From Nannocystis bainbridge (GTDB taxonomy: Bacteria; Myxococcota_A; Polyangia; Nannocystales; Nannocystaceae), in contig NZ_JAQNDL010000003.1 in the NCBI RefSeq assembly GCF_028368995.1, positions 2,496,001-2,560,000 on the forward strand: 64,000 nucleotides of DNA, given 5' to 3'. Shown in pieces: positions 1 through 64,000 of this stretch. Numbering within the stretch: position 1 is the first letter of the stretch; every line of letters begins with the position of its first letter. Made by a program: the position numbers and the translations under genes. Under the pieces are notes generated by a model. The model was given only the letters and a program-made list of their open reading frames with translations. It was not told where the DNA came from and searched no databases.

Positions 1-99
1 GCGCTCGGCTACCGCCTGGTCGCCGCCCGCACCTGGACCGGCCCGGCCAACCTCGGCGGCCCGACAGGCACGATCACGCTCGAGTTCGGCTGGTTCTGA
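1..99 (+). CDS. 3' end of a CDS, probably an outer-membrane beta-barrel protein (partial)
   Basis: Frame 1 reads ALGYRLVAARTWTGPANLGGPTGTITLEFGWF-stop. Alternating hydrophobic residues and a terminal Phe resemble a beta-signal. Confidence 0.5.
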   Translation, partial: ALGYRLVAARTWTGPANLGGPTGTITLEFGWF

Positions 100-101
100 A
101 G

Positions 102-180
102 GCATGTCCTCGAGGACATTTCTTTAAAGAAATGTACTCGAGAACATTTCCCTACGAACATGTCCTCTCAGACTTGTCCA
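102..180. repeat. Phased 14-bp tandem repeat array (about 6 units)
   Basis: gcatgtcctcgagg/acatttctttaaag/aaatgtactcgaga/acatttccctacga/acatgtcctctcag/acttgtcca. Confidence 0.8.
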
Positions 181-386
181 CGGACGGGCGCTCCGTGGTG
201 AGCATCGATCTCTCGCCCGATCTACCCGCTGCACACACGTCAGTCTGCAGGAAAGGCGCGACCAGGCTCCGATCCCGGTCGACGCGGACCGCCGCGATCA
301 CCAGGCGGGTCGAGCTGCGGCCGCTCGCGCATGCACCACGTGGCCCGGAGCACGACCTCGCAGCGGCCGCTGCCTGGCCACTCGCC

Positions 387-2081
387 TCACGCCCCGGCCT
401 GGCTGGCGTAGAGCTCGCGGGCCTCGGCCCGCTGCAGCTCGCCGCCGATCGTGCGCGGCAGGGCGCCCACCGGCACCTGGACCAGCGCGGCGACGCGGAG
501 CCCGAGCGCTGCCTGGATCCGTCGGCGCAGCGTCGCGGCCATGGTGTTGAACACCGCCCGGTCGACCGCGCGGCCCTCTGCCACCACCACCAGCTCGTCG
601 CTGAGCTTGCCCGGCCGCGCCAGCGCGACCACCTGGCCCGCGCAGATCCCCGGCACCCGCGCTGCCTCGCGCTCGATCGGCTGCGGATCGTAGCTACAGC
701 CCTGGACCACGATCACGTCGATCGCCTCCGCTCCGGTTTGCTCGCCGCGGGCGAACGCCACCTCGCCTGCCCCGTCCTCGCCGCGGAAGCGCCACACGAT
801 CACCCCGCCCGCCGGCGCCAGCGTCGAGCCGGGCTCCGCGTGCGCCGGTGACAGCGGCGTGCGCCGCTCCCTGCCGATGCTCCACGGCCCGCTCGGCGCG
901 CGCACGACCGGCCTCGCGCTCCCGGACATGTCCTCTTCGCCATGTCTCATCGACCAGCCGATCGGCTGCGCCGGCGACACCGTGGGACGCGACATGTCCT
1001 TTACGCCAGGTCCGCGGCTCGCCGCCGTTGGCGTCGAAACGCCCGTCTCGCCGGGCCCGCGGCTCGTCGTCGTCGGCGCCGACATGTCCTTTACGCCATG
1101 TCCCATCGCACCGCCGCTCGAGGCCCCCGCGCTGGCCGTCTCGGCCGCGGTCGCCGACATGCTCGCCTCCACCGCCACCGTCGCCGCACGGACCTCCGCC
1201 TGCGCCGTGTCCTCCGCTCGGGGCTCCGTCCCCTCGCCCGTCGCCGCCAGCTTGCGAACCACCGGCACCTCGTCGTGGGCCAGCACGCGCACCCCTGGGA
1301 GTTGGGCCCGCTTGTCGGCCCGCAGGAGCGTCGGCCGCTCCGCGATCGTGATCGTCGCTCCGAGCTGATCGACGAGCCGCAGCCAGCGGCCCGCGTCGAG
1401 GCGATCCGGGCGGGCGATCACGAACGGCAAACGCGCTCGCAGCGGCGCCAGCACCCCGGAGACGAGGCCGCGATCGAGGCCCACCCACGACAGCAGCTTG
1501 TCGCTCGCCTGCGTCTCGCCGAGCGCCGCCTCGGCCGCTTCGGCCAGCGTCGCGTGGGTGTAGCTGGTCGCCTGTGCCGCTCCCGTGCGGTCCATCGTGC
1601 ACGCGACCAGCGCCAGATCGTCATCTTTAAAACTCGCCGGGTTGGCCAGGAACACCGGGCCCAGCGGGTGCTCGCCGAGATCGTCGACCGCCACCTCGCG
1701 CAGCTCTCCGAGCAGCGGCATCGACCCTCGCACGGACGGCCGGATCACCCGCTGCGCCTCGCTCGCGCGCATCACCTCCATCACACCGGCGCGCCACACC
1801 TCCGCCGTCTGGCCGTGCGGATCGGTGAGCACCACCGGCACCAGCCCTGCGCGCAGCGCCCCCAGCGTCGCGACGACCAGGTACTCCGGGTCGGGTGCAG
1901 CGATCGCCACTCGCTCGCCGCGTCGGACCCCGCGCGACACCAGCCGGGCCGCGAAGCCCTCGACCGCCACCACCAGCTCACCGTAGCTGCGGGTCCGCGT
2001 CGCCCCGTCGTCGCCGACGATCACGAGGCCGGGGAGAGCGCACCCGCGGAGAGCCACGAGCGAATGAACCAGAGTCGCCAC
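387..2081 (-). CDS. Degenerate fatty acyl-AMP ligase-like (AMP-binding) protein with a low-complexity insertion
   Basis: N-terminal SYGEL..V..FAARL...GVRRGERVAI and C-terminal DVIVVQG.SYDPQPIE / LPRTIGGELQR follow the FAAL pattern. The P-loop is degenerate (ACTMDRTG instead of YTSGSTG) and the centre is Ala/Thr/Pro-rich. Confidence 0.65.
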   Translation of the reverse strand: MATLVHSLVALRGCALPGLVIVGDDGATRTRSYGELVVAVEGFAARLVSRGVRRGERVAIAAPDPEYLVVATLGALRAGLVPVVLTDPHGQTAEVWRAGVMEVMRASEAQRVIRPSVRGSMPLLGELREVAVDDLGEHPLGPVFLANPASFKDDDLALVACTMDRTGAAQATSYTHATLAEAAEAALGETQASDKLLSWVGLDRGLVSGVLAPLRARLPFVIARPDRLDAGRWLRLVDQLGATITIAERPTLLRADKRAQLPGVRVLAHDEVPVVRKLAATGEGTEPRAEDTAQAEVRAATVAVEASMSATAAETASAGASSGGAMGHGVKDMSAPTTTSRGPGETGVSTPTAASRGPGVKDMSRPTVSPAQPIGWSMRHGEEDMSGSARPVVRAPSGPWSIGRERRTPLSPAHAEPGSTLAPAGGVIVWRFRGEDGAGEVAFARGEQTGAEAIDVIVVQGCSYDPQPIEREAARVPGICAGQVVALARPGKLSDELVVVAEGRAVDRAVFNTMAATLRRRIQAALGLRVAALVQVPVGALPRTIGGELQRAEARELYASQAGA

Positions 2082-2727
2082 GCTTCATTGTGCGACATGA
2101 CGGGCCGACTCGGATGATCGCCGCGCATACAACCATCACAATCGTCATGGAGCCGCGGCTCCTCGGTCCCCCGACGAAGAACTGCGCCCCCCGCCGATCC
2201 GGGTGATCGCCTCGAGGTCGCACTGCCGTGGACACAGGCGGCGGAACCGCCGCCCGACGACGACGACGACGACCTCGACGCCTCGACCCGCGCTGCCGTG
2301 GCTGCACCTGCACCTCTCGCCCGACGCCGATCACCGCGACGACCGGCTCGCCCGATCGCTGCGCCGGCGCCGCGAAATCAGCCGTGGGATCGGCACGATC
2401 GCTGAGCCTGCCCCCTATGGCGTCGTGTATGCCGCTCTGCGAGCCCGCGGCGTCGACCTCGTCGAAGGCCCTGATCAGCACTTGCAGGCGATGGAGTTCG
2501 ATCGGCTCGCGGCGCATCGGGTTCACACCGACCAGCCTAGACATCACCGATCTCGCTGAGGTTCGAGGCCGCGGCGACCTGCCTCGCGCAAGCATATCGA
2601 CTGGCGCCACCGCGTCGCCGGCCCGATCGCCGCGCCGCGCAGCCGGTTTCACTCCCGCCACCCGGCGATCGTGCGGACGCTCGCTGCTCTCCGACAACCC
2701 CGTCACCGGCACCTGCTGTCCGCCGAG

Positions 2728-2903
2728 ACATGCCCTTGAGGACATCCTCTTGAGAACCGCGGCGCCGGCGCATCCGGGCGAGAATCACTTTTGAAAGATC
2801 GCCTCCCTGGGGTCCGGGGTCGTCACTCCTTGCGACCGCAGGGTCCAGCGACCTCACACCTATCCCTTAACACATGTCTTCTTGAACATGTCTCATGGAA
2901 CAT
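2728..2903. repeat. 14-bp repeat family, two short arrays (2728-2755 and 2858-2903)
   Basis: acatgcccttgagg/acatcctcttgaga and acctatcccttaac/acatgtcttcttga/acatgtctcatgga/acat. Confidence 0.7.
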
Positions 2904-3714
2904 CGACGTCATCCAGGTAAAACTGCCCCGACTTCACCAGCACCGCTCGTCCCGTGATCAGCACCCGGTCGCCGGCCAGCTCGCACGTCAGCTCGCCGCT
3001 GCGGCGCGACACCTGGCGGGCCCGCAGCCGCTGCTTGCCCAGGCGGTCCGCCCACAGCGGCGTCAGCGTGCAGTGGGCCGAGCCCGTCACCGGGTCTTCG
3101 GGGATCCCCTGCGCCGGCGCGAAGCAGCGCGACACGAAGTCGACATCCGCGTCGGGCTCGCCGCCGGGCGCCGTGGCGATCACCGCGAACACATCGGGCA
3201 GGCGCAGCATCGCCGCGAAGTCGGGGCGCAGCGCCCGGACCTCCGCCGCGCTGGTGAACACCGCCACCAGGTCGCGCGCCACCAGCACCTCCGCGGGCCG
3301 GCGGCCGAGCGCCGCGAATAAACCTTCGGACATGTCCCCGGGGACAGCCGGACGCGACAGCAGGTCGAGCGTGAACGCCTCGCCGGTGCGGGTCACCGTG
3401 AGCGGGCCTGACATCGTCCAGAAGCGCAGCCGGTCCGGCGCGTCCGCGCGCACGTGCGAGTGGACGAACGCCGCGGCCAGGGTCGCATGACCACACAGAT
3501 CGACCTCGACCTCCGGGGTGAACCAGCGCAGGTCGAAGTCGTCCGTGCCGGGGCGCGGCGCGTAGAAGGCCGTCTCGGACAGCGCGTTCTCGGCCGCGAT
3601 CTGCTGCAGCAGCGCATCGGGCAGCCACGCCTGCAGGGGGCACACGGCGGCAGGGTTGCCGGCGAAGCGGCGGCTCGTGAACGCGTCGACGTGGAAGCAG
3701 GCGATCTCGGTCAC
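2893..3714 (-). CDS. PhzF family epimerase/isomerase
   Basis: Motifs VDAFT...GNPAAV, SETAF, LRWFTPEVEVDLCGHATLA, EDPVTGSAH. GTG start inferred. Confidence 0.92.
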   Translation of the reverse strand: MTEIACFHVDAFTSRRFAGNPAAVCPLQAWLPDALLQQIAAENALSETAFYAPRPGTDDFDLRWFTPEVEVDLCGHATLAAAFVHSHVRADAPDRLRFWTMSGPLTVTRTGEAFTLDLLSRPAVPGDMSEGLFAALGRRPAEVLVARDLVAVFTSAAEVRALRPDFAAMLRLPDVFAVIATAPGGEPDADVDFVSRCFAPAQGIPEDPVTGSAHCTLTPLWADRLGKQRLRARQVSRRSGELTCELAGDRVLITGRAVLVKSGQFYLDDVDVP

Positions 3715-3777
3715 GCGGGTCAATCTACCGGAGCGCTGACGGACCGTCATACTGAGGAAGTGGAATCCCGTTCGCCC

Positions 3778-4047
3778 ATGCGGATCGCCGTCGAGTCGCT
3801 CGCCGAGGCTCGCGCCGCCGCCGGCAGCGGCGACCTCGAGCGCGGCCTCGACCTCGTCGACGACGGCCTCGCGGCTCTCGGGCCGCACTACCAGCGCTCC
3901 GGGCTCATCGACGACTCGGGGCTCAAGCTGACCCTCGCCGCGGTGCGTCGGCGCCAGGGCGACGCCGCCGGCGCGTTCGCGGCGATGGAGCGCGTGCTCG
4001 AGGATCGCATCGCCACCTACGAGGGCCGCAGCGGGGACGTCTCCTGA
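3778..4047 (+). CDS. Small helical hypothetical protein
   Basis: MRIAVESLAEARAAA...; GC3-biased codons; fills the gap divergent from the PhzF gene. Confidence 0.5.
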   Translation: MRIAVESLAEARAAAGSGDLERGLDLVDDGLAALGPHYQRSGLIDDSGLKLTLAAVRRRQGDAAGAFAAMERVLEDRIATYEGRSGDVS

Positions 4048-4082
4048 TCGCCGCCTCGCGGCATCTGTGCTGTCATCGCCGC

Positions 4083-4412
4083 ATGTCCGCCGCGCCGCCG
4101 TCCCCGAAGCGCTCGCGCCTGTCCATCGCCTCGGCCACGCTCGCGACGATCCCGTTGCTCGCGTTCGGCATGCGGCTCGCGCTCGCCGAGCTCGCCGCCA
4201 TCTCCAGCTCGAGCATCACCGGCAACATCCTCTCGTCGACCTTCGAGCTCAGCCTGCTGTGCGTCCCGCTGGCCCTGCCCATCGGCCTGGCCGCGCTGTG
4301 GCGTCACGCCGGCGGCCCCTCGCGCCCGGGCATCGGCCTCGCGCTACTCGGCACGCTGCTGTCCGGCGCCGAGTTGGTGCTGCTGTTCATGATCGCCAAC
4401 GCCGAGTTCTGA
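4083..4412 (+). CDS. Small membrane protein (about 3 TM)
   Basis: 109 aa with three hydrophobic segments and typical codon bias. Confidence 0.65.
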   Translation: MSAAPPSPKRSRLSIASATLATIPLLAFGMRLALAELAAISSSSITGNILSSTFELSLLCVPLALPIGLAALWRHAGGPSRPGIGLALLGTLLSGAELVLLFMIANAEF

Positions 4413-4431
4413 GGCGACCTCGGCTCGCGCC

Positions 4432-4653
4432 TCACCGCGCCTCGAAGCAGTCGCGGCCCGACGCGCAGCTCTCGGGCACGCTGAGGCCCCCGTCGGGGCC
4501 CGTCACGAATTGCGTGCGCAGGCAGTGGTAGTGGCTCGACCGGCTGGTGCTGAACGCGTCGGGCGTCTCGCGCCCGTACACGTGCATCGCCTTGGTCCGC
4601 AGGTGGCGGCAAACGGGCTGGTCGGGGTCGAACACGCGCAGAAACGTCGGCAT
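4432..4653 (-). CDS. Small 4-Cys hypothetical protein at the end of the molybdoenzyme operon
   Basis: MPTFLRVFDPDQPVCRHLRTK...HCLRT...GPDG....PESC...RDCFEAR; starts 17 nt after the FAD subunit stop. Confidence 0.7.
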   Translation of the reverse strand: MPTFLRVFDPDQPVCRHLRTKAMHVYGRETPDAFSTSRSSHYHCLRTQFVTGPDGGLSVPESCASGRDCFEAR

Positions 4654-4670
4654 GGCGGGCTCGCTTTCTC

Positions 4671-5675
4671 TCACTCTGGCAGCGGCACCCCGGCGACCCG
4701 GTGCAGCACCTCGCGGAGCAGCCCCTGGGTCAGCGGGATCTTGTAGGCGTTGTCGCGCAGCGGCTTCGCCCCGGCCAGCGCCGCCTTCGCCGCCTCGGCG
4801 AACAGCGCCTCGCTCGCGGGCTTGCCCTCGAGCACGGCCTCGGCCTCGCGGCTGCGCCAGGGGATCGGCGCCACGTGGCCGAGGGCCACGCGCACGTCCT
4901 TCATCACACCTGACTCGAGGGACATCCTGACCGCCGCCTCCGCGAGCGGCCAGTCGTGCGACTGCTTCTCCTTGACCGCCGCGTAGCCCGAGCGCTGCCC
5001 GGGCGACGGCTTCGGCAGCAGCGCCCGCACCAGCACCTCGCCCGGCTGCAGCGCGTGCTCTCGCTTCGCGTCCTGCTTCGGCGTCACGAACAGCTCGGCC
5101 AGCGCCAGCGTCCGCGGCTCCGGCCCGCGGATCTCCACCTGCGCGTCGAGGGCCGTCAGCGCGCACGCCAGCGTCGAAGGGTGCACGATGAAGCTCGGAC
5201 CGCCGCCGAGGATCGCGTGGAATTTGTTCTCGCCGCCGACCGCCAGGCAGGCCGAGCCGCCCTTCTTCAGGCACACCAGGTCGGCGTGGCGGAAGTACCA
5301 GCAGCGCGGCCGCTGCAGCAGGTTGCCGCCGAGCGTCGCCGCGTTGCGGATCGTCGGCGTCGCCGCCGAGCCGGCCGCCTCGCGCAGCGCCACGTGGGCC
5401 TCGCCGAGGCCCTCGTGGGCCGCCAGCTGCGCCAGCGTCACCAGGGCGCCGATCTGCACGCCCTCGCCGTCGGGCCCGAGCGCGCGCATCACCTCGCGGT
5501 CCGCCTCGCCCAGCCAGCGCAGCTCGATCAGCCGGGCCGGCGCGTCGAGGCCCTCCTTCATGCGGTCGATCAGATCGATCCCCCCGGCCCGCAGCGCGCT
5601 GTCCTGCGGGCGCGCGCGCGCCAGGTCACCGGCGTCGACCAGGGTCTTGGGGCGGCTCAGCACGAACGGTTGCAT
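4671..5675 (-). CDS. Xanthine dehydrogenase family FAD-binding subunit (PaoB/YagS-like)
   Basis: AGGIDL, IGALVTL, IRNAATLGGNLLQRPRCWYFR...CLKKGG..C (4Fe-4S insert), VAPIPWR, NAYKI. Confidence 0.92.
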   Translation of the reverse strand: MQPFVLSRPKTLVDAGDLARARPQDSALRAGGIDLIDRMKEGLDAPARLIELRWLGEADREVMRALGPDGEGVQIGALVTLAQLAAHEGLGEAHVALREAAGSAATPTIRNAATLGGNLLQRPRCWYFRHADLVCLKKGGSACLAVGGENKFHAILGGGPSFIVHPSTLACALTALDAQVEIRGPEPRTLALAELFVTPKQDAKREHALQPGEVLVRALLPKPSPGQRSGYAAVKEKQSHDWPLAEAAVRMSLESGVMKDVRVALGHVAPIPWRSREAEAVLEGKPASEALFAEAAKAALAGAKPLRDNAYKIPLTQGLLREVLHRVAGVPLPE

Positions 5676-5732
5676 GGTCTTTCCATCATGGTTGAAAGGA
5701 CATGTCCCGAAGGTAACCTCGGAGGTCGGCCC

Positions 5733-8075
5733 TCAGCTGGCCCCGCGGGTCGGCACCGCGCCGAGCGCCGCGAGCACGCGGTCCGGGGTGAGCGGGAGGT
5801 CGCGGACGGCCACGCCGAGCGCGTCATGGACGGCGCAGGCGATCGCGGCCGCGGTCGGGATCGTCGACGGCTCGCCGATGCCGATCGCCCCGGTGTTGTT
5901 GGCGCCGGTGTCGACCGGCGTGAACACCACGTCGATCTCGCGCGGCACGTCGCGCACGCCGGCGATCTTGTAGCTCTCGAGGTTGGGGTTCAGCATCACC
6001 CCGCGCACGCGGTCCATGATCCGCTGCTCGGTCAGCGCGTAGCTGGTGCCGAGGATCACCCCGCCCTGCACCTGCGAGCGGGCCGTCAGCGGGTTCATCA
6101 CCTTGCCGCAGTCGTGGATCGCCAGCACCCGCTCGACCGCGACCACGCCGGTCCAGGTGTCGACGCGGACCTCGGCGAACTGGACCCCGGCGATCTGGTA
6201 GCTGCTGCCGCCCATGAACTTGACCGGGTAGGCGCCGTAGGTGTCGGGCCGCGTGCCGGTGGCGACGACCGCCTCGCCCTCGATCTTCTTGCACAGCTCG
6301 GCCCACGCGATCGCCTTGGTGCCGGCGCGGACCTGGCCTTCGGACCAGGTCAACTCCTCCGGCTTGCGCCCGAGCTGCTTGGCCGCCAGCGCCGTCAGCT
6401 GGGTCTTGACCGCCTCGGCCGCGGCGCGGACCGCCGGGGTCACGCTGGCCGTGGTGACGCTGCCGCCGCTGCCGACCGACGGCCCGAGCTCGCTGTCGCC
6501 GAGGCGCACGCGGACCGCCTCGACCGGGCGCTGCAGCACCTCGGCGACCACCTGCGCGACCACGGTGGTGATGCCGCCGCCGATGTCCTGCAGGCCGTTC
6601 TTGACCTCGACGCTGCCGTCGCGGGCCACGCTGACGGTGGCGACGACCGCCTTGCCGCGGCCGAAGTCGCCCCAGATCGACGCGGCCACGCCGAAGCCGC
6701 GGCGCACCCGGGTCTGCCTGGTGCGCAGCGCCGCCGCCTGCTTGCGCCCGGCGTCCCAGCCGAACTGCTTGCGCCCGAGCTCGAACTGATGCCGCCGCAC
6801 CGGGTGCTCGTCGTGCTGCAGGCGCAGGTCGAGCGGGTCGAGCTTCAGCTTGGCCGCCAGCTCGTCGAGCGCCAGCTCGAGCGCGAACGCCCCCTGCGGG
6901 TGCCCCGGCGCGCGCATGGCCGTGGCCGGCCCGCCGTGGGTGAACACGTCGTGGCTCTCGACCAGGATGTTGGGGCAGCGCGAGTAGATGCCGAACGCGT
7001 TGCGCCCGACCCCCGCGCCGGTGCCGATGCCCGCGGTCCCGTGGGCCTGGACGTGGATCGCCGTCAGCTTGCCGTCGGCGCCGGCCCCGAGCTTGACGCG
7101 CTGGCGCGAGTCGGGGCGGTTGCCGGTGCACAGGTGCTCCTCCTTGCGATCGAGCAGCAGCCGCACCGGCGCGCCGGCCTTGCGCGCGAGCTCGCCGGCG
7201 ATGAAGCCCATGCGCGAGCCCGGGGCCGAGGCGCCGAACTTGGCCCCGAAGCCGCCGCCGAGGAAATCGGTGTGCACGCGCACGTCGGCCGGCTTGAGCT
7301 CGAACACCTCGGCGAACTCGTCGCGCACGCTGAAGATGCCCTGCGTCGAGCACCACACCGTGGCCTGCTTGGGCCCGTCCCACTGCACGACGATGCTGTG
7401 GGTCTCGAGCGCCGAGTGCGTGTGCACCTGCGTGGTGTACGTCGCCTCGTGCGAGACCTTGGCCATGCGCAGGCCCTTGTGCGCGTCGCCCTTCTTCATC
7501 GACGGCGTGGTGCGGACGTTGCCGCGCTGGCCCGCGCTGCCGCCCGCGCCCGGCTCGTCGCCCTCGGTGCTGCGCTCCTGGACCTTGCCGCGGTGGACCT
7601 GCGGCGCGCCGTCCTGCATCGCCGCCGCGGTGTCGACCACGAACGGCTCCGGCTTGTACGTGACAGCGATCGCCCGCAGCGCCGCCTCGGCCTGCTCCGG
7701 CGTCTTCGCGGCCACGGCGGCGACGTCCTGACCGGCGAAGATCACCCGCTCGCCCGGCTTGACCAGAGCCAGCGCCGCGCTCACCCCGGGCTGCGCCCGC
7801 GCCGGCTCGACGTCGATCGCCTCGACCACCGCGCACGGGTGCGGGCTGCGCAGCACCGCCGCCCACAGCGCGTTGGTCGGCACGATGTCGTGGGTGTACT
7901 TGGCCGCGCCCGAGACCTTGAGCGGCGCCTCGACCCGCGGGTGCGGCTTGCCGATCACCTGCAGCTCGCTGCGTGCGTCCCACGGCTTCGGCTCGCCCGC
8001 CGGCAGCTGCACCTCGATGTCGCGCAGCTGGTCGGCGAACCCGACCCTGAGCGTTACCTTGCGATCGTCCGGCAC
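5733..8075 (-). CDS. Xanthine dehydrogenase family molybdopterin-binding subunit (PaoC/YagR-like)
   Basis: KVSGAAKY, GGGFGAK, AMRAPG, QDIGGG, GSGGS, IHDCG.VMNP, GIGEP. GTG start inferred. Confidence 0.93.
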   Translation of the reverse strand: MPDDRKVTLRVGFADQLRDIEVQLPAGEPKPWDARSELQVIGKPHPRVEAPLKVSGAAKYTHDIVPTNALWAAVLRSPHPCAVVEAIDVEPARAQPGVSAALALVKPGERVIFAGQDVAAVAAKTPEQAEAALRAIAVTYKPEPFVVDTAAAMQDGAPQVHRGKVQERSTEGDEPGAGGSAGQRGNVRTTPSMKKGDAHKGLRMAKVSHEATYTTQVHTHSALETHSIVVQWDGPKQATVWCSTQGIFSVRDEFAEVFELKPADVRVHTDFLGGGFGAKFGASAPGSRMGFIAGELARKAGAPVRLLLDRKEEHLCTGNRPDSRQRVKLGAGADGKLTAIHVQAHGTAGIGTGAGVGRNAFGIYSRCPNILVESHDVFTHGGPATAMRAPGHPQGAFALELALDELAAKLKLDPLDLRLQHDEHPVRRHQFELGRKQFGWDAGRKQAAALRTRQTRVRRGFGVAASIWGDFGRGKAVVATVSVARDGSVEVKNGLQDIGGGITTVVAQVVAEVLQRPVEAVRVRLGDSELGPSVGSGGSVTTASVTPAVRAAAEAVKTQLTALAAKQLGRKPEELTWSEGQVRAGTKAIAWAELCKKIEGEAVVATGTRPDTYGAYPVKFMGGSSYQIAGVQFAEVRVDTWTGVVAVERVLAIHDCGKVMNPLTARSQVQGGVILGTSYALTEQRIMDRVRGVMLNPNLESYKIAGVRDVPREIDVVFTPVDTGANNTGAIGIGEPSTIPTAAAIACAVHDALGVAVRDLPLTPDRVLAALGAVPTRGAS

Positions 8076-8077
8076 GG

Positions 8078-8710
8078 CTACGCGCTCCCTTTCGCGGCGT
8101 CGAGCACCGCCGCCACGACGTTGGGGTAGGTCCCGCAGCGGCACAGGTTGCCGGCGATCGCGGCCTCGACGTCCTCGCGCGCCAGCTGCTGCCCGCGCGA
8201 CCGCTCGAGCAGGCCCTGGCACGACATCAACATGCCCGAGGTGCAGAACCCGCACTGCAGCGCGTCATGGCGGATGAACGCCTGCTGCAGCACCGACAGC
8301 TTGCCGCCGCTCGCGAGGCCCTCGACCGTCGCCACGGTCGCGCCGGCGACGTCGTGCGCCAGCGTCATGCAGCTGTTGCGCGCGACCCCGTCGATCAGCA
8401 CGGTGCAGGCCCCGCAGGCCCCGCGGTCGCACACCACCTTGGTGCCGGTGAACCGCAGCTGCTCGCGCAGCGCCGCCAGCAAGGTGACGTGCGGCGCGAC
8501 CTCGAGGGTGCGCGCCTCGCCGTTGAGCGTGAAGCTGACCGGCGCGGGCCCCGGCCCGAACGCGGCCTCGCCGTGCCCCGGCCCGGCGGCGTCGCCGTGC
8601 TCCTCGGTGGTGGTGGGCGGCCGCTCGCCCGGCTTGCAGCCGGCGATCAGTCCCGCGGTGCCGATGCCGCGGAAGAGGCCGCGACGGGTAATGCCAGCCC
8701 GATCGGACAT
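8078..8710 (-). CDS. (2Fe-2S) subunit with Tat signal (PaoA/YagT-like)
   Basis: TRRGLF Tat motif followed by IAGC (possible lipobox), GTKVVCDRGACGACTV, LQCGFCTSG, GNLCRCGTY. Confidence 0.93.
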   Translation of the reverse strand: MSDRAGITRRGLFRGIGTAGLIAGCKPGERPPTTTEEHGDAAGPGHGEAAFGPGPAPVSFTLNGEARTLEVAPHVTLLAALREQLRFTGTKVVCDRGACGACTVLIDGVARNSCMTLAHDVAGATVATVEGLASGGKLSVLQQAFIRHDALQCGFCTSGMLMSCQGLLERSRGQQLAREDVEAAIAGNLCRCGTYPNVVAAVLDAAKGSA

Positions 8711-8760
8711 CAGGCCCACGGTACCACGCCGCCCGGGCCGCGTATACTCCCGCCTGCTGC

Positions 8761-9408
8761 ATGCAGAACGACCCCTCGCTGCAACCTCTGAAGCCGCTGC
8801 TCGATGCCCTGGCGTTCACCACCGAGTTCGGCCGTGAGCTCGGCGAGCTGGCGCCGACCGAGGCGCTGCGGGCCGGCCTGTCTCTCGGGACATCCACGCC
8901 GCTGCCGCCGGCCGACGACCGCGTCCGCGCCGCCGTGCGTGACCTGCTGCGCAAGGCCGGCTTCAAGCCGACCGGGCGCTCCAAACCAGCCTCGGAGTAC
9001 CTGCTCAAGGCGGCCGGCGACGGCTCGCTCGGCAGCATCAACGCCGCGGTCGACGCCTGCAACGTCGCCTCGCTCCACAGCGGCCTGCCGATCAGCGTCG
9101 TCGACCTCGACCGCGCGACCGCCCCGCTGGCGCTCGGCGTGCCGGCGCCGGGCACCAGCTACGTGTTCAACGCCAGCGGCCAGGTCATCGACATCGGCGG
9201 CCTGGTGTCGCTGCTCGACGCCGAGGGCCCGTGCGCCGGCCCGGTCAAGGACTCGCAGCGGACCAAGACCCACCCCGGCACCCGCCGCACCCTCTCGATC
9301 GTGTGGGGCACCACCCAGCTGCCCGGCCTCGCCGCCGCCACCGCCGCGTTCTACCGCGAGCTGCTGCACGGCCTCGGCGCGACCACCGAGACGGTCACGT
9401 TCGAGTAG
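8761..9408 (+). CDS. B3/B4 (PheT editing-like) domain protein
   Basis: GFKPTGRSKPASEYL, INAAVDACNVASL.SGLPISVVDLD. Confidence 0.85.
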   Translation: MQNDPSLQPLKPLLDALAFTTEFGRELGELAPTEALRAGLSLGTSTPLPPADDRVRAAVRDLLRKAGFKPTGRSKPASEYLLKAAGDGSLGSINAAVDACNVASLHSGLPISVVDLDRATAPLALGVPAPGTSYVFNASGQVIDIGGLVSLLDAEGPCAGPVKDSQRTKTHPGTRRTLSIVWGTTQLPGLAAATAAFYRELLHGLGATTETVTFE

Positions 9409-9417
9409 CCTCTCGGG

Positions 9418-9473
9418 ACATGTCCTGTAGAGCATGCCCTCACGGACATGCTCTTGAGAGCATGCCCCTCAGG
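9418..9473. repeat. 14-bp repeat array (4 units) between convergent genes
   Basis: acatgtcctgtaga/gcatgccctcacgg/acatgctcttgaga/gcatgccctcaggg. Confidence 0.85.
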
Positions 9474-11118
9474 GCACCTGGATCCCCTGCACCCCGGCGA
9501 GCACCGTCAGCTCGGCCTCGGTCTCGACCCCGGAAGTCTCGGCCTCGATGGTGTCGACGATGCGGAAGCGAGCCCGCATCTCGGTGCGAGTGAGGTCGAT
9601 CGTGACGTAGCCGCGCGAGTGGGCGTTGAAGTATTTAATTTGGGGGATCGTGCTGACGAGCTGCTCGATGGTCTCGGGCGGGACGTCGGTCTCCGAGCTC
9701 GAGGTGATCGAGGTGGTGACGATCTCGACCGCGACCACCGGCGCGTTGGTGTCGCCCGCGGTGGCGTTGAGGTCGGCCATGCCGCCGACGTGCAGGTCGC
9801 CGGCCAGGATCACCACGTTGCCCAGCTCCTCGGCGGCGAGGAAATCGAGCATGCGCTGGCGCGCCTTCGGGTAGCCGTCCCACTGGTCCCAGTTGATGAG
9901 CAGCCCGCTGAAGTCGACCTTTGAAAACACGATCTGCTGGGCGATGAGCTTCCAGATCGCCGGCGACGCCACCAGCCCCGCGGTCAACCACGCCTCCTGC
10001 TCCGGCCCGAGCATGTCGCCGTCCTCGGTCTCGAGCTCGCCGCAGTCCTCGCCCGGGTCGTCCATGCAAAGCTGGTCGGTGCGGTACTGGCGGGTGTCGA
10101 GCAGGAACAGCTCGGCCAGGTCGCCCCATGCGAAGCTGCGGTAGATCGTCAGCCCCTCCGGCGTCGGCGGGGCCACGCGGATCGGCATGTGCTCGTAGAA
10201 GGCCTGGTAGGCGGCGGTCCTGCGGGCCAGGAATTCGGGATCGTCGACCGCCGAGATGTCGGCCACGTAGTTGTTGTCGACCTCGTGGTCGTCCCAGATC
10301 ACCGCCCACGGGAACCGGTGGTGCGCCGCCTGCAGCTGGGTGTCGCCGCGGTACAGCGCGTAGCGATTGCGATAGTCGAGCAGCGTGCGGCACTCCTCGC
10401 TCATGTGCGAGCGCACCGGGCCGCTGTCGCCGTTCTCGTAGATGTAGTCGCCGAGGAACAGCACCAGGTCGAGCTCCTCGGCGGCCAGGTGAGCGTAGGC
10501 GGTGTAGTAACCGGTGGTGAACCGCTGGCAGCTTGCCGAGGCCAGGCGCAGCCGCTCGGGCGCGCTGTCCGGGGCCGGCAGGGTGCGCGTGCGGCCGACC
10601 GGGCTGGTGAATTCGCCGACGTGGAAGCGATAGAAGTACCAGCGGTCGGGCTCCAGGCCGGACGCGTCGACGTGCAACGAGTGGGCGAAGGTCGGGTCGG
10701 CGATCGCCTCGCCGCTGGCGACGATGTCGGCGAACGCGTCGTCGGTGGCGACCTCCCATGCGACCGCGAACGCGACTTCGGGCATGCCGCCGCCAGTCCG
10801 CGGATCGGGCGCGAGGCGGGTCCAGAGGATCACGCGATCGGCGAGCGGATCTCCCGACGCGACCCCGAGCGTGAACGGCGGCCCCGGCAGCGCCGGCTCG
10901 CCGGTGGTGCCGGTCGTCGTCGGCGCGCTCGTCGTCGGCTCGCCCGCAGTGGTGCTGCCGCCGGTGGTCGAGCTGCTGTGCCCGCCGGTGCCCTCGGTGC
11001 CCCCGGCGACCCCGCCGCACGCGCTCGCCGAGGCCGCGGCGACCACCTGCCACAGGAATTCACGGCGCGTCGGCGCGGTGCGAGGTCGCGGGCGGGGCGG
11101 GCGCGGCGGAGAGCTCAT
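9469..11118 (-). CDS. phoD: Alkaline phosphatase D, Tat-exported (lipo)protein
   Basis: TRREFL Tat motif, FTLGVASGDP..DRVILWTR, GDYIYE, WDDHEV.NN, LDTRQYR, WDGY, GDLH. Confidence 0.93.
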   Translation of the reverse strand: MSSPPRPPRPRPRTAPTRREFLWQVVAAASASACGGVAGGTEGTGGHSSSTTGGSTTAGEPTTSAPTTTGTTGEPALPGPPFTLGVASGDPLADRVILWTRLAPDPRTGGGMPEVAFAVAWEVATDDAFADIVASGEAIADPTFAHSLHVDASGLEPDRWYFYRFHVGEFTSPVGRTRTLPAPDSAPERLRLASASCQRFTTGYYTAYAHLAAEELDLVLFLGDYIYENGDSGPVRSHMSEECRTLLDYRNRYALYRGDTQLQAAHHRFPWAVIWDDHEVDNNYVADISAVDDPEFLARRTAAYQAFYEHMPIRVAPPTPEGLTIYRSFAWGDLAELFLLDTRQYRTDQLCMDDPGEDCGELETEDGDMLGPEQEAWLTAGLVASPAIWKLIAQQIVFSKVDFSGLLINWDQWDGYPKARQRMLDFLAAEELGNVVILAGDLHVGGMADLNATAGDTNAPVVAVEIVTTSITSSSETDVPPETIEQLVSTIPQIKYFNAHSRGYVTIDLTRTEMRARFRIVDTIEAETSGVETEAELTVLAGVQGIQVP

Positions 11119-11224
11119 GCGCCGCCAGGATAGCGGAACGCGCGCCCCGCCGGTCCCGGGCGCGTCGCGGCCGCGTGACAACCGCGAGCGCGCCCGCCTC
11201 GCTGCCTCGGTACACTCGCCCGGC

Positions 11225-13084
11225 ATGCGTGTCTCGCCGCTCCTCCTCGCCCTCGCGCTCGGGGGCGCGTGTGCGACGGCCGTCGCTGCCCCCGCGCCGA
11301 CGTCCGCCGAGTGGTCGGCGCGCGAGCGCAAGCAATTGGTGCAGTACGAGGTGGCCCTCGCCGCTCCCGAGTCGCGCTGGCTCGAGATCGTCATGACCGT
11401 CGAGCAGCCTCGCGGTCGTCGCAGCGACGTCGCCCTGCCGGCGTGGATCCCCGGCTCTTATTTGATCCGCGACTTCGCCCGCAACCTCGACGGGATCGAG
11501 GTCACCGACGTCGCCGGGGTGTCGCTGCCGGCCGAGCGCCTGGACAAACAGACATGGCGCATCGGACATGGCGGAAAGAGCTTCCGCGCCCGCTACCGGG
11601 TGTGGGCCGACGAGCCCGGGGTGCGCACCAGCGTGGTCGACGACCGCCACGCGACCCTCAACGGCGCCGGCCTGTTCCTCTACCTCGTCGGCGAGACGGC
11701 GCGCCCGGCCGAGCTGCGCTTCACCGGCCTGCCGAAGGACTGGACCGTGCACGCCGCCCTGCCGCAGCCGACCCCTGGCACCCTGCGCGCGGCCTCCTAC
11801 GACGTCCTGGTCGACTCGCCGCTCGAGCTCGGCACGCCGGTGGTCCACGCGTGGGACGAGGGCGGCGCGCGCATCGAGCTGGTGTTCTCGGCCCCGGCCG
11901 GCAGCAACGCCGACCCCGAGCGGCTGGCCCGCGAGCTCAAGCCGCTGGTCCACGCCTTCGCGGTGGCGATGGGCGGCCTGCCGACCTCGCGCTACGTGTT
12001 CTTGATGCTCGCCGACGAGAAGGGCGACGGCGGGCTCGAGCACGCCGACAGCACGCTCATGCGTGTCCCGAGGGACATGTTCCAGGACGACGGCGGCTAC
12101 CGCCGCGCGCTCCACCTCGCCGGCCACGAGTTCTTCCACCTGTGGAACGCCAAGCGACTGCGCGACGCGGCGCTGGTGCCCTACGACTACGCGCGCGAGG
12201 ATTACAGCCGGCTCCTGTGGTTCCACGAGGGCTTCACCGAGACGATCGAGAACCAGATGCTGGTGCGCGCCGGGGCGACCACGCCGGACGAGTTCTTGCG
12301 CGAGCTCGCGGGCGCGTGGACGGCCTACTTGCAGAAGCCCGGGCGCAACCACGTGCCGCTGACGCAGGCCAGCGTCGAGGCGTGGGTCAAGCAGTACAAG
12401 CCGTCGCCGGGCCACCACGACACCACCATCAGCTACTACGAGAAGGGCCACCTCGCCGGCGTCTGCCTCGACCTCGAGCTGCGCCTGCGCTCGCATGGCA
12501 AGGGCTCGCTGGTCGGGCTGTTCCGCCGCCTGATGACCAGCCACGGCGCGCGCGGCAAGGGCATCACCTTCGACGACGTCGTCGCCGCCGCCTCGGCCGA
12601 AGCCGGCAGCGACGTGCGCGACTTCTTCCGCCGCTACGTCGAGGGCACCGACGAGCTTCCGCTTCCCGCGCAGCTGGCGCGAATGGGTGTCGAGGTCGAG
12701 ATTCGCGCGCCGTCGGCGAGTGAGTCATCGCCGCTGGCGGCCCGCCGCAAACAGGGCTGGTCCGGGCTCCTCTTCAACGACAGCGGCATCCGCAGCGTCG
12801 CCCTCGGCTCGCCCGCAGCGCTCGCGGGTCTGCTGCCCGGCGACGAGATCGTCGCCGTCGCCGCCCGCCGCACCCGCACCGCCGAAGAGGCCGCCGAGCG
12901 CCTGATGGACCACGCTCCCGGCCAGTCGGTCGAAGTCGCCCTCTTCCGCGGCGGCCGCCTGCTGCAGCGCACCCTCACGATCGCCGAGGACCCACGAAAG
13001 CTGGTCCGCTTCGCCGTTTCACCGACAGCAGAGTCTGCTGTCCGCGCCCTCCGCGACGCCTGGCTCTCGACTTCGCCGAAGTGA
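11225..13084 (+). CDS. M61 glycyl aminopeptidase with C-terminal PDZ domain
   Basis: Signal peptide, PAWIPGSY, GGLEHADS, HEFFHLWN, LWFHEGFT, SYYEKG, and a PDZ segment GSPAALAGLLPGDEIVAV. Confidence 0.92.
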   Translation: MRVSPLLLALALGGACATAVAAPAPTSAEWSARERKQLVQYEVALAAPESRWLEIVMTVEQPRGRRSDVALPAWIPGSYLIRDFARNLDGIEVTDVAGVSLPAERLDKQTWRIGHGGKSFRARYRVWADEPGVRTSVVDDRHATLNGAGLFLYLVGETARPAELRFTGLPKDWTVHAALPQPTPGTLRAASYDVLVDSPLELGTPVVHAWDEGGARIELVFSAPAGSNADPERLARELKPLVHAFAVAMGGLPTSRYVFLMLADEKGDGGLEHADSTLMRVPRDMFQDDGGYRRALHLAGHEFFHLWNAKRLRDAALVPYDYAREDYSRLLWFHEGFTETIENQMLVRAGATTPDEFLRELAGAWTAYLQKPGRNHVPLTQASVEAWVKQYKPSPGHHDTTISYYEKGHLAGVCLDLELRLRSHGKGSLVGLFRRLMTSHGARGKGITFDDVVAAASAEAGSDVRDFFRRYVEGTDELPLPAQLARMGVEVEIRAPSASESSPLAARRKQGWSGLLFNDSGIRSVALGSPAALAGLLPGDEIVAVAARRTRTAEEAAERLMDHAPGQSVEVALFRGGRLLQRTLTIAEDPRKLVRFAVSPTAESAVRALRDAWLSTSPK

Positions 13085-13209
13085 CGCGCGCTCCCGCCAG
13101 CGATCACCTAGGGGCGCGCGCGTGAGGTGTGCTTCATGATGTCCCAAGAGACATATCATGACAATCGCCGGCCCTGCGGCCGCGGTGATTCTGCGATTAC
13201 CATGATGGT

Positions 13210-14253
13210 ATGGACAGCGCGCATCCCGGGGCCCCCGGAGAGCTCGAGCCCTTGCTCTCGCCGGCCGACCGGCGCGACCCCACGCTCCGCCTCCGCAGCT
13301 GCCTCCGCGCCGACGACCTGATCGGTCGCTCGCCGCCGATGGTCGAGCTGCTGCGTCAGCTCTCGCAGCTCGCCCCGCTCGACGTCTCGGTCCTGCTCAC
13401 CGGCCCCTCGGGCACCGGCAAGACCCACATCGCCCGCGTCATCCATGCCTCGAGCCCGCGCGCCGCCGCCGGCAAGTTCGTCGAGCTGAGCTGCGCCAAC
13501 CTGCCCGACAGCCTCGTCGAGAACGAGCTGTTCGGCGCCGCCCCCGGGGCCCACTCGACCGCGATCAAGGCCGTCGAGGGCAAAGTGTTCGCCGCCCACG
13601 GCGGCACCCTGCTGTTCGACGAGATCGCCGAGCTGTCGCTGCCGGCCCAGGCCAAGCTGCTGCAACTGCTGCAGTCGCGCGAGTACTACCCGCTCGGCGC
13701 CAGCCGCCCGCGCGCCGCCGACGTGCGGGTGATCGCCGCCACCAACTGCGACCTCAAGGCCCGCGTCGCCCGCCGCGAGTTCCGCGAGGACCTCTATTAT
13801 CGCCTCCACGTGGTGCCGATCCGCGTGCCGTCGCTGACCGAGCGGCGCGACGACATCCCCGAGCTGGCTCAGCACTTCTGCGTGCGCGCCTGCGTGCGCC
13901 ACCGCCTGCCGCCGCTGCACCTGTCCCAATGGACACTCGTGTCGGCCCAGGCCGCCTGCTGGCCCGGCAACATCCGCGAGCTCGCCAACGCCGTCGAGGC
14001 CGCCGTCATCCGCGCCGCCGGCGAGGACTCGCGCGAGGTCGAGACGCGCCACCTGTTCCCCGCGCGCGAGCACGACCACGAGTCCGCCGGCCCGCTCAAC
14101 TATCGCGAGGCCCTGCGTTGCTTTCAGACCCAGCTGGTCCGCGGCACGCTCGTGGACAGCAATTGGAACGTGGCCGAGGCGGCGCGCCGCCTCGCCGTCA
14201 CGCGCGCGCACATGTACAACTTGATGCAGACGCTCGACATCTCGCGGCCGTGA
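13210..14253 (+). CDS. Sigma54-dependent enhancer-binding protein (AAA+ plus Fis-type HTH) without a sensory domain
   Basis: GPSGTGKT, ENELFG, GGTLLFDEI, FREDLYYRL, WPGNIREL, NWNVAEAARRL. The GAFTGA loop reads GAHSTA. Confidence 0.9.
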   Translation: MDSAHPGAPGELEPLLSPADRRDPTLRLRSCLRADDLIGRSPPMVELLRQLSQLAPLDVSVLLTGPSGTGKTHIARVIHASSPRAAAGKFVELSCANLPDSLVENELFGAAPGAHSTAIKAVEGKVFAAHGGTLLFDEIAELSLPAQAKLLQLLQSREYYPLGASRPRAADVRVIAATNCDLKARVARREFREDLYYRLHVVPIRVPSLTERRDDIPELAQHFCVRACVRHRLPPLHLSQWTLVSAQAACWPGNIRELANAVEAAVIRAAGEDSREVETRHLFPAREHDHESAGPLNYREALRCFQTQLVRGTLVDSNWNVAEAARRLAVTRAHMYNLMQTLDISRP

Positions 14254-14634
14254 TCGCCGACCTCGACGCCGCGGCGTGACGCCGCGAACTCGCGCCGACG
14301 CGCGTGACGACCGTGTCGGCGAACTCCATGCGGCCCTCGATCACCGAGCTCGACGATGCGACGACGCTCGTCGCTAGCTGCCGCGCGCATGGATCCGTGG
14401 AGACCCTGTCCAGGCGACATGACATCCTCACGACCAGCACCTCGCCGCGGGCGCGTCCGCGCGGCGATTCGCCCCACCCGTCCCCGCGGGACCCCGCGAC
14501 CCCGCTCGATCCTGCGGAGATCCAGCAGATCGGGCCGAACCCTGCGTCCACTCCGCTGGACACCCGCGGACGCCTGTCGTCACCGGCTCTGGACAACGAA
14601 CCCGCGCACGACCGCGAGCGCGTCGTCGCCGGCC

Positions 14635-14650
14635 TGGAACGTGTTCTGCA
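14635..14650 (+). promoter_or_regulatory. Candidate sigma54 (-24/-12) promoter
   Basis: TGGAACGTGTTCTGCA has GG-N10-GC spacing, lies 20 nt upstream of ATG 14671 and sits next to an EBP gene. Confidence 0.55.
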
Positions 14651-14670
14651 CTCCACTCTGCCAGGCCGTC

Positions 14671-15837
14671 ATGCGTCACCGTGCGACCCTCAGTTCACCT
14701 GTCCCTTCGACCAGATTCTCAGTGCGCGAGCGAGACCTCCGCGGCGAGCCGGTCGACCTCGACGCCACGCCGTCGGCGGTGCGCGTCGAGCTGCTCGGCG
14801 GAGCGCGCACGTTCGGCGTCACCGTGGTCCCGGCCGAGGCCGAGCCGGCCGCGGCGACGCTGACGGGCGCCCACCGGGCCGCCGCGCTGCGCGACCTCGA
14901 CGCCGCGCCCGGGACCCCGGAGCTGGCGCTGCTCCTCTATGTGGCGCTGCAGCGGGCGCGGATCTGGCGGCGCACGGCGGTGGTCAGCGCGGAGCCGTCG
15001 CTGGCGGCGGCGCCGATGCAGCTGTCGGCGCTGGCGCTGCGCGGGCTGCGAGCGGCGCCGCTCGACGAGGCCATGCACCGCCTGTTCGCCGCCTGCGACG
15101 ACGACGGGCGCGCGCTGTCGACGGGTCGCTTCGGCGCCGAGGCGACCGCCTGCCTGTCGCGCCACGCCGAGAGCTTCGCCGAGAACGCCTGGTGCCGGGC
15201 CGTGCACGCCGGCCGCCTCGCGCGCGAGCAGTACGTCGCCACCCTCGCCAACACCCATCAGTACGTCCGCTACACCCCGCGCCTGCTGGCCCGCGCGATC
15301 TCGGTGTGCGACGACGAACCGCTGCGCGACCACTTCACCCGCCACTTCCGCGGCGAACAGAAGCACGACCGCCTCATCGAGGCCGACCTCCGCTACCTCG
15401 AGGCCGACGTCGAATTCGTGCTGCGCGCGATGGTCCCGTGGGGCCCGACGCTCGCGTTCATGAGCGTGCAAGAGAGCATGGTCGCGTTCCACCAGGACCT
15501 CACCTGCTTCCTCGCCGCCCCGTTCGTCGCCGAGGGCCTGGCCGCTCGCGTCGGCCCGCTCGTCCTCGACGACCTCGCCGGCAACATCCGCCGCTGGGGC
15601 TACCGCGAGCCCGCCCGCGCGACCCGCTTCCTCGTCAGCCACGCGCGCGAGGACGGCGGCGACGATGGCCACTGGAGCGCCACGCTCGCCGTGCTCGCCC
15701 GTCAGCTGCGCGACGACACCACCCAGCAACGCTTCCTCGCCGCTCTTCACCTGGCCGCCGACGCCTTTACCGCCAGCTATGACGCCTATGTCGAATATCT
15801 CACCCTCTTCACCCCACCCCTCCTCGCTGACCCTTGA
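14671..15837 (+). CDS. Heme-oxygenase-like (TenA/PqqC/CADD fold) putative diiron redox enzyme with N-terminal extension
   Basis: Helical C-terminal domain: Y...L..THQYVRYTP.LL, HFRGEQKHD..IEADL, VAEG, SHAREDG...GH metal-ligand pattern. Confidence 0.7.
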   Translation: MRHRATLSSPVPSTRFSVRERDLRGEPVDLDATPSAVRVELLGGARTFGVTVVPAEAEPAAATLTGAHRAAALRDLDAAPGTPELALLLYVALQRARIWRRTAVVSAEPSLAAAPMQLSALALRGLRAAPLDEAMHRLFAACDDDGRALSTGRFGAEATACLSRHAESFAENAWCRAVHAGRLAREQYVATLANTHQYVRYTPRLLARAISVCDDEPLRDHFTRHFRGEQKHDRLIEADLRYLEADVEFVLRAMVPWGPTLAFMSVQESMVAFHQDLTCFLAAPFVAEGLAARVGPLVLDDLAGNIRRWGYREPARATRFLVSHAREDGGDDGHWSATLAVLARQLRDDTTQQRFLAALHLAADAFTASYDAYVEYLTLFTPPLLADP

Positions 15838-16441
15838 AGCCTTCTGCGCCGCCGAGCGCCCCGACCTCGCCGAACTCTATTGCCTCGGTCAGGTCGAGAG
15901 CTACCGGCGCCACCCCGGCAGCGTCGCCGCGCTGTGGACCGTGCAGCTCGCCGAGGCCTTCGTCGTGCTGGCCCGCGCCCGCGACGGCACCGCCGCCGGC
16001 GGCATGCGCGTGCACCTGCGCCGGCCCGGCTCGCCGCTGCCGGTCGAGCAGGCCCTCGCGGCGGCCTGTCCCATCGAACAGGCGGTCGCGCGCGCCCGCG
16101 GCCCGCTGGTCGAGCTGTGCGGCACGTGGGTCGCGGCCGCGTGGCGCCGCACCGACCTCGCCGCGGCCCTGACCGGCGCCACCCTGGCGGTCGCCCGAGC
16201 CCTCGGGGCGGCGCAGATCGTCGGCTGCGCCCACCAGCACGTCATCGACCTCTACCGCCGCTTCGGCGCGGTCGTCGACGAGACGCTCGGCGTTCACGCC
16301 TACCCCGACCCGCGCTACCAGACCTGCGTGTTCTGGGCCGACCCGTTCGCCTGTCCCGAAGGCCAGCTCGTCGCGGCCTGGTCCGAAGCCCTGCGCGCCG
16401 GCCCCAGCGTCGAATTCGCGCCGCTGCCGCTCGCGGCCTGA
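15788..16441 (+). CDS. GNAT-fold N-acyltransferase (FeeM/LuxI-like)
   Basis: GGMRVH, LPVE, VELCGTWV, HVIDLYRRFG, YPDPRY. Overlaps the upstream CDS by 50 nt. Confidence 0.6.
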   Translation: MSNISPSSPHPSSLTLEAFCAAERPDLAELYCLGQVESYRRHPGSVAALWTVQLAEAFVVLARARDGTAAGGMRVHLRRPGSPLPVEQALAAACPIEQAVARARGPLVELCGTWVAAAWRRTDLAAALTGATLAVARALGAAQIVGCAHQHVIDLYRRFGAVVDETLGVHAYPDPRYQTCVFWADPFACPEGQLVAAWSEALRAGPSVEFAPLPLAA

Positions 16442-16660
16442 ACGCCTGCGCCGCGCTGCGAGCAGCCCCTCGCAGCGCGGCGCACACAAAGATCGGCGAG
16501 ATGACTCTCGCAGGCCGACGCTCGCCGCAGAGCGACGGAAGCTTCCGCAGGCGGCGGGATGCCTGTCGCAGGGAGGCGAAAGGACGCCTCCCGAAGAGCG
16601 ACGCGCGCCGCTCTCGAGGCAACAGCCCCGCGGGGCCAACAGAGTCTACTGACTCTCACG

Positions 16661-16758
16661 ACATGTCCTTTACAACATGTCCTTTACAACATGTCCTTTA
16701 CAACATGCCCTTTATAACATGCCCGTTCGGACATGCCCCATGCAGCATGTCCGAACGG
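16661..16758. repeat. 14-bp repeat array (7 units, first 3 identical)
   Basis: acatgtcctttaca x3/acatgccctttata/acatgcccgttcgg/acatgccccatgca/gcatgtccgaacgg. Confidence 0.92.
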
Positions 16759-16795
16759 TCACGCGCGACGCCACGCCGGCCCGGCCTCCGCGGCC

Positions 16796-17752
16796 TCAGG
16801 CGTCGTGCTCGACGCGGCGGATGAACGCCTCGAGGATCGCCGACACCTCGGCCGCCTGCTCGCGATGGGCCCAGTGGTTGGCGTCGAGGCGGTGCACCTC
16901 GAGGTCCGCGGCCACCTCGGAGATGTCGTCGTAGACCTCGGGGCGCAGCGCGAAGTCGTGGGTCGGCACCATCAGGCAGGTCGGCACCTCGACCGGGCGC
17001 AGCTGCGGCCGGCGGATCAGCACCTGGCGGTACAGCGCCAGCGGCGTCAGGGCCGCCTTGCGCGTGCCCTCGGCGTCGAACTCGCGCAGCAGCGGGTCCT
17101 CCTTCGGCACCCCGCCGGCGCGCAGGGCCCGGACCCACGCTTTGGGGAACTGGCGGCCGATGACCTGCTCCGGCAGCCACGGCAGCTGGAAGAACAGGAT
17201 GTACCAGCTGCGCCGCAGCTGATCGAACAAGAACCCGAGCCGACGCGGCGAGCGGGCCGCGCGGATCAGGCTGCGCTGAAACAGCCCCGGGTGCGGCCCG
17301 GCCAGCACCGACAGCGAGCGCAGCCTTCGGGCGTAACGCGGCTCCTCGGCGAACATCCACGCCAGCGCCCCGCCCCAGTCGTGCGCCACCAGGTGGACCT
17401 GTCCTTCGGGACCGGCGACCTCGTCGATCACCGCCTCGATGTCGGCGAGGTAGCGCGCGAACGCGTAGCTCCCGGCCCCCGTCGGCGCCGTCGAGCGCCC
17501 CACCCCGCGCTGGTCGAACGCCGCCACCGGGTGCGTCTGCCCCAGCGAGGCCATCTGCAGCGACCACGTGTCGGCCGTGTCGGGGTAGCCGTGCAGGAAC
17601 AGCACCGGCGTGCGGCGCTCGCCGCGATCCTCCGCGCGGCTGCGCACGACATGGAGCGAGACGTCGTCGTGGGCCACGAACACGTGCTCGAGGCGAGCGA
17701 GCTCGGCATGAGAAGCGGCGCGGGCGTGGTCGTCGTCGGGGCGTCCTGACAT
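16796..17752 (-). CDS. Alpha/beta hydrolase (epoxide hydrolase-like)
   Basis: LHGYPD, DQRGVGRS, AHDWGG, SWYILFFQLP, C-terminal NHW. Confidence 0.9.
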   Translation of the reverse strand: MSGRPDDDHARAASHAELARLEHVFVAHDDVSLHVVRSRAEDRGERRTPVLFLHGYPDTADTWSLQMASLGQTHPVAAFDQRGVGRSTAPTGAGSYAFARYLADIEAVIDEVAGPEGQVHLVAHDWGGALAWMFAEEPRYARRLRSLSVLAGPHPGLFQRSLIRAARSPRRLGFLFDQLRRSWYILFFQLPWLPEQVIGRQFPKAWVRALRAGGVPKEDPLLREFDAEGTRKAALTPLALYRQVLIRRPQLRPVEVPTCLMVPTHDFALRPEVYDDISEVAADLEVHRLDANHWAHREQAAEVSAILEAFIRRVEHDA

Positions 17753-17822
17753 GGCCGCGCAAGCTTACACACCCCGGCGCGGACTTGCATGCCGGGCCGG
17801 TCGGGCCAAAGCTCGATCCCCG

Positions 17823-18878
17823 ATGACCCATCCGGCCCGCTACTGGCACCGCGAGGGCGAGCGCATCGTCTGCACCGCCTGCCCGCGGCTGTGCACGATG
17901 TCCGAGGGGCAGCACGGCTTCTGCTACGTGCGCAAGCACGAGGACGGCCGCCTGGTGTCGCTCGCCTACGGCAAGCCCAACGCCGTCGCCGTCGACCCGA
18001 TCGAGAAGAAGCCGCTGTGGCACTTCTTGCCCGGCACCACGATCCTCAGCATGGGCACCGCCGGCTGCAACCTCGGCTGCCGCTTCTGCCAGAACTGGGA
18101 CCTGTCGAAGGCCAAGTCGCACCACAAGCGCGCGCTCGAGCTGAGCCCCGAAGACGTGCCCGTGCTGGCCCGCCGCGAGGGCGCCGCCTCGGTCGCCTTC
18201 ACGTACAACGACCCGACGATCTACCCCGAGTACGTCATCGACGCCGCGCGGGCCGCTCGCGCCGCCGGGGTCGCGGCCGTCGGCGTCACCGCCGGCTACA
18301 TCTCCGACGCCGCGCGCGCCGACATGTACCCCGAGCTCGACGCCCTCAACATCGACCTCAAGGGCTTCAGCGAGCGCTTCTATCACAAGCTGACCTTCTC
18401 GCACCTGCAACCCGTGCTCGAGACCATCGAGTGGTCGGTCAAGCGCGGCCTGTGGGTCGAGCTGACCACGCTCGTGATCCCCGGCCACAACGACGACCCC
18501 GAGGAGCTGCGGGCCCAGTTCCGCTGGATCGCCGACCACGTCGGGCCCGACGTCCCGCTCCACCTCACCGCCTTTCACCCCGACTACAAGCTGCAGGACA
18601 TCCCGGCGACGCCGCCCGAGACCCTGATCCGCGCCCGCGACGAGGCCCGCGCGTTCGGCCTGCGCTTCGTCTACACGGGCAATATCTGGGACCGCGTCGG
18701 CTCCGTCACCGCGTGCCCGGGTTGCGACCTGCCGCTGATCGAGCGTCGCTGGCATGCCGTCACCGCCAACCGCGTCAAGGCCGACGGCACCTGCCCCGGC
18801 TGCGGCGCCAAAGTCCCCGGCGTGTTCGACGATCGCAGCCAGTCGACCTCCGGCGGCCGCCGCTATCATTTGCTCTGA
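17823..18878 (+). CDS. amrS: AmmeMemoRadiSam system radical SAM enzyme
   Basis: N-terminal CTACPRLC...GFC.VR, DPIEKKPL.HF, GCNLGCRFCQNW, FTYNDP, FHPDYK, C-terminal CPGC twice. Confidence 0.93.
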   Translation: MTHPARYWHREGERIVCTACPRLCTMSEGQHGFCYVRKHEDGRLVSLAYGKPNAVAVDPIEKKPLWHFLPGTTILSMGTAGCNLGCRFCQNWDLSKAKSHHKRALELSPEDVPVLARREGAASVAFTYNDPTIYPEYVIDAARAARAAGVAAVGVTAGYISDAARADMYPELDALNIDLKGFSERFYHKLTFSHLQPVLETIEWSVKRGLWVELTTLVIPGHNDDPEELRAQFRWIADHVGPDVPLHLTAFHPDYKLQDIPATPPETLIRARDEARAFGLRFVYTGNIWDRVGSVTACPGCDLPLIERRWHAVTANRVKADGTCPGCGAKVPGVFDDRSQSTSGGRRYHLL

Positions 18879-18888
18879 ACTCCAAGCC

Positions 18889-19725
18889 ATGCCCCACCTC
18901 GAGCCGCACCGCCTGCCCGCCGTCGCCGACCGCTTCTACCCCGGAGACCCGCGCGCGCTTCACCGCGAGCTCGAGCGCTGCCTCGTCGCCGCCGTCGCGC
19001 CGGCGCCCGCGCGCATGATCCTCGCCCCGCACGCCGGCTACGTCTACAGCGGCGCCCTGGCCGGAAGGACATGGTCGCAAGTACATGTCCCGGAGCGCGT
19101 GATTGTGCTGTGCCCCAACCACACCGGCCGCGGCGTCCGGCGATCGATCTGGCCCGGCGGCGCCTGGGACACCCCGGACGGCCCGGTGCCGATCGCCGCC
19201 GACCTCACCGACGCCCTGGTGCGCCACGCCGGCCTCCAGCCCGACACCGCGGCGCACTTGCGCGAACACGCGATCGAGGTCCAGCTGCCGTTCCTGCGCG
19301 CCCGCAACCCCCGGGCCGAGATCGCCGCGGTGTGTCTCGGCGGCCTCGACCTCGTCGAGTGCCAGGCCGTCGGCCTCGGCGTCGCCGCGGCGATCCGCGA
19401 GCTCGAGCAGCGCGCCCCCGACTCGGCGCCGCAGGTGCTGCTGGCCGCCAGCAGCGACATGTCGCACTACACGAGCGCCGACGAGGCCGCCGCGCTCGAC
19501 CGCCTCGCGCTCGACCGCCTGCTCGCGCTCGACCCCGCGGGCCTCTACGAGACGGTCCAGCGCCACGAGATCAGCATGTGCGGGATCTTGCCGGCCACCG
19601 TGGCCCTGGTGGCGGCGCTCGAGCTCGGCGCGACCCGGGCCGAGCTGGTCGGCTACACGCACTCCGGAAAAGTCACCGGCGACACCGAGCGCGTGGTCGC
19701 CTACGCCGGCGCCGTCGTGCAATGA
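18889..19725 (+). CDS. amrB: AmmeMemoRadiSam system protein B (MEMO1 family)
   Basis: PAVADRFYP, PHAGYVYSG, PNHTG, EHAIEVQLPF, SSDMSHY, SMCG, VVAYA. Confidence 0.93.
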   Translation: MPHLEPHRLPAVADRFYPGDPRALHRELERCLVAAVAPAPARMILAPHAGYVYSGALAGRTWSQVHVPERVIVLCPNHTGRGVRRSIWPGGAWDTPDGPVPIAADLTDALVRHAGLQPDTAAHLREHAIEVQLPFLRARNPRAEIAAVCLGGLDLVECQAVGLGVAAAIRELEQRAPDSAPQVLLAASSDMSHYTSADEAAALDRLALDRLLALDPAGLYETVQRHEISMCGILPATVALVAALELGATRAELVGYTHSGKVTGDTERVVAYAGAVVQ

Positions 19726-19848
19726 CGGGGCCGCGTTTTTTCTCGAGACACCTGAGCGCCTGATTCTCGGCGCTCGGTGATTGTCGCCTCGAGTGATTCT
19801 TCGAAGTACTCGCCCACGTTCGTCTCGAAGGGCGCGCTCTGCTCGAGC

Positions 19849-20010
19849 TCTCGAAGTATGCGAGGGTCTCCTCGCTCTGGGGAGCTCGATGTCTCGAAGT
19901 GCGAGGGTCTCCTCGCCCTGGAGAGCTCGAGGTTTCGAAATGCGCGGGTCAGCTCGCCCTGCGAAGCCCGAGGTCTCGAAGTGCGAGGGTCAGCTCGCCC
20001 TGGAGAGCTA
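19849..20010. repeat. 41-bp intergenic tandem repeat (4 copies)
   Basis: Unit about tctcgaagtgcgagggtctcctcgccctggagagctcgagg, starting at 19849, 19892, 19933 and 19974; no spacers. Confidence 0.85.
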
Positions 20011-20165
20011 ACCACTTCGGAGGTTGCACAGCGCACCTCGCCGTCCTGGAGTGACGGCGCCGTCGCGCGTGCGTGGAACAGAACGCCCCGGCAACGGCTT
20101 GCACGCGCGTGGGCGCACGAGCGTCGCGAAATAACCGCCTGCACGCGATTCGTTGAGGCGCTGTC

Positions 20166-21374
20166 ATGGCACGCACCCGCGATCTCGTCGCATTGTCCGC
20201 CATCCTCATCGCCCCGCTCGCTGCGATCCTCGTCTCGCAGGCGCTGCCCTCGCTCGCGGTCGACGGGACCGAGCCTGCGCCTACGCGGCCGCAACCGCTC
20301 GCTGCGCCGATCGTGACCGCCCCGCCTGCGGTCGCCCCGATCGCCAGCGAGCCCGCCTGCCCCGCGCCCCAGGCTGCGCCCGGCGAGCCGCTCAGCCAGC
20401 CCAGCTTGCCCGCGGCCGCCGGCCTGTTCGGCGACGCCTTGCTCGTGCGCAAGGAGTCGCTCGTGCTGCACACCGCCGCCGAGCGCCGCTGGGCCAGCGG
20501 TCGCCCCGTCATCACGGCCGAGCCCGGCCACTTGCTCGCCACCCGAGCTGTCCATTGGGATAGCCTGCCGGAGGACCTGCGCAGCCTCGAGGACGCCACC
20601 ATGGTCGTGCACGCCGCTGACGGCAGCACCTGCGTCGCCGCGGTCGGCGAGCCCAAACTCCACCTCGAGCAGATCGGCGACGTCTTCCATCACATCGGCG
20701 ACGACGGCCAGGAGAGCTTCGATCCGCCCGCCGACAAACGTGTCCTTCGGGACATGGTCAAGCAGCTGTTCGCCGAGACCGACGACCTGTTGCTGCTGGC
20801 GCGCCAGCGCGGCGCCTCCGGCCTGTCTTGCGACGGCCTGTGGGCCCGGCGGGCCGACCTCCCGCCCGCCACCGTGTTCGGGCGCCGCAGCCTCGACGAC
20901 GCCGACGCCGCCGCGCTCACGGCCGAGGCTGCGCCGGTCGTGCGGGCTCAGCCCGAGTTCGCCGCCCTCGCCGGTGAGTACGCCGAGTACCTCGCGCCGA
21001 TGGACACCGAGCGCCGCGCCGACCTCCCCGCCTGGGACGCCTTTGTCGCCGCCAACCTCAGGACCGAAGCCTGGCGCGAGATCGGCGGCTCGCGCCAGAT
21101 CGTCAGCGTCCAGCTCCAGTTGCTCGATCGCATGGCCTGCAGCGACGAGTTCGGCGGCACCCTCGCCCTGCTGCTCGAGCGCCGCGACGGCGAGCTCGTC
21201 CGCATGGTCCAGCCTGGCTGGCTCGGCCTCTCCGCGCTCATGGACCTCGAGGGCGACGGCGTGCTCGAGGCCGTCACCGACGACGGCTTCGAGACCGTCC
21301 TCCACACCCACGCCAGCGACGGCGCCGACCTCCGCGACGCCTACTCGGTGCCCTACGTCGGCTGCCCGTGCTGA
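20166..21374 (+). CDS. Secreted or membrane-anchored hypothetical protein
   Basis: N-terminal hydrophobic anchor, Pro/Ala linker, DLEGDGVLE Ca-loop-like motif, C-terminal GCPC. Confidence 0.75.
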   Translation: MARTRDLVALSAILIAPLAAILVSQALPSLAVDGTEPAPTRPQPLAAPIVTAPPAVAPIASEPACPAPQAAPGEPLSQPSLPAAAGLFGDALLVRKESLVLHTAAERRWASGRPVITAEPGHLLATRAVHWDSLPEDLRSLEDATMVVHAADGSTCVAAVGEPKLHLEQIGDVFHHIGDDGQESFDPPADKRVLRDMVKQLFAETDDLLLLARQRGASGLSCDGLWARRADLPPATVFGRRSLDDADAAALTAEAAPVVRAQPEFAALAGEYAEYLAPMDTERRADLPAWDAFVAANLRTEAWREIGGSRQIVSVQLQLLDRMACSDEFGGTLALLLERRDGELVRMVQPGWLGLSALMDLEGDGVLEAVTDDGFETVLHTHASDGADLRDAYSVPYVGCPC

Positions 21375-21375
21375 A

Positions 21376-21744
21376 CTACGGCGAATCGAGCCGCAGCAGC
21401 GACCGCACCGCGCGAGCGTGATTGCGGGCGACCAGCAGCTCTTGCGCGCCGATCTGCAGGCGCAAGTGATAGTGGGACTTCACCCGCAGCAGCTTCAACC
21501 CGTCGTAGCGCTGGGCCGCGCGACGGACATGGACCTCACGGGAGTGCCTCAACAGCTGGAGCAGGCGCTCGTGGTTGCTGTCGCTCGCGCCGGTATCGAA
21601 GCCCATGGCCTTGCCGGTGAAGTGATACGTCGCGTAGTAGAGCGCCGCGATCGCCAGTCGCCGGCTCGCCTCGGTCGCCTCGGCCGACTGCGCGCGCTCG
21701 CAGTGGCCCAGCGCCTCGGCCCACAGCTCCTCGGGCGTGATCAT
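21376..21744 (-). CDS. HEPN-like domain protein
   Basis: 122 aa with R.AI..LYYATYH, S.H..L and L..LRVKSHY, matching the HEPN pattern. Start overlaps the upstream stop (ATGA). Confidence 0.7.
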   Translation of the reverse strand: MITPEELWAEALGHCERAQSAEATEASRRLAIAALYYATYHFTGKAMGFDTGASDSNHERLLQLLRHSREVHVRRAAQRYDGLKLLRVKSHYHLRLQIGAQELLVARNHARAVRSLLRLDSP

Positions 21745-22481
21745 GCGCGCAGCTCCGCGAGCGGGATCTCCGGCCCGTAGACCGTGAAGACCACCCGTCC
21801 GATGAGGTGCGACGACCCGCCCGGCACAGCATCGACGGCGTCCAGCAGCGCCTCCTGCAGCCGATCGATCTCCGCGTACGAAGTCGCGTCCGTCCAGTAG
21901 TACAGCGCCAGGCGGTCGTGAATCCCGTCGAGCGCCACGATCGAGGCCCTGAACGACGCTACCCGCGGCCCGATCGTCGCCTCGATCGCCGACTGTCGCG
22001 CCTGCCAGCCTTCGACGAGCTCGTGCGTGCTCAGGAAGCCCAGCATCGGATGATCCGGGCAGCGCGCCGCGAACCAAACCAGCTCCCCGTGGCGCACCGC
22101 CATCTGCGCCGCGATCTCGACGCGGGCCTCGTCGAGCTCGGCCAGCGGGCGGTCGTCGAGGCTCGCCAGGACCCGCCTGGCCTCGGCCACCAGACCGGCG
22201 TCACCGAGGCCGGCGGCCAGGTTCAGCGAGATCTCCGGCGGCACTGCCGGCAGCGTCCGCCACAGCTCGAACCCGCGTGCGGCCTCCGCCCGGGCCTCGC
22301 GGGCCTTGCCGGCGAGGACCAGCGCGTTGTCGTAGGTCGTCGACGCGATCAGGCTGCGTGGCTCGCCTGCGGCCTCCCGGGCCAGCTCGTGCAGCACCTC
22401 GGCCAGGAGCGCCCCGTGGTGGGCCTCGAAGCTCTGCAGGCGTTTGCTCAGCGCGACCGACTTGAGCGCAGGGAGGGCCAT
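21741..22481 (-). CDS. Hypothetical helical protein translationally coupled to the HEPN gene
   Basis: MALPALKS... 246 aa with a helical/TPR-like N-terminus. Start uncertain (22481, 22508 or 22568). Confidence 0.7.
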   Translation of the reverse strand: MALPALKSVALSKRLQSFEAHHGALLAEVLHELAREAAGEPRSLIASTTYDNALVLAGKAREARAEAARGFELWRTLPAVPPEISLNLAAGLGDAGLVAEARRVLASLDDRPLAELDEARVEIAAQMAVRHGELVWFAARCPDHPMLGFLSTHELVEGWQARQSAIEATIGPRVASFRASIVALDGIHDRLALYYWTDATSYAEIDRLQEALLDAVDAVPGGSSHLIGRVVFTVYGPEIPLAELRA

Positions 22482-22603
22482 GTTCGCCGCAACGTAGCTC
22501 GAGCGCATGGGGTCGTCCAGGCGAGCACCGGGCGCCCCGGGCGACGCCTTCGTACGCGCGCGCACCAAGGCGCGTTGGGCATCGCCTGTTTATTGCCTCG
22601 TGC

Positions 22604-22897
22604 TCACCGCAGCACGATGAAGCTGAGCGGCATCTCCGAGTCGACGGCTTCCCAGTCCACGTCGATCGCTGCCACCCGGGCCGAGGGCGGGCCTTTGCGG
22701 CACCACTCGATCAGCGCTTCCACCCTGGCGCGGGTGCCCTGGGCGCGCAGCTCGACGCAGCCGTTGGGCAGGTTGCGGACCCACCCGCGCAGGCCGAGCG
22801 CCTGGGCCCGGGCTTGCGCGCTGGCGCGGTAGTACACGCCCTGGACGCGCCCGTCGATGCACACGAGCGCCTGGACCACTTCGAGCTCCTGTCCCAT
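22604..22897 (-). CDS. acyP: Acylphosphatase
   Basis: GRVQGVYYR, GWVRNLPNG.VE, KGPPSARV. Confidence 0.93.
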   Translation of the reverse strand: MGQELEVVQALVCIDGRVQGVYYRASAQARAQALGLRGWVRNLPNGCVELRAQGTRARVEALIEWCRKGPPSARVAAIDVDWEAVDSEMPLSFIVLR

Positions 22898-22956
22898 CGG
22901 CCCTGTCCTCGGTAACCTGTGCGATCGGCCATATCCCGGGGAACATGTCCCCGGGA
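22887..22956. repeat. 14-bp repeat array (5 degenerate units)
   Basis: tcctgtcccatcgg/ccctgtcctcggta/acctgtgcgatcgg/ccatatcccgggga/acatgtccccggga. Confidence 0.7.
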
Positions 22957-22967
22957 CCAGCCGAATC

Positions 22968-23798
22968 CTAGTCTTCCAGCGCCCCGCCGGCGATCCACGC
23001 CTCGATGAGCGCCAGCTTCGCGTCGTCCATCAGGCCCATCGGCGGCGGCATCAGCGTGCCCGCCCCGCCCTCGTCCTCGAAGCCGCCTGCCAGCTTGAGG
23101 TACAGGTAGCTCGCGGCCGGGTCGCTCGGCTCGACCAGGTCGAGGGCGACCGACGGCGACTTGACGTCGACCAGCGCCGCGTACGAGTCGCCCATCGGCA
23201 GGCTGAGGTTGCCGTTGGCCGCGCTCGCCGCGGAGAAGTGGCACGAGCAGCTGGCGTCGATGATCGCCTGCACGTTGGCGAACGTCGGCTCGGCTGGTTC
23301 GCCGGTGGTGTCGGTCCCGCCGGTGTCGGTGTCGGTGTCTACGCCGCCGGTGGTCGCCGGCCCGCCGCCCTCGAACTCCGCGCCCGCGATCCACGAGAGG
23401 ATCACCTGGTTGTTGGGGTTCAGGAAGTCGTTGTCGGCCGGCATGCGCGGCACGGTGCGCGTGAGGCCGAGGCTCGACAGCAGCACGTCGGGCAGCATCA
23501 CGATCGCCAGGTACGAGTTCACGGTGTCGCCGAGGGTCACCAGCGGCACCCCGTTGATCTCGCCGGTGAGGATGCCGTCGATCTCGTCGCCGGCCAGGAT
23601 CGGCAGCGTCGCCCCGGGCGAGTGACAGCCGGACTTGCCGCAGCTGGCCTCGAGCGCCTCACGCACGGCCGGCGGCACGCCGCCGCCGCCGCTGCCGCCG
23701 CTGCCGCCGGTCTCGATCGCCTCGAGCTGGTTGCAGCCCGCGAGCAACGTCGTCGTCGCCAGGGCGAGGGACACGGACTTGAATGTCTTCCGGGACAT
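22968..23798 (-). CDS. Lipoprotein with two atypical cytochrome c-like domains
   Basis: Lipobox LAGC; SCGKSGCH...SYL...RMP...SWIAGA and SCSCH...VEPSDPAASYLY.KL...MPP...AWIAGGA. Confidence 0.8.
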   Translation of the reverse strand: MSRKTFKSVSLALATTTLLAGCNQLEAIETGGSGGSGGGGVPPAVREALEASCGKSGCHSPGATLPILAGDEIDGILTGEINGVPLVTLGDTVNSYLAIVMLPDVLLSSLGLTRTVPRMPADNDFLNPNNQVILSWIAGAEFEGGGPATTGGVDTDTDTGGTDTTGEPAEPTFANVQAIIDASCSCHFSAASAANGNLSLPMGDSYAALVDVKSPSVALDLVEPSDPAASYLYLKLAGGFEDEGGAGTLMPPPMGLMDDAKLALIEAWIAGGALED

Positions 23799-23802
23799 GT
23801 CG

Positions 23803-25461
23803 TTACAGGCTCCACTTGCGGCTGAGGTTGAAGCCGAAGAAGAAGTTGCCGCGGTCGGTGAACGGGTTCTTGCTCTGACCGCCGGGGGCGTAGAGGTTGG
23901 TGTGGATCTCGCGGGTGTTGGTGATGAAGATCTGGAACAGGTGCTTGCCGGTGTTGACCGAGCCGCCGATCGCCCACGAGCCGATGTTGCTGCCGTTCCG
24001 GTCGGCGTTGCCGCCGCGGAAGAAGAACACGTCGGCGGGGATCGGCAGGTGGTACTCGAGGTCGATGCCCCAGCGCTTCTTTTGACCGAGCCACACCGTC
24101 GAGGCGATGCCGATGCCGAGCGTGCCGCGCTTGTCGCGGACCTTGACCGGGCCGTTCACGGCGTCGTCCGGCAGGTCGACCTGCACGTTGGCCGAGTGGT
24201 TGGTGCGCAGGTGGTAGCCGAACGTCAGCTGCGTGCTCCAGCGGTCGAACCACAAGCGGCTGAGCAGCAGCTGGAAGTTGCCGGCCCACGGGTTGGCGGT
24301 GTTGCTGGGGAAGTCGCGCAGGTACTCGACCGACGCGTAGCCGCCGAAGCTGAGCTTCTTGCCGTCCTCCTGGCGGATCGGGATGTACTTGGTGCCGAGC
24401 TCGTAGCCCTTGCGCGAGTTGGTGCGCCGGATCAGCACGTCCCAGCCGTTCAAGATGCCGTAGGCGAAGCCGTACGAGATGTTGGCGCCGGCGTCGAGGC
24501 CGAACGCGCCCCGCTCCGCGCCGACCTGACCGAAGCGGTGGTCGATGCGGAACTCGAAGGTCCGGCGCCCGAGCGTCGTCGTGGTCGGCAGGTTGATCTG
24601 GAACGTGCCGTGGAACGGCGGCTTGCCGCGCTCCTTCTCTTGCTTGGGCTCGCCGCCGTCGACGTCGCCCGGGGCCTCGGTCGGCCCGGCGGCGCTGTCC
24701 GTCGGCGTCGAGGTCTCGACGACCGCGCCCGCGCTCTGCGAGTCGCCGAGCGCGACGATCCACGAGCGCACGAGTTCCATCTCCTTGGCGCTCAGCGGGT
24801 CGTCGCCCATCGGCATGACGTCGCCCTTGATCCCCTTGTGGCCGGGGATCAGCTTGACGACGAGGTAGCTGTTGTCCGGATCGCCGGGCACGACGAAGCG
24901 CTTGCCCGCGTCCTTCGACTTGTCGCGCGACAGGTGCCCCAGGTCGCCGACGAGCACGACCTCGCTGCCGCCGGACTCGTGGCAGGCGCTGCACTTGTCG
25001 TCGAACAGCTTGCGGACCTTGACCTCGAGGTCGGCCGCCTTCTTGTTGCCGGCCCCGCCGCCGCTGCTGGCCGAAGGGACAGGTGCCGGAGAAGCCGCCG
25101 GCGCGGGCGCGGAGGCCGGCTTCATGCCGGCGATCCAGTCCTTGATCGCCTTCTTCTGCGCCGCGGGCATGGCGTCGCCGGGCGGCATCGCATCGCCGGT
25201 GATGCCCTTGGCGCCGACGATCTTGGCGTAGAGATAACTGGCGTCGGGATCGCCGGCGACGACCAGCGGCTTGCCGGTCGCCTTCGACTTCACCGAGGTC
25301 AGCCGCGCGGGAGAACCCGCGAGCGACACCTCGTCGGCGCCATCATCGTGACAGGCGGTGCAGCTGTCGTCGAAGATCGCCTTGACCTTCGCCTCGAGGT
25401 CAGGGGCCGGCGCGAGGGCCGAAACGACAGCCATAACGAGTGGTGCTGCAGGCGCGAGCAT
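23803..25461 (-). CDS. Tandem planctomycete-type cytochrome c domains fused to a DUF5777-like beta-barrel
   Basis: CTACH and CSACH, each followed by V(A/P)GDPD.SYL..K...MP...WI. C-terminal half has FRIDHRFG, FGLD.GA, T.KH.FQ...TN and FGFNLSRKW. Start uncertain. Confidence 0.8.
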   Translation of the reverse strand: MLAPAAPLVMAVVSALAPAPDLEAKVKAIFDDSCTACHDDGADEVSLAGSPARLTSVKSKATGKPLVVAGDPDASYLYAKIVGAKGITGDAMPPGDAMPAAQKKAIKDWIAGMKPASAPAPAASPAPVPSASSGGGAGNKKAADLEVKVRKLFDDKCSACHESGGSEVVLVGDLGHLSRDKSKDAGKRFVVPGDPDNSYLVVKLIPGHKGIKGDVMPMGDDPLSAKEMELVRSWIVALGDSQSAGAVVETSTPTDSAAGPTEAPGDVDGGEPKQEKERGKPPFHGTFQINLPTTTTLGRRTFEFRIDHRFGQVGAERGAFGLDAGANISYGFAYGILNGWDVLIRRTNSRKGYELGTKYIPIRQEDGKKLSFGGYASVEYLRDFPSNTANPWAGNFQLLLSRLWFDRWSTQLTFGYHLRTNHSANVQVDLPDDAVNGPVKVRDKRGTLGIGIASTVWLGQKKRWGIDLEYHLPIPADVFFFRGGNADRNGSNIGSWAIGGSVNTGKHLFQIFITNTREIHTNLYAPGGQSKNPFTDRGNFFFGFNLSRKWSL

Positions 25462-25523
25462 GTGCGTCAACCGTGAGTGTTACCACAATGCGCGGCGCCA
25501 AACTCTCCGATAAAATCCGCGCC

Positions 25524-26210
25524 ATGCGCCCATCTTTCACCCGGATCGTCCTCGCGTCGCTGACGCTCCTCGCGTGCAACACGAACCCGGAGTCCGCGAC
25601 GAAGGACGCGCCCGTCGTCGCCGGCAAGACCGACGTCCCGGAGATCAAGGGCCAGCCCCCGGTCGACAACAAGGGCGCCCCGCCGCCCCCGTCGACCGAG
25701 ACCAAGACGGCTGGCGACCCCGCGACACCTCCGCCGGGCGACGCCAAGGCCGACGACACCAAGACCGGGACCACCGGCGAGGCCGCCCCCCCGCCGCCCG
25801 CGGCCGATCCCGCCGCCGCCGCCGAGGCCAACAAGAAGCTGCTCGACGAGGCAAAGGCGAAGAAGACTTCCGATGCTCGCGCCAAGAAGGCGCTCGAGGA
25901 GGCCGAGAAGGGCGGCGCCACCGTGCGCGAGCTGGCCGAGTCCGCCAACGCCCGCGGCGAGGCGCTGTTCGACGACCCCGAGCGCGCGGCCGCGTTCTTC
26001 ACGTGGGCCAGGGACAAGGACGCCACCTACCCCAACCCGGTGTTCAACCTCGCCAAGCAGAGCGCCAACGCCGGCGAGGTGCCGCAGACGGTCGAACTGC
26101 TGAAGGAAGTCTCCAAGCGCGGCGGCAAGACGCTGCTCAAGCAGGTCGGCTTCGACCCGACGTTCGAGATCGTCAAGGACGACGCCGAGGTGCAGAAGCT
26201 GATCAAATGA
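25524..26210 (+). CDS. Lipoprotein with C-terminal TPR-like domain
   Basis: Lipobox LLAC, Pro/Thr linker, PVFNLAK...DPTFE. Confidence 0.8.
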   Translation: MRPSFTRIVLASLTLLACNTNPESATKDAPVVAGKTDVPEIKGQPPVDNKGAPPPPSTETKTAGDPATPPPGDAKADDTKTGTTGEAAPPPPAADPAAAAEANKKLLDEAKAKKTSDARAKKALEEAEKGGATVRELAESANARGEALFDDPERAAAFFTWARDKDATYPNPVFNLAKQSANAGEVPQTVELLKEVSKRGGKTLLKQVGFDPTFEIVKDDAEVQKLIK

Positions 26211-26719
26211 GCGCGCGTCCCGTCGGCGTGCTGTTCGTCTGCTACGCCAACATCGTCCGTTCGCCGCTGGGCGCCGCCGTGTTCGCGCGGCTCGCGGACG
26301 AGCGCGGCCTGACGGCGCGCTTCCGCATCGACAGCGCAGGCGTGGCGGCCGACGCCGGCAACCCGGCCCACCCCGGCAGCGTCCGCGTCGCCGCCGACCA
26401 CGGCCTCGCGCTGGTCCACCAGAGCCGGCTGCTGCGCCGCGACGACCTGTTCGAGTTCGACGAGGTGCTCCTGCTCGACCGCCTTGTCGCGTCCGAGCTG
26501 CGCCGCCTCACCGCCGGCTCCGCCTTCGGCCCGATCGCCGGCGCCGGCCAGCAGGCGCGCATCCGGTTGCTCGCGTCGCTCGCCGACCCCAGCGCCCGCG
26601 GCGCCGACCTCGACGTGCCCGACCCGGTGCGCGGCGGCCCCGAAGGCTTTCTGGCGGCCTACCGGCAGATCGCTCGCGCCTGCGCGGCCCTGGTCGACGA
26701 GCTCGCCGGCAAGACCTGA
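26207..26719 (+). CDS. Low-molecular-weight protein tyrosine phosphatase
   Basis: VLFVCYANIVRSP (CX5R), IDSAG, DVPDP; ATGA overlap with the upstream gene. Confidence 0.9.
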   Translation: MSARPVGVLFVCYANIVRSPLGAAVFARLADERGLTARFRIDSAGVAADAGNPAHPGSVRVAADHGLALVHQSRLLRRDDLFEFDEVLLLDRLVASELRRLTAGSAFGPIAGAGQQARIRLLASLADPSARGADLDVPDPVRGGPEGFLAAYRQIARACAALVDELAGKT

Positions 26720-26819
26720 CGACACCGACCTGCTTCGAGAGACATGCTCCAACGAGCATGCTCTCCAGGACAGGTTCGATCGAACATGCTCGATCGGGCA
26801 TGTTCGAGAGGGCATGCCG
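26714..26819. repeat. 14-bp repeat array (about 8 units) between convergent genes
   Basis: acctgacgacaccg/acctgcttcgagag/acatgctccaacga/gcatgctctccagg/acaggttcgatcga/acatgctcgatcgg/gcatgttcgagagg/gcatgccg. Confidence 0.88.
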
Positions 26820-26959
26820 TGCAGCGCCGGCATGCGGCGAGGAGCTGACCGCCCGCGCGCCCGGCTCGCGCCTGCATCCGTGCCGGGCCCGGGCGCTCGC
26901 GAGCAGGCGCAGGCCAGCGAGCCGCGTCGGCTCGGGACCTGCGCCTCACCGCGGTCGGC

Positions 26960-29900
26960 TCAGTTGGGCAGCGTCGGCGCCTTCTCGGGCGCGGCTGCCG
27001 GGGCCGCGGCCACCGGCGCCGGCTTGTCGCCGGCGGCCTGATCGCCAGCGGCCCTGGCGGCGAGCACGTCGGGGTGGATCTCGAGCTCGGCGAGCCCACC
27101 CGGGATCAGCAGGTCGGCGACCGGGGTGGCCTCGGCGATCACGCTGCCGTCGCGGCGCTTCAGCACGACCGGCGGGTGGGCCTTCTCGTGGGTCGCGAGC
27201 TGCTTGCCGAGCGCGGCCTGCTTCTCCTCGTCGAGCGCGGTCCAGGCCAGGCGGCCGCGGCACTTGGGGAACTTCGAGCAGCCGAGCCACGGGCCGCGCT
27301 TGCCCATGCGCAGGTTGAGCGGCGCGCCGCACTTCGGGCACGGCACGTCGACCTCGAGCGCCGGGGGCGTCGGCAGCTTGACGCCCTCTTTCTTGTCGAG
27401 GTTGATGACGAACTTCGTGTGGGGGAAGTTGACCGACGCGAGGAACGGGCCGAAGCGGCTGTTGCGGAGCTCCATGTCGGAGCCGTCGTCGGGGCAGACC
27501 ATGTCGACGCGCTCGGGCAGCAGCGGCCGGCCGTCGCGGGTGATCGGTGCCGCGTAGTCGCACTCGGGGTAGCGCGTGCACGACAGGAAGCGGCCGTTCT
27601 TGCCGAACCGGTAGCAGGTCGGCGCCCCGCACTTCGGGCACTTGTAGATCGCCGGCTGGGCCTCGGCCTTGGCGTGCGTCATCGTGTCGCTGGCGATGTC
27701 GAGCGAGCGGCGGAACCCGCCGTAGAACCGCTCGAGCATCTTCTGCCAGTCGGCGCCCTTGTCCTCGATCTCGTCGAGCTGGGCCTCCATCGCCCGCGTG
27801 TAGCCGACGTCCATCAGGTCCTTGAACGCCTCGACCAGCTTGTCGGTCACGACCTCGCCGAGGTCGGTGGCGTAGAAGCGGCGGTCGAGCTGCTCGACGT
27901 ACTTGCGCTCCTGGATGACCGAGATGATCGACGCGTAGGTCGACGGCCGGCCGATGCCCTCGGCCTCGAGCGTCTTGACCAGCGACGCCTCGGTGTAGCG
28001 CGGCGGCGGGCTCTGGAACTTCTGCTGCGGCTCGATCGAGAACGTCCCGAACGCCTGGCCCTCGCCCAGCGTCGGCAGCGTCTGCTCGTCGGTCGCCTGC
28101 ACCCCGAGCACCTTGAGGAAGCCGTCGAACGCCAGCGTGCGGCCGGTCGCCCGCACCACCGCGCCGGTCGGCTTGTCGGCGCGCTCGAACATCACCGCGG
28201 TCGCGTCCCACTGCGCCGGCGTCATCTGGCACGCCACCGTGCGGGCCCAGATCAGCGAGTACAGCTTGAACTGCTCGTCGGTCAGCGCCTCGCGCACGTC
28301 CTCGGGGCGGCGGTTGATGTCGGTCGGCCGGATCGCCTCGTGGGCCTCCTGCGCGTCCTTGTTCGACGACGTGTAGATGTTGGGCTTCTCGGGCAGGTAA
28401 GGCTCGCCGAAGCGCGCGCCGATGAAGCCGCGGATCTGCGTCAGCGCCTCGGCCGACAGCGAGACCGCGTCGGTGCGCATGTACGTGATGAGGCCGACCT
28501 GGCCCTCGCCCGGGATGTTGATGCCCTCGTACAGCTGCTGGGCCGTCCGCATGCTCCGCTGGGTCGTGAAGCCCATCTGGTTGGCGGCCGCGATCTGCAG
28601 CGACGAGGTGATGAACGGCGCCAGCGGGCGCGAGCTGGTCCGCTTGGTCTCGACCGACTTGACGCGGTAGCGCACCGCCGGGTCGACCACGCCGCTGACC
28701 GTGCGCAGCGTCCTCTGCGGGCCCTTGCCCTCCGGGTTGTCGCGCGCCGTGATCTTGACGTCGGCGAGGCCGACGGCCTCGACCGCGCGGGCGACGTCGG
28801 CGGACAGGTCGCGCGGGGCGGTGGAGACCGCCGTGAGCGCGAACTTCTCGCCGCCGAGCTCGACCAGCTCCGACTCGATCGCCGCGTGCTGCGACATCCA
28901 AGTGTTCTGCGCCTTGACGGTCGGGCCCTTGCCCTTCTCGTCGACGGTGGCGAGGTAGGTGGCCCACGCGGCGGTCAGCGGCTGGGCCTGGGCCGGGTCG
29001 ACGCACAGGCGGACGGTGACCTCCCAGCGCTCGTCGGGCACGAAGGCCGCGATCTCGCGCTCGCGCTCGACGATCAGCTTGACCGCGACCGACTGCACGC
29101 GCCCGGCGGACAGCCCGCGCGCGACCTTCTTCCACAGCAGCGGCGACGCCTGGTAGCCGACGATGCGGTCGAGGATGCGGCGCGCCTGCTGGGCGTTGAC
29201 CTTGTTGACGTCGATCGGCCGCGGGTTGGCGAACGCGCGGTGCACGGCCTGCTGCGTGATCGCGTTGAACACCACGCGACGGGCCGCCTGCGGCGGGATC
29301 TTGAGCTCCTCCGCGAGGTGCCAGGCGATCGCCTCCCCCTCGCGGTCAAGGTCCGTCGCGAACCACACTTGCGACGCGTTCTTCGCCAGCCGCTTGAGGT
29401 CGGCGACCGTCTTGCTCTTATTGGTCAGGACCACGTAGGTCGGGCGGAAGCCGTGCTCGAGATCGACCCCGGGCACCGGCTGCTTGGCGCCCTTCTCCGA
29501 TTTGGTCGGCAGGTCGCGGATGTGGCCGACCGACGCCTGCACCACGAAGTTCGGGCCGAGGTACTTGTTGATCGTCTTGGCCTTCGCGGGGCTCTCGACG
29601 ATGACCAGCTGCTTGCCGCGCGCCGACGCGCCTTCGCTGCCGGCCTCGTCCTCGTCGCCCTCCTCGGGCGCCTCCGCGGGCTCGGCCTTGGCCTTGGGTG
29701 CCTTGGCCGCCTTGGGTGCCTTGGCCGCCTTGGGCGTCGCGGCCTTGGCGGCCTTCTTCGCCGGGGCCTTCTTCGCGGCCGCCTTCTTCGCCGCGCCGCC
29801 CTCGGCGGGCTCGGCGGCCTTCTTCGCGGCCTTCTTGGCGGCCTCCTTGGGGGCGCCTTCCTCGGCGTCCTCCGCGGCCTTCTTCGCGGCTTTGGGCTTC

Positions 29901-30004
29901 GCCGGCGAGGCCGCCTCGGTCGCCTTCGCCTTCACCTTGGCGACCTTGCGGGTCTTGGTGGGGGCGTCGGTCTTGGTGCCGTCTGCAGAAGAAGCTCGCG
30001 CCAT
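26960..30004 (-). CDS. topA: DNA topoisomerase I with N-terminal Lys/Ala-rich extension and C-terminal zinc ribbons
   Basis: LVIVESPAKAKTI, ATDLDREGE, SAGRVQS, ITYMRTD, QEAHEAIRPT, GIGRPSTY, CPKCG...CTRYPEC. Confidence 0.97.
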   Translation of the reverse strand: MARASSADGTKTDAPTKTRKVAKVKAKATEAASPAKPKAAKKAAEDAEEGAPKEAAKKAAKKAAEPAEGGAAKKAAAKKAPAKKAAKAATPKAAKAPKAAKAPKAKAEPAEAPEEGDEDEAGSEGASARGKQLVIVESPAKAKTINKYLGPNFVVQASVGHIRDLPTKSEKGAKQPVPGVDLEHGFRPTYVVLTNKSKTVADLKRLAKNASQVWFATDLDREGEAIAWHLAEELKIPPQAARRVVFNAITQQAVHRAFANPRPIDVNKVNAQQARRILDRIVGYQASPLLWKKVARGLSAGRVQSVAVKLIVEREREIAAFVPDERWEVTVRLCVDPAQAQPLTAAWATYLATVDEKGKGPTVKAQNTWMSQHAAIESELVELGGEKFALTAVSTAPRDLSADVARAVEAVGLADVKITARDNPEGKGPQRTLRTVSGVVDPAVRYRVKSVETKRTSSRPLAPFITSSLQIAAANQMGFTTQRSMRTAQQLYEGINIPGEGQVGLITYMRTDAVSLSAEALTQIRGFIGARFGEPYLPEKPNIYTSSNKDAQEAHEAIRPTDINRRPEDVREALTDEQFKLYSLIWARTVACQMTPAQWDATAVMFERADKPTGAVVRATGRTLAFDGFLKVLGVQATDEQTLPTLGEGQAFGTFSIEPQQKFQSPPPRYTEASLVKTLEAEGIGRPSTYASIISVIQERKYVEQLDRRFYATDLGEVVTDKLVEAFKDLMDVGYTRAMEAQLDEIEDKGADWQKMLERFYGGFRRSLDIASDTMTHAKAEAQPAIYKCPKCGAPTCYRFGKNGRFLSCTRYPECDYAAPITRDGRPLLPERVDMVCPDDGSDMELRNSRFGPFLASVNFPHTKFVINLDKKEGVKLPTPPALEVDVPCPKCGAPLNLRMGKRGPWLGCSKFPKCRGRLAWTALDEEKQAALGKQLATHEKAHPPVVLKRRDGSVIAEATPVADLLIPGGLAELEIHPDVLAARAAGDQAAGDKPAPVAAAPAAAPEKAPTLPN

Positions 30005-30334
30005 GCGGGTCACGTGTGAGACGAGATACAGGAAGGAAGGGCAAGAAAAAAGCCCCGGACCTGGCGCCGCCAGGTCCACCGGAGCCTACCTCTTTAATAG
30101 AAGCCTCACGGCGGCGCCAGCGGGACGGGATGCGACGCACGGGGGCGTCGAGCGCGGTCTGGCGGTCCGAGCGCGAGTTCAGGTCCAGGACGGGAGCATT
30201 GCGCCTCTGGGGTGGAGGAGCAAGATCCCGACGCGCGGTTCTGGTCGTGCGATCTCGGCGCGCCGAGATCGTTGCTCGTCGCCCCTGGCGATCTTACGCG
30301 CGGGCGCGCGACGCGGCCGCGGCGCCCGAGGGCT

Positions 30335-31057
30335 TCACACGCCCGGCGCCGCGCCGGTGCAGCGCGGCACGTAGTCCGGGTTCTTCATCTCGCACACGTC
30401 CTCGATGCACGGGCAGCCGAGCGCGTAGCAGTAGCCGCGCGAGCTGGCGACGCCGAGCTGCTCGATGCAGTCGATCAGGCTCTTCTGGTCGCCCTGCGAG
30501 AAGACCGTGCAGCCCTCGGCGAACGCGTCCTGGTTGGTCGCGTGCTGCGGGCCCCAGCCGGTGCGCTTGGCGACGATGTCGGTGCCGTTGGCCGCGCGCC
30601 ACTTGCCGTCGACCATGATGCAGTCGCGGGCCGGGTCGAGCTCCTGCGTCTGGCAGCACTGCGAGCCCGTGCAGATCTCGTTGATCGTGGCCGTGTCCCA
30701 CTTCGGGTTGCACGGCACCGGGCAGCCGTTGATGAGCGGGCTGTCGAAGCCCGTCTTGACGCACATGCCCTGGGTGCTGAGCGCGTTGTTGTTGTCGGAG
30801 AACAGCGGCGCCCCGTACCGATCGTTGCTGACCCCGTCCATGTGGTAGTTCGGCAGCTTGCCGCCGACGGTCGCCGGATCGTCCGAGCAGCACGTCTCCT
30901 CGCCCGGGCAGCCGTTGTCGCCTTGCTTGGTCGCCTGGGCCGGGTTGCAGCGGAACGACGGGATATCGAGCTCCGGCTCGAAGCACGCGACCGAGGTCAC
31001 GGCGCCCACGCTAAACAGGGCGGCGTAGGTCAGGGCAGTCTTGAGGAGGTTCAACAC
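30335..31057 (-). CDS. Cys-rich lipoprotein of unknown function
   Basis: GTG start with upstream AAGGAG, lipobox VAC, many Cys including CCSDDP. Confidence 0.8.
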   Translation of the reverse strand: MLNLLKTALTYAALFSVGAVTSVACFEPELDIPSFRCNPAQATKQGDNGCPGEETCCSDDPATVGGKLPNYHMDGVSNDRYGAPLFSDNNNALSTQGMCVKTGFDSPLINGCPVPCNPKWDTATINEICTGSQCCQTQELDPARDCIMVDGKWRAANGTDIVAKRTGWGPQHATNQDAFAEGCTVFSQGDQKSLIDCIEQLGVASSRGYCYALGCPCIEDVCEMKNPDYVPRCTGAAPGV

Positions 31058-31412
31058 GGACTCCTTGCGGCAGCGTCAACGTGGCACATCCGGCCACAGC
31101 TTGTAAAGCATCCGTCGCGCCCGCCCGCCTGCGCCACCTCGCACTCGCCGCTCGCCGCCTCGCGTCCGCCGCCATTTGTCCATGTGGCTGCAGCCGCGGC
31201 GCCACGCGACCGCCGCCGTGCACGCGTCCCCACGTACACGCGGCGGCCCGAATGGCGAGGACGGCGTGGCGCGTATCGACCGTGTGTCCACTTCTTCACG
31301 ACCGTCCGCACCGCTGCGCGATGACTTCGCGCGCCCGGCTCAGGACACGCGCTGTCCGCATCCCGGCCAGGCTTTTGGCAGTTCCCCCGCGCCCAGCTAT
31401 CCTCGCTCCACC

Positions 31413-33590
31413 ATGACAGTACCGCTGGGTCTCGGGGCCTCGCCCCGGCTCGTGCGCGCGCGACCGCTTGCGGTGCGCTGGAGCGCGATTTTCGCCCTCT
31501 GTTTCGCCTGCTCGAGCACCCCACCTGCGGATCTCCCCTCCGCACCGGAGCCCGAGGTCCCCACCGGAGCCGCCTCCGGCGCCGTGCCGCGCCGGCCCGA
31601 CGAACCCACCGCGCCCCCGGCCGCCCTGGTGTTCCCCAAGACCAGCCAGCGCGAGCAGCCCGCGGGCCACGCCTGGGTGTTCGACGGCTCCGGCGGCGAG
31701 CCCAAGCGGCAGGAGATCGCCGCGGTCGAGGCCGCCGGCTACACGGTCGTCGACCTCGGCAACGGCTGGGTCCCGTACATCTTCAGCGAGAAGACCGTCG
31801 CCGTCGACGACAACCAGCCCAACGACTACCGCAAGCGCTACGTCGACCTCGCCAACAACCGCGTCGACGCCGACGGCGAGGCGCTCGACAAGCACGAGCG
31901 CAACTTCCTCGAGCTGTACGGGATCCCGCCGACGCTCCAGGTCGTCGCCGGCGAGTGGCGCGCCGTCGACGGCGAGATCGGCCCGTGTCTCGAGGCCGCC
32001 GGGTTCGACCCCGAGGTCCTCCGCGCGTGGACCGGCGGCGGCATCGCTTACGAGACCAAGAAGATGGGCGACGCCCGCCGGGTCGCGCGGCTCAAGGCCG
32101 GCCTCGAGAAGGACCTCAAGAAGGCCAAGCTCGACCCGACCGACCTCGAGCAGGCCAAGGGTCACCCCAAGCTCGGGCGCGCCTACGAAAATTGGCGCGC
32201 GCTGCAGAGCAAGGTCGACGTCATCGACCACGCCCAGCGCCGGCTCCGCTGCGAGAAGATGTTCCAGTCGGCCGAGGGCGAGGGCACCTACACCAAGGGC
32301 GAGTTCGACTCGGCGACCACCCACGCGCTGGCGCAGTTCGAGAAGAAGCACGCCATCATGGGCTGGGGCCACTTCACGCGCGAGAACATCGAGGCCCTGG
32401 CGCGCACGCAGGACGAGAGCGCCCACCGCCGGCTGCTGCGGGTCGTCGAGGAGCGCGTCGTCTCGGCCGCGGCGATCGTCGAGGACGGCAGCGCCGCGCG
32501 CTGGAAGTCCAAGTTCCGCTGGAAGGACCGCCGCGGCGAGGAGCAGCCGCTGCGCGACCTGGTGCGCGAGTCGGTCGACGCCGCCGTCGCCGCGCTCGAC
32601 CTCGGCACCCCCGAGAAGGCCCGGCGCCAGCTCGACAAGCTCAGCGAGCTCGGCAGCGGCAACTTCGAGGACCTGCTGGTCGCGATCAAGCTGCCGCCGC
32701 GGCCCGACTATTACCTCGAGGACATGACCTTCGAGGTCGTCATCGACCGCGGCGACGTCTGGTACGACTTCCCGTTCGACACCAGCGGCAAGCGCCTCAG
32801 CCAGCCGCGCGAGCGCTACCCGCACATCACCGTCTACACCGTCTTCGACGGCCAGAAGATCCCGCTGATCCACTGGCGCACCACCATCGGCTCGTGGCGC
32901 AGCGAGCTGTACGGCGGCGGCGAGCACTACAAGTACAAGGACTCCGACGTCGGCCCGCGGGTGTGGAAGGAGATCGTGGCGGCGCCGGTGTGGATCCCGC
33001 CGGCGACCACGCCGCCGCGCGAGCTGGTGCGCCGCAAGTGGAAGGACGGCCGGGTCCGCACGGTCGTCAACAACGCCGAGTTCGGGCCCAGCTACACCTC
33101 GGCCTACGGGCTCGTCGCGGCCTACCACATCAAAGAGATCAAGAACCCCGACGGCACCCTCAAGGCCGACTTCGACAACTCGATCCGGACCCACGGCAGC
33201 GTCGATTACATGTCGATCCTGCGCCGCTACTCGCACGGGTGTCACCGCCTCTACAACATGTCGGCGGTGCGGCTGTTCTCGTTCATCCTCGGCCACCGCC
33301 AGTTCATGCGCGAGGGCCAGATCAAGCTGGGGTTCTCCCGCGAGTTCGTGCACGAGAACCAGACCTTCAAGATCGCCCTCAAGACCCGGGGTTACCGTTA
33401 CAAGCTCGCCCAGCCGATCGCCGTCGATGTCACCGAGGGCCGGATCAAGGGCACGCGGCAGAAGCCGATCGAGGGCTACATCCCCAAGCCGAACGACACG
33501 CCTGCGCCCGCTGACGGCCCCGCCGCCGAGACGCCCGGCGCGACCGAGCCCGCAGCCTCCGCGGAGAGCAGCACGCTCAGCCCCAGCTGA
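31413..33590 (+). CDS. L,D-transpeptidase (YkuD-like) lipoprotein with peptidoglycan-binding domain
   Basis: FAC lipobox, GEFDSATTHALAQFE (PG-binding), PVWIPP, IRTHGS....SHGCHRL catalytic motif. Confidence 0.85.
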   Translation: MTVPLGLGASPRLVRARPLAVRWSAIFALCFACSSTPPADLPSAPEPEVPTGAASGAVPRRPDEPTAPPAALVFPKTSQREQPAGHAWVFDGSGGEPKRQEIAAVEAAGYTVVDLGNGWVPYIFSEKTVAVDDNQPNDYRKRYVDLANNRVDADGEALDKHERNFLELYGIPPTLQVVAGEWRAVDGEIGPCLEAAGFDPEVLRAWTGGGIAYETKKMGDARRVARLKAGLEKDLKKAKLDPTDLEQAKGHPKLGRAYENWRALQSKVDVIDHAQRRLRCEKMFQSAEGEGTYTKGEFDSATTHALAQFEKKHAIMGWGHFTRENIEALARTQDESAHRRLLRVVEERVVSAAAIVEDGSAARWKSKFRWKDRRGEEQPLRDLVRESVDAAVAALDLGTPEKARRQLDKLSELGSGNFEDLLVAIKLPPRPDYYLEDMTFEVVIDRGDVWYDFPFDTSGKRLSQPRERYPHITVYTVFDGQKIPLIHWRTTIGSWRSELYGGGEHYKYKDSDVGPRVWKEIVAAPVWIPPATTPPRELVRRKWKDGRVRTVVNNAEFGPSYTSAYGLVAAYHIKEIKNPDGTLKADFDNSIRTHGSVDYMSILRRYSHGCHRLYNMSAVRLFSFILGHRQFMREGQIKLGFSREFVHENQTFKIALKTRGYRYKLAQPIAVDVTEGRIKGTRQKPIEGYIPKPNDTPAPADGPAAETPGATEPAASAESSTLSPS

Positions 33591-33715
33591 TGTGGGTTAG
33601 CGCACCCACCTGCCAAGTCCTCGCCGCCACGCGCGTGTGCTGCAAGCCTCGCGTGGCGCGCCGGTCTCGTGTTCGCGCTTGCTGAGGCGCCGGCCCGGGC
33701 GCAAGATTCCGCGCC

Positions 33716-34519
33716 GTGCAGCGCAACCTCGAGACCGGCTTCGAAGACAGCTACCGTCGTCACCTCGTCGTCGAGCAACGCAAGGCCGTGCTCGAGACCA
33801 TCGCCCGCGAATTGAACCCGACGACGACGACGCTCGGCGACATCGTCGACGCCGCGCAAGAGCTCGGTTGGGGCGACGCGATGGGCGAGCTGTCGCTCGG
33901 TGAGTTCGCCGAGGCCCTGCTCGGCGGAGAGGTCGCCGCGCCGGCCCTGCCGCCCGCGGTCGCCGACGCCGGCCAGGACGACGACGAGGAGGCCGACGAG
34001 GTCGACGACGAGGACGAGGACGACGCGTTCGCCGACGCCGAAGAGGACGAAGACGACCTCAACGAGACCGAGGAAGACATCGCGCCGCCGCCTCCGCCCA
34101 AGGCCAGCAAGGCCAAGACCAAGGTCAAGGCCAAGGCCAGCGCCAAGAAGATCGCCAAGGCCGCCAAGGGCAAGAGCGGCCGCGCCGTCCCGACCCAGAC
34201 CGCGCTGCCCAACATCCCGGCCACCCCGGCCAAGAAGGGCGCCGCCGCCAGCAACAAGAAGCTGAGCAAGAAGGCCGCCAAGAAGGCCGCCATGTACGTC
34301 GCTGCCATGCAGGACGACAGCGACGCGATGAACCTCGACCAGGCCGCCAAGCTGCTGGTCCCGATCGTCCGCAAGCTCAAGGAGGCGACCATGCAGGACC
34401 TCGAGGAGCAGACCGGCATGGGTCGCCGCAAGCTGCGCTTCCACATCGGCCAGCTGGTCAAGCACGGCCGCCTCAAGCGCCACGGCATGGGCCGCGGCAC
34501 CTGCTACACCGTCAAGTGA
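33716..34519 (+). CDS. Putative DNA-binding protein with acidic tract, histone H1-like Lys/Ala tract and C-terminal winged helix
   Basis: DDDEEADEVDDEDEDD tract, KASKAKTKVKAKASAKK tract, and EATMQDLEEQTGMGRRKLRFHIGQLVKHGRLKRHGMGRGTCY. Confidence 0.8.
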   Translation: MQRNLETGFEDSYRRHLVVEQRKAVLETIARELNPTTTTLGDIVDAAQELGWGDAMGELSLGEFAEALLGGEVAAPALPPAVADAGQDDDEEADEVDDEDEDDAFADAEEDEDDLNETEEDIAPPPPPKASKAKTKVKAKASAKKIAKAAKGKSGRAVPTQTALPNIPATPAKKGAAASNKKLSKKAAKKAAMYVAAMQDDSDAMNLDQAAKLLVPIVRKLKEATMQDLEEQTGMGRRKLRFHIGQLVKHGRLKRHGMGRGTCYTVK

Positions 34520-34622
34520 CCTGTCCTCCGGGCCAGGTGGAAGTCACCTGGCCCTCGGGACAGTCTGTCCGCCGACCGCGGCGCCCCCGATGTCCCGGCG
34601 GCGCCGCTTCGCGCGTCCGGCC

Positions 34623-37049
34623 TCAGCCCGGCAGCGGGCACTTGCCGGTGCCGCTGGCCGAGTTGTTGTCGACCCGGCACTCGTGCCACGCGTGCATCGG
34701 CATCGCATCGTCGACGACCACCCACACCACCGACGACCCGTCGAGCACCGCGGGCGGCGCGTTGGGCAGCAGCAGCGTCACGTCCTCGGCCTCGGCCGGG
34801 TACAGCACCTTGGTCGTCAAACCCGAGCCGAGCAGCACGCCGCCGTCGTTCGGGTCGCCCTCGAAGAAATGCACCGGCACGCCGGCCGGCACCGACGCCT
34901 CGCCGATGTTGCGCACGCGCCCGACCAGCCCGTACGGGTCGGGCTCGCACGCCAGACGCAGGTCGACGATCAGGTCGGGCGCCGCGAACTCGCCCTCGGG
35001 CTGGACGTTCTGGCGGTAGTTGTTGAGCCCGGGCGTGAGCCAGTTGGTCGGCTCGATCGCGGGGATCTTCCCGCCCTCCTCGGTGTTCGTGACGTGATAC
35101 GCGTGCTGGTTCCACACCCGCCGCGTCCGCACCCACTGGCCCTCGCTGTCGCCGAAGATCCGCACGCCCGTCTGCTTGGTCCCGTCGCAGGTGATGCCCG
35201 AGTAGTTGTTCGAGACCGCGACGATGTCCGCGTGGCCGTCGCTGTCCACGTCGGCGATCACCGGGTACTCCTGCAGCGTGCCGGTGGTATTGCAAGTGCT
35301 CCACAGCTCCTCGCCGTCGCTGCCGCGGTAGACGCGGAGCCGGATCTCGTCGGAGTAGACCACCTCCGCGCTGCCGTCGCCGTCGAAGTCGAACACCGAC
35401 GAGCCCGTCGACGCCGACGAGCAGTCGCGCGTCTGCTTGATCCACATGAACGTGTCCGCGTCGGCCACGTTCGGGTCCATCAGCTTCTTGCCGTCGAACA
35501 CCGCGTAGCCGACCCCGCCCGCGACCGCCACGTCGGGCGTGCCGTCGCCGTTGAAGTCGGCGATCGTCGGCGGCCCGCCGCCGCGCAGGTTGCCGGCCGA
35601 GCCCTCCGGGCACAGTTCCGGCGACAGCGCCCCGTTGATGTCGATGCCGGCGCGGAGGATCTGCGCCCCGCCCATCGCCTGCGGGTCGTGGCGCCACAGC
35701 AGCAGGTGGTGCGGCACCGTCATGCTGTTGGCGTTCGAGATCACCGCGACCTCCGGCTTGCCGTCGAGGTCGAGGTCGGCGATCGCGGGATAGGTCCCCT
35801 CGAGCCCGGTCGTCGCCAGCACCCCGCCGGCCGCGTTGAAGGCCCCGCGCGAGTAGACGATGTCGAGCTGCCCGTCGACATCGAGGTCGGCCGCCATGTT
35901 GTGACCGCCGACGCCGAGCATCAGCTTCGTCGCCCCCGTCGCTCCGTCGAGCACCGCGCCCGGCACCAGGATCTCCGGCTTGCCGTCCTGGTCGAGGTCC
36001 GCGATCGACACGAAGTTACAGGCCCCGCTGTACGTCGAGGTCCACAGCGGCTGGCCGTCGCCGGTGAACGCCCGCGTCTTGCCGCTCGACGAGCAGGCCA
36101 CCAGCTCGTTGCCCGGCAGGCCGTCGATGTCAGCGCCGGCCAGCTCGCGCCCGGGCGCGATCGGGTCGACCATGCCGGCGTTGTAGCTCCACTTCTCGAC
36201 GATCTCGCCGCCGACGATCGAGATCACGCGGATCGTCCCGTTGTCCTGATAGACCCCGCCGACGAACGTCGTGAACGCGATCTCCGGGATGTCGCGCTCG
36301 TCGACGATGCTGTCGCAGTTGTCGTCGTCGAGCTGGACCACGATCGGCGTCATCATCACCGTGCCGGCGTCCCAGTGGTACTTGACCGACGGCGTGAACT
36401 GGCCCGCGCCCGGGATGTACTGACAGGATGCCAGGCAGGTCGGCGGATCGCCCGGGTCCTCGCCCTCCAGGCACTTCGGCGGCGCCGGCAGGCACTTGCC
36501 CGTGGCCGGCACGATCCCGCCCATGCACATCTCGTCGCCGCCCATCATCGCCGGCTCGCCGAGGCTGTACTCGCAGTACTCCTCGTCGGCGCACTCGCTG
36601 GCGTCGATGCACGCATCGCCCGGCGTCACGCAGGCGTTGAACGAGCAGATGTCGCCCTGCGGGCAGCACACCTCGCCGCACGCGTGGTCCTCGTCCGGGC
36701 AGCACTCGGCGCCGATGCACACGCCCCCCTTCGCCTCGCAGTCGGCCGGGCACACCGCGCCGCCCGTCGTCTCGCTCGTGCTGCCCGTCGTCGGCTCGCC
36801 GGTCGTGGTCGACTCCGCCGCCGTCGTCGCCTCGCTCGCCGACTCGCTCCCGCCGCCCTCGCTCGTCGAAGTCGGCGCCGTCTCCGTCCCCGTCGGCGCC
36901 GTCTCCGTCCCCGTCGGCGCGCCCGTCCCGGTCGTCGGACCGCCCGTCATCGTCAGCCCCGCGCTGTCCGTCCGCCCGTCGTCCCCACAACCGCTCAGCG
37001 CCCCGCACAGCGCCGCTGCCCAGCCGATTCCCCGCAAGCTCGTCGTCAT
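34623..37049 (-). CDS. Secreted FG-GAP repeat lipoprotein with C-terminal CARDB-like domain
   Basis: LSGC lipobox, Thr-rich linker, repeated ADLD.DG.PE / FDFDGDG motifs, WNQHAY, APDL...VRNIG. Confidence 0.88.
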   Translation of the reverse strand: MTTSLRGIGWAAALCGALSGCGDDGRTDSAGLTMTGGPTTGTGAPTGTETAPTGTETAPTSTSEGGGSESASEATTAAESTTTGEPTTGSTSETTGGAVCPADCEAKGGVCIGAECCPDEDHACGEVCCPQGDICSFNACVTPGDACIDASECADEEYCEYSLGEPAMMGGDEMCMGGIVPATGKCLPAPPKCLEGEDPGDPPTCLASCQYIPGAGQFTPSVKYHWDAGTVMMTPIVVQLDDDNCDSIVDERDIPEIAFTTFVGGVYQDNGTIRVISIVGGEIVEKWSYNAGMVDPIAPGRELAGADIDGLPGNELVACSSSGKTRAFTGDGQPLWTSTYSGACNFVSIADLDQDGKPEILVPGAVLDGATGATKLMLGVGGHNMAADLDVDGQLDIVYSRGAFNAAGGVLATTGLEGTYPAIADLDLDGKPEVAVISNANSMTVPHHLLLWRHDPQAMGGAQILRAGIDINGALSPELCPEGSAGNLRGGGPPTIADFNGDGTPDVAVAGGVGYAVFDGKKLMDPNVADADTFMWIKQTRDCSSASTGSSVFDFDGDGSAEVVYSDEIRLRVYRGSDGEELWSTCNTTGTLQEYPVIADVDSDGHADIVAVSNNYSGITCDGTKQTGVRIFGDSEGQWVRTRRVWNQHAYHVTNTEEGGKIPAIEPTNWLTPGLNNYRQNVQPEGEFAAPDLIVDLRLACEPDPYGLVGRVRNIGEASVPAGVPVHFFEGDPNDGGVLLGSGLTTKVLYPAEAEDVTLLLPNAPPAVLDGSSVVWVVVDDAMPMHAWHECRVDNNSASGTGKCPLPG

Positions 37050-37191
37050 CGGGCGGCAGGGTACAGACGCCCGCGCGAGCCGAGCAAGCCGCCGCGTGCG
37101 TCTCGTTGCGCGCCGCGTCCGCTGCGCGGCTCGATAACGATCGACGAAATCCACGTCACGCCGCGACCCCGCGACTTCCTCGTCGCTTTTA

Positions 37192-37309
37192 ACATGTCCT
37201 GAAGGACAGGACATGTCCTGCGAATCCGCAGCGCGCCGCCGACCTGTCCCGCGCCGCAGCGCCGACGTAACCGATCGAACTACATGTCCGCAAAGACAGG
37301 TCCATCCGC
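37192..37309. repeat. 14-bp repeat family units in a divergent intergenic region
   Basis: acatgtcctgaagg/acagg acatgtcc and acatgtccgcaaag/acaggtccatccgc; includes the perfect palindrome tgtcctgaaggaca arms. Confidence 0.65.
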
Positions 37310-37571
37310 AAGGTCGGAGCCGGGCCGGCGGACCCGCCGCCGTACGATCTTCCGTCGCGCACCCATCCGGACGGTCCCCCCGCGCCCCCTCGCCTCGTCG
37401 GGCCCCGACTGGCAGAGAGGCGGCCCTTTCGTAACTTTTGGCGTGCGCAACTGCGCCGCGCGATTCGACGCCGGCGCACGTCTGCTGGTGCCCCGAGACC
37501 ACACTCTGTTATTGAAGAGGGGTTTCTGGGCGACAGTTCTTTTCGCGGCCTGGCGCCGGCGTGGAGGAGTC

Positions 37572-39944
37572 ATGAAGCGATCCATCATCCGAATCAGCCA
37601 TCATTGTGCATCTGTCCTTTCGACCATGTGGATAGTGACCGCTTGCGGTCAGGGCGATCCGACGGCCACCGCGGGTGCGACCGACGGCTCGACTACCAGC
37701 GAGGTCCAGACCGGTACGACCGCCCCGGCCTCGACCGGCGTCATCCCGACCACCGGCACGCCGACGACGACGACGACGATCGGCATGAGCGGCACCGTCG
37801 ATCCGACCACCGACGGTCCTTCGACCACGACGACCACCACCACCGGCGAGACCGACAGCACCACCGGCGAGCCCGACCCCGTCTGCGGCGACGGCCAGCT
37901 CGACCCGGGCGAAGCCTGCGACGACGGCCCCGACAACGGCGCTGGCAAGCCGTGCAACATGCAGTGTCAGGCCAACACTTGCGGCGACGGCGATCAGGGC
38001 CCCGGCGAGGAGTGTGACGACGGCGCCGACAACATGGACACCAATAGCTGCAAGGCCGACTGCACCGACAACGTCTGCGGCGACGGGGCCGTCGGGCCGG
38101 GCGAGGGCTGCGACGACGGCAACGAAGACGATAGCGACGACTGTACCAATTCCTGCGCGCTCGCCAGCTGCGGCGACGGTATCGTCGCCCCGACCGAGCA
38201 GTGTGACGACGGCAACGCCGACAACAGCGACGATTGCACCGACACCTGCACCGACGCCACCTGCAGCGACGGTCACGTCCAGGACAGCGTCGGCGAACAG
38301 TGCGACGACGGCAACGCCAACGCCGACAACGCCGCCTGCACCACCAGCTGCAAGCTCAACGTCTGCGGCGACGGGGCCCTCTACAACACCGGCGACGGCA
38401 TCGAGGAGTGCGACGACGGCGTCGACAACGGGGCAGGCAAGGCCTGCAACGCCGGGTGTCAATTCAACACCTGCGGCGACGGCGACCAGGGCCCCGGCGA
38501 GGCCTGCGACGACGGCGACCTCGATCCGGGCGACGGCTGCTCGGCCACTTGCAAGCTCGAGGAGTGCGGCAACGGCACCCTCGATCCGGGCGAGGACTGC
38601 GACGACGGGCAGAACGGCGATGACGACGACGGCTGCACCGACAGCTGCGAGCTCCCCGCCTGCGGCGACGGCATCCATCAGCCCAACGAGGGCGAGCAGT
38701 GCGACTTCGGCGGCAGCAACAGCGACAGCGGCGCCTGCACCGTCGCTTGCAAGCTCGCCACCTGCGGCGACAGTTTCGTCCAGGCCAACGTCGAGCAGTG
38801 CGACGACGGCGTCAACAACGGCCCCGGCAAGCCGTGCAACGCCATGTGCAAGACCAACATCTGCGGCGACGGCGACAAGAGCCCCAGCGAGGCCTGCGAC
38901 GACGGCAACCAGAGCAACGACGACGCCTGCACCAACGTCTGCAAGCTCGCCACCTGCGGCGACGGCTTCAAGCAGCCCGGCGAGCAGTGTGACGCCGGCA
39001 TCGGCAACAGCAACACCGGCGTCTGCACCCTCGCCTGCAAGAACCCGATCTGCGGCGACACCTTCGTCCAGCCCGGCAAGGGCGAGCAGTGCGACGACGG
39101 CAACCTGTCCGACAACGACGCCTGCCTCAACACCTGCAAGTCCGCCAGCTGCGGCGACGCCATCGTCCATCAGGGCGTGGAGCAGTGCGACGACGGCAAC
39201 GCCAACAACAACGATTTCTGCAACAATCAGTGTCTGCTGCCGACCTGCAGCGACGGCGTCAAGAACGGCAGCGAGAGCGACGTCGACTGCGGCGGCTCGT
39301 GTGGCAAGTGCGGCCTCGGCGGCTCGTGCCAGAACAACAGCGACTGCGCCCAGCAGGCCTGCATCAACAACGTCTGCGCATTGACCAAGAGCTGCAAGGA
39401 GCTCAAGCAGGCCAACCCCGCGCTCGGCGACGGCGACTACACCATCGATCCGGACGCCGGCGGCGCGGTCCAGCCGCTCGTCGTCCATTGCGACATGGAC
39501 GCCGGCGCCTGCGGCTACACCATGGTCCGCTTCAACGATAACGCGCTCGGCAGCCACCAGGACGCCTACACCAACAAGTGCGCCGCCGTCGGCATGGAGG
39601 TCATCGTCCCGCGGACAAAGGTCCACGCCACCGCGATCGTCGGCTGGAACGGCGGCGTCGTGCCCAACCTCTACAACGTGTTCCCCAAGAACAACGGCGC
39701 CCAGGCCATCACCAACTGGACCGGCCGCTGCCAGGGCCAGCCGTGCACGTTCTGGATGACCGACAACGCCCAGGGCAACGTCTCGTGCATGGCGCCGCCC
39801 TCGTTCGAGCCCAACGGCGACAACAGCGTCAATTATCGCATCTACAAGTGGAACGAGGGCTGCGGCATCGAGGGCGGCTGGAACGACGCCAACGCCTCGG
39901 TCATGTACACCGGCTGGGTGGTCTGCTCGACCAACGACTGCTGA
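37572..39944 (+). CDS. Myxococcal Cys-rich repeat (DUF4215-like) lipoprotein with fibrinogen-like junction
   Basis: RBS GGAGGAG, TAC lipobox, Thr-rich linker, many CGDG....GE.CDDG repeats, ESDVDCGG, SCKELK...DG.YTIDPD...VHCDM. Confidence 0.9.
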   Translation: MKRSIIRISHHCASVLSTMWIVTACGQGDPTATAGATDGSTTSEVQTGTTAPASTGVIPTTGTPTTTTTIGMSGTVDPTTDGPSTTTTTTTGETDSTTGEPDPVCGDGQLDPGEACDDGPDNGAGKPCNMQCQANTCGDGDQGPGEECDDGADNMDTNSCKADCTDNVCGDGAVGPGEGCDDGNEDDSDDCTNSCALASCGDGIVAPTEQCDDGNADNSDDCTDTCTDATCSDGHVQDSVGEQCDDGNANADNAACTTSCKLNVCGDGALYNTGDGIEECDDGVDNGAGKACNAGCQFNTCGDGDQGPGEACDDGDLDPGDGCSATCKLEECGNGTLDPGEDCDDGQNGDDDDGCTDSCELPACGDGIHQPNEGEQCDFGGSNSDSGACTVACKLATCGDSFVQANVEQCDDGVNNGPGKPCNAMCKTNICGDGDKSPSEACDDGNQSNDDACTNVCKLATCGDGFKQPGEQCDAGIGNSNTGVCTLACKNPICGDTFVQPGKGEQCDDGNLSDNDACLNTCKSASCGDAIVHQGVEQCDDGNANNNDFCNNQCLLPTCSDGVKNGSESDVDCGGSCGKCGLGGSCQNNSDCAQQACINNVCALTKSCKELKQANPALGDGDYTIDPDAGGAVQPLVVHCDMDAGACGYTMVRFNDNALGSHQDAYTNKCAAVGMEVIVPRTKVHATAIVGWNGGVVPNLYNVFPKNNGAQAITNWTGRCQGQPCTFWMTDNAQGNVSCMAPPSFEPNGDNSVNYRIYKWNEGCGIEGGWNDANASVMYTGWVVCSTNDC

Positions 39945-40166
39945 GCGTGGGTCGCCGCGCCGCCCCGCTCCAGGGGTGGCGCGGCCTCGATCGAGCCGTG
40001 ACACTCGACCGCCACGAGCCGACGAATGTCCGCAGTCGCGGCGAACCTTGTCCCCGCAATTACCTGGTCGTCCGCTGACGACATTTGTCCGGCGAAAACC
40101 TCGCGCGACCTCGCGCGCCCGGCCGCAGCTTGACCCGGCTGCAGACCCGGGCGCACCCTCGGGCCA

Positions 40167-40994
40167 GTGCTCTCGCCTCGACTCGCCGCGATCCGTGCGC
40201 CGATCCTCGTGATCTGGCTCGCCGCGGCGCTGCTCGCCGCGATCGATTTCCTCCGCGACGTCGAGCCCGCCCACGTGCGGCTGGCCCTCTTCATCGCCAC
40301 CGTCGTCGTCGAGGTGCTCGCGCTCGTCACCGCGATGGCCGGGCGGCGCGCCCTTCCTCATGACGATCCGACCCGCGGCGCCAGCACGGCGATCTGCCTC
40401 GGCCTCGCCCTGCGCGTCGCCGCCGAGCTCCGCCTCGGGCTGATGTACCTCTCGGCGGTCCCTGCGGTCATCCTCAAGCGCCCCGCGCTCGCCGACGCCT
40501 TCTTCTACGGTGGCCGCTATTTCTACATCGCCGCCGACCTCGCCCTGCTGCTCGGCGTCGTCCGCACCCTCGGCGGTCTGCGGCGCAGCGGCATCGGCAT
40601 TCGCCCGCGGCCGCGCGACCTCCTGGTCCTGCTATTCGTCATCCCGCTGCCGATCGCGGTCTATGCATTGCAGGTGGACGTCGATCTCTCGTCGGGCGAC
40701 ACCGGCATCATCACCTTCCGCCTGCTCGCCGCTGGTGTCGGCGCCGTCGTCGGTGGTTATTGCATCGCCCTCGCCGGCGCCGCCTTGCAGCTGGGTGGCA
40801 CCTGGGCGTGGATCTGGGGCGCCGCCGGCGTCGCCGGGATCGCCCGCGCGCTCGCCTTCGTCGCCGCCGCCGCCGCCGAGAGCGCGCTGCCGCGGGCCGG
40901 CTCGATCCTCCTCGAGCAGGGCCTGCTGTGGACATTCGCCTGCGCCTGGCTGCTCGCCACCGCGCTGCACTGGCAGCACGTGCGGCGGACCTGA
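40167..40994 (+). CDS. Multi-pass membrane protein
   Basis: About 8 hydrophobic segments. Confidence 0.75.
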   Translation: MLSPRLAAIRAPILVIWLAAALLAAIDFLRDVEPAHVRLALFIATVVVEVLALVTAMAGRRALPHDDPTRGASTAICLGLALRVAAELRLGLMYLSAVPAVILKRPALADAFFYGGRYFYIAADLALLLGVVRTLGGLRRSGIGIRPRPRDLLVLLFVIPLPIAVYALQVDVDLSSGDTGIITFRLLAAGVGAVVGGYCIALAGAALQLGGTWAWIWGAAGVAGIARALAFVAAAAAESALPRAGSILLEQGLLWTFACAWLLATALHWQHVRRT

Positions 40995-41147
40995 TCGCGC
41001 GCCGTCGCCAATCAAAAGCGACTCTCATGATTCGCGCCGCGAGCTCACCGCGGCCTCGCGGACCCACGCTTCAGGTCACGCCCTCGCGCCCGCGAACGCC
41101 TCCACGCGCGCTGATACGCGCCCGCGCCTCGCCGCCCCGGCGTTACG

Positions 41148-42263
<1,116 letters not shown>

Positions 42264-42393
42264 GTCCCGCCGCGGCCACCCGGCCCCGCCCGCGGCGATC
42301 GCTCGCGGACCCGCCCCCATCGGCCCGTCCGGGCGCCCCGGCGACCCGCCCTTGCGCGCCGCGGACGAGCCCCGGCATCATGGGCCCGCACGC

Positions 42394-43134
42394 ATGCACA
42401 GCCGTCACTTGATGCTCGAGAGCCCCGCCATGGGGCGCAAGGTTCACCTGTGGTGTTATGGCCATTTCGGCCCGCCCGTCATCGTCTTCCCCTCGGCCGC
42501 CGGCTTCGCCCACGAGTGGGATCGCCACGGCATGTTCGAGGTCCTCGGCCCGCTCGTGCGCGCCGGCAAGGTCAAGTTCTACTGCCCCGAGAGCAACGTC
42601 TCCCAGGTGTGGACTGACAAGGAGAGCTCGATCGCCGCGCGCATGGAGAAGCACCGCGCCTACGAGTCCTTCATCCTCGACACCCTCGTGCCGTTCATCC
42701 GCGAGGACTGCAACTGGCCGACCGCGCCGATGACCGCCGTCGGCTGCAGCCTCGGCGGCACCTACGCCGCCCTGTTCGCGCTCAAGTACCCCGAGACCTT
42801 CCGCCAGGTGCTGTGCATGAGCGGCCGCTACCTGACCACCGAGCTGACCGGCAAGCACAACGACGCCGAGCTCTACTTCAACAACCCGCTCGCCTTCGTC
42901 CCCGGCCTGCGCGGCGAGCACCTCGAGCGCCTGCGCCGCAACACCCACCTCACCCTCGTGTGCGGCCGCGGGGCCTACGAGGAGGGCTGCATCGAGGAGA
43001 CCATCGCCCTCGGCCAGCTGCTGCGCGAGAAGGACATCCCCAGCGTCACCGACATCTGGGGCCGCGAGTCGCGCCACGAATGGGACTGGTGGCAGCGCCA
43101 GGTCGCCGTCCACCTGCCGCGCCTGCTCGGCTGA
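42394..43134 (+). CDS. Putative esterase (alpha/beta fold)
   Basis: YGHFG.PVIVFP, GCSLGG nucleophile elbow, HEWDWW. Confidence 0.85.
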   Translation: MHSRHLMLESPAMGRKVHLWCYGHFGPPVIVFPSAAGFAHEWDRHGMFEVLGPLVRAGKVKFYCPESNVSQVWTDKESSIAARMEKHRAYESFILDTLVPFIREDCNWPTAPMTAVGCSLGGTYAALFALKYPETFRQVLCMSGRYLTTELTGKHNDAELYFNNPLAFVPGLRGEHLERLRRNTHLTLVCGRGAYEEGCIEETIALGQLLREKDIPSVTDIWGRESRHEWDWWQRQVAVHLPRLLG

Positions 43135-43204
43135 GCCTGATCCTTCGGGCATGTCCCATCGGACATGCTCCTTCGGACCTGTCCTTTCGCACCTGCTCCT
43201 CGGG
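43135..43204. repeat. 14-bp repeat array (5 units) filling the intergenic gap
   Basis: gcctgatccttcgg/gcatgtcccatcgg/acatgctccttcgg/acctgtcctttcgc/acctgctcctcggg. Confidence 0.85.
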
Positions 43205-43211
43205 AACACCC

Positions 43212-44813
43212 ATGCGCCAGAAGCTCGTCGACCTCCTCACCAAGTACCGCTCGCTGCTGCTGGTCGGCGTCGGCCTGCCGGTCGGCTTCGTCTTCGACGC
43301 CGTCCTGCGCCTGCGCGCTCGCGCCTACGAGGCGCTCGGCGCCGCCCCCGAGCGCCACGACGAGAAGGTCCGGGACATCCAGGAGCAGGTGCGGCGCTGG
43401 GCCAGCCAGCCGGCGGGCGAGCGCAAGCCGATGTGCACCGACCGGCGCACGTGGATGAACCTCTCGACCCGGTTCGAGCCCAAGCACACCTGGCACAAGG
43501 TGCGCATGGGTGCCCTGCGCGACGTGCTCGGCCTCGACGAGCAGGCCCGCACCGTCCGCGTCGAGCCGTTCGTCACCGTCGGCCAGGCCATGCGCTACCT
43601 GGCCCAGCGCGGCTACATGCTCGCCGTCCACCTCGAGATCGCCGACGCCACCATCGGCGGCCTCGCGCTCGCGGCCGGCATGACCACCCACTCGCACAAG
43701 GTCGGCATGTTGTTCGAGACCGTCGTCGCCTACGAGGTCGTGCTCGCCGACGGCAACCTCGTGCGCGTCACGAAGGACAGCCACCCCGACCTGTTCCGCG
43801 CCATGGGTTGGTCGCACGGCACGCTCGGGCTCCTCGTCGGCATCGAGCTCGCCGTCGTCCCGATCAAGAAGTACGTGCACATGCGCTACGTCCCGGTCCA
43901 CTCGCAGCAGGGCTACTGCGACGAGATGTACCGCCTCGCCACCGCCGAGGACGCCCCGCACTTCCTCGAGGCCACCGTCTACGCCAAGGACCGCGCCGTC
44001 ATCATGTGCGGCGACTTCGCCGACGAGCCGACCGATCCTGGCGAGCGGGCCAAGATCAACCACGTCGGCCGCTGGTACAAGCCGTGGTTCTACAAGCACG
44101 TCGAGACCTTCGCCGAGCGCGGCGGCGACGAGTACATCCCGCTGCAGGACTACATCCTCCGCCACAACCGCAGCATCTTCTGGGTCGTCGCGCACATGAT
44201 CCCGGAGGGCAACCACCCGCTGTTCCGCGCCTTGCTCGGATGGTTGATGCCGCCGCGGATCGCCTTCTTGAAGTTCTCGACCACCCCTGCGGTGCGCAAG
44301 ATGACCTTCACCATGCAGGTGTTCCAGGACATCGTGCTGCCGATGAGCGCGATGAAGCGGGCGGTCGACCTCGTGGCCGAGAAGTTCGAGATGTTCCCGA
44401 TCTTGCTGTACCCGTCGCGGGTGTACGACCACGGCGAGGCCGGCGGTCAGCTGCCGCGGCCGTTCCCCGAGGACATCGTGCCGGGCACCGACCACGCCAT
44501 GTACTTCGACCTCGGGGTCTACGGCGTGCCCGGGCCGATCCAGCGCGGCCTACCGTTCAAGACCGTGCACGCGATGCGGGCCATGGAGGCGTTCACCGCC
44601 AGCGTGCGCGGGTTTCCGTTCCTGTACGCCGACACCTTCATGACCCGCGACGAGTTCGAGGCCATGTTCGATCTCCGGCTGTACCGCCAGGTCCGCGAAC
44701 GCTACGGCGCCTCGGCCGCTTTTCCCGACCTGTACGACAAGATCAAGCCCGAAGTCGACGTCCTGGCCGTCCTGGACGAGGAGCGCGACCTGGACACCAC
44801 CCTCGCCGACTGA
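43212..44813 (+). CDS. DHCR24: Delta(24)-sterol reductase-like FAD-dependent oxidoreductase
   Basis: HDEKVRDIQEQVRRW, MCT.R..W, YEVVLADG...DLF.A..WSHGTLG, YKPWFYKHVE, EYIPL..Y..RH.RSIFW, GN.P.FR.L.GW..PP, FPDLYDKI match eukaryotic DHCR24/DIMINUTO motifs as I recall them. Confidence 0.85.
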   Translation: MRQKLVDLLTKYRSLLLVGVGLPVGFVFDAVLRLRARAYEALGAAPERHDEKVRDIQEQVRRWASQPAGERKPMCTDRRTWMNLSTRFEPKHTWHKVRMGALRDVLGLDEQARTVRVEPFVTVGQAMRYLAQRGYMLAVHLEIADATIGGLALAAGMTTHSHKVGMLFETVVAYEVVLADGNLVRVTKDSHPDLFRAMGWSHGTLGLLVGIELAVVPIKKYVHMRYVPVHSQQGYCDEMYRLATAEDAPHFLEATVYAKDRAVIMCGDFADEPTDPGERAKINHVGRWYKPWFYKHVETFAERGGDEYIPLQDYILRHNRSIFWVVAHMIPEGNHPLFRALLGWLMPPRIAFLKFSTTPAVRKMTFTMQVFQDIVLPMSAMKRAVDLVAEKFEMFPILLYPSRVYDHGEAGGQLPRPFPEDIVPGTDHAMYFDLGVYGVPGPIQRGLPFKTVHAMRAMEAFTASVRGFPFLYADTFMTRDEFEAMFDLRLYRQVRERYGASAAFPDLYDKIKPEVDVLAVLDEERDLDTTLAD

Positions 44814-45136
44814 CCGGCGGCCTGGGCACCGCCTCGCCGTCCGGAGCCGCCCGGCCGGGCGCCCGGAAGGCCCTGGACGGCGGCCGGCGGCACCGCGACC
44901 GCCGTTCGGCGCGGAACTCACGAGCCCGGTCCGACGCTTCGTTGCGCGCCCGCAAACCTCGTGGTATTTCACGCGCGCACAAACGTTTCTGGCACTCGGC
45001 TCATTTGCACGCTCGTCCCTGAGTTTGTATCGGCCCTTGTCTGGCGACGCTGACCTCGTGAAGCGGTTCTCACGGCGGTCGGGGTGTGAACACGGGACGC
45101 GAGGCGCCCAGGAGCCGCACGCACGAGACGACGCAC

Positions 45137-45631
45137 ATGAGCAACCGACTGTTCGTAGGTAACCTGTCCTTCCAGACCACCGAGGAGGACCTCCAGCAAG
45201 TTTTCGCAGATTTCGGTGAGATCGCCGAGATCCGCCTCGTCCTCGACCGTGAGACCGGTCGTTCGCGTGGCTTCGCCTTCGTGGCGATGGCCGACGACGA
45301 GGCTGCCAAGCGCGCCACCGAAAGCCTCAACGGCCAGATGCTCGACGGCCGCCCGCTCCGCGTGAACGAGGCCGAAGAGCGCCGCGATCGCCCGGGTGGC
45401 GGCGGCGGCGGCGGTGGCGGCGGTAGCCGTCCGTTCGGCGGCGGCGGCGGTGGTGGTAGTCGCGGCGGCGGCGGCGGCTTCGGCGGCGGCGGTGGTGGCT
45501 TCGGCGGCGGCGGCGGCGGTGGCGGTCGCGGTGGCTTCGGCGGCGGCGGCGGTGGCGGTCGTGGCGGCGGCGGTGGCCGTGGCGGCGACCGTGGCGGTCG
45601 CGGCGGTGGCGGCGGCGGCGGTCGCTGGTAG
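45137..45631 (+). CDS. RRM RNA-binding protein with Gly/RGG-rich tail
   Basis: LFVGNL (RNP2), RGFAFV (RNP1), GRPLRVNEA, long Gly-rich tail. Confidence 0.95.
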   Translation: MSNRLFVGNLSFQTTEEDLQQVFADFGEIAEIRLVLDRETGRSRGFAFVAMADDEAAKRATESLNGQMLDGRPLRVNEAEERRDRPGGGGGGGGGGSRPFGGGGGGGSRGGGGGFGGGGGGFGGGGGGGGRGGFGGGGGGGRGGGGGRGGDRGGRGGGGGGGRW

Positions 45632-45813
45632 CCAGCCCCGTCCGTCCTCGACACACAGGACGACGACCCCTCGAGACGCGAGCAGGAGCCCAGCTCCTCG
45701 CTCGCGTTTCGCGCTCGAGCGCCCTGATTTTCTCGCCCGGACCGGCCAGGAGCGATCTCCCCCGCGACCCGCGCCCGGACGCCCCGATACCTGCGGTATT
45801 CTGCGCCTAACGC

Positions 45814-48021
45814 GTGTCTCCCCGCCGCCTCCGTCACGTCGTCCTCGCGGCCAGCCTCGGCGTCGCGGCCCTCGCCCTGGTCGGCGCCGGCCCGCCCGCG
45901 CCCGCCGGCCCGGACGCCCCGTCCGACCAGTTCTCGGCCACCCGCGCCCGCGACGAGCTCGCGCACCTGCTCGGCGACCAGCGCCCGCACCCGGTCGGCT
46001 CCGCCGCCAACGACGCCGTGCGCGCCCGCCTGGTCGCCCGCCTGCGCGCCCTCGGCCTCGAGCCCGAGGAGCAGCGCAGCTTCGCCTGCAGCGACGCCGG
46101 CACCTGCGCCCCGGTGACCAATGTGATCGCCTGGCTCCCGGGACAGGTCGCCGGCCCGGCCCTGGCGATCACCTCGCACTACGACTCGGTCGGCGCCGGC
46201 CCGGGCGCAGCGGATGACGGGCACGGGGTGGCGACGACGCTGGAGCTGCTGCGGATCTTGCTCCCGCTCCCGCGCCATCCGCCGCTGGTGGCGGTGTTCA
46301 CCGACGGCGAGGAGGCCGGCCTGCTCGGCATGCGGGCCTTCGCCGAGCACCCCCGCGCCAGCGAGATCGGCGTCGTCCTCAACCTCGAGGCCCGCGGCAC
46401 CACCGGCGCCGCCAGCATGTTCGAGACCAGCGACGGCAACAGCGCCCTGATCGCCGCGTTCGCCGGCGCCGGCGCCAGCGCCCTCTCACTGTCCTACGAG
46501 ATCTACCGCCGCCTGCCCAACGACACCGATCTCACGGTCGTCAAGCAACACGGCCTTCAGGGCATGAACTTCGCGTTCATCGGCGGCGTGCTGCGCTACC
46601 ACACCCCGCGCGACGACCTCGACCACCTCGACCTCGGCAGCGTGCAGCAGCAAGGCGACGCCGTCCTCGCCACCGCGCGCAACCTGCTGGCCGCCGAGCT
46701 GCCGCCGCCCTCGCCCCACAACGCCCACTACGTCGACCTGCTCGGCCTCTTCTTGCTGCGCTGGCCCGCATGGGTCGACGTCCCGCTGGCCGCCGCCGCC
46801 CTGCTCGCCCTGCTCCTCACCGCGTTTCGCCGCCGCCGCGAGCTGACCCCGCGCGCCGTCCTGCTGGCCCTCGCCGCCCCGTTCGTCGCCGTGCTCGCGG
46901 CCGCCGTCGCCGCGACCGGCCTGCTGCGCGCCGCCGAGGCTCTCACCAACCCGCTCGGCCCCTGGCGCGCCTCCACCTCGCTCGCGCTGCTCGGCCTCGC
47001 CGCCGCCGCCGTCGCTGCCAGCCTCGCCGCCGCCCGCCCGCTGATCCGCCGCGCCGGCCCGCTCGCCCAGTCGCTCGTCACCTGGCTGCTGTGGACCGTG
47101 CTCGCCCTCGTCGTCGCCACCCAGGTCCCCGGCGCCGCGATCCTCCTGCTCGCGCCCGCCGTGCTCGCCGCGATCGCCCCTGCCTCTCGCCTCGCCCCGA
47201 TCGCCGCCGCCCTGCTCGCCGTCGCCGTGTGGGCCCCGCTCGGCCCGGCCCTCGTCGAAGCCCTCGGCCTCGACCCCGTGCTCGTCGGCGCGACCGTCGG
47301 CTGGCTCGTCACCGCCCTGCTCCCCACATGTCCCGAAGAACCTGGTGAAAAGACCCTGTCCCTATGGACATGGTCTTTCGCGCTGGTCGCCCTCCTCGCC
47401 GTCGGCGCCGCCGCCCTCGCCCCGCGCCACGACTTCGACCACCCGAGCAAGGCCAACCTCGTCCACCTCACCGACCTCGACCTCGGCCGCGCCTGGCACG
47501 TCGTCGACGCCCCGGCCGGCGTGCCCGGCCCGCTCGCCGACGCCCTCGCGTGGGACCAGCCGCGCCCGCTGCTGCCGTGGTCGAGCCGCCCCGTGCCCGC
47601 GGCCCCCGCGACCCTGCTGAGCGACGACGGCCCTCGCCTCGAACCGCGGGCTCCGGCCGCGAGCGATCTGCCGGGCCGCCTCGTCATGACCTTGCGGGCT
47701 CGCCCCGGCGCGCTCGGCTCCATGCTCGTCATCCCCGCCGGCGCCGTCGCCACCCTCCGCGTCGGCGGTCGCGTCCTCGAGCCGTCGCGGCTTCGACCTG
47801 GCCCTTCGGACACCCGCATCGTCACCGTGTTCGGCTCCGCGGCCGAGGGCGTCGAGGTCGTCGCAGACATCACCACCGCCGCCGCGTGGACCCTCGTCGA
47901 CATCGCCCCCGGGCTCGCGCCCGACGCCCCGAAGCACGCGCGCCCCGAGTGGGCCGTGCCCTATCAATGGGGTGACTGGATCGCCGCGCGTCGCAGCTTC
48001 ACACCGCCCACCGCGCAATGA
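45814..48021 (+). CDS. Membrane-bound M28 peptidase (ERMP1/Pff1-like)
   Basis: PHPVGS, SHYDSV, GAADDG, DGEEAGLLG, NLEARG, PNDTD, YHTPRD, then multiple TM helices. Confidence 0.9.
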   Translation: MSPRRLRHVVLAASLGVAALALVGAGPPAPAGPDAPSDQFSATRARDELAHLLGDQRPHPVGSAANDAVRARLVARLRALGLEPEEQRSFACSDAGTCAPVTNVIAWLPGQVAGPALAITSHYDSVGAGPGAADDGHGVATTLELLRILLPLPRHPPLVAVFTDGEEAGLLGMRAFAEHPRASEIGVVLNLEARGTTGAASMFETSDGNSALIAAFAGAGASALSLSYEIYRRLPNDTDLTVVKQHGLQGMNFAFIGGVLRYHTPRDDLDHLDLGSVQQQGDAVLATARNLLAAELPPPSPHNAHYVDLLGLFLLRWPAWVDVPLAAAALLALLLTAFRRRRELTPRAVLLALAAPFVAVLAAAVAATGLLRAAEALTNPLGPWRASTSLALLGLAAAAVAASLAAARPLIRRAGPLAQSLVTWLLWTVLALVVATQVPGAAILLLAPAVLAAIAPASRLAPIAAALLAVAVWAPLGPALVEALGLDPVLVGATVGWLVTALLPTCPEEPGEKTLSLWTWSFALVALLAVGAAALAPRHDFDHPSKANLVHLTDLDLGRAWHVVDAPAGVPGPLADALAWDQPRPLLPWSSRPVPAAPATLLSDDGPRLEPRAPAASDLPGRLVMTLRARPGALGSMLVIPAGAVATLRVGGRVLEPSRLRPGPSDTRIVTVFGSAAEGVEVVADITTAAAWTLVDIAPGLAPDAPKHARPEWAVPYQWGDWIAARRSFTPPTAQ
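47326..47381. repeat. 14-bp repeat array (4 units) inside the M28 CDS
   Basis: acatgtcccgaaga/acctggtgaaaaga/ccctgtccctatgg/acatggtctttcgc; codon usage is locally atypical. Confidence 0.65.
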
Positions 48022-48128
48022 TTCGCTGCGACCTTTCGCCCGCGGAAGGTCGCCCTGCGCTCTGGAGCGCGCGCTTGCTGGCCGTCGAGCGCCCATGGTA
48101 GCGTCGCCGCGCTGGAGGCTTGGAAGAC

Positions 48129-50810
<2,682 letters not shown>

Positions 50811-50898
50811 GCCGCAAAACCCGCTTCGGGGCGTGCAGCGATTACACGCCCCGAACCAGAGAACGATCGCTCGGCCGCCTGAAGGTGGCCGCGCGGCT

Positions 50899-52227
50899 TT
50901 AAGGCTCCTTGATCACATCCCCCGGCGCTTCGGGGAGGCGCTTGAACCCAAACGCGACGGTCCCGGGTTCGTTCACCGGCGCGAGGAGCCGAAGCGAGTG
51001 CCGCCCGGGACGCAGCGTGGTCCACCGCGGAGTCCCGCCCTTCTGCGTCTCCATGAAGCCGGTCGAGCAAGCACCACACGGGAAGATCGACACGGCGGTG
51101 TTGGGTTGATCGAACTTCACGTGTATGTCCGGCACGAACGTGGCGAGCTGCTCGTCACCCGCCAGACGCAGCTCGTAGAAGCTCGTCTCATAGATGTCGA
51201 AGGTGAACTCGACGCTCATGCGCCCGTCGTAGGGGCCGATCGTGTCGGCACGCGAGCAGTCGATCTCGGACTCCATCTCGAAGTATTCACCGTTCCACGG
51301 GATCGCCGGCGCGTTGCACTCGCTCAGCAACGCGTCGAAATTACAATCGCTCCATGGATTTGTCAGATCCTGAAACTCAGCGACGCTCTCAGCCAGGGAC
51401 ACGCCCAAGCCGTCGTGAAAGTTTTGATCGATCTGCTCGATCGTCGCATCTGCCGCGACCTCCGAGTACAGGCGAATAAAATCGTCGATGCCATGCCGCC
51501 CGATGAGGTACCCGGCGAACTGTCCCACGACGGGATAGGCTCCGGAGAAGCCGGCCAATTCGCTGTGAGACAGCTCCAACAGATCGAAGATCTCGATATC
51601 GTGTTTGGCATCCTCACGGAACAGTCGACCATCATAGCCTTCGAAGGCAACGGCAGCTCCCTCGGTGAAGAACGGTCGCGGGTGCCTGTCCTTGATCCTG
51701 TAGGTGATATTGTGAATCAGTTCATGGTTCAGCGGCGCCATCGTGGATGCCGACCTGCCGCCGCCCTGCGCACACCCCGACACGTCGGGAATGCTGCAGT
51801 GCTCTTTCAGCGTCTCCGAATCCTTCACCCAGGTGTATCGAATGCGGTCATCTCCGACCGGCGCCTGGACCCCGAAGCGCATGGAAGCTTGCGAGATGAA
51901 GCTGTCCATGTGCTGCATCGTCCCGCCGCACAGTTCGAGCCCCTCGTCGGCGATCACCACGACATGCTCGCCCTCGTAGGAGGGCTGCTCTTGCTCGCCC
52001 GTGCTCGGCTCGGGCCCCTCTGTCGACGGCATGTCGTTGCTCGTCGTCGACTCCGTCCACCCCGCCTCACTCGTGAGAGCTTCCGAGGTCCCCGAGGTGC
52101 TCGACGCGCTCGAGCTCGTCGTGAGAATTTCAGAGCCCGTGGTGCTCTGTTGCGCGACTTCCTCGCCGGCGCAATGCGCCCCGGCGATGCAAACGGCGAC
52201 CATCCGGACCGAGACAGAGATACGCAT
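50899..52227 (-). CDS. Secreted or lipoprotein putative gluzincin-like metallopeptidase
   Basis: Thr/Ser linker, HELIH...FFTEGAA; visibly lower GC3 than neighbours. Start uncertain (52203 or 52227). Confidence 0.7.
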   Translation of the reverse strand: MRISVSVRMVAVCIAGAHCAGEEVAQQSTTGSEILTTSSSASSTSGTSEALTSEAGWTESTTSNDMPSTEGPEPSTGEQEQPSYEGEHVVVIADEGLELCGGTMQHMDSFISQASMRFGVQAPVGDDRIRYTWVKDSETLKEHCSIPDVSGCAQGGGRSASTMAPLNHELIHNITYRIKDRHPRPFFTEGAAVAFEGYDGRLFREDAKHDIEIFDLLELSHSELAGFSGAYPVVGQFAGYLIGRHGIDDFIRLYSEVAADATIEQIDQNFHDGLGVSLAESVAEFQDLTNPWSDCNFDALLSECNAPAIPWNGEYFEMESEIDCSRADTIGPYDGRMSVEFTFDIYETSFYELRLAGDEQLATFVPDIHVKFDQPNTAVSIFPCGACSTGFMETQKGGTPRWTTLRPGRHSLRLLAPVNEPGTVAFGFKRLPEAPGDVIKEP

Positions 52228-52334
52228 CGAGCTCCAGTAGAGTGCGTAATTCCGGGCGCCGTCAACGTCCTCGTCGCACGATCGCGACACCTTCAAGCCC
52301 TGAAACTCGCAGCCCCTTTGAACAGCCCGCGAGG

Positions 52335-53873
52335 TCAGCTCTCCGAACCGGGATCCTCGCCCCGTCGCCGCAGCGCCAGCGCCCCCGCGGCCGCGAGCAA
52401 CGCCCCGGCCCCCGACCCCCCGTCCGCCGTGCAGCCGCATCCGCCGTCGTCGTCCAGCACCCCCCCGCCGCCCGAGTCGGTCGCCTCCGCGTCGGTGCTC
52501 GCGGCCGTCGTGCTCACGCCCGTCGTGCTCACCGCCCCGCTCGTCGGCGCCGCCCCGGTGTCCGAGCTGCCGCCCGACTCCGTCTCCCCGCCGGTCGTCT
52601 CCGGCAGCGGCTCGAACTCGGGGAACGGCCCGCGGATCGCCACCGTCAGGTGGTCGAACATGAGGTTGACGAACATCGTCTTGCCGTCGGGCGAAAAACA
52701 CACCCCGGCGAATTCGCTGTCACTCTTGGCATTGCGGGCAAAGTCGAACACATGCCCCTTGGCGTCGAGCCCACGCACGTAGTTGTCGCCGTTGCCGTCC
52801 TCCGCCATGAACAGCTCGCCCCACGGCGCGACGGTGATGTTGTCCGGATGGTCGAGCACCTCGAGGTCCTCCGAGCGCGCCACCAGCTCGAGCGTCCCCC
52901 CGTCGGGCCCGTCGACCAGTTTGAAGATCTGACCGCCGCCGACCGGCCCCCCGTTCGTCGAGCACACATAGACCGCGCCCTGCCAGTAGACGATGCCCTC
53001 GCCGCGCTTGACCACCGCCGCGCCCTTCGCCTGCGCCTTGGCCCGCACGCTGTCGTCGTTCGGCGTCGGCTCGTCGACATCGACCCACGCGATCGCCACC
53101 ACCTGGCCGACCTCCATGTCCGTCGTCGCGAATCGATCGACCTCGACCGCTCGCAGCGCCTGCAGCTTGCCGGTGAACGGGTCGGCCTTGTCGTCCGGCA
53201 CGAACCGATAGAGGCAGCTGTCGCCGCGATCTTCGGTGAGGTAGGCGACGAACGTGCGCGGATCGATGCAGGCGGCCTCGTGCCTGTACCGCCCATAACC
53301 GGCGATCTGTCGCGGCGGCTGCACGCTCGTCGCCTCCGTCGAGCACAGGTAGGTGTAGCCGTGCTTGCCGTCGACGGTCTCCTCGCACGACAGCCAACCC
53401 CACGGGCTCATGCCACCGGCACAATTACGCAGGGTGCCGAACAACACCAGGTTGCTCGACTTCAGCTCGAGCGTGTCGTTGTCGATCACGAGCCGCGTGA
53501 CCCCGCCCGACGCCCCCGGGTTGTAAGCCTCCGGCGGCACCGGCTGCTCGGGGTAGAGCGGCGTGTGCAAGATGTCGAGCACGCCGAGCTCATGGTTGCG
53601 CATGAGGATGATGGTGCCGTCCGGCCCGGGGAACGCACCCATGGCGTCGGGGAGCCCAGGAGAGCGATAGCCGTCACTCAGCGGATCGAACAACCGAGTC
53701 AAAATTTTATAGGAGAAGCCGGGCGGCAGATCGAGGATGCCGTCCGGGTCGGACACCAGGTCGCCGTATTTCGCAGCCCGGGCGATGCGGTGATAGGTGA
53801 ACGTGAATGGCAGCGCCGCCGAGCCCGCGATCGCCGCCCCGCCGCGCAACAGCCCCCGCCTGCCGAACTTCAT
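52335..53873 (-). CDS. phoX: PhoX family alkaline phosphatase with Tat signal and MYXO-CTERM-like tail
   Basis: GRRGLL, PDAMGAF, RNHE, RNCAGG.SPWG.WLSCEE, HEA, YLTED, PDNIT, SEFAG..FSPDG; GCGC plus TM plus RRR tail. Confidence 0.9.
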   Translation of the reverse strand: MKFGRRGLLRGGAAIAGSAALPFTFTYHRIARAAKYGDLVSDPDGILDLPPGFSYKILTRLFDPLSDGYRSPGLPDAMGAFPGPDGTIILMRNHELGVLDILHTPLYPEQPVPPEAYNPGASGGVTRLVIDNDTLELKSSNLVLFGTLRNCAGGMSPWGWLSCEETVDGKHGYTYLCSTEATSVQPPRQIAGYGRYRHEAACIDPRTFVAYLTEDRGDSCLYRFVPDDKADPFTGKLQALRAVEVDRFATTDMEVGQVVAIAWVDVDEPTPNDDSVRAKAQAKGAAVVKRGEGIVYWQGAVYVCSTNGGPVGGGQIFKLVDGPDGGTLELVARSEDLEVLDHPDNITVAPWGELFMAEDGNGDNYVRGLDAKGHVFDFARNAKSDSEFAGVCFSPDGKTMFVNLMFDHLTVAIRGPFPEFEPLPETTGGETESGGSSDTGAAPTSGAVSTTGVSTTAASTDAEATDSGGGGVLDDDGGCGCTADGGSGAGALLAAAGALALRRRGEDPGSES

Positions 53874-54008
53874 GCACGCCCATGATCGCCAGCTCCAGCC
53901 CCCTCTTCAAGCCCGGCACCGTGACGATCATCACCGCCGCCGCGGCCGGGCTCGCTCCCATACCTGACCTTTGCGACAGCCTCGTCGGCCGGCTTCGCCA
54001 CCTGTCCC

Positions 54009-54539
54009 TTGCGACATCCGGCGCCGCCCCCCGCCTCGTGCGGGCGGTGCTATAGTCGCGCCCGTTTGCCGCCTCTCGGCCGCACCAGCCTCCTCGGCAC
54101 GCTGCTCGCCTACGCCGGCCTCACCCTCGGCGTCTGCATCCTCTCGCGCGCGTCGGCCTGCGCGGGCGCGCCCCAGCCCGCCAGCCACGGCACCGCCGCC
54201 GAGGAGACCGCCCTGTGGGCCTTCTTCGGACCTGTCGCTCCGGGCATGTCGCTCGGGACATGGTCCATCGTACATGTCACTCCGCCGCGCGGCGGCTCGG
54301 TGATCTTCACCCTGCGCGCCGCCGGCCTCCCCGACCTCGAGCTCGCCGTCACCCGCCTCGTGCCCGACGGCCCGCGCCCGCTGGCCCGCACCGCTCACCT
54401 GGCGCTGTACCTCGCCCGACCTGACCCTTCGGACAGCCCTACCCCATCCGCGACCCTCGCCGCCGCCACCGCCCTCGCCGAGGCCTTCACCGCCCGCGAG
54501 GCCGCCATGTCCCCGCCGCTCGCGCCCCTCACCCCCTGA
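54009..54539 (+). CDS. Hypothetical protein
   Basis: Open frame with a hydrophobic segment and GC3 bias; true start uncertain. Confidence 0.45.
   Translation: MRHPAPPPASCGRCYSRARLPPLGRTSLLGTLLAYAGLTLGVCILSRASACAGAPQPASHGTAAEETALWAFFGPVAPGMSLGTWSIVHVTPPRGGSVIFTLRAAGLPDLELAVTRLVPDGPRPLARTAHLALYLARPDPSDSPTPSATLAAATALAEAFTAREAAMSPPLAPLTP
54230..54285. repeat. 14-bp repeat array (4 units) inside a putative CDS
   Basis: acctgtcgctccgg/gcatgtcgctcggg/acatggtccatcgt/acatgtcactccgc. Confidence 0.75.
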
Positions 54540-54770
54540 ACGAGCGGCCAGCTCGCTCTTACAACCTGTCTCTTCGGACATCCTATCCGGCACCTCAGCC
54601 AGCCCCTCCGCCTCTCTCTTCCACATCCTCGACTGGCCCTCTCCGCTCACCGAACCACGCCCTGTCCGCTCGACCAGCATCGCCCCTCTCGTCCACATCC
54701 TCGACCATCGCTCACCGCTCCTCGAACCACCGCCTGACCCATCGGCCAGCCTCGCCCGCCCTCCCCGCGC

Positions 54771-56426
54771 ATGAAGTCCTCCGCTCGCCTCGCCGCGCCC
54801 GCGCTGCTCGTCGGTCTCGCCGCCGTGCACCTCGCGCTCGCGTGGCCCGGCGCTGGCGAGCGCGGCGTCATCGCCGAGGAGATCACGCCCTACCTGGCGC
54901 GTCACCCCGTCGTGCTCGCCAGCGCCGACGGCGGCGGCGTCCGCCTGCTCCCGCCGCACGATCGACCCGAACATCGCGGCTGGGTCTCGACCGCGCAATG
55001 GCCCAACCTCGCCTACGTCGGTGACAGCCGCACCTGGCCGCTGCTTATTAAAGGCCACCAGAGCGCCCTCGGCACCTGGTATGGCATCGCCGCCGCGCCC
55101 GTCCTCGGCGACGGCATCGCTGGCGTCCGCCGCAGCTCCGTCCTCCTCGGCCTCGCCCTCGTCGGCCTCGTGTTCGCGCTGGCCCGTCGCCTCGGTCTCG
55201 GCCTCGCGCTCGCCAGCGCCGCCGCGCTCGCGTGCGTGCTCTCGCCGGGCCTCCTGTTCTTCGCCCGCACCGGCTACGGCTTCGAGCTCGCCAGCCGCGT
55301 CGCCATGCTCGCCGCGCTCGTCATCGCCGCGCGTCCGCTCACCACCGCGCGCAGCCTCGCGCTCGGCCTCGTCCTCGCCGCCGCGATCCTCTGCCGCGCC
55401 ACCATCGCCGTCACCCTGGTGCCCGCGCTGCTGCTCCTGCTGGTCGCCCGCGGCAATTCCGTGCGCCGCCCCGCGCTCGCCCTCGGCCTCGGCGCTGCCA
55501 TCCCGCTGCTGTTCGCGCTCGTCGTCCAGCTCGCGATCCCGCTGCACGAGGGCACCGCTCCCGCGGCCAAGCTACCGCTCGCCGACCTGGCCCATAGGAC
55601 AGCCGCCGCCCCGGCCACCCTCGCCGCCCAGCTGGCGTGGATCGCCGATCCCAACACGATCCTCCTGCCGCTCGTCGCCGACCTCGCGCGCTCGCCCCTC
55701 CTCGGCCTGGTCTTTGGGACAGCCGTCCTCGCGCTCGCCCTGGCTCGCTGGTGGCGCGCTCGCGCCGGCGACGGCGAATGCATGTTCGTCGCCGCGATCC
55801 TCGGCAACGCCCTGTGCGGCGCCTGGCTGTACGGCGACCCGCAGCAGTTCCAGCTCGGCATGGCCCTGGAGCCCCTGTTCGTGCTCGCCGTCGCCCACCA
55901 ACTGCACTCCCTGCGCTCGCCGCGGATCGCCGCGCTCGCGATCGCCGCCCTGCTGGCCGCCCGCGCCTGGCAATGCGGCGTCCTCCTGGCCGCCGAGCGC
56001 ACCGTCGGCAACCCCATGCTCAGCGGCGCCGCCCAGCGCCAATTGACCGCCGCGCTCCTGGGCCACCACCCCGGCCCCGGCGACATCGTCACCACCACCT
56101 ACAATCACGTCGGCATGCTCGAGGCCTGGGCCCCGCAATCACCACACCCGCCGATTCACGCCTATCGCGCGCTCCGCCGCGGCCGCGACGACGCCGCGGC
56201 GATCTCCGCCTGGACGGCGATCCTCCGCGCCTATCCGGCCCGCTTCATCGTGGTGTCCACCGGCCCCAATCTCTTCGACGGCCCCTTCACCGACAACGCC
56301 GCCACCGAGCGCGCCCTCCACTCCGCCCTGCCCGCCGCGGCCCGGCGAATCGTCGCCCGCCGCGAGTTCGCCTGCGAATCTGGCCGCCCCTGCCTCGCAT
56401 TGCTCGAGCTCTCGCCGCCGCCGTGA
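54771..56426 (+). CDS. Multi-pass membrane protein, GT-C (ArnT/PMT-like) glycosyltransferase candidate
   Basis: First TM followed by IAEE, GVRRSSVLLG, about 10 TMs and a periplasmic C-terminal domain. Confidence 0.6.
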   Translation: MKSSARLAAPALLVGLAAVHLALAWPGAGERGVIAEEITPYLARHPVVLASADGGGVRLLPPHDRPEHRGWVSTAQWPNLAYVGDSRTWPLLIKGHQSALGTWYGIAAAPVLGDGIAGVRRSSVLLGLALVGLVFALARRLGLGLALASAAALACVLSPGLLFFARTGYGFELASRVAMLAALVIAARPLTTARSLALGLVLAAAILCRATIAVTLVPALLLLLVARGNSVRRPALALGLGAAIPLLFALVVQLAIPLHEGTAPAAKLPLADLAHRTAAAPATLAAQLAWIADPNTILLPLVADLARSPLLGLVFGTAVLALALARWWRARAGDGECMFVAAILGNALCGAWLYGDPQQFQLGMALEPLFVLAVAHQLHSLRSPRIAALAIAALLAARAWQCGVLLAAERTVGNPMLSGAAQRQLTAALLGHHPGPGDIVTTTYNHVGMLEAWAPQSPHPPIHAYRALRRGRDDAAAISAWTAILRAYPARFIVVSTGPNLFDGPFTDNAATERALHSALPAAARRIVARREFACESGRPCLALLELSPPP

Positions 56427-56566
56427 TTGTGCGTAGCCCGCACTCGCATTCGTGACTCGGCGCGAATCGTCGGTCCACGCATGCAGAAGGGGCGGCTTCG
56501 CGCAGCTTTTTATTTGACTGCGGGCGCGCCCTCGCGCTTTGATGCGCACTGGAGTGTCTTTTTCTC

Positions 56567-57430
56567 ATGCGTAGCAGCGTGCTGTCGTCTCTGGCCTGTA
56601 TGGCCGTCCTCGCCCTCCCCGGCCTCGCGCACGCCAACGTCGGCGTCGCCTTCGTCCACGGCACTGGCAAGCAGACCAATGCCCTGGCCGACTATTGGAC
56701 GGCCCCGTTCGTCGATTCCGTGCGCCAGGGGCTGCCCAACCCCAGCAATTACGTCGTCATCAATTGCGACTTTGAACAGTACATGTTCGATCCGGAGGCT
56801 GCTGGCTGCCTCGCCGGTCAGCTCACCAGCTTCATCAACACCAAGAAGATCACCTCGATGGTGGTGATCACCCATTCCAACGGCGGCAACGTGATCCGGT
56901 GGATCCTCTCCAACCCCACCTACGATAGTCGCTACCCCAAGATCATCAACACCATCCGGTGGGTCGACGCCCTCGCGCCCTCGAGCCTCGGCACCCCGCT
57001 GGCCGACGCCGTCACCGCCGGCAACAGCTTCGAGAAGTCGCTCGGCTGGCTGCTCGGCTACAAGAGCGAGGCCGTGACCATGCAGCAGACCAGCCACATG
57101 GCCTTCTACAACAGCAACTACCTCTACGGCACCGCCGGCCGGCCCGCGCTCCCGCGCGAGCTGTGGTCCATCGTCGGCACCGACGTCGACTCCTCGCCCC
57201 TCGACAACGACTCCTACTGCGGCGGCTACTCGCTCAACGTCGGCCTCGAGACCACCCAGAACTGGCTCGACGCCTGCTCCGACGGCTTCCTCGAGTGCAG
57301 CTCGCAGGCCGGCGCCGGCTACGTGTGGTTCTACGACACTGAATTCGCGATCGGCGGCGAACCGCTGAGCCACGCCCAGAGCCGTCGCAATTGCTTCGGC
57401 CTCGACGTCGTCCTGCGCAACGACGTCTGA
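56567..57430 (+). CDS. Secreted alpha/beta hydrolase (lipase-like)
   Basis: Signal peptide AHA, FVHGTG, THSNGG, GTPLAD, SDG, LSH. Confidence 0.85.
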   Translation: MRSSVLSSLACMAVLALPGLAHANVGVAFVHGTGKQTNALADYWTAPFVDSVRQGLPNPSNYVVINCDFEQYMFDPEAAGCLAGQLTSFINTKKITSMVVITHSNGGNVIRWILSNPTYDSRYPKIINTIRWVDALAPSSLGTPLADAVTAGNSFEKSLGWLLGYKSEAVTMQQTSHMAFYNSNYLYGTAGRPALPRELWSIVGTDVDSSPLDNDSYCGGYSLNVGLETTQNWLDACSDGFLECSSQAGAGYVWFYDTEFAIGGEPLSHAQSRRNCFGLDVVLRNDV

Positions 57431-57476
57431 TCTGTCTTCTCCTTCGCCGCCCGCTCCTTCACGAGGATCTTCCGTC

Positions 57477-58727
57477 ATGCTGACCCGCCTCTGTCTCCTC
57501 TCGCTCGGCGCCGCCCTGCTCGCCGCTCCGACCGCCGCTGCCGCCCCCGCCGCTCCCGACGTCCGCCTCTCCGCGCCTGTGGCCGGCGACATCGCCGGCG
57601 ACCGCCTCGCCACTGAGGTCCCCGCCGTGTCCGCCGCCATCGATCGCGCGCCCGTGGCGATGAGCTGGCCGATCGACCAGGCCGCCGACGACCTCCAGAG
57701 CCGACCTGCGGCCCACCGCGCCGAGAGCCGCGTCTGGTGGCGCCGCTTCGAAGTCGCCGCCCTCGCCAAGGGCGTCTCGCTGCCGATCAGCGAGCCCGGC
57801 GCGCTGCTCAAGCTCAGCCCGCAGGACGGCGCCAGCATCGGACTCGACGCCCTCGAGCTCGTCGATGCGCAGGGCCGCGTGCTCGCTGGCGCCGACGCCC
57901 TCAAGCCGCTCGTCGACCCCAGCCACCTGCGCAGCGCCGGCGCCCCCTTCGCGCCCGGCACCGCCATGTTCACCCTCCGCCCCGACCTCGGCGTCGGCGC
58001 CTTCGTGCTGCGCGCCCGCGTGCGCTCCGCCGTGCTCGTGCACGTGCTCGAGCGCGACGCCGGTGCTTACCTGTCCCTCGAGCCAGACGCCGACCTCGCG
58101 CTGGTCGGCGGGCGGCTGCAGGTGCGCGCGCACCTGCGCGACGGCGAGGCTGTCCTCAAGGCCAGCTCGATCAAGGGCGAGCTCATCGCCCCCGACGGCG
58201 AGATCACCCGCTTCGACCTCGCCCGCGCCGCCGACGGCAGCTATCGCGCCGAGCTCGCCGCCCCGCGTCGCGCCGCCGCCCCGGGCGCCCTGCACACGCT
58301 CCAGGTCCACGCCGAGGGCGTCACCGCGCGCGGCGTCCCGGTCCGGCGCACGGTCACCAATGCGGTCTCCATCGCCGCGCCCACCGCCCGCTACACCGGC
58401 GGCGTGACGGTCGAGGACAGCGGCGACGGACGTCTGCGCATTCGCCTCCAGGTCGAAGTCGGCGCCGCCAGCCGCTTCGGCGCCGCCGCGGTCCTCCACG
58501 GCACCAATCGCGGCGGCAAGCTCCAGCCGCTCGGCGTCGGTCAGGCCGCGGATTGGCTCGAGCCCGGCCCCGGTGAGCTCGTGCTCGAATTCGACGAGGC
58601 CACGCTCAAGGCCGCCGGCCTGCGCGGCCCCTACGAGCTCCGCGACCTCCGCCTCGTCGATCAGGGCCGCCTCGCCACCGTCCATCGTCAGGCCCGCGCG
58701 CTGGCGCTCCCGACCGCGCGACGCTGA
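57477..58727 (+). CDS. Secreted Ig-like protein (DUF4785-like), likely partner of the upstream hydrolase
   Basis: Signal peptide, ESR.WW, G..L....PGA..K.SP, GPYELRDLRLVDQ. Confidence 0.7.
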   Translation: MLTRLCLLSLGAALLAAPTAAAAPAAPDVRLSAPVAGDIAGDRLATEVPAVSAAIDRAPVAMSWPIDQAADDLQSRPAAHRAESRVWWRRFEVAALAKGVSLPISEPGALLKLSPQDGASIGLDALELVDAQGRVLAGADALKPLVDPSHLRSAGAPFAPGTAMFTLRPDLGVGAFVLRARVRSAVLVHVLERDAGAYLSLEPDADLALVGGRLQVRAHLRDGEAVLKASSIKGELIAPDGEITRFDLARAADGSYRAELAAPRRAAAPGALHTLQVHAEGVTARGVPVRRTVTNAVSIAAPTARYTGGVTVEDSGDGRLRIRLQVEVGAASRFGAAAVLHGTNRGGKLQPLGVGQAADWLEPGPGELVLEFDEATLKAAGLRGPYELRDLRLVDQGRLATVHRQARALALPTARR

Positions 58728-58853
58728 TCTGTCCCAAGGGACATCTCACCGGACCTCCTGTGTGGTCCGGCGCTCGCCGAGTCGCCGGACCGCACGACGA
58801 CTCGGCCGCTCGGACAGTTGCGCCCGTCAGCGCGATCGGTAAGCTGGGCGGCT

Positions 58854-59906
58854 ATGAGTTCAAAATGCCTCGCCCTAACTCACGCCTTAATCGCCGTCCA
58901 GCTCGCCGCCTGTGGTGAGCCCGTGACCCAGGGCGACACGGGCAACATGAGCGACGGCTCGTCGACCACCGACGGCAACCTGACCGCGACGACCGTCCCG
59001 ACCACCGGCCCGACCGGCAGCGGCAGCGAGACCGGCACGAGTGACAGCGAGGGCAGCGGCAGCAACAGCGACACGCAGGCCACCACCTCGACCAGCACCA
59101 CCGACCCGCTCACCGGCACGAGCGCGACCGACAGCACGGCGACCACCACGCCCGGCACGACCACGCTCGACACCACCACGCTCGACACCACGACGACCAC
59201 CGACTCGACGACGTCGACCGCGAGCACCACCGGCGAGACCGCGACCGACACCACCGACGGCACCACGAGCACCACCGATGGCGGCACCACGGGCGACCCG
59301 GTCGGCTGTGGTGATTCGCTGACCGCGGTCATCCGCGACTTCAAGCTCGCGCACCCCGACATGGAGGATTACTGCTGCGGCCAGGTCGACGGCCTCGTCC
59401 AGCCTACCCTCGGCCCCGACAAGAAGCCCGCGTTCAAATCGGTCGGCAACCCCAAGATGCTCACCGACGCGCCGACCTTCGCGCAGTGGTACAACGACGT
59501 CGCCGACGTCAATCATAAGACCCAGATCTCCCTGAACCTGGTCGAGATTCAGCCCGGTCTCTACTCGTACACCAACAACGATTTCTTCCCGGTCGACAAT
59601 ATGTTGTGGGGCAACGAGGGCCAGAACCACAACTTCCACTTCACGACCGAGATCCACACCAAGTTCCAGTACGCCGGCGGCGAGACCTTCACCTTCCAGG
59701 GCGACGACGACGTGTGGGTCTTCATCGACGGTGACCTCGTCATCGACCTGGGCGGCGTCCACGGCGTCGCCAGCGGCACCGTCGACCTCGACGACCTCGG
59801 CCTCCAGCTCGGCGACATCTACAACCTCGACGTCTTCCACGCCGAGCGCCACACCGTGCAGTCGAACTTCCGCATCGACACCACGATCTGCGCCGTCCCG
59901 ATGTGA
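58854..59906 (+). CDS. Fibro-slime (PA14-like) domain lipoprotein
   Basis: LAAC lipobox, Thr-rich linker, IRDF...[38 protein letters not shown]...SNF. Confidence 0.92.
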
Positions 59907-60212
59907 CCGGCCGCTGAATCCGCCCGCGACCTCGCCCTCGATGACCGAGCGCGAGGTCGCGTCGCGACTGCGACCGACCCTCGCGCGGATCAGCGCCGCC
60001 TCTCGAGCACGAGTTGAACTCGAATGAGAGCGATATCGAGGCGCGCGGGGCTGCCCGCCCCTTGCCATCGCCCGCCGAGGGACCATCTTCGCACATGCGT
60101 GGTCCTCGTTCGCGAGTCCGCGGCCCCGGCGTCCGGGCCCAGCGATACGGCTCGATACATTCCGATTCATTAGGATAGGAAATCGCCCCAGCTTCTCCCC
60201 GAGGTTCGCAGG

Positions 60213-60270
60213 CAACCTGTTGAAATCATGCATGTTGGCCACCCGATTGACGGCTGGCCTGTTGCGTGCT
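60213..60270 (+). promoter_or_regulatory. Candidate sigma54 promoter with IHF-like site upstream of the tRNA array
   Basis: TGGCCTGTTGCGTGCT at 60255-60270 (GG-N10-GC). The reverse complement of 60213-60225 is TTTCAACAGGTTG, one mismatch from WATCAANNNNTTR. AT-rich context. Confidence 0.5.
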
Positions 60271-60665
60271 CAAGTGGGGTCAAGGACCTGCGTCATGGCA
60301 CCGATCGCCGTCACCACGAAAGATACGCACCAGCCCGTCGCCAGAGATGCGATGGGTAAGCGTATTCAAACGTGGCGACGTGGTCGCGGGTGCTGAAGCA
60401 GAGCACTGCAACCGTCCGCGACCACGAAGTCGGCGAGCGTCCAACTGGCGGCAAAACGAAGCGCCGCCAGACGCTCAGTTCGCGGCGCGTCGATCGTTCG
60501 TCTCCTCCGCGAGCTTCTTCCAGGTCGCCCTCGCTTCCGGGTTCGGAAGACCGGGGCCACACCTCGGGCCTGCGTCGAAAGACGCTGGCATCGGCCAACT
60601 CGGCCGGATTCGCGTCGTCGACGCGCGTTCTTTTACAACTGAATCGTGGAAGAGGAAGAGAAGAT

Positions 60666-60734
60666 TGCGTCGTCGGGCGGCCCCGACCCTCGGCTCTGAC
60701 CCGAGGCTTGCTGGATCGACACCAGCCGGCGCAA
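60666..60734 (+). tRNA. tRNA-Gln(CTG), divergent
   Basis: Acceptor tgcgtcg/cggcgca; anticodon arm ctcgg-ctCTGac-ccgag; T arm gctgg-atcgaca-ccagc. Confidence 0.65.
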
Positions 60735-60776
60735 TTTCAGTCGCAGGCCCGACCTATCGTCGGCCTGCGCAATCGA

Positions 60777-60847
60777 GGTGCCGTGGCCGAGTGACAGGCA
60801 GCGCTCTCATAAGGCGCCATACGCAGGTTCGTTACCTGCCGGCACCA
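60777..60847 (+). tRNA. tRNA with CAT anticodon (Met or Ile2)
   Basis: ggtgccg/cggcacc; gcgct-ctCATaa-ggcgc; gcagg-ttcgtta-cctgc. Confidence 0.8.
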
Positions 60848-60863
60848 TCCTCGATGACAAATT

Positions 60864-60936
60864 GGGCTGCGAGCGAAGGCGCTGGCGAACCCTTGCAAGG
60901 TTCGTGTTACATCGGGGGCGGTACCCGAGCGGTCCA
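60864..60936 (+). tRNA. tRNA-Ala(TGC), divergent
   Basis: gggctgc/gcggtcc keeps G3:U70 and A73; gaacc-ctTGCaa-ggttc; tcggg-ggcggta-cccga. Confidence 0.7.
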
Positions 60937-61020
60937 TACGCGGCGTAACGGCGCCTGTTACGTCACAGCGAGCGTTCTGCACACACACGGCGGTCGGAGC
61001 CGTGCTCGCACCGACAACCT

Positions 61021-61108
61021 GGAAGCGTCGTCCAATGGTAGGACAGCAGACCGTTAATCTGCCTGGGCAATCGCCCACTCGATGCAAGTTCGATCCTTGC
61101 CGCTTCCG
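61021..61108 (+). tRNA. tRNA-Asn(GTT) with long variable arm
   Basis: ggaagcg/cgcttcc, G73; gcaga-ccGTTaa-tctgc; variable arm tgggc-aatc-gccca; gcaag-ttcgatc-cttgc. Confidence 0.8.
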
Positions 61109-61113
61109 CTCCT

Positions 61114-61186
61114 GGGCCGATGGGACAGATGGATGTTCAGCGGGTTCTTACCCCGCCTCAGGCTGGATCGTTACCAGCTCGGCTCG
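61114..61186 (+). tRNA. tRNA-Lys(CTT), divergent
   Basis: gggccga/tcggctc; gcggg-ttCTTac-cccgc; gctgg-atcgtta-ccagc. Confidence 0.7.
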
Positions 61187-61220
61187 TATCTCTTATTTAT
61201 TCTATAATCATTAGCAAACT

Positions 61221-61308
61221 GGGCTCCGGCCAGGACGGGAATGGGGCGGACTTTTAATCCGCATGCCGGGCGCTTGCGCTCGACCGAGTTCGACTCTCGG
61301 GGAGCTCT
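61221..61308 (+). tRNA. tRNA-Lys(TTT) with long variable arm
   Basis: gggctcc/ggagctc; gcgga-ctTTTaa-tccgc; variable arm cgggcg-cttg-cgctcg; ccgag-ttcgact-ctcgg. Confidence 0.78.
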
Positions 61309-61355
61309 TATATCTTCAATAACACTCTCGTTCGCGGCTCGAATGGGCCGCTCTT

Positions 61356-61429
61356 GCCGCCGTAGGGGAGTTGGAGTCTCCGCCTCGTTGTCAGCGAGGA
61401 GATCGCGGGTTCGAGTCCCGCCGGTGGCG
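61356..61429 (+). tRNA. tRNA-Asp(GTC) copy 1
   Basis: gccgccg/cggtggc, G73; cctcg-ttGTCag-cgagg; gcggg-ttcgagt-cccgc. Confidence 0.9.
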
Positions 61430-61471
61430 TTGTTCATTGATATCGATATCTCGGCCCGTACGGGCCGATTT

Positions 61472-61545
61472 GCCGCCGTAGGGGAGTTGGAGTCCTCGCC
61501 TCGTTGTCAGCGAGGAGATCGCGGGTTCGAGTCCCGCCGGTGGCG
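61472..61545 (+). tRNA. tRNA-Asp(GTC) copy 2
   Basis: Near-identical to copy 1. Confidence 0.9.
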
Positions 61546-61577
61546 TCGATCCATCTCTGCCAGCAGGGCCATTCTTT

Positions 61578-61651
61578 GCCGTCGTAGGGGAGCTGGAGTC
61601 CCCGCCTCGTTGTCAGCGAGGAGATCGCGGGTTCGAACCCCGCCGGTGGCG
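61578..61651 (+). tRNA. tRNA-Asp(GTC) copy 3
   Basis: A few substitutions relative to copies 1 and 2; same anticodon arm. Confidence 0.88.
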
Positions 61652-61658
61652 CTCGAGC

Positions 61659-61727
61659 AGGGGCGCGCGTGGTGTGCTACGCGAGGCTTTGAACCTCGTA
61701 AGGAGAGTTCGAACCTCTCCGCCCCTT
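61659..61727 (+). tRNA. tRNA-Gln(TTG), short D arm
   Basis: aggggcg/cgcccct; cgagg-ctTTGaa-cctcg; gagag-ttcgaac-ctctc. Confidence 0.75.
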
Positions 61728-61800
61728 ACCCCTCGGATTTATCTTCGACTCTGATGAATCTTCCACCCGACGTGATTCGTATCTGAATCATCGAACATTC

Positions 61801-61871
61801 GCCGATGTGGCCTAGTGACTGGGCGTCACCCTTCCAAGGTGAAGACGCGGGTTTGATTCCTGCCATCGGCT
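61801..61871 (+). tRNA. tRNA-Gly(TCC)
   Basis: gccgatg/catcggc, U73; tcacc-ctTCCaa-ggtga; gcggg-tttgatt-cctgc. Confidence 0.85.
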
Positions 61872-61885
61872 CTCTGTGAACCTCT

Positions 61886-61957
61886 GCAGTTCAGGTCTTG
61901 TCAGTGAGACGCGTGGTTGCCTACCACGAGGGCCCGGTGCGACCCCGGGGAGCTGCT
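61886..61957 (+). tRNA. tRNA-Gly(GCC), divergent
   Basis: gcagttc/gagctgc, U73; cgtgg-ttGCCta-ccacg; cccgg-tgcgacc-ccggg. Confidence 0.72.
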
Positions 61958-61969
61958 CTACCGTGAATA

Positions 61970-62037
61970 GCCCTTGCTCCAAGGGGGCGCGCTGCTTGGT
62001 ATGTAGCGATGTCCGGGAGCGTTACCCGGCGAGGGCT
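61970..62037 (+). tRNA. tRNA-Thr(GGT), divergent with minimal D arm
   Basis: gcccttg/cgagggc; gctgc-ttGGTat-gtagc; ccggg-agcgtta-cccgg. Confidence 0.65.
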
Positions 62038-62047
62038 TTTGAATCTT

Positions 62048-62120
62048 GCCCCCCAAGCATCAATGGTGATGCGCCGCCCTCGTAGCGCGGAATCGCCGGG
62101 TTCGATCCCCGGGAGGGGCT
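62048..62120 (+). tRNA. tRNA-Thr(CGT)
   Basis: D arm gcat-caatggtg-atgc; ctCGTag loop; ccggg-ttcgatc-cccgg. Confidence 0.82.
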
Positions 62121-62135
62121 ACCTTTTGAAAGGCC

Positions 62136-62207
62136 GGTCCACGAGCTCCCCGGTCGAGCGCCTGCCTGACATGCAGGAGGTACGAGGTTCGATTCCTCGA
62201 TGGACCA
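62136..62207 (+). tRNA. tRNA-Val(GAC)
   Basis: ggtcca/tggacc, A73; cctgc-ctGACat-gcagg; cgagg-ttcgatt-cctcg. Confidence 0.82.
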
Positions 62208-62230
62208 CTCGTTTCCAGTCTGGACAATCT

Positions 62231-62302
62231 GCTCTCGTCGTCTAATAGATAGGGCCCAGGTCTACGGAGCCTGCGATGGTGGTGCGATTCCACCCGAGAG
62301 TA
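62231..62302 (+). tRNA. tRNA-Arg(ACG)
   Basis: gctctcg/cgagagt; caggt-ctACGga-gcctg; ggtgg-tgcgatt-ccacc. Confidence 0.8.
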
Positions 62303-62322
62303 CTCATTTTGATAAAGACAAT

Positions 62323-62394
62323 GGCCTCGAAGTGTATGAGATTGCACGCGACCGTCCGAAGGTCGTGGACCGGGTGCGACTCCCGGCGGGGCTG
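62323..62394 (+). tRNA. tRNA-Arg(CCG)
   Basis: ggcctcg/cggggct; cgacc-gtCCGaa-ggtcg; ccggg-tgcgact-cccgg. Confidence 0.75.
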
Positions 62395-62415
62395 CCGGGC
62401 CTGCTTGCGGGTCAC

Positions 62416-62488
62416 GCTCGCGTAGCTCAGCTGGACGAGCATTGGTCTTCTATACCATCGGACGCAGGTTCGAACCCTGCCGCGAGTA
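62416..62488 (+). tRNA. tRNA-Arg(TCT)
   Basis: gctcgcg/cgcgagt; canonical tagctcagctggacgagc D arm; tggt-ctTCTat-acca; gcagg-ttcgaac-cctgc. Confidence 0.88.
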
Positions 62489-62514
62489 TCTTCGTTCGTT
62501 TGAATCGTTCATCC

Positions 62515-62586
62515 AGGGGAGAGGTGTTGATGGTGACATGCGGGACTCCAACTCCTGCGAACCGGGTTCGAGTCCCGGCTCCCCTG
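62515..62586 (+). tRNA. tRNA-Trp(CCA)
   Basis: aggggag/ctcccct, G73; cggga-ctCCAac-tcctg; ccggg-ttcgagt-cccgg. Confidence 0.88.
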
Positions 62587-62616
62587 TCTTGCATGGGCCC
62601 GGTGCTTCCGGGCCGT

Positions 62617-62682
62617 GGAGCCCGTTCTGGTGGAACGTCGCGGCGCTGCCGCGGTCGTCGGTTCGAGTCCGGCGGGGCTTCT
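62617..62682 (+). tRNA. tRNA-like element, nominal anticodon GCT, aberrant anticodon arm
   Basis: ggagccc/gggcttc; D arm gttc-tggtg-gaac; cgcggc-GCT-gccgcg nearly closed loop; gtcgg-ttcgagt-ccggc; no variable arm. Confidence 0.45.
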
Positions 62683-62683
62683 T

Positions 62684-62754
62684 TGGGCTAAAGCTCGTGA
62701 GAAGAGCGGTGCTCTGTGACAGCACAGGAGAGGGGGCGGAACCCTCTAGCCCAC
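62684..62754 (+). tRNA. tRNA-His(GTG) without an encoded G-1
   Basis: tgggcta/tagccca, C73; gtgct-ctGTGac-agcac; gaggg-ggcggaa-ccctc. Confidence 0.75.
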
Positions 62755-62776
62755 CCGCGCGCCAACCGGCGCGCAC

Positions 62777-62848
62777 GCCCGCGTAGCTCAACGGAAGAGC
62801 GGCGTTCTCACACATCGCAGGTCGGGGGCTCGACACCCTCCGCGGGCA
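62777..62848 (+). tRNA. tRNA-Val(CAC)
   Basis: gcccgcg/cgcgggc, A73; canonical D arm; ctCACac loop; ggggg-ctcgaca-ccctc. Confidence 0.8.
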
Positions 62849-62870
62849 ACGAACGTCTTCGTAACAACCT

Positions 62871-62941
62871 GGCCCTGTAGTTCAACGGCAGAACCCCGCG
62901 CTCTCTACGCGGAAACCGGAGATCGTCACTCCGCAGGGTCA
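62871..62941 (+). tRNA. tRNA-Glu(CTC), divergent
   Basis: ggccctg/cagggtc; ccgcg-ctCTCta-cgcgg; cggag-atcgtca-ctccg. Confidence 0.75.
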
Positions 62942-62947
62942 TTCGTA

Positions 62948-63020
62948 CGAGGTGAAGGCTTGATGGTAAGCCGCATGCTCGGGGAGCATGAGATTGTGCG
63001 TTCGACTCGCACCACCTCGA
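62948..63020 (+). tRNA. tRNA-Pro(GGG)
   Basis: cgaggtg/cacctcg with C1:G72 and A73; catgc-tcGGGga-gcatg; gtgcg-ttcgact-cgcac. Confidence 0.82.
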
Positions 63021-63042
63021 TTGTTTTTATTTCAACAATCAT

Positions 63043-63116
63043 CGGAGACGGATCGCGGAGTGCGAGGCGTGTTTCGGGAACACGTAGGCGGGGTGCGACG
63101 CCCCGGTCTCCGACCA
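63043..63116 (+). tRNA. tRNA-Pro(CGG) with encoded CCA
   Basis: cggagac/gtctccg followed by ACCA; cgtgt-ttCGGga-acacg; cgggg-tgcgacg-ccccg. Confidence 0.78.
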
Positions 63117-63162
63117 ACCCCTGCCCCGGGCCGCGGCCAAGCGCTGCGGCCCGGGCTCTCTC

Positions 63163-63233
63163 CCGCGTCCGTGGACGGTGCCACACCTCGTCTGATAAGC
63201 GAGCCCTTCGGAGTTCAACTCTCCGGGCGCGGA
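63163..63233 (+). tRNA. tRNA-Ile(GAT)
   Basis: ccgcgtc/ggcgcgg, A73; ctcgt-ctGATaa-gcgag; cggag-ttcaact-ctccg. Confidence 0.78.
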
Positions 63234-63277
63234 TTTCGATTCTCTTCCTCATCCACGATCCGCGTCGTGCCCCGGGC

Positions 63278-63904
63278 TCATGGCCCGGGGCGCGGCGCCA
63301 GGTAGCCGCCGACGAGGGCGATGAGCTCCTCGACGAGGCGGGGGTCGGACAGCCGCTCGGGCTGCTCGAGCACGCACGTGAGGATCACCCACTCGATCGC
63401 GCTGACGATCACGAACGCGGCCAGCTCCGGGTCGACCGGCCGCAGCTCGGCGCTGCGGGCGATCAACGCGTCGCGCAGGCGCTCGCGGCCCGCGTGCACG
63501 TGGGCCCGCAACGCCTCGACGCGACCGACCCGCGGCACGTGCAGCAGCACCGCGCGGAAGAACTCCAGATCGCCGCGGTAGAGGTCGATCGCGGCGCGCA
63601 GGCCGTCGCGCATCTGCTCGGCGAAGGAGCCGCCGTCGGGCGCCGGGACCTCGAACACGCGCTCGATGCCGCGGGTGAACTTGCGGTCGAGCGCCGCCGC
63701 GAGCATCGCCTCCTTGCTCGGGAAGTACTGGTAGAGCGAACCGACGCTGACCCCGGCGACCCGCGCGATCTCGTTGGTCGTCGTCGCCTCGAGGCCGCGC
63801 TCGCCGAGCACGCGGACGGCGGCGTCGAGCAGCGTATCGACCATCTGCTGGCTCCGCGCCTGGCGCGGCTGCTTGCGCGGGGTATGGCGAATCGGCGAAG
63901 TCAT
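63278..63904 (-). CDS. TetR/AcrR family transcriptional regulator
   Basis: PRKQPRQARS, TTNEIARVAGVSVGSLYQYFPSKE HTH. Confidence 0.93.
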   Translation of the reverse strand: MTSPIRHTPRKQPRQARSQQMVDTLLDAAVRVLGERGLEATTTNEIARVAGVSVGSLYQYFPSKEAMLAAALDRKFTRGIERVFEVPAPDGGSFAEQMRDGLRAAIDLYRGDLEFFRAVLLHVPRVGRVEALRAHVHAGRERLRDALIARSAELRPVDPELAAFVIVSAIEWVILTCVLEQPERLSDPRLVEELIALVGGYLAPRPGP

Positions 63905-64000
63905 CGGATCGCCCCTCGCACCGGGAGCACGGTCATTCGCCCTGCTCCGCGCTCTCGCGCGTCGGCGTCGGCGTCGGCTCGGCGGCGACGGCGGCGGGGG

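Follow-up and report, generated by a model that had tools for sequence, protein, structure and literature searches.

Operators of LuxR-type regulators are usually positioned in promoters. The LuxR family members CviR and CsuR of Chromobacterium recognise, according to the available portion of the source (PMC12114271), a 16-bp palindrome of the form CTGNCC-N4-GGNCAG, with CTGNCCNNNNGGNCAG as the ideal site of CviR and CTGTCCGATAGGACAG as the site of CsuR. In the current analysis of a 64,000-nucleotide stretch of DNA from Nannocystis bainbridge (the window), a related family of sites has been characterised. The unit, referred to here as a box, is a two-fold-symmetric 14-bp word, TGYCC-N4-GGRCA, and an isolated Nannocystis box taken with its commonest flanks (C..G) is identical to the ideal CsuR site CTGTCCGATAGGACAG of that portion of the source (PMC12114271). 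The first-pass annotation of the window had considered the motif undescribed, which holds for the literature searched except for this resemblance to the CviR box. The sites of CviR are small in number and situated in promoters, whereas the Nannocystis boxes number about 12,700, are tiled and occur at gene ends. The protein proposed below as their reader has the same GerE-type domain as CviR and CsuR, with a small N-terminal domain in place of the autoinducer-binding domain of CviR. A search for the autoinducer-binding domain (PF03472) found none in 8 of 10 genomes of the genus, with marginal hits in the other two, and none in the sister genera g2 and g4.

BIMEs, the clustered form of the REP elements of enterobacteria and pseudomonads, are reported to bind gyrase and IHF. 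The boxes resemble REP/BIME elements in comprising thousands of short palindromic units that are clade-specific, clustered in fixed register and located mostly behind genes and between convergent genes, and thus share their extragenic-downstream character. In the part of the source available, REP elements are defined as imperfect palindromes of 20-40 bp that form a stem-loop and carry a GTAG/CGTC end tag (PMC3733652). The box unit, on the other hand, is 14 bp long (20 bp with flanks), its spacers are free, no hairpin is selected and about a third of the boxes lie within genes. The GTAG/CGTC tag has not been found in the box logo and flanks, and a search for the RAYT gene (IS200/IS605-type Y1 transposase, PF01797) yielded no match in the Nannocystis genome G000, the control registering in 6 of 14 genomes. 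With no RAYT gene, no end tag and no selected hairpin, the earlier suggestion of a REP-like element is not sustained.

The MetJ met-boxes, the omega heptads, the ParR and TubR centromeres and the BldC sites consist of head-to-tail units in exact register and variable copy number, and their readers form a protein stack wound round the DNA. Each such tandem array is a single locus serving as an operator or as a plasmid centromere, whereas the boxes form thousands of arrays throughout the chromosome. The boxes are also similar to the ParB-parS, Noc-NBS, SlmA-SBS and MatP-matS systems, in which scattered palindromes of 12-16 bp are recognised by dimers that organise the chromosome. These systems have tens of sites confined to certain chromosome regions, unlike the boxes, which are present on all five contigs (80-117 per 100 kb) with no additional ParB_N gene. 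A dedicated ParB_N paralogue was not found, the Nannocystis genome having one match, and ParB_N is single-copy in 48 of 59 family genomes with or without boxes, two having none and nine having 2-3. The analogy to parS, matS and NBS drawn in the first-pass annotation is not supported on either count. In the GC-rich genome of Mycobacterium, the TRIT motif is conserved behind genes and has been interpreted as a terminator hairpin; compared by description, it differs from the boxes, in which pairing is not selected. CdbA, a sequence-specific nucleoid protein of Myxococcus xanthus, is a small ribbon-helix-helix protein with hundreds of genic and intergenic sites and little effect on transcription, and its motif is described, in the part of the source available, as a GC-rich direct repeat with 4-bp separation and no palindrome (PMC7156744). 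The same part reports no tiling or gene-end bias of CdbA sites (PMC7156744), both of which are seen in the Nannocystis boxes.

The genome G000 (11.05 Mb, 71.5% GC, five contigs, 90.5% complete) carries boxes at 7,205 loci, about 12,700 in all, and tiling at exactly 14 bp gives rise to CATG junctions between neighbours. The proposed genome-wide autocorrelation of CATG bears out the period, with 3,736 pairs at 14 bp against about 70-300 at neighbouring distances and further peaks at 28 bp (2,073), 42 (1,586), 56 (751) and 70 (383). The dyad TGTCC-N4-GGACA pointed out earlier occurs in 1,987 exact copies, as compared with 0-16 for spacers of 0-3 and 5-12, and chains of at least three units number 1,522 at period 14 against 3-35 at control periods 11-18. 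Within the window, 64 boxes of at least 10 bits have a 4-bp spacer, while seven other spacers give 3-17. The CATG-CATG distances of the window are most frequent at 14 bp (n=23), 28 bp (n=11), 42 bp (n=8) and 56 bp (n=8), other distances mostly having n=0-4 with the exception of 27 bp (n=7). Isolated boxes (1,250 non-coding and 1,254 coding) reveal that the site extends past 14 bp, positions -3, -2 and -1 being A, C and C/A, with the mirror image on the right-hand side; the base at -1 is C in 53-68% of them and that at +14 is G in 49-66%. The logo ends in TG...CA with flanks AC[A/C] and [T/G]GT, and the spacers are A/T-rich at the dyad centre.

Ten arrays in the window had been described as strictly phased, and eight of them are. 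The two exceptions are a pair of untiled, isolated-type boxes 27 bp apart (34522..34562, within the array given as 34519-34563), each with ACCTG...CAGGT-like flanks and situated between convergent genes 3 bp behind a stop, and the region 37192-37309, a divergent intergenic region with unphased single boxes (37195..37298) starting at 37195 (16 bits), 37245 (8 bits) and 37285 (14.8 bits). All eight of the short one- or two-unit sites listed earlier are boxes (8.4-16 bits). The longest array of the window has eight tiled boxes (16650..16761) between convergent genes, and its counterparts in five congeners have 1, 6, 3, 3 and 0 boxes. Four of its units are identical (ACATGTCCTTTACA), which indicates recent in-register duplication. 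Also between convergent genes are six tiled boxes at 26731..26814, 12 bp behind the stop at 26719, where array and phase are conserved in all five congeners while spacers and flanks have diverged, and an array with five called boxes over six unit positions (91..174), the first, weak box of which overlaps the stop codon 97-99; this array belongs to a longer dyad centred on TTTAAA. Genes 8761-9408 and 42412-43134 are each followed by four tiled boxes, 13 bp behind the stop in the first case (9421..9476; 3-6 boxes in all five congeners) and 4 bp behind it in the second (43138..43193). The minus-strand gene 22968-23798 has its stop 9 bp from five tiled boxes of 6.9-11.3 bits (22890..22959), and three tiled boxes (2861..2902) overlap the minus-strand gene 2893-3888 at its 3' end. 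Pairs of tiled boxes occur at 2717..2744 (14.8 and 13.7 bits) and at 5689..5716, the latter, which is kept in 4 of 5 congeners, following the minus-strand gene 5733-8075 at 17 bp behind its stop. Single intergenic boxes at 13140..13153 (14.8 bits) and 14700..14713 are present in 5 of 5 congeners, and another of 16 bits (58730..58743) is found 3 bp behind the stop at 58727. A cluster at 54003..54676 comprises boxes at 54003, 54233-54274 (three tiled), 54422, 54567 and 54663. About 25 boxes of at least 10 bits lie in called genes (929..58164; for example at 3333, 12064, 16067, 20741, 23784 and 25068), largely at the same places in the congeners.

Genome-wide, the density of boxes per kb is 9.35 in convergent, 3.12 in co-directional and 1.07 in divergent intergenic regions and 0.446 in coding sequence, so that the promoter-bearing divergent regions are the intergenic class with the fewest boxes. 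The coding density is about 9 times that of the control, and the roughly 3,700 boxes within genes, about a third of the total, are evenly distributed along them. Arrays of at least five boxes number 315 in convergent, 165 in co-directional and 9 in divergent regions. The earlier statement that arrays begin right after a stop codon is true of the window and partly of the genome, where 25% of co-directional loci begin at most 17 bp from the stop; locus starts show spikes at -3 and +2 relative to the stop, and the stop TGA falls within the half-site. The array length has a mode of 5-6 boxes with no geometric decay (505, 178, 123, 93, 196, 119 and 23 for spans of 1-7 between convergent genes). A box within 150 bp downstream is found for 12 of 102 tRNA genes, and upstream for 8, counts which speak against a general role as terminators. 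Boxes are fewer in 50-kb bins of low GC (r = 0.60, 219 bins). A 28-kb mobile element carries 15 boxes where 20 are expected and is not depleted.

We give an even chance to the reading in which the boxes are double-stranded docking sites for a two-fold-symmetric protein, likely of the LuxR/GerE type, and the tiled stacks act as boundary elements. The most likely reader would be a LuxR/GerE-type helix-turn-helix dimer recognising AC[A/C]TGYCC-N4-GGRCA[T/G]GT. In Nannocystis the sites would have been duplicated in exact 14-bp register, and adjacent dimers would have the CA|TG junction in common and be rotated round the helix by about 120 degrees relative to each other, three boxes making four turns. 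Tiling would yield nucleoprotein stacks, preferentially of 5-6 dimers (70-84 bp), and these may be retained where promoters are undisturbed, namely behind stop codons and most of all between genes that converge, where the arrays are indeed found. The stacks would probably serve as boundaries, either as a symmetric roadblock or insulator against read-through or as a landing site directing a type IIA topoisomerase to piled-up positive supercoils. The earlier proposal of arrays for a dimeric DNA-binding protein gains indirect support from symmetry with no covariation of the arms, the symmetric spacers, the CviR/CsuR match and the candidate reader, although the match is to operators of promoters.

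The boxes are conserved across five congeners. Boxes are retained in 67 of 76 comparisons of box-bearing intergenic regions, the corresponding figure for box-free regions being 6 of 76, and identity in aligned non-coding boxes is 0.95-0.98 at TG and CA, 0.77 in the flanks and 0.63 in the spacers. In coding boxes the third codon positions are kept in 389 of 426 cases and in the flanks in 2,673 of 3,324. A neutral or self-propagating repeat, spread by in-register slippage or a mobilising enzyme with no service to the host, is an unlikely alternative, and a protein could bind the boxes even so. The identical adjacent units at 16661-16721 point to recent tandem duplication, copy number changes quickly in orthologous regions (8 as against 1, 6, 3, 3 and 0), and aligned spacers are conserved less (0.63) than third codon positions (0.80), as turnover of units predicts; the REP-like placement and the scarcity of boxes in low-GC bins (r = 0.60) fit as well. 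Against such a repeat stand the single boxes staying in place in 5 of 5 congeners, the conservation of core third-codon positions above their flanks and the size mode of 5-6 boxes, which does not resemble geometric decay. No RAYT gene was found (PF01797, 0 matches), and the arrays have no position-specific spacers in common and are therefore not copies of one mobile or master element.

A further alternative takes the arrays as chains of RNA or single-stranded DNA hairpins, acting as intrinsic terminators or 3' stabilisers like REP or TRIT. The self-complementary consensus, the position behind stop codons with the highest density between convergent genes, and the long dyads formed by some arrays (for example 103-167) would suit hairpins. 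Watson-Crick pairs between the arms, however, are as frequent as expected (553/539, 703/691 and 749/748 observed/expected), with no covariation. A full 5-bp stem is possible in only 262 of 1,366 unbiased boxes (19%), as compared with 259 +/- 11 when the arms are shuffled, and the Watson-Crick ratios of double variants (1.08-1.18) are those of shifted controls (0.96-1.21). The would-be tetraloops have no strand preference in co-directional contexts (TTCG 148, CGAA 147; GAAA 69, TTTC 75), and both arms are kept equally under transcription in one direction. In favour of pairing, T-G slightly exceeds C-A on the sense strand (1,331 vs 1,141 over three pairs), though transcription-linked deamination would be expected to leave such a small excess. 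Intrinsic terminators have a conserved stem with a U-run behind it and stand at the ends of transcription units, those of stable RNA genes included; judged by stem covariation (none) and by tRNA genes (12 of 102), most of which have no array, the boxes do not qualify. Hairpins are accordingly quite improbable; from the lack of arm covariation and of spacer strand asymmetry, the constraint appears to act on double-stranded DNA.

A marker of self DNA, whether a DNA uptake sequence or some other label telling resident from foreign DNA, is very improbable; it would account for thousands of clade-restricted copies in and between genes, the shifted variant in g2 and the box-poor low-GC bins, but strict tiling and a preferred stack size would play no part in such systems and the 28-kb mobile element is not depleted. 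Rho binds spaced YC patches, and loading of Rho on untranslated RNA, with 5-6 units at about 14-nt spacing offering one pyrimidine-rich patch to each hexamer subunit, would agree with the preferred unit number, the arrays directly behind stop codons and their rarity behind tRNA genes, but is scarcely credible in view of the absence of C-over-G skew on the sense strand (spacer C 1.035, G 0.987), the mirror-symmetric arms, the conservation of the G-rich arm, which in co-directional contexts is no weaker than that of the C-rich one, and the conservation of genic boxes.

The survey of related taxa recommended in the first-pass annotation reveals boxes in Nannocystis (g1) and in two sister genera, g2 and g4, so that they are not restricted to one genus. 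Counts per genome are 114-2,090 in g1, 87-169 in g2 and 67-696 in g4, and elsewhere 0-20 with a control of 0-10. The sister genera have single boxes and almost no arrays, tiling being restricted to Nannocystis. In g2 a shifted variant, TGTCT-N4-AGACA, reaches 0.62-0.74 of the main box, as compared with 0.085 in a Nannocystis genome.

The best candidate for the docking protein, which would bind as a LuxR-type dimer, is a 179-residue protein (G000:C3:1036254-1036793). It has a small N-terminal dimerisation domain of PAS-like topology with no Pfam family and, at the C-terminus, a GerE domain that scores 43.4 bits (cut-off 23.5). Among the 10 genes giving the 11 GerE matches of G000 it is the only one confined to the three box-bearing genera; the other GerE genes searched, a set leaving out the response regulators L075 and L076 and the sigma-like L080, do not match the box-bearing split. 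Strong homologues are encoded in 10 of 11 genomes of g1, 5 of 5 of g2 and 7 of 7 of g4, and none was found in the 40 genomes that represent 11 further genera of the family; the rest of the 401-genome class sample has none besides 3 weak hits. The distribution of the candidate and the box counts thus show the same split across genera. A genus member that is 84% complete (G006) has 450 boxes and no homologue was found in it. The three genera may form one clade, with which a single-gene tree is compatible, and if so the co-distribution may reflect a single event common to many clade-specific genes.

Across 21 sequences of the candidate, invariant residues occupy 44 of 53 positions in the helix-turn-helix as compared with 7 of 113 in the N-terminal part, and the helix-turn-helix superposes on the NarL-DNA structure 1je8 with 0.9 A over 54 residues. 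It is the same in the sister genera, yet these are untiled, so tiling needs some other explanation. A homodimer model scores 0.55 (best of 3 controls, 0.00), passing a mark that is reached by 20 of 30 solved one-chain pairs and 1 of 23 single chains. The runs agree in at least 27% of contacts with partner pLDDT of at least 60, and the interface is two-fold and formed by the N-domain. The model supports self-association of the candidate, though the pass may partly reflect likeness to related LuxR-type dimers, since these have already been solved.

The candidate gene adjoins a second type IIA topoisomerase gene. In a more far-reaching version, which we hold to be decidedly unlikely, a LuxR-type operator would have been turned into a chromosome-wide architectural code, the small dimeric reader polymerising on stacks of 5-6 tiled operators at more than 1,000 gene ends. 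The stacks would mark boundaries and recruit the adjacently encoded topoisomerase, which would remove the positive supercoils and the collisions that arise where transcription converges. If true, the system would have no equivalent described so far, being a protein-based counterpart, in a bacterium, of insulator or terminator arrays. The candidate locus has no box in G000, and boxes are found at only 3 of 20 homologue loci. The codon-usage score of the candidate is modest (0.66 bits per codon, the adjacent topoisomerase genes reaching 1.05) and hence does not suggest a very abundant protein.

The 14-bp two-fold symmetric box TGYCC-N4-GGRCA is a real, abundant and selected element of the Nannocystis genome considered here (G000; 11.05 Mb, 71.5% GC, five contigs), and no prior description of it has been found in the literature searched; its function is what we infer. 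The first-pass annotation had listed ten arrays in the window, G000:C2:2496001-2560000, as phased at exactly 14 bp and eight of them are indeed tiled in this manner. The array at 34519-34563 has boxes placed 27 bp apart with no 14-bp tile and that at 37192-37309 is unphased. All the eight shorter sites in the same list are boxes. Boxes of at least 10 bits in the window number 64 with a 4-bp spacer as against 3-17 with other spacers. The CATG periodicity that had been expected genome-wide is observed, with 3,736 pairs at 14 bp compared with roughly 70-300 at adjacent distances, and with the expected peaks at 28 and 42 bp as well as further ones at 56 and 70 bp. The exact form TGTCC-N4-GGACA occurs 1,987 times in the genome, and the same arms with any other spacer of 0 to 12 occur 0-16 times. 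A weight-matrix chain search of the genome has identified 12,675 boxes in 7,205 loci; chains of at least three units number 1,522 at period 14 as against 3-35 at control periods.

The RCATGTCC core and the dyad, described earlier as a repeat and a palindrome, both stand and are the same tile seen in two ways. Since 1,026 of the 1,987 exact boxes stand alone and only 150 of the 956 exact GGACATGTCC junctions do so, the box is taken as the unit and CATG as the joint of two tiles. Array termini carry the inner half-site only. An unbiased logo, made from 1,366 boxes each flanked by two strong neighbours, reads T (.92), G (.94), Y, C (.70) and C (.74), followed by four free, A/T-enriched central positions and the mirror image. 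Isolated boxes have conserved flanks, AC[A/C] on the left and [T/G]GT on the right, which widens the site to about 20 bp and makes the tiles overlap. Coincidentally, the tile junction GGACATGTCC is also a perfect match to a half-site of animal p53.

The placement of the boxes has been analysed using gene classes from a crude codon-usage gene caller (8,231 genes, 84% coding sequence). Convergent regions have the highest density of the four classes, in agreement with the earlier remark that arrays often lie between convergent genes: 9.35 boxes/kb, with 2,657 boxes of at least 10 bits (phase-matched controls 48-91). Co-directional regions follow with 3.12 boxes/kb (2,942; controls 128-170), divergent regions with 1.07 (548; controls 64-86) and coding sequence with 0.446 (4,147; controls 448-479), the intragenic boxes being evenly distributed along genes. 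A third of the convergent gene pairs (527 of 1,514) have a stack of at least three operator-like sites, and convergent regions of 100-299 bp contain at least one box in 73% of cases and at least three in 53%. Arrays of at least five boxes are found in 315 convergent, 165 co-directional and 9 divergent regions and 46 times inside called genes. The spans of 1 to 7 units between convergent genes (505, 178, 123, 93, 196, 119 and 23) are not geometric, and strict CATG runs have the same shoulder. Helical phasing between separate boxes is not seen, only multiples of 14 being prominent, and a master-copy test found no position-specific spacers common to arrays. Every contig has 80-117 boxes per 100 kb, and bins of low GC are poorer in them (r = 0.60, 219 bins). 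A 200-kb region, G000:C1:1100000-1300000, has 4-11 boxes in each 50 kb, where the mean is 46, together with a GC content of 0.68-0.70 and reduced coding density, and is possibly acquired DNA.

The window is syntenic with five congeneric genomes. By our own tally, boxes are present in 67 of 76 congener comparisons of box-bearing regions as against 6 of 76 of box-free ones. The copy number is quick to change between congeners, for example 8 versus 1, 6, 3, 3 and 0. Over six species the array at 26731-26814 keeps its CATG joints and its phase in alignment, and all else is divergent. Identity in aligned non-coding boxes is 0.95-0.98 for TG and CA, 0.63 for spacers and 0.77 for flanks. Among the third codon positions covered by 25 coding boxes, 389 of 426 core positions are identical as against 2,673 of 3,324 in the flanks, a sample that is modest because the relatives are not independent.

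The survey of related taxa gave 1,005-1,670 triple-CATG arrays in six large Nannocystis genomes, 2-62 in five smaller genomes of the genus and 0-4 in other genera. Exact boxes per genome range over 114-2,090 in Nannocystis, 87-169 and 67-696 in two sister genera (g2 and g4 respectively) and 0-20 in eleven other genera, the reversed-pattern control giving 0-10. The variant TGTCT-N4-AGACA is more frequent in g2. In a small sample, sister-genus boxes have mixed contexts and unrelated neighbouring genes; the 16 proteins flanking them have no common function and include no regulator. Single exact boxes thus extend beyond Nannocystis and the site family predates the genus; tiling is what Nannocystis added to this older family.

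A symmetric box could also be read as a general terminator hairpin. Covariation of the arms has not been found, Watson-Crick pairs observed and expected being 553/539, 703/691 and 749/748, and double-variant pairs have the same ratios as shifted controls. Stem-capable boxes are 262 of 1,366, against 259 +/- 11 with the arms shuffled. In co-directional contexts the spacers are strand-symmetric and the two arms are kept equally, and a box within 150 bp downstream is found at only 12 of 102 tRNA genes. Together these results lead us to read the constraint on the boxes as acting on double-stranded DNA, and they argue against such a hairpin.

A protein that reads such a double-stranded site has been looked for among GerE-domain (LuxR-type) genes, of which G000 encodes only 10. 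One of them matches the distribution of the boxes. Its product, a 179-residue protein (G000:C3:1036254-1036793) with predicted DNA binding, has strong homologues in 10 of 11 Nannocystis genomes, five of five in g2 and seven of seven in g4 (2-3 copies), and none in 40 genomes from 11 further genera; by a single-gene tree Nannocystis, g2 and g4 may or may not form one clade. The rest of a 401-genome sample of the class contains only three weak matches (G099, G350 and G194; 38-47% identity), and these genomes have no excess of boxes (3, 3 and 1 against 3, 1 and 0 for the control), which is neutral for the candidate. One genome (G006, assembly 84% complete) bears boxes, yet no homologue has been found in it. 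The helix-turn-helix is invariant at 44 of 53 positions over the three genera, and the N-terminal region at 7 of 113.

In the model of the candidate (pLDDT 74) a small N-domain of alpha/beta type is followed by a GerE domain of four helices. In Foldseek searches the full-length model ranked EL222, VqmA, TraR and CviR weakly, and the helix-turn-helix superposes on NarL-DNA at 0.9 A. The homodimer test gave 0.55 and its best control 0.00. Of the reference cases, 20 of 30 solved pairs of one chain attained the mark of this test, as did 1 of 23 single chains; the runs had contact agreement of at least 27% and partner pLDDT of at least 60. The interface of the modelled homodimer is two-fold and within the N-domain, and the score may be partly owed to likeness to solved LuxR-type dimers. 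Along G000:C3:1031624-1037691 are arranged an 823-residue gene, a 636-residue type IIA topoisomerase B subunit, the convergent candidate and an ECF sigma factor. The genome has two B-subunit genes of this type, and the one here is the second; the candidate faces it across 232 bp and lies downstream of the sigma gene. Of 20 homologue loci, 11 retain the two neighbours together and 16 retain the sigma gene. The candidate's codon score is modest and its own locus has no boxes. The 232-bp convergent gap is boxless, whereas 73% of such gaps hold boxes. The 179-residue protein is tentatively proposed as the reader of the boxes, with clearly less than even confidence.

The other GerE-domain genes examined do not fit the distribution. 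A NarL-type response regulator (RR-A, G000:C2:2447072-2447701), which precedes the window by about 48 kb, has three boxes upstream and an array of five downstream. It is a Nannocystis-only duplicate, 73% identical, of a family-wide gene and occurs in six large genomes, with orthologues of 86-93% identity in four of them. It is set aside because its recognition helix does not differ from that of orthologues from box-free genera, the loci of its sister copy have no strict box, it is absent from box-bearing g2, g4 and small Nannocystis genomes, and it is split into two pieces in G010. Among further GerE-related genes, L078 has matches in g2 and two further genera (g15, g10) and none in g4, L077 is patchy (Nannocystis 5/9, g2 3/4, g4 1/5, g15 2/5, g14 3/9, g10 1/10), and homologues of L074 and L073 occur in genera that are free of boxes. 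G000 also encodes a 432-residue protein with two tandem GerE helix-turn-helix domains (G000:C2:1197176-1198474).

Among known systems the CviR-type operator is the nearest in sequence. In the accessible text of PMC12114271 the CviR/CsuR operator is CTGNCC-N4-GGNCAG and the ideal CsuR site is CTGTCCGATAGGACAG, which is an isolated Nannocystis box with the commonest flanks; the usual placement of this operator is however not shared by the boxes. REP/BIME clusters are nearest to the arrays in kind, but the membership tests for REP/BIME do not assign the arrays to them, and a PF01797 search of G000 revealed no RAYT as associated enzyme. Quorum-sensing LuxR proteins with an autoinducer domain give two marginal hits at most in the genus. 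No extra ParB is present, 48 of 59 genomes having one ParB_N match, two none and nine 2-3. The CdbA motif differs, being a direct repeat in the accessible text of PMC7156744.

These observations bear on the delimiting of transcription units, which is poorly understood in GC-rich bacteria with very large genomes, and on the handling of converging transcription in these bacteria. One small candidate gene makes the reading of the boxes testable. If true, it would represent a route from a transcription-factor site family to a genome-wide structural element and a protein-based parallel of REP/BIME elements, and could possibly provide portable symmetric boundary parts for engineered myxobacterial producer strains.

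Other features have been identified in the window. Densely packed on the plus strand at 60665-63233 (C2:2556665-2559233) are 26 tRNA genes for many amino acids, a block that is rearranged or displaced with respect to congeners. A paralogous gene pair at 37626-39944 and 48231-50810 is made up of cysteine-rich repeats of 93-96 bp and 288 bp, with matches between the two genes and to additional copies in congeners. The minus-strand gene at 26960-30013 has nested repeats of 9, 12, 18, 24 and 60 bp (GCCTTGGGC and similar) at 29690-29890, which suggests a putative low-complexity Lys/Ala-rich tail. A 41-bp tandem repeat of 4.1 copies is present at 19841-20009, and about 74 GGC triplets occur in a run at 45398-45621.

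Follow-up and report, generated by a model that had tools for sequence, protein, structure and literature searches.

The tRNA gene arrays called L-arrays are reported (Tran et al. 2015, PMC4758250; Santamaria-Gomez et al. 2021, PMC8421152) to have a patchy distribution and to spread horizontally, frequently carried by mobile elements or plasmids. The array of the Anabaena PCC 7120 trn operon is described as silent until translation is impaired (PMC4758250, PMC8421152), and control of this operon is ascribed to direct repeats that cover the -10 box and are presumably bound by a repressor. Neither paper mentions myxobacteria, deltaproteobacteria or Nannocystis in its main text, and Nannocystis does not figure in the portion of the PMC8421152 supplement that was searched. 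The locus described here lies in a 64-kb stretch of Nannocystis bainbridge DNA, the whole of which was analysed (the window). It resembles the L-arrays, as characterised in these reports, in carrying at least 20 tRNA genes on one strand, non-periodically and at well over 2 per kb. Its genes are likewise supernumerary, divergent and apart from the housekeeping set, adding isodecoders without new anticodons. Unlike the L-arrays so described, it occupies a fixed chromosomal place in six species of one genus and, in contrast to their patchiness, is under strong purifying selection. It also differs from the Anabaena operon, as reported, in that its conserved control region consists of a predicted translated leader and a terminator-like hairpin.

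Dense one-strand arrays of G+C-rich hosts are also found as the tRNA clusters of Mycobacterium and Streptomyces phages. The present locus differs from these: four phage records were matched, one tRNA each, and phage genes are absent nearby. Leader-peptide transcription attenuators control the amino-acid operons trp, his, leu, thr, ilv and pheA, and also pheST. In rRNA operons, sequences flanking the precursor form RNase III processing stalks.

Gene content of the array

Between 60665 and 63233, ARAGORN at default settings identified 23 tRNA genes, every one of them on the + strand; it called no further gene in the rest of the 64-kb window. With -ps90, a His gtg gene and a weak Thr-ggt-like gene bring the total to 25. 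Together with one tRNA-like element, assigned to Ala in the original prediction, they account for the approximately 26 cloverleafs announced there.

60665-60735, +: tRNA-Gln ctg (ARAGORN), T-loop GATCGAC; below RF00005 cut-off; 94-100% identity in 5 relatives
60777-60847, +: CAT-anticodon tRNA (ARAGORN; RF00005 50.7 bits), G1:C72
60862-61014, +: 150-nt tRNA-like element ("Ala"), from conservation and folds
61021-61109, +: tRNA-Asn gtt (ARAGORN; RF00005 54 bits), long variable arm, 89 nt; the long arm is missing from G010
61113-61187, +: tRNA-Lys ctt (ARAGORN)
61221-61308, +: tRNA-Lys ttt (ARAGORN), long variable arm, 88 nt; gives a weak tRNA-Sec-like match (27.8 bits)
61355-61430, 61471-61547 and 61578-61652, +: three tRNA-Asp gtc (ARAGORN; RF00005 51.6-52.8 bits); relatives have 1-2 copies
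61659-61727, +: tRNA-Gln ttg (ARAGORN; RF00005 31.6 bits)
61801-61872, +: tRNA-Gly tcc (ARAGORN, RF00005)
61886-61958, +: tRNA-Gly gcc (ARAGORN, RF00005)
61969-62038, +: weak Thr-ggt-like tRNA (ARAGORN -ps90 only), previously noted as a GCT-like element; 91-93% identity in 4 relatives
62048-62120, +: tRNA-Thr cgt (ARAGORN)
62136-62208, +: tRNA-Val gac (ARAGORN)
62231-62303, +: tRNA-Arg acg (ARAGORN, RF00005)
62323-62396, +: tRNA-Arg ccg (ARAGORN, RF00005)
62416-62488, +: tRNA-Arg tct (ARAGORN, RF00005)
62514-62588, +: tRNA-Trp cca (ARAGORN, RF00005)
62595-62681, +: tRNA-Thr ggt (ARAGORN), long variable arm, 87 nt; no orthologue in 5 relatives
62684-62756, +: tRNA-His gtg (ARAGORN -ps90), T-loop GGGCGGA; 96-99% identity in 3 relatives
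62777-62848, +: tRNA-Val cac (ARAGORN); its place is taken by Val tac in 3 relatives and by a gene with a TGC anticodon in G010
62870-62942, +: tRNA-Glu ctc (ARAGORN)
62948-63020, +: tRNA-Pro ggg (ARAGORN)
63043-63116, +: tRNA-Pro cgg (ARAGORN), CCA encoded
63163-63233, +: tRNA-Ile gat (ARAGORN), final array gene

The array covers 14 amino acids and 22 anticodons, including the C34 isoacceptors ctg, ctt, cgt, ccg, cac, ctc and cgg. The CAT-anticodon tRNA is not initiator-like because it begins with G1:C72. Genes for Leu, Ser, Tyr, Phe and Cys are lacking from the array under both ARAGORN settings, as predicted. The RF00005 gathering score was reached by 12 genes when the whole window was scanned, by 13 in a 4-kb scan and by 15 of the 25 in a search of the genome itself, which leaves 10 below the cut-off. 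Array genes score 30-61 bits and housekeeping genes mostly 55-76. Pfam analysis of 10 flanking ORFs identified no integrase, phage or transposase gene beside the array in N. bainbridge, in agreement with the original prediction, and no adjoining biosynthetic genes were found.

Unusual tRNA features

According to the ARAGORN folds, the GTTCRA T-loop is present in 13 of the 25 genes and T at position 8 in 12, so that the anticipated loss of these signatures concerns about half of the array. Two tRNAs carry C33 in the same folds. Long variable arms, unexpected with class-I anticodons, occur in three (Asn, Lys ttt and Thr ggt), and a GUGCGA T-loop occurs in four genes, three of which have a D-loop without GG. 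The anticodon loops of most isoacceptors also differ from the housekeeping loops when compared by eye. Some array tRNAs may fail in translation, given the RF00005 failures, the non-canonical U8 and T-loops and C33.

Most of the identity elements proposed from the sequence were recovered in the ARAGORN folds: G73 in Asp, Asn and Trp, U73 in Gly, C1:G72 with A73 in Pro and C73 in His. The Ala G3:U70 pair was not reproduced. CCA is indeed encoded by a single gene, Pro cgg; this is no peculiarity of the array, because most housekeeping genes of the genome also lack it. The "Ala" element, situated in the Met-Asn gap, is not called by ARAGORN (default or -ps90) or RF00005. Its conservation across 5 genomes is 95% or more, and G003 has the first half too. 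It can be folded with paired ends, a GAACC-CUUGCAA-GGUUC hairpin (60887-60903) with an Ala-type anticodon-like UGC and a T-arm-like hairpin.

Conservation

The original prediction placed the locus in a myxobacterium, which is correct, and its bearers among the relatives are all Nannocystis. Gene order is common to 5 of the 10 other genomes of the genus that were searched, each a different species, while the array was found in none of 30 genomes of other genera. The downstream side is syntenic in 4 of the 5 relatives. In G001 the array is split by a transposase insertion, so this genome can do without an intact operon.

Identity to the window is 0.96-0.985 at paired positions, 0.86-0.92 at unpaired tRNA positions and 0.52-0.69 in spacers, substitutions in stems thus being far rarer than in spacers. 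This marks the array members as constrained genes rather than pseudogenes. Distinct pair states comprise 36 keeps of the G-U type, 8 double compensatory changes, 4 other double changes and 16 breaks, 7 of which are misalignments in the long Thr gene specific to the window; the six compared genomes are related to one another, and a single lineage (G003) accounts for most of the compensatory changes. Identity to housekeeping genes of the same anticodon (0.20-0.76) is no higher than between unrelated tRNAs. The array genes are therefore divergent, as predicted, and not recent copies of housekeeping genes. Each array anticodon has a canonical, higher-scoring gene elsewhere in the genome. The best outside matches of the two Val genes are tRNA-Val of Mycobacterium and Streptomyces phages, with 76-82% identity over 65-86 nt. 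No plasmid match to the array was found, and the single 24-nt word tried against viral contigs gave none.

Leader region and bracketing repeat

A conserved leader of 400 nt precedes the array. Between 60254 and 60663, identity in 4 relatives is 85-97%, above that of the array's own spacers. The features of this region, together with the two arms of the bracketing inverted repeat, are as follows.

60143-60192, +: A+T-richer conserved stretch with repeated CGATAC/GATA words (6-genome alignment, by eye)
60254-60269, +: candidate sigma-54-type promoter TGGCCTG-N4-GTGCT, GG and GC invariant in 6/6 genomes
60282-60286, +: Shine-Dalgarno-like AAGGA, 8 nt 5' of the leader ATG, invariant in 6/6 genomes
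60295-60396, +: leader ORF of 33 codons plus TGA, MAPIAVTTKDTHQPVARDAMGKRIQTWRRGRGC, open in 6/6 genomes
60379-60634, +: structured leader RNA of 8 helices, including a hairpin around the leader stop codon (covariation)
60611-60634, +: terminator-like hairpin CGCGTC-loop-GACGCG, followed by CGTTCTTTT
60643-60662, +: inverted repeat, 5' arm, purine-rich, 20 nt, 95% complementary
63240-63259, +: inverted repeat, 3' arm, complementary to 60643-60662

The promoter assignment, by resemblance to the sigma-54 consensus, is of low confidence; the CGATAC/GATA stretch upstream of it is a possible regulator site. A sigma-70 scan of 59800-63500 revealed no promoter-like site.

The leader ORF is written largely in the codons of the array. 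Array tRNAs can read 28 of its 33 codons, which use 18 of the 22 array anticodons; 13 of the 14 amino acids appear, one to few times each and with no single-codon run, and Leu, Ser, Phe and Tyr codons are absent. The joint P of this match is 6e-4, 4e-4 or 2e-3 under three nulls, values computed post hoc, once the pattern had been noticed. Twelve of the 33 codons end in A or T, against a GC3 of at least 0.9 in genes of the genome. The leader RNA comprises 55 pairs, with 96.4% of cells paired (alignment A3), and 8 of these pairs show changes on both sides, against 2.2 +/- 1.2 after shuffling (0/500) and 0-1 when slid. The terminator-like hairpin lies 215 nt 3' of the leader stop and 30 nt 5' of the first tRNA. 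Its T-run is short, and in G003 a U-A pair is replaced by C-G.

As in attenuators, a short ORF of regulatory codons stands just 5' of the presumed controlled genes, and its stop codon falls in or beside conserved hairpins with alternative pairings. Unlike attenuators, the genes concerned are tRNAs rather than biosynthetic enzymes or a synthetase, the leader samples 13 of 14 amino acids instead of repeating one codon, and the terminators have no long U-runs. No mutually exclusive antiterminator was identified.

The inverted repeat (19-23 bp) flanks the whole array on both sides. It is kept in 6/6 genomes, with a compensatory change of both sides in G003. The predicted duplex of about 20 bp recalls the stalks of rRNA operons in flanking a long multi-gene precursor, unlike them enclosing 25 tRNAs rather than ribosomal RNA. 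To our knowledge, a bracket of this kind has not been described for any tRNA array.

Satellite clusters

The amino acids missing from the array are not all missing from the spare set: Leu, Tyr, Ser and Cys genes occur in small conserved clusters of their own at other places in the genome. Of four satellite clusters examined, those for Leu/Tyr/Pro, Ser and Glu/Asn are preceded by leaders enriched in the amino acids that the cluster itself carries, and each of these three leaders is retained in 6/6 genomes. The Leu/Tyr/Pro leader contains 13 cognate codons out of 24 (P 8e-7, rank 1 of 47 tRNA loci) and the Glu/Asn leader 8 out of 30 (P 1e-5, rank 2 of 47), while the Cys leader is not enriched in this genome (1/23 codons). 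In a leader-by-cluster matrix, enrichment is seen in 4 of 5 diagonal cells, and the off-diagonal P never falls below 0.2. Neither terminator-like nor sigma-70 promoter-like sites were found for the Leu and Ser leaders.

In distant relatives, too, what a leader encodes changes with the tRNAs of its cluster. G002 and G009 possess a Pro/Arg/Leu cluster whose leader is rich in Leu, Pro and Arg and has no Tyr. In G002, the leader MFRFTDHTTTTTTTTVVRGIIVAFMGVDMRPR precedes a Thr-Val-Ile-Met-His-Phe cluster and resembles multivalent attenuator leaders.

Alternative explanations

We regard it as probable that the array is a vertically inherited, L-array-type set of spare tRNAs gated by leader-peptide attenuation. 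That it is instead the ordinary constitutive tRNA complement, behind a conserved 5' leader whose ORF and hairpins sense nothing, is unlikely. Conservation and stem constraint would suit any expressed tRNA operon, the C34 isoacceptors suit a G+C-rich genome and no antiterminator was identified. However, this explanation must contend with the higher-scoring canonical genes for all array anticodons, with the deviation of the array genes from near-universal tRNA features and with the codon content of the leader. Nor does a passive leader account for the way in which leader amino acids track cluster content, in three further clusters here and two in distant relatives. There is a small chance that the locus is a phage or mobile-element relic for defence or counter-defence, its tRNAs replacing host tRNAs cut by anticodon nucleases or other tRNase toxins or serving as decoys for them, under a protein regulator rather than the leader peptide. 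Such arrays are reported to spread horizontally (PMC8421152, PMC4758250) and those of mycobacteria have been termed a putative anti-defence system (PMC12803027). The divergent anticodon loops and the phage tRNA-Val matches agree with this, and the candidate sigma-54-like motif and upstream repeats, both seen by eye, could serve an activator. Set against it are flanks free of integrase, phage and transposase genes in this genome, the downstream synteny and the negative plasmid and viral-word searches. A relic could also use leader gating as its sensor, so that it competes with the spare-set reading mainly on the trigger.

It is improbable that many of the RNAs act off the ribosome, for instance by supplying aminoacyl groups to enzymes of secondary metabolism or the cell wall, or by acting as tRNA-like regulators. 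Natural-product pathways are abundant in myxobacteria, and the unusual elbows (GUGCGA T-loops with D-loops devoid of GG), the long variable arms and the 150-nt element would fit such roles. Yet 14 amino acids with paired isoacceptors resemble a decoding set, discriminator bases agree with the expected identities, biosynthetic genes do not adjoin the array and RNAs used off the ribosome would have no need of a leader that ribosomes read in the same codons. Decay of pseudogenes in a neutral intergenic region is scarcely credible. The genes below the RF00005 cut-off, the missing canonical loops and the single encoded CCA might suggest it, but tRNA bodies are 92-96% identical between species when spacers are not, stem changes mostly preserve pairing, below-cut-off genes are as conserved as the others (Pro cgg 97-100%, and Gln ctg similarly) and tRNA genes of this genome generally lack an encoded CCA. 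Cross-species conservation and stem constraint contradict this reading.

Conclusions

That the array is inducible, as originally proposed, is indirectly supported by the conserved leader ORF, the structured leader RNA, the terminator-like hairpin and the cognate leaders of the sister clusters. The decoy role raised as an alternative found no support; a leader written in the codons of the array argues for use in translation. If the spare set is leader-gated, the array would most likely be co-transcribed as one unit, starting at a promoter some 400 nt 5' of it. RNA polymerase would pass through the translated 33-codon leader, the folded leader RNA and the terminator-like hairpin before reaching the array, and the primary transcript would close through the 19-23 bp stem formed by sequences flanking the first and last tRNA. 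A ribosome stalled in the leader for want of any array tRNA would allow transcription to continue into the array, and the tRNAs made would presumably be aminoacylated. Leader-peptide attenuation would here act on tRNA genes, and no published description of such a leader-gated tRNA array was found in the literature searched. The conserved operon and its leader thus suggest, from sequence, a switch that may produce spare tRNAs when ribosomes stall. If this reading is true, the array and the satellite loci together would constitute a modular, feedback-controlled spare tRNA set.

Gene content and structure of the array

Run with default settings on the whole 64-kb window, ARAGORN identifies 23 tRNA genes between positions 60665 and 63233, all on the + strand. 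A lower threshold (-ps90) raises the number to 25 by adding two genes of the same orientation, His gtg (62684-62756) and a weak Thr-ggt-like gene (61969-62038), the latter being the element first described as GCT-like. The density is about 9-10 genes per kb (23-25 genes in 2569 bp). All 25 genes adopt a cloverleaf fold in ARAGORN. Their RF00005 scores range from 30 to 61 bits, against 55-76 bits for most other tRNA genes of the genome, and the gathering score is reached by 12 genes in a scan of the whole window, 13 in a 4-kb scan and 15 in a search of the own genome, which leaves 10 of the 25 below it. As the original prediction stated, many members deviate from the usual tRNA signatures: in the ARAGORN folds the GTTCRA T-loop is found in 13 of the 25 genes and a T at position 8 in 12. 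Four genes exhibit a GUGCGA T-loop, and three of these have a D-loop without GG. Only the three Asp genes form a near-repeat; the array is otherwise non-periodic. CCA is encoded by Pro cgg only, as had been reported, although the weight given to this feature was misplaced since most housekeeping genes of the genome lack CCA as well. Apart from this point and from a G3:U70 pair assigned to an Ala gene, ARAGORN and RF00005 bear out the earlier description almost item by item. Aminoacylation and ribosomal use of these tRNAs are putative; the features read that bear on them are the discriminator bases and the acceptor pairs.

Long variable arms with conserved stems are found on Asn gtt, Lys ttt and one Thr ggt (61021-61109, 61221-61308 and 62595-62681, respectively). 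It was considered whether the three might be mischarging Ser-type bodies; the Asn arm is missing from the N. exedens orthologue and therefore behaves as an inserted hairpin. The orthologous slot at 62777-62848, in which the gene is 91-96% identical, varies in its anticodon: two genomes have CAC, three have TAC and N. exedens has TGC (Ala), so that a single base switches the anticodon of a Val-type body.

The Ala gene of the original prediction was placed in the 173-nt gap between the CAT tRNA and tRNA-Asn, which is at least 95% conserved in five genomes. A conserved element with a UGC hairpin does lie there, but no tool calls a tRNA and the G3:U70 pair was not reproduced. The element folds with paired ends, an anticodon-like hairpin (GAACC-CUUGCAA-GGUUC), a T-arm-like hairpin adjoining the 3' strand and an insert of about 75 nt. 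In energy this fold does not stand out from shuffled sequence (z = -0.75), and it is the conservation of the element that makes it a candidate. No Rfam family matches it, or the leader upstream of the first tRNA, at E values up to 10 (60000-64000).

Relation to housekeeping tRNAs and genomic environment

For every array anticodon the rest of the genome contains a further gene with RF00005 support, so that the array provides supernumerary isodecoders and no new anticodons. Array tRNAs show an identity of 0.20-0.76 with the gene of the same anticodon elsewhere in the genome, and their best match is often a tRNA for another amino acid (0.68-0.79), indicating that they are not recent duplicates. 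Other unusual tRNA matches are found in this genome (G000). At G000:C1:3854350-3854813 (minus strand) three adjacent RF00005 matches, of 157 and 148 nt (44 and 30 bits) plus a partial one, have no ARAGORN call and may be tRNA-like genes with insertions. Partial matches at G000:C4:25813-25881 and 29479-29543 (model positions 3-68 and 5-66; 32.7 and 50 bits) lack acceptor ends.

Among 10 ORFs around the array, Pfam profiles detect peptidase M28, PhoX, DUF4785, PA14 and a TetR regulator; they detect no integrase, phage or transposase gene in this genome, in agreement with the first description. Downstream, genes for a cupin, an MBL-fold hydrolase and an alpha/beta hydrolase are syntenic in four of the five relatives that carry the array, and those for a catalase and a histidine kinase in three, while the upstream genes and the TetR gene are not. 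Only in this genome does the TetR-family gene (63278-63904, minus strand) separate the array from the conserved downstream genes, and tblastn found no counterpart at the orthologous loci of the five relatives. The syntenic MBL-fold gene was considered as an RNase Z and rejected, its best NCBIfam match being a generic metal-dependent hydrolase (40.7 bits for a cut-off of 144). In N. punicea the array is split between Gln ttg and Gly tcc by a 1.6-kb insert (7250-8863 of the extracted locus L013) encoding a 368-aa DDE_3 plus HTH transposase (ORF 7419-8525).

Four records of a phage collection each match one tRNA-Val (76-82% over 65-86 nt), and a plasmid collection yielded no match to the array. 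The 24-nt word taken from Pro cgg has no match in viral contigs, and neither this word nor a 25-nt leader word has one in metagenomes. Four runs labelled metatranscriptomic, RNA-Seq or RIP-Seq, all flagged as probably DNA, yielded only short contigs from relatives (90-99% identity). Those of 63 and 84 nt, from soil runs with the metatranscriptomic label, extend over the Arg-acg (62230-62292) and Pro-cgg (63042-63116) bodies and no further. Such tRNA-body contigs are indistinguishable from mixed-strain DNA, and neither expression nor silence of the array follows from them.

Conservation across Nannocystis

The genome comprises 11.05 Mb in 5 contigs (71-72% G+C). The 24-nt Pro-cgg word is also present in N. 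exedens DSM 71, N. punicea FL3, N. sp. RBIL2, N. pusilla Na p29 and N. radixulma. When 41 genomes (the window's own, 10 others of the genus, 14 of the family and 16 of the class) were searched at the DNA level, the array was recovered in the same five relatives, at 75-88% identity, and only single-tRNA-sized matches in the other 35. The five same-genus genomes without it are 64-88% complete and consist of 40-1440 contigs. Since it was not found in the 30 genomes of other genera, the array may be an old acquisition by the ancestor of the genus.

The orthologous loci carry 22-25 ARAGORN genes each on the + strand, in the same order in all five relatives, and 23 of the 25 genes have orthologues at 74% identity or more (mostly above 90%) in at least three of them. 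Equal substitution frequencies in stems and spacers would have counted against the original prediction, and this is clearly not what is seen: aligned over the whole array, the relatives share with the window 0.96-0.985 of the paired and 0.86-0.92 of the unpaired tRNA positions and 0.97-1.0 of the anticodons, against 0.52-0.69 of the spacers. Of the distinct pair states that have changed, 36 retain pairing through G-U and 8 are double compensatory; another 4 are double changes of other kinds. Breaks number 16, 7 of which fall in the long Thr gene that is found in the window only and, having no orthologue, is misaligned. Genes under the Rfam cut-off are conserved like the rest (Gln ctg 94-100%, Pro cgg 97-100%, Ile 90-97%). 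We conclude that the array is real, conserved and under selection as a set of folded RNAs.

A tRNA array unit has been defined by a minimum of 20 tRNA genes and of 2 genes per kb (PMC4758250), and the 23-25 genes at about 9-10 per kb fall within this definition. The array also agrees with the description of L-arrays in PMC8421152, being long, non-periodic, supernumerary and of one orientation, hence a potential operon. It is thus an L-array-type member in Myxococcota. However, L-arrays are described as patchily distributed, horizontally spread and often carried by mobile elements (PMC4758250, PMC8421152), whereas this one is kept in order in six Nannocystis species, with downstream synteny in four of five relatives and no flanking mobile genes. 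The main texts of both papers do not mention myxobacteria, deltaproteobacteria or Nannocystis; among the rows listed in the supplement of PMC8421152, Myxococcus, Sorangium and Haliangium appear without long arrays and Nannocystis has no entry. The N. exedens genome announcement, in the part consulted, counts 107 tRNAs and says nothing further about them.

Control region of the main array

The region of about 400 nt preceding the first tRNA (60254-60663) is 85-97% identical in four relatives and 60-80% in N. radixulma, well above the array spacers. It includes a short ORF, hereafter the leader.

Features of the control region (window coordinates)
8 nt before the ATG, + strand: Shine-Dalgarno-like AAGGA, invariant
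60295-60396, + strand: leader ORF of 33 codons, open in all six genomes
60611-60625, + strand: terminator-like hairpin followed by CGTTCTTTT, called by the terminator scan; the T-run is short

The Shine-Dalgarno site and the conservation suggest that the leader is translated. An ORF on the minus strand (60311-60598) was discarded as not consistently open across relatives. The genome contains no second copy of the leader DNA or peptide. No sigma-70 promoter satisfied the scan rule before the main array or before the Leu and Ser clusters described below; by eye, the sequence TGGCCTG-N4-GTGCT at 60254-60269, with GG and GC invariant in six genomes, resembles a sigma-54 promoter, which we regard as a lead rather than a result.

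The codons of the leader match the content of the array. With standard wobble, array tRNAs can read 28 of its 33 codons (30 if the UGC element is counted), and 18 of the 22 distinct array anticodons are used. Both Lys, Gln, Thr, Pro and Gly codon types are present, matching the paired isoacceptors, and Leu, Ser, Phe and Tyr, the amino acids absent from the array, have no codon. Codons ending in A or T number 12 of 33, compared with a GC3 of at least 0.9 in the genes of the genome. At least 28 readable codons together with at least 18 anticodons have a joint probability of 6e-4 against 33-codon windows of long high-GC3 ORFs, 4e-4 against 4590 short ORFs of contig C2 and 2e-3 against shuffles of the leader itself, values that overstate the surprise because they were computed after the pattern had been noticed. 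The leaders of the five relatives, which are kin, have 27-31 readable codons and use 17-19 anticodons.

The six-genome alignment supports a leader RNA with 8 helices and 55 pairs, 96.4% of the cells at these positions being paired. Eight pairs are changed on both sides (2.2 +/- 1.2 in shuffles, 0 of 500 reaching this value, and 0-1 with slid partners), one of them, U-A to C-G, in the terminator stem. The terminator-like hairpin sits 215 nt past the leader stop.

A repeat brackets the array. The 20 nt that immediately precede tRNA-Gln (60643-60662) show 95% complementarity to 63240-63259, which starts 6 nt past tRNA-Ile. The repeat occurs in all six genomes, as a perfect 19-mer in three, and in N. 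radixulma GTGGAA/TTCCAC is replaced by GTCGAA/TTCGGC with pairing kept. We read it as a putative long-range RNA stem closing a 2.6-kb precursor, comparable to the RNase III processing stalks of rRNA operons, and as an argument for co-transcription of the whole array. Transposon inverted repeats are a less likely explanation because there is no transposase and the locus is fixed. Of the five clusters of this genome that were examined, the other four lack such a bracket.

Sister clusters and their leaders

The genome contains further tRNA clusters with A+T-rich spacers, and a second Phe gene.

Sister clusters and lone gene (contig:positions)
C2:2356727-2357509: Pro tgg, Leu gag, Leu caa, Tyr gta, Leu cag, Leu cag, Leu gag
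C1:3057230-3057513: three Cys genes
C3:526095-526398: Ser gct, Ser gga, Ser cga
C1:1430433-1430676: Glu ctc, Glu ttc, Asn gtt
C2:2623605: second Phe gene, lone and lower-scoring

The Leu/Tyr/Pro, Cys and Ser clusters occupy separate loci in all five relatives. The 400 nt upstream of all 47 tRNA loci were scanned for short ORFs enriched in codons read by the locus itself (cognate codons). The Leu/Tyr/Pro leader MAGLLLLPELLDPRPYLRLLPYLPR ranks first of the 47 (13 of 24 codons cognate, P 8e-7) and the Glu/Asn leader MSRLNPNTSNPARFRVLGNEERELERILRGG second (8 of 30, P 1e-5). The third rank is held by a housekeeping Glu/Lys pair whose ORF looks like the Lys-rich tail of a real protein; the Ser leader MLPRRTDRTRSPRSVSGFGRSSSSSR is seventh, the main array ninth and Cys tenth. 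When each leader is compared with each cluster, the sister leaders have 13/24 (Leu/Tyr/Pro), 7/25 and 8/30 (Glu/Asn) cognate codons, and four of the five diagonal cells are enriched (P 4e-3, 2e-6, 6e-3 and 9e-6). The Cys diagonal cell is not significant, and no off-diagonal P in this matrix is below 0.2. The Leu/Tyr/Pro, Ser and Glu/Asn leaders are each kept in all six genomes. The Cys leader is weaker: in this genome a single Cys codon stands close to its stop, and two relatives have CCC runs. Between this leader and the three Cys genes lies a 10-nt tandem repeat, GCGCGTGCCT x6 (minus strand, about 955-1020 of L024, the locus extracted upstream of the Cys cluster); any frame through it yields two Cys codons per 30 nt, and it is not aligned in the five relatives.

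Two more distant genomes of the genus carry a homologous cluster composed of Pro tgg, Arg acg, Pro cgg, Pro ggg, Leu gag and Leu cag, whose leader is rich in Leu, Pro and Arg and has no Tyr (MNTASNIHGSTLQLQPRAGLLLPVRPLRLRLLPLPTR). One of the two (G002) also has a Thr-Val-Ile-Met-His-Phe cluster behind MFRFTDHTTTTTTTTVVRGIIVAFMGVDMRPR. The composition of the leader thus changes with the content of the cluster. The two G002 clusters face each other at 1065-2554 of the extracted locus L051, Pro-Arg-Pro-Pro-Leu-Leu on the + strand and Thr-Val-Ile-Met-His-Phe on the minus strand; each stands behind its own cognate leader, so that the spare set is partitioned differently in small-genome relatives.

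Proposed mechanism

We infer that the array is transcribed and its tRNAs processed and charged. The simplest reading of the leaders is leader-peptide attenuation: a ribosome would stall on the leader for want of cognate charged tRNA, the stalled ribosome would alter downstream RNA folding, and RNA polymerase would then read on into the tRNA genes. The main array shares with known leader-peptide attenuators an upstream short ORF enriched in codons of the regulated product. In the main, Leu and Ser leaders the stop codon falls within a small conserved hairpin (GUGCU-GAAGCAG-AGCAC, CCCCGG-UAA-ACGGGG and CACGC-UA-GCGUG, respectively), and the 3' arm of the Ser hairpin (GCGUG) can instead pair downstream as an 11-bp hairpin, both of which are consistent with attenuation. 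Segment 60379-60389 of the main leader can also pair either upstream or downstream. No complete terminator/antiterminator switch could be derived from the alternative pairings of the leader, and the scan called no terminator in either the Leu or the Ser leader; a variant that depends on Rho or on processing is just as possible. Taken in full mechanistic detail, attenuation seems to us somewhat probable.

A wider and more tentative reading, which we hold to be possible but rather doubtful, is a modular tRNA homeostat: a second, structurally deviant tRNA set split into operons, each placed behind a test gene written in the codons of its own tRNAs. Loss or damage of tRNAs, for example by tRNase toxins of soil bacteria or borne by phages, would stall ribosomes on the matching leader and so switch on replacement tRNAs, which, with their altered loops and elbows, might be spared by that attack. 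To this the main array would add pan-amino-acid sensing and a processing stalk like that of rRNA.

Outside Firmicutes, long tRNA arrays are for the most part regarded as cryptic cargo acquired by horizontal transfer and, to our knowledge, the operon of Anabaena, whose basal expression is low and which is induced by translational stress, is the only one with a known trigger. The control described for this trn operon involves direct repeats over the -10 box, and the words "leader", "attenuat" and "terminator" are absent from the main text of the paper. In the literature covered, from which subscription journals are mostly missing, no description of leader peptides controlling tRNA genes was found. 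Likewise, we found no description of control regions that resemble cognate leader-peptide sensors and recur in several clusters and species, or of a stem bracketing a whole array.

The array is kept by descent across the genus under clear selection, although half of its genes break near-universal rules for tRNAs, those on U8, the T-loop and the G18G19 elbow. Being conserved yet rule-breaking, these genes constitute a natural test bed for the features that a bacterial tRNA can dispense with. The own-codon leaders of the array and its sisters offer a concrete mechanism, in which stalled ribosomes would register the supply of tRNA and so control tRNA transcription by feedback, and as several Nannocystis strains are cultured the prediction is open to experiment. 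The homeostat, if true, would give leader peptides a new role and would be a control logic new to tRNA genes.

Follow-up and report, generated by a model that had tools for sequence, protein, structure and literature searches.

The elbow of canonical tRNA is formed by G18-pseudouridine 55, G19-C56 and a T54-A58 reverse Hoogsteen pair, with purine 57 sandwiched (PMC7912444, PMC4117946), and yeast SUP4oc is reported to tolerate no single change at the elbow pairs (PMC4117946). Three non-proteinogenic tRNA-Gly of Staphylococcus aureus, described as binding EF-Tu weakly and supplying pentaglycine synthesis, are made and charged despite lacking 'universal' corner bases (PMC4574755). T loops of a second type are found in riboswitches, where FMN loops follow UGNRA (88.7%) or CGNRA (10.9%), the FMN/Cbl consensus is YGNRA, and 99.96% of FMN riboswitches have A as the intercalating base; in env8, a cobalamin riboswitch (PDB 4FRG), this adenine is held at the sugar edge of the position-2 G by two hydrogen bonds (bioRxiv 10.1101/2022.12.26.521914). 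The available part of that preprint separates tRNA T loops by their U at position 2 and discusses no tRNA of the kind reported here. Long tRNA gene arrays have been described from PCC 7120 as silent and induced under translational stress; the main text of that report does not use the words G55, U55, G18, T-loop or tertiary, so a rewired corner is not part of its description (PMC8421152).

Within the window, by which we mean the whole 64,000-nucleotide stretch of DNA analysed here, lies an operon-like set of tRNA genes that appears to be of this 'long array' kind, its members keeping the cloverleaf and most identity elements. From sequence conservation and analogy, we consider it a maintained array of supernumerary tRNA genes with compensated, still L-shaped, alternative elbows, and assign this reading a probability of about 0.75. 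Relative to the canonical elbow, the 7-nt T loop and 5-bp stem are the same and most members keep G19:C56 and R57, but A18/G55 stands for G18/U55 and, elsewhere, A19:U56, A54:U58, A54:A58 or G54:G58 with A60 is found. About a quarter of the array seems to swap textbook corner bases for matched ones, as a second working design of the corner. The Staphylococcus RNAs differ in having lost G18, G19, U55 and C56 together (U19 in NP2) and in being glycine-only and devoted to the cell wall (PMC4574755); in the array G19 and C56 are retained, and the changes are matched and extend over six amino-acid identities. Our literature searches turned up no description of an A18/G55 swap.

Organization and conservation of the array

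60665..63233, + strand: array of 26 tRNA-like genes in 24 families with short spacers (ARAGORN; gene order kept in relatives)

At default settings ARAGORN placed 23 tRNA genes on the + strand between 60665 and 63233, and none elsewhere in the window. A relaxed threshold added Thr-GGT (61969-62038) and His (62684-62756), and Ala-TGC (60864-60936) was called by hand reading, which brings the total to 26. The host genome of this spare set is large, GC-rich and bacterial, and every anticodon of the array is also found among its dispersed canonical tRNAs. Like the PCC 7120 array, as described in PMC8421152, it comprises more than 20 co-oriented genes with short spacers, is supernumerary, provides isodecoder redundancy rather than new anticodons, and is patchy among relatives; unlike in that system, no HNH gene was found beside the window array.

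Five genomes of the same genus hold an orthologous array with identical gene order, giving six arrays in all. Between genomes, tRNA bodies are 91-95% identical versus 52-54% for spacers, and compensatory stem changes occur in Lys-CTT (T stem, genome G010), Trp, Asp, Arg-TCT and Ala (T stem, G003); array genes are thus under selection and not decaying. The odd loops are invariant across orthologues, and identity elements are retained in Ala (G3:U70), Pro (C1:G72 and A73), Gly (U73) and Thr (G1:C72 and C2:G71). The arrays evolve through duplication (Asp three times, Arg-ACG twice) and anticodon change, one family swapping its anticodon among orthologues (CAC, TAC, TGC) without acquiring Ala identity. 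An IS630-type transposase has inserted into the G001 array, and in G007 two array genes have one-base deletions in their T arms. Judged by their sequences, these T arms, the anticodon-changing family, the His-like gene and Met-CAT look relaxed.

Coupled changes in the D and T loops

Seven window genes have G55 in the T loop. All seven carry AG at the usual GG site of the D loop, as the preliminary description had listed; GG is wholly absent from four of them, and Ala, Thr-GGT and Pro-CGG also contain GG, so that their D-loop numbering relies on alignment.

60864..60936, + strand: tRNA-Ala(TGC), G3:U70 and A73, by manual sequence reading, in six of six genomes; T loop GGCGGTA (G54 G55 C56 G57 G58), minimal D loop AAGG
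61886..61958, + strand: tRNA-Gly(GCC), T loop TGCGACC (G55), D loop TGTCAGTG (A18 G19)
61969..62038, + strand: tRNA-Thr(GGT), 70 nt, relaxed ARAGORN call; T loop AGCGTTA (A54 G55 U58 A60), reduced D arm forming a mini hairpin with loop AAG(G)
62231..62303, + strand: tRNA-Arg(ACG), T loop TGCGATT (TGCAATT in relatives), D loop AATAGATA (A18 G19 A20)
62323..62396, + strand: tRNA-Arg(CCG), T loop TGCGACT (G55), D loop TATGAGATTG (A18 G19 A20)
62684..62756, + strand: tRNA-His(GTG)-like, T loop GGCGGAA (G54 G55 G58), D loop GTGAGAA (A18 G19)
63043..63116, + strand: tRNA-Pro(CGG), T loop TGCGACG (G55), D loop CGGAGTG

Of these seven, only tRNA-Arg(ACG) exceeded the Rfam tRNA gathering score; the six sub-threshold genes were also missed at E <= 1 by a covariance model trained on 25 canonical tRNAs of phages, and neither ARAGORN nor Rfam called tRNA-Ala(TGC). 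The T and anticodon arms of tRNA-Thr(GGT) are shared by all six genomes (in G003 within a mis-called 93-nt gene). The His-like gene has U1:A72 and C73, lacks G-1 and was called by ARAGORN in four of six genomes. Pro-CGG (C1:G72, A73) encodes its CCA, alone among the 23 G000 array genes checked.

Across the 26 families of the six orthologous arrays, AG-only D loops occur in 6/8 G55 families and 0/18 U55 families (Fisher p = 1.2e-4). The 137 individual genes comprise 37 with G55 (AG-only 32, other 5, GG-only 0), 94 with U55/C56 (GG 76, GA 6, other 12) and six with U55/U56 (all GA); AG-only is absent among U55 genes, and gene-level p values overstate the association because neither orthologues nor neighbours within an array count as independent. 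GG is indeed kept in the ten U55 members previously named (Asn, Lys, Asp, Thr-CGT, Val, Arg-TCT, Trp, Glu, Pro-GGG and Ile); Gln-TTG, unlisted there, has U55 and a reduced D arm whose 4-nt loop, TGTG, is without GG. As controls, 72 of the 75 dispersed tRNAs that ARAGORN called with a 7-nt T loop in this genome are canonical, U55 with GG, as are 27/27 in a mycobacteriophage tRNA array.

Further corner variants lie among the U55 members.

60777..60847, + strand: tRNA-Met(CAT), D loop GAGTGACA (G18 A19) with C56
61113..61187, + strand: tRNA-Lys(CTT), T loop ATCGTTA (A54 U55 U58 A60), D-loop GG retained
61801..61872, + strand: tRNA-Gly(TCC), D loop TAGTGACTG (G18 A19), T loop TTTGATT (U55 U56), in six of six genomes
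62870..62942, + strand: tRNA-Glu(CTC), T loop ATCGTCA (A54 U58 A60), D-loop GG retained

In Gly-TCC, A19 and U56 are both present and G19:C56 is thus replaced by A19:U56, in agreement with the first reading of this gene. Met-CAT is the exception it was said to be, with an A19/C56 mismatch. The claimed 54:58 swap stands for Lys-CTT, Thr-GGT and Glu, which have A54 and U58, that is, three of the four U58 families (p = 0.014); in Met-CAT, U58 is fixed and position 54 drifts, being U in four genomes but C in G007 and G in G010. This swap is the weakest element of the earlier interpretation. Ala and His do have both G54 and G58, and their GGCGG resembles an rRNA T loop, GGAAG, given in bioRxiv 10.1101/2022.12.26.521914. 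Gln-CTG, also unlisted, has A54, A58 and A60, and A60 accompanies non-U54 in 9/10 families. Eukaryotic initiator tRNA also has A60. Gln-CTG further resembles that tRNA in its A54-A58, as reported in PMC7912444; the A54:U58 and G54:G58 of the array have no counterpart in that tRNA, and the array genes are of bacterial elongator type.

Recurrence on viral contigs and competing explanations

All three couplings (18/55, 19/56, 54/58) reappear in unrelated tRNAs of viral contigs. We sampled 346 unique viral tRNAs, none itself picked by the search patterns. Among 62 with G55, D loops were AG-only in 59, contained GG and AG in two, were of another kind in one and were never GG-only; a single U55 tRNA of 279 was AG-only. 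GA occurred in five of six U56 tRNAs, G58 in all three G54 tRNAs, and A60 in 13/15 non-U54 versus 4/329 U54 tRNAs. The loci were found through patterns favouring G55 or A54/U58 arrays, so these counts speak to coupling and not to frequency. When all unique tRNAs are considered, pattern-picked ones included, G55 is found on 20 viral contigs and in 19 amino-acid identities; 17 of these contigs mix G55 and U55 tRNAs, and the D loop tracks the T loop gene by gene in all but five rows (four G55 tRNAs not AG-only, one U55 tRNA AG-only).

We propose that several internally matched versions of the corner are used within one array. In the G55 set (seven window genes, eight families in six arrays), a T loop N-G-C-R-N would replace U-U-C-R-A and the D loop would provide A18 in place of G18. 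If riboswitch T loops are a guide, A18 may insert between 57 and 58 and hydrogen-bond to the sugar edge of G55, with G19:C56 remaining as the outer pair; one member would use A19:U56 instead. Other members would exchange U54:A58 for A54:U58, A54:A58 or G54:G58, in this scheme always with A60. The riboswitch consensus UGNRA/CGNRA matches the TGCGA/TGCAA of the array, and A18-G55 would equal the contact of the near-invariant A, lying between loop positions 4 and 5, with the position-2 G; the partner is another riboswitch loop in the one case and the D loop in the other (bioRxiv 10.1101/2022.12.26.521914). Since cobalamin and FMN riboswitches have provided solved structures of this T-loop/receptor type, UGCRA with a partner adenine, a compensated L-shaped elbow appears the best reading, and matched replacement of corner pairs would be expected to keep the L shape. 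Chemically, pseudouridine cannot be formed from G55, nor m5U from A54, G54 or C54. Folding and use of such RNAs may therefore be independent of enzymes and toxins that need U54-U55, and a benefit from bypassing TruB/TrmA or from escaping nucleases or sensors is conceivable.

The altered corner might alternatively keep G55 RNAs off the ribosome or EF-Tu, making them tRNA-shaped carriers or decoys that would either donate aminoacyl groups to enzymes of cell-wall or secondary-metabolite synthesis or act as baits for enzymes that target tRNA. The S. aureus tRNA-Gly (PMC4574755) offer a precedent, and the His-like gene without G-1 and the family whose anticodon changes freely would suit such a role. 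We nonetheless consider it unlikely, as G55 members cover six amino-acid identities in an otherwise ordinary-looking set and retain anticodon loops, identity elements and G19:C56. Moreover, 18/18 called tRNAs of viral contig L047 and 10/11 of L127 are G55/A18 and span many amino acids, which fits decoding better.

The coupling could also be historical, with a single ancestral A18/G55 tRNA having spread by the duplication and anticodon change that these arrays do undergo; the rare T loop GGCGGNA common to Ala and His is compatible with such descent. This explanation is very improbable given that stems of G55 families are no nearer to each other than to those of U55 families and do not have each other as nearest neighbours (the closest to the G55 Arg-CCT of G003 is a U55 Phe, at 79% of stem positions), and that the coupling spans the contigs and identities listed above, with hardly an uncoupled tRNA in the unselected viral sample. 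In addition, D-loop neighbours of AG vary in orthologues while AG is constant, as with the two preceding bases in Gly-GCC (TC/AT).

We give equally little credence to misnumbering, whereby AG would not occupy 18-19 and G55 tRNAs would lack D-loop/T-loop pairing in the usual register. Some D loops are short or unusual (AAGG, AAG), the assignment is not forced in 3/8 G55 families (Ala, Thr-GGT and Pro-CGG, whose very short D loops contain or adjoin a GG), and Arg-ACG could be read as G18 A19 if two bases preceded instead of one. Against this, Arg identity base A20 directly follows [A/G]G in all four array Arg families; AG takes the exact GG site of same-length 7-nt and 8-nt array loops, including places 4-5 in Pro-CGG; and when Arg-ACG and Arg-CCG are aligned to the covariance model, their AG falls in the columns of GG. 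The base preceding AG in Arg-CCG varies (G/C) among orthologues, so the conserved pair is AG, not GA, and viral D loops, AACAGTA and AGCAGCA for example, match ordinary GG loops in length and placing, with AG in GG's stead.

That the odd members are pseudogenes of a dying array with loops matched by chance, as the low model scores of six G55 genes, the reduced D arms of Ala, Thr-GGT and Gln-TTG, the G007 deletions and the G001 transposase might suggest, is scarcely credible beside loops fixed in six genomes amid diverged spacers, compensatory stems and the family-level association, and the earlier view that the divergence is compensatory gains further backing from the viral recurrence of the three couplings and the riboswitch pairing of a position-2 G with adenine.

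Leader and possible regulation

A single promoter probably drives the array, with transcription running through a conserved leader that includes structured RNA. A look through recorded RNA runs found none listed as containing the stretch.

60281..60664, + strand: conserved array leader, preceding the first tRNA
60282-60286, + strand: Shine-Dalgarno-like AAGGA
60295-60396, + strand: 33-codon mini-ORF with rare codons
60611-60634, + strand: terminator-like hairpin with T tract, 30 nt 5' of the first tRNA

The leader looks like a ribosome-dependent attenuator, which would agree with the silent, stress-induced arrays described in PMC8421152, and the array would then constitute a conditionally expressed reserve set.

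Composition of the tRNA array

The window (C2:2496001-2560000) belongs to an 11.05-Mb source genome (71.5% G+C, five contigs) that yielded 102 ARAGORN calls in total, 79 of them outside the array. Default settings returned 23 tRNA genes in the window, every one on the forward strand and between 60665 and 63233. A relaxed threshold added a 70-nt Thr-GGT (61969-62038) and a His-GTG (62684-62756); two overlapping minus-strand calls made at that threshold were set aside. An Ala gene proposed in the preliminary description is called by no program, and reading by hand showed it to be real and present in all six genomes that carry the array. In all, the array comprises 26 genes of 24 families in 2.57 kb. 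Three features of the region are listed here by position.

60281-60664, forward strand: conserved array leader, common to six genomes
60864-60936, forward strand: tRNA-Ala(TGC), read by hand, with a 7-bp acceptor stem, G3:U70, A73 and the T arm TCGGG-GGCGGTA-CCCGA
60937-61020, between Ala and Asn: conserved element of about 85 nt, found in five of six genomes and missing in G003, a same-genus relative

Array members are predicted to fold as cloverleaves: the acceptor stem has 7 bp, the anticodon loop has 7 nt including U33, and a 5-bp T stem closes a 7-nt loop, as drawn by ARAGORN for 25 genes and by hand for Ala. D arms are reduced in Thr-GGT, Ala and Gln-TTG. Synthetase identity elements, which we take to be those of the E. 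coli rules, are kept in Ala (G3:U70 and A73), all four Arg families (A20), Pro (C1:G72 and A73), Gly (U73) and Thr (G1:C72 and C2:G71); the His-like gene lacks G-1. CCA is encoded by 1 of 23 array genes versus 6 of 75 genes elsewhere in the genome, so in most array transcripts it would be added post-transcriptionally, as for the host set. A search of sequencing runs listed no RNA run containing this stretch. Four runs labelled metatranscriptomic or RNA-Seq, but marked as probably DNA, gave short contigs of relatives on single tRNAs only, one of which covers 63042-63116 (84 nt, zero differences) and comes from a run that is probably DNA.

Several members depart from standard tRNA architecture outside the loops considered below. 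The variable regions of Asn-GTT (61021-61109, 89 nt) and Lys-TTT (61221-61308, 88 nt) include an additional long hairpin, as in class II tRNAs; the Asn of relative G010 lacks the hairpin (72 nt), pointing to insertion or deletion of the entire element. At 62595-62681 lies an 87-nt tRNA-like gene with a GGT anticodon; its variable arm is long and its T loop canonical. The source genome has this gene, G001 shows a weak model match at the corresponding position, and G005 lacks it, G001 and G005 both being relatives with the array.

Corner bases and their coupling

The tRNA corner is formed by contacts 18:55, 19:56 and 54:58, canonically G18 with U55, G19:C56 and U54:A58. The preliminary description reported that departures from these bases in the array are matched, and the loop sequences of the array genes confirmed this. 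All seven genes with G55 (Ala, Gly-GCC, Thr-GGT, Arg-ACG, Arg-CCG, His and Pro-CGG) have AG in the D loop, and four of them (Gly-GCC, Arg-ACG, Arg-CCG and His) contain no GG in that loop at all. In Pro-CGG the D loop is CGGAGTG, with AG at loop places 4-5, where GG stands in the array's remaining 7-nt D loops (AATGGTA, AACGGAA and AACGGCA). Numbering is uncertain for Ala and Thr-GGT, whose D arms are very small (loop AAGG in Ala, a mini hairpin closing AAG in Thr-GGT). Other pairings proposed at the same time also held: Gly-TCC combines G18 A19 with U55 U56; A54 accompanies U58 in Lys-CTT, Glu and Thr-GGT; G54 accompanies G58 in Ala and His; and Met-CAT is an exception with G18 A19 yet C56. 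Three further departures were missing from that account, namely Gln-TTG (a 4-nt D loop without GG and a canonical T loop), Gln-CTG (A54 and A58) and Val-CAC (C54). Outside the array, 72 of 75 calls with a 7-nt T loop have U55 and a D-loop GG, and the remaining three are atypical calls of unusual length, all of them long.

An eighth G55 family, Arg-CCT, occurs in G003 with D loop AGCCCAGACGA and T loop AGCGAAG. In all eight families an adenine lies immediately 5' of G19. The G55 members, which span six amino-acid identities, all retain G19 and C56. T-loop positions 1-5 of Gly-GCC, Arg-ACG, Arg-CCG and Pro-CGG read TGCGA or TGCAA and fit the pattern Y-G-N-R-A, from which Thr-GGT (AGCGT), Arg-CCT of G003 (AGCGA), and Ala and His (GGCGG) depart at position 1, position 5 or both.

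Assignment of positions 18 and 19 in short D loops was supported in three ways. An A directly follows [A/G]G in all four Arg families of the six arrays, whether U55 or G55, where A20, the Arg identity base by E. coli rules, is expected. D loops of equal length place AG where GG stands. Finally, a covariance model derived from 25 canonical tRNAs of one mycobacteriophage aligned the AG of Arg-ACG and Arg-CCG beneath its GG columns. Seven genes of the window escaped this model at E <= 1 (Gly-GCC, Pro-CGG, His, Ala, Thr-GGT, Gln-CTG and Pro-GGG), and their register was therefore read by hand. Of 13 matches above the Rfam RF00005 gathering threshold (29 bits) in 58000-64000, Arg-ACG (45.9 bits) is the sole G55 gene; the model penalises precisely the "universal" positions altered in these genes. 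ARAGORN missed one of the seven at both settings and two more at default.

Across the 26 families of six orthologous arrays, D loops with AG only were found in 6 of 8 G55 versus 0 of 18 U55 families (p = 1.2e-4). A54 occurred in 3 of 4 U58 families versus 2 of 22 others (p = 0.014). A coupling additional to those previously proposed joins A60 to position 54, with A60 in 9 of 10 families having a non-U54 member versus 0 of 16 with U54 only (p = 3e-6). By concatenated stem positions the G55 families are not mutual nearest neighbours, and the stems of the G55 Arg-CCT of G003 are nearest those of a U55 Phe (79%).

The same couplings recur in viral tRNA sets. A viral contig collection was scanned with three T-arm patterns, and ARAGORN was run on the loci obtained, giving 373 tRNAs (365 unique), of which 346 were counted after removal of 19 that matched the patterns. 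Among 62 viral G55 tRNAs, 59 were AG-only, two had both GG and AG, one was classed as other and none was GG-only, while a single AG-only D loop, in a tRNA with an odd T loop, was found among 279 with U55. The search patterns that led to the loci favour such arrays, so these counts show coupling and not frequency; neighbouring tRNAs are also not independent. Subject to the same limits, GA was found in five of six U56 tRNAs (GG in the sixth) and in none of 270 with U55/C56, G58 in all three with G54, and A60 in 13 of 15 non-U54 versus 4 of 329 U54 tRNAs. Among the A54/U58 tRNAs listed from the third scan, all six with an ATCGTTA loop had a D-loop GG, and four of five with AGCGTTA were AG-only, the fifth having an unclassable 4-nt D loop.

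When all unique viral tRNAs are considered, pattern-picked ones included, G55 occurs on 20 contigs and in 19 amino-acid identities. Seventeen of these contigs also hold U55 tRNAs, and on them the D loop tracks the T loop gene by gene with five exceptions, of which four are G55 tRNAs outside the AG-only class and the fifth is a U55 tRNA within it. On large phage contigs, the G55/A18 share was 18/18 (L047), 10/11 (L127), 11/13 (L073), 9/24 (L288) and 8/19 (L220). The array of a mycobacteriophage, used as a negative control, was canonical in 27 of 27 tRNAs.

Conservation of the array and its leader

DNA searches covered 41 genomes, the source and 40 relatives. Multi-gene matches to the array were found in six of 11 same-genus genomes (the source, G001, G003, G005, G007 and G010) versus none of 30 from other genera; beyond those six, matches were single and tRNA-sized. 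The five same-genus genomes without an array are 64-88% complete. Gene order is the same in all arrays. Single-copy tRNA genes of the source share 91.2-95.3% identity with those of the individual relatives, compared with 52.1-54.1% for spacers (up to 60 nt). Compensatory stem changes were seen in the T stem of Lys-CTT (G010), the acceptor stems of Trp, Asp and Arg-TCT, and the T stem of Ala (G003). The unusual loop bases stay constant next to variable neighbours, as in the D loops of Gly-GCC (TGTCAGTG/TGATAGTG) and Arg-CCG (TATGAGATTG/TATCAGATTG/ACGAGACA). Judged by this pattern of substitution, array members are genes under purifying selection.

Some slack is also evident. One family (62777-62848) has anticodon CAC in the source and G003, TAC in G001, G005 and G007, and TGC in G010, on a body that is about 95% identical; its TGC form lacks G3:U70. 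Position 54 of Met-CAT is variable, His is called by ARAGORN in four of six genomes, and two T arms of G007 have one-base deletions. The G001 array (locus L013) is interrupted between Gln-TTG and Gly-TCC by a DDE_3/IS630-type transposase gene (L013:1619-2725).

Only the array and about 535 nt upstream of it are shared between genomes, and the outer flanks differ on both sides. No mobile-element genes were seen in the window flanks, where PhoX, DUF4785, PA14, PMT_2 and TetR were found instead. A search of a phage collection returned four records, each with one tRNA-sized match (three to Val-GAC and one to Val-CAC), and a plasmid collection returned none.

The shared upstream DNA includes the leader, which holds an ORF of 33 codons (60295-60396) in all six genomes, with an in-frame 3-nt gap giving 34 codons in G003. 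An invariant Shine-Dalgarno-like AAGGA stands eight bases ahead of its ATG. Rare codons, those ending in A or T, make up 12 of the 33, whereas their share is 8.1% in the five genes of the window that have Pfam support (binomial p = 6e-6). The leader is predicted to be a structured RNA, with changes on both sides in 12 of 131 pairs, and a terminator-like hairpin bearing a T tract (60611-60634) lies 30 nt upstream of the first tRNA. By these features the leader looks like a ribosome-dependent (leader-peptide) attenuator. A Pfam scan of the leader ORFs and one minus-strand frame gave no match; a long minus-strand frame was ruled out as a gene, being broken in the source genome, G001 and G003. The conserved element between Ala and Asn contains a 6-bp hairpin (CGTAAC/GTTACG) and, after it, a minihelix-like fold ending in ACC, in which a 6-bp acceptor-like stem surrounds a hairpin resembling a T arm (loop GGTCGGA); the element falls short of a full tRNA.

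Proposed structure and possible role of the alternative corner

The contact between G18 and pseudouridine 55 is taught as near-universal in tRNA. In mutational scans, as summarized in parts of PMC4117946, single changes at this contact abolish function, and G18 is methylated by TrmH in many Gram-negative bacteria (sections of PMC7912444). Outside tRNA the motif has another common form. According to sections of a preprint (bioRxiv 10.1101/2022.12.26.521914), T loops of FMN riboswitches are UGNRA in 88.7% and CGNRA in 10.9% of cases, with YGNRA the consensus for FMN and Cbl; adenine is the base intercalated between loop positions 4 and 5 in nearly every FMN riboswitch (99.96%); U at position 2 sets tRNA T loops apart; and an rRNA T loop GGAAG exists. 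The array G55 loops UGCGA and UGCAA fit the riboswitch consensus, with A18 as the matching adenine, and GGCGG of Ala and His is similar to the rRNA loop. From this likeness we infer that the L shape of G55/A18 tRNAs is preserved through the other common flavor of the same T-loop motif, in which A18 would stack between T-loop positions 4 and 5 and bond to the G at position 2. That the divergence is compensatory rather than decay, as originally proposed, is well supported at the sequence level by loop coupling, conservation and viral recurrence; the accompanying proposal of L-shaped products stands as a prediction.

The feature is a long tRNA array whose members use the alternative corner. Selection maintains this matched replacement for G18-pseudouridine 55 in one bacterial genus, and it is found again in many phage tRNA sets. 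Within recent, openly available papers and the main text of PMC8421152, we found no description of an A18/G55 tRNA, no paper with both U55G and G18A and none on Sorangium tRNA arrays. The alternative corner is apparently undescribed but recurrent.

The array matches the operational definition of L-arrays given by Santamaria-Gomez et al. (PMC8421152, main text), being a long same-strand run at operon-like spacing that is non-periodic, supernumerary and redundant in anticodons. As in L-arrays, isodecoders are duplicated without new anticodons, every array anticodon also occurring among genes outside the array. It differs from them in the HNH endonuclease gene, a frequent though not strictly defining upstream companion of L-arrays, since a Pfam scan found no HNH family among 13 flanking ORFs. 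The Anabaena array is described there as silent until translation is impaired, and the main text makes no mention of corner bases.

G55 cannot be isomerized to pseudouridine, yet the genome has one TruB, and A54, G54 and C54 lack the uracil whose C5 would be methylated. G55/A18 and non-U54 members would then be independent of TruB or the U54 methylase. One toxin is known to cleave the T loop of tRNA at its conserved T and pseudouridine (review PMC9086364), making it conceivable that, as suggested earlier, the array escapes T-loop-reading enzymes; these members would be neither recognized nor cut by enzymes or toxins that read U54-U55. A leader-peptide attenuator would turn on the whole set, its rare codons sensing a shortage of ordinary tRNAs. 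Taken jointly, that the array is a reserve tRNA set outlasting attack on or failure of the ordinary pool, unreadable by U54-U55 enzymes and toxins and switched by such an attenuator, is a speculative reading to which we assign a probability of roughly 0.15.

Natural Staphylococcus tRNAs without the corner bases are non-ribosomal glycine donors (portions of PMC4574755), and G55 members might by analogy also work outside the ribosome, an explanation we consider quite unlikely. Staphylococcal tRNA-Gly has jointly lost G18, G19, U55 and C56 and serves glycine only, whereas G55 members of the array keep G19 and C56 and cover six amino-acid identities. If, instead, the array tRNAs work in translation, natural tRNAs would by design be able to do without pseudouridine 55 and G18, the corner of tRNA and the T-loop receptors of riboswitches would be interchangeable answers to one structural problem, and gene finders tuned to GG and TTC would undercount such tRNAs. 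The corner variants offer a direct experimental handle on the purpose of corner contacts and a testable idea of why mobile or reserve tRNA sets differ from host sets.

Elsewhere in the source genome, smaller clusters hold five Leu with Tyr and Pro (C2:2356727-2357509), three Cys (C1:3057230-3057513), three Ser (C3:526095-526398) and a second Phe (C2:2623605-2623679). Their D loops are slightly unusual and their corner is canonical (GG/TTC). They provide exactly the amino acids absent from the main array (Leu, Ser, Tyr, Cys and Phe) and may belong to the same second tRNA set.
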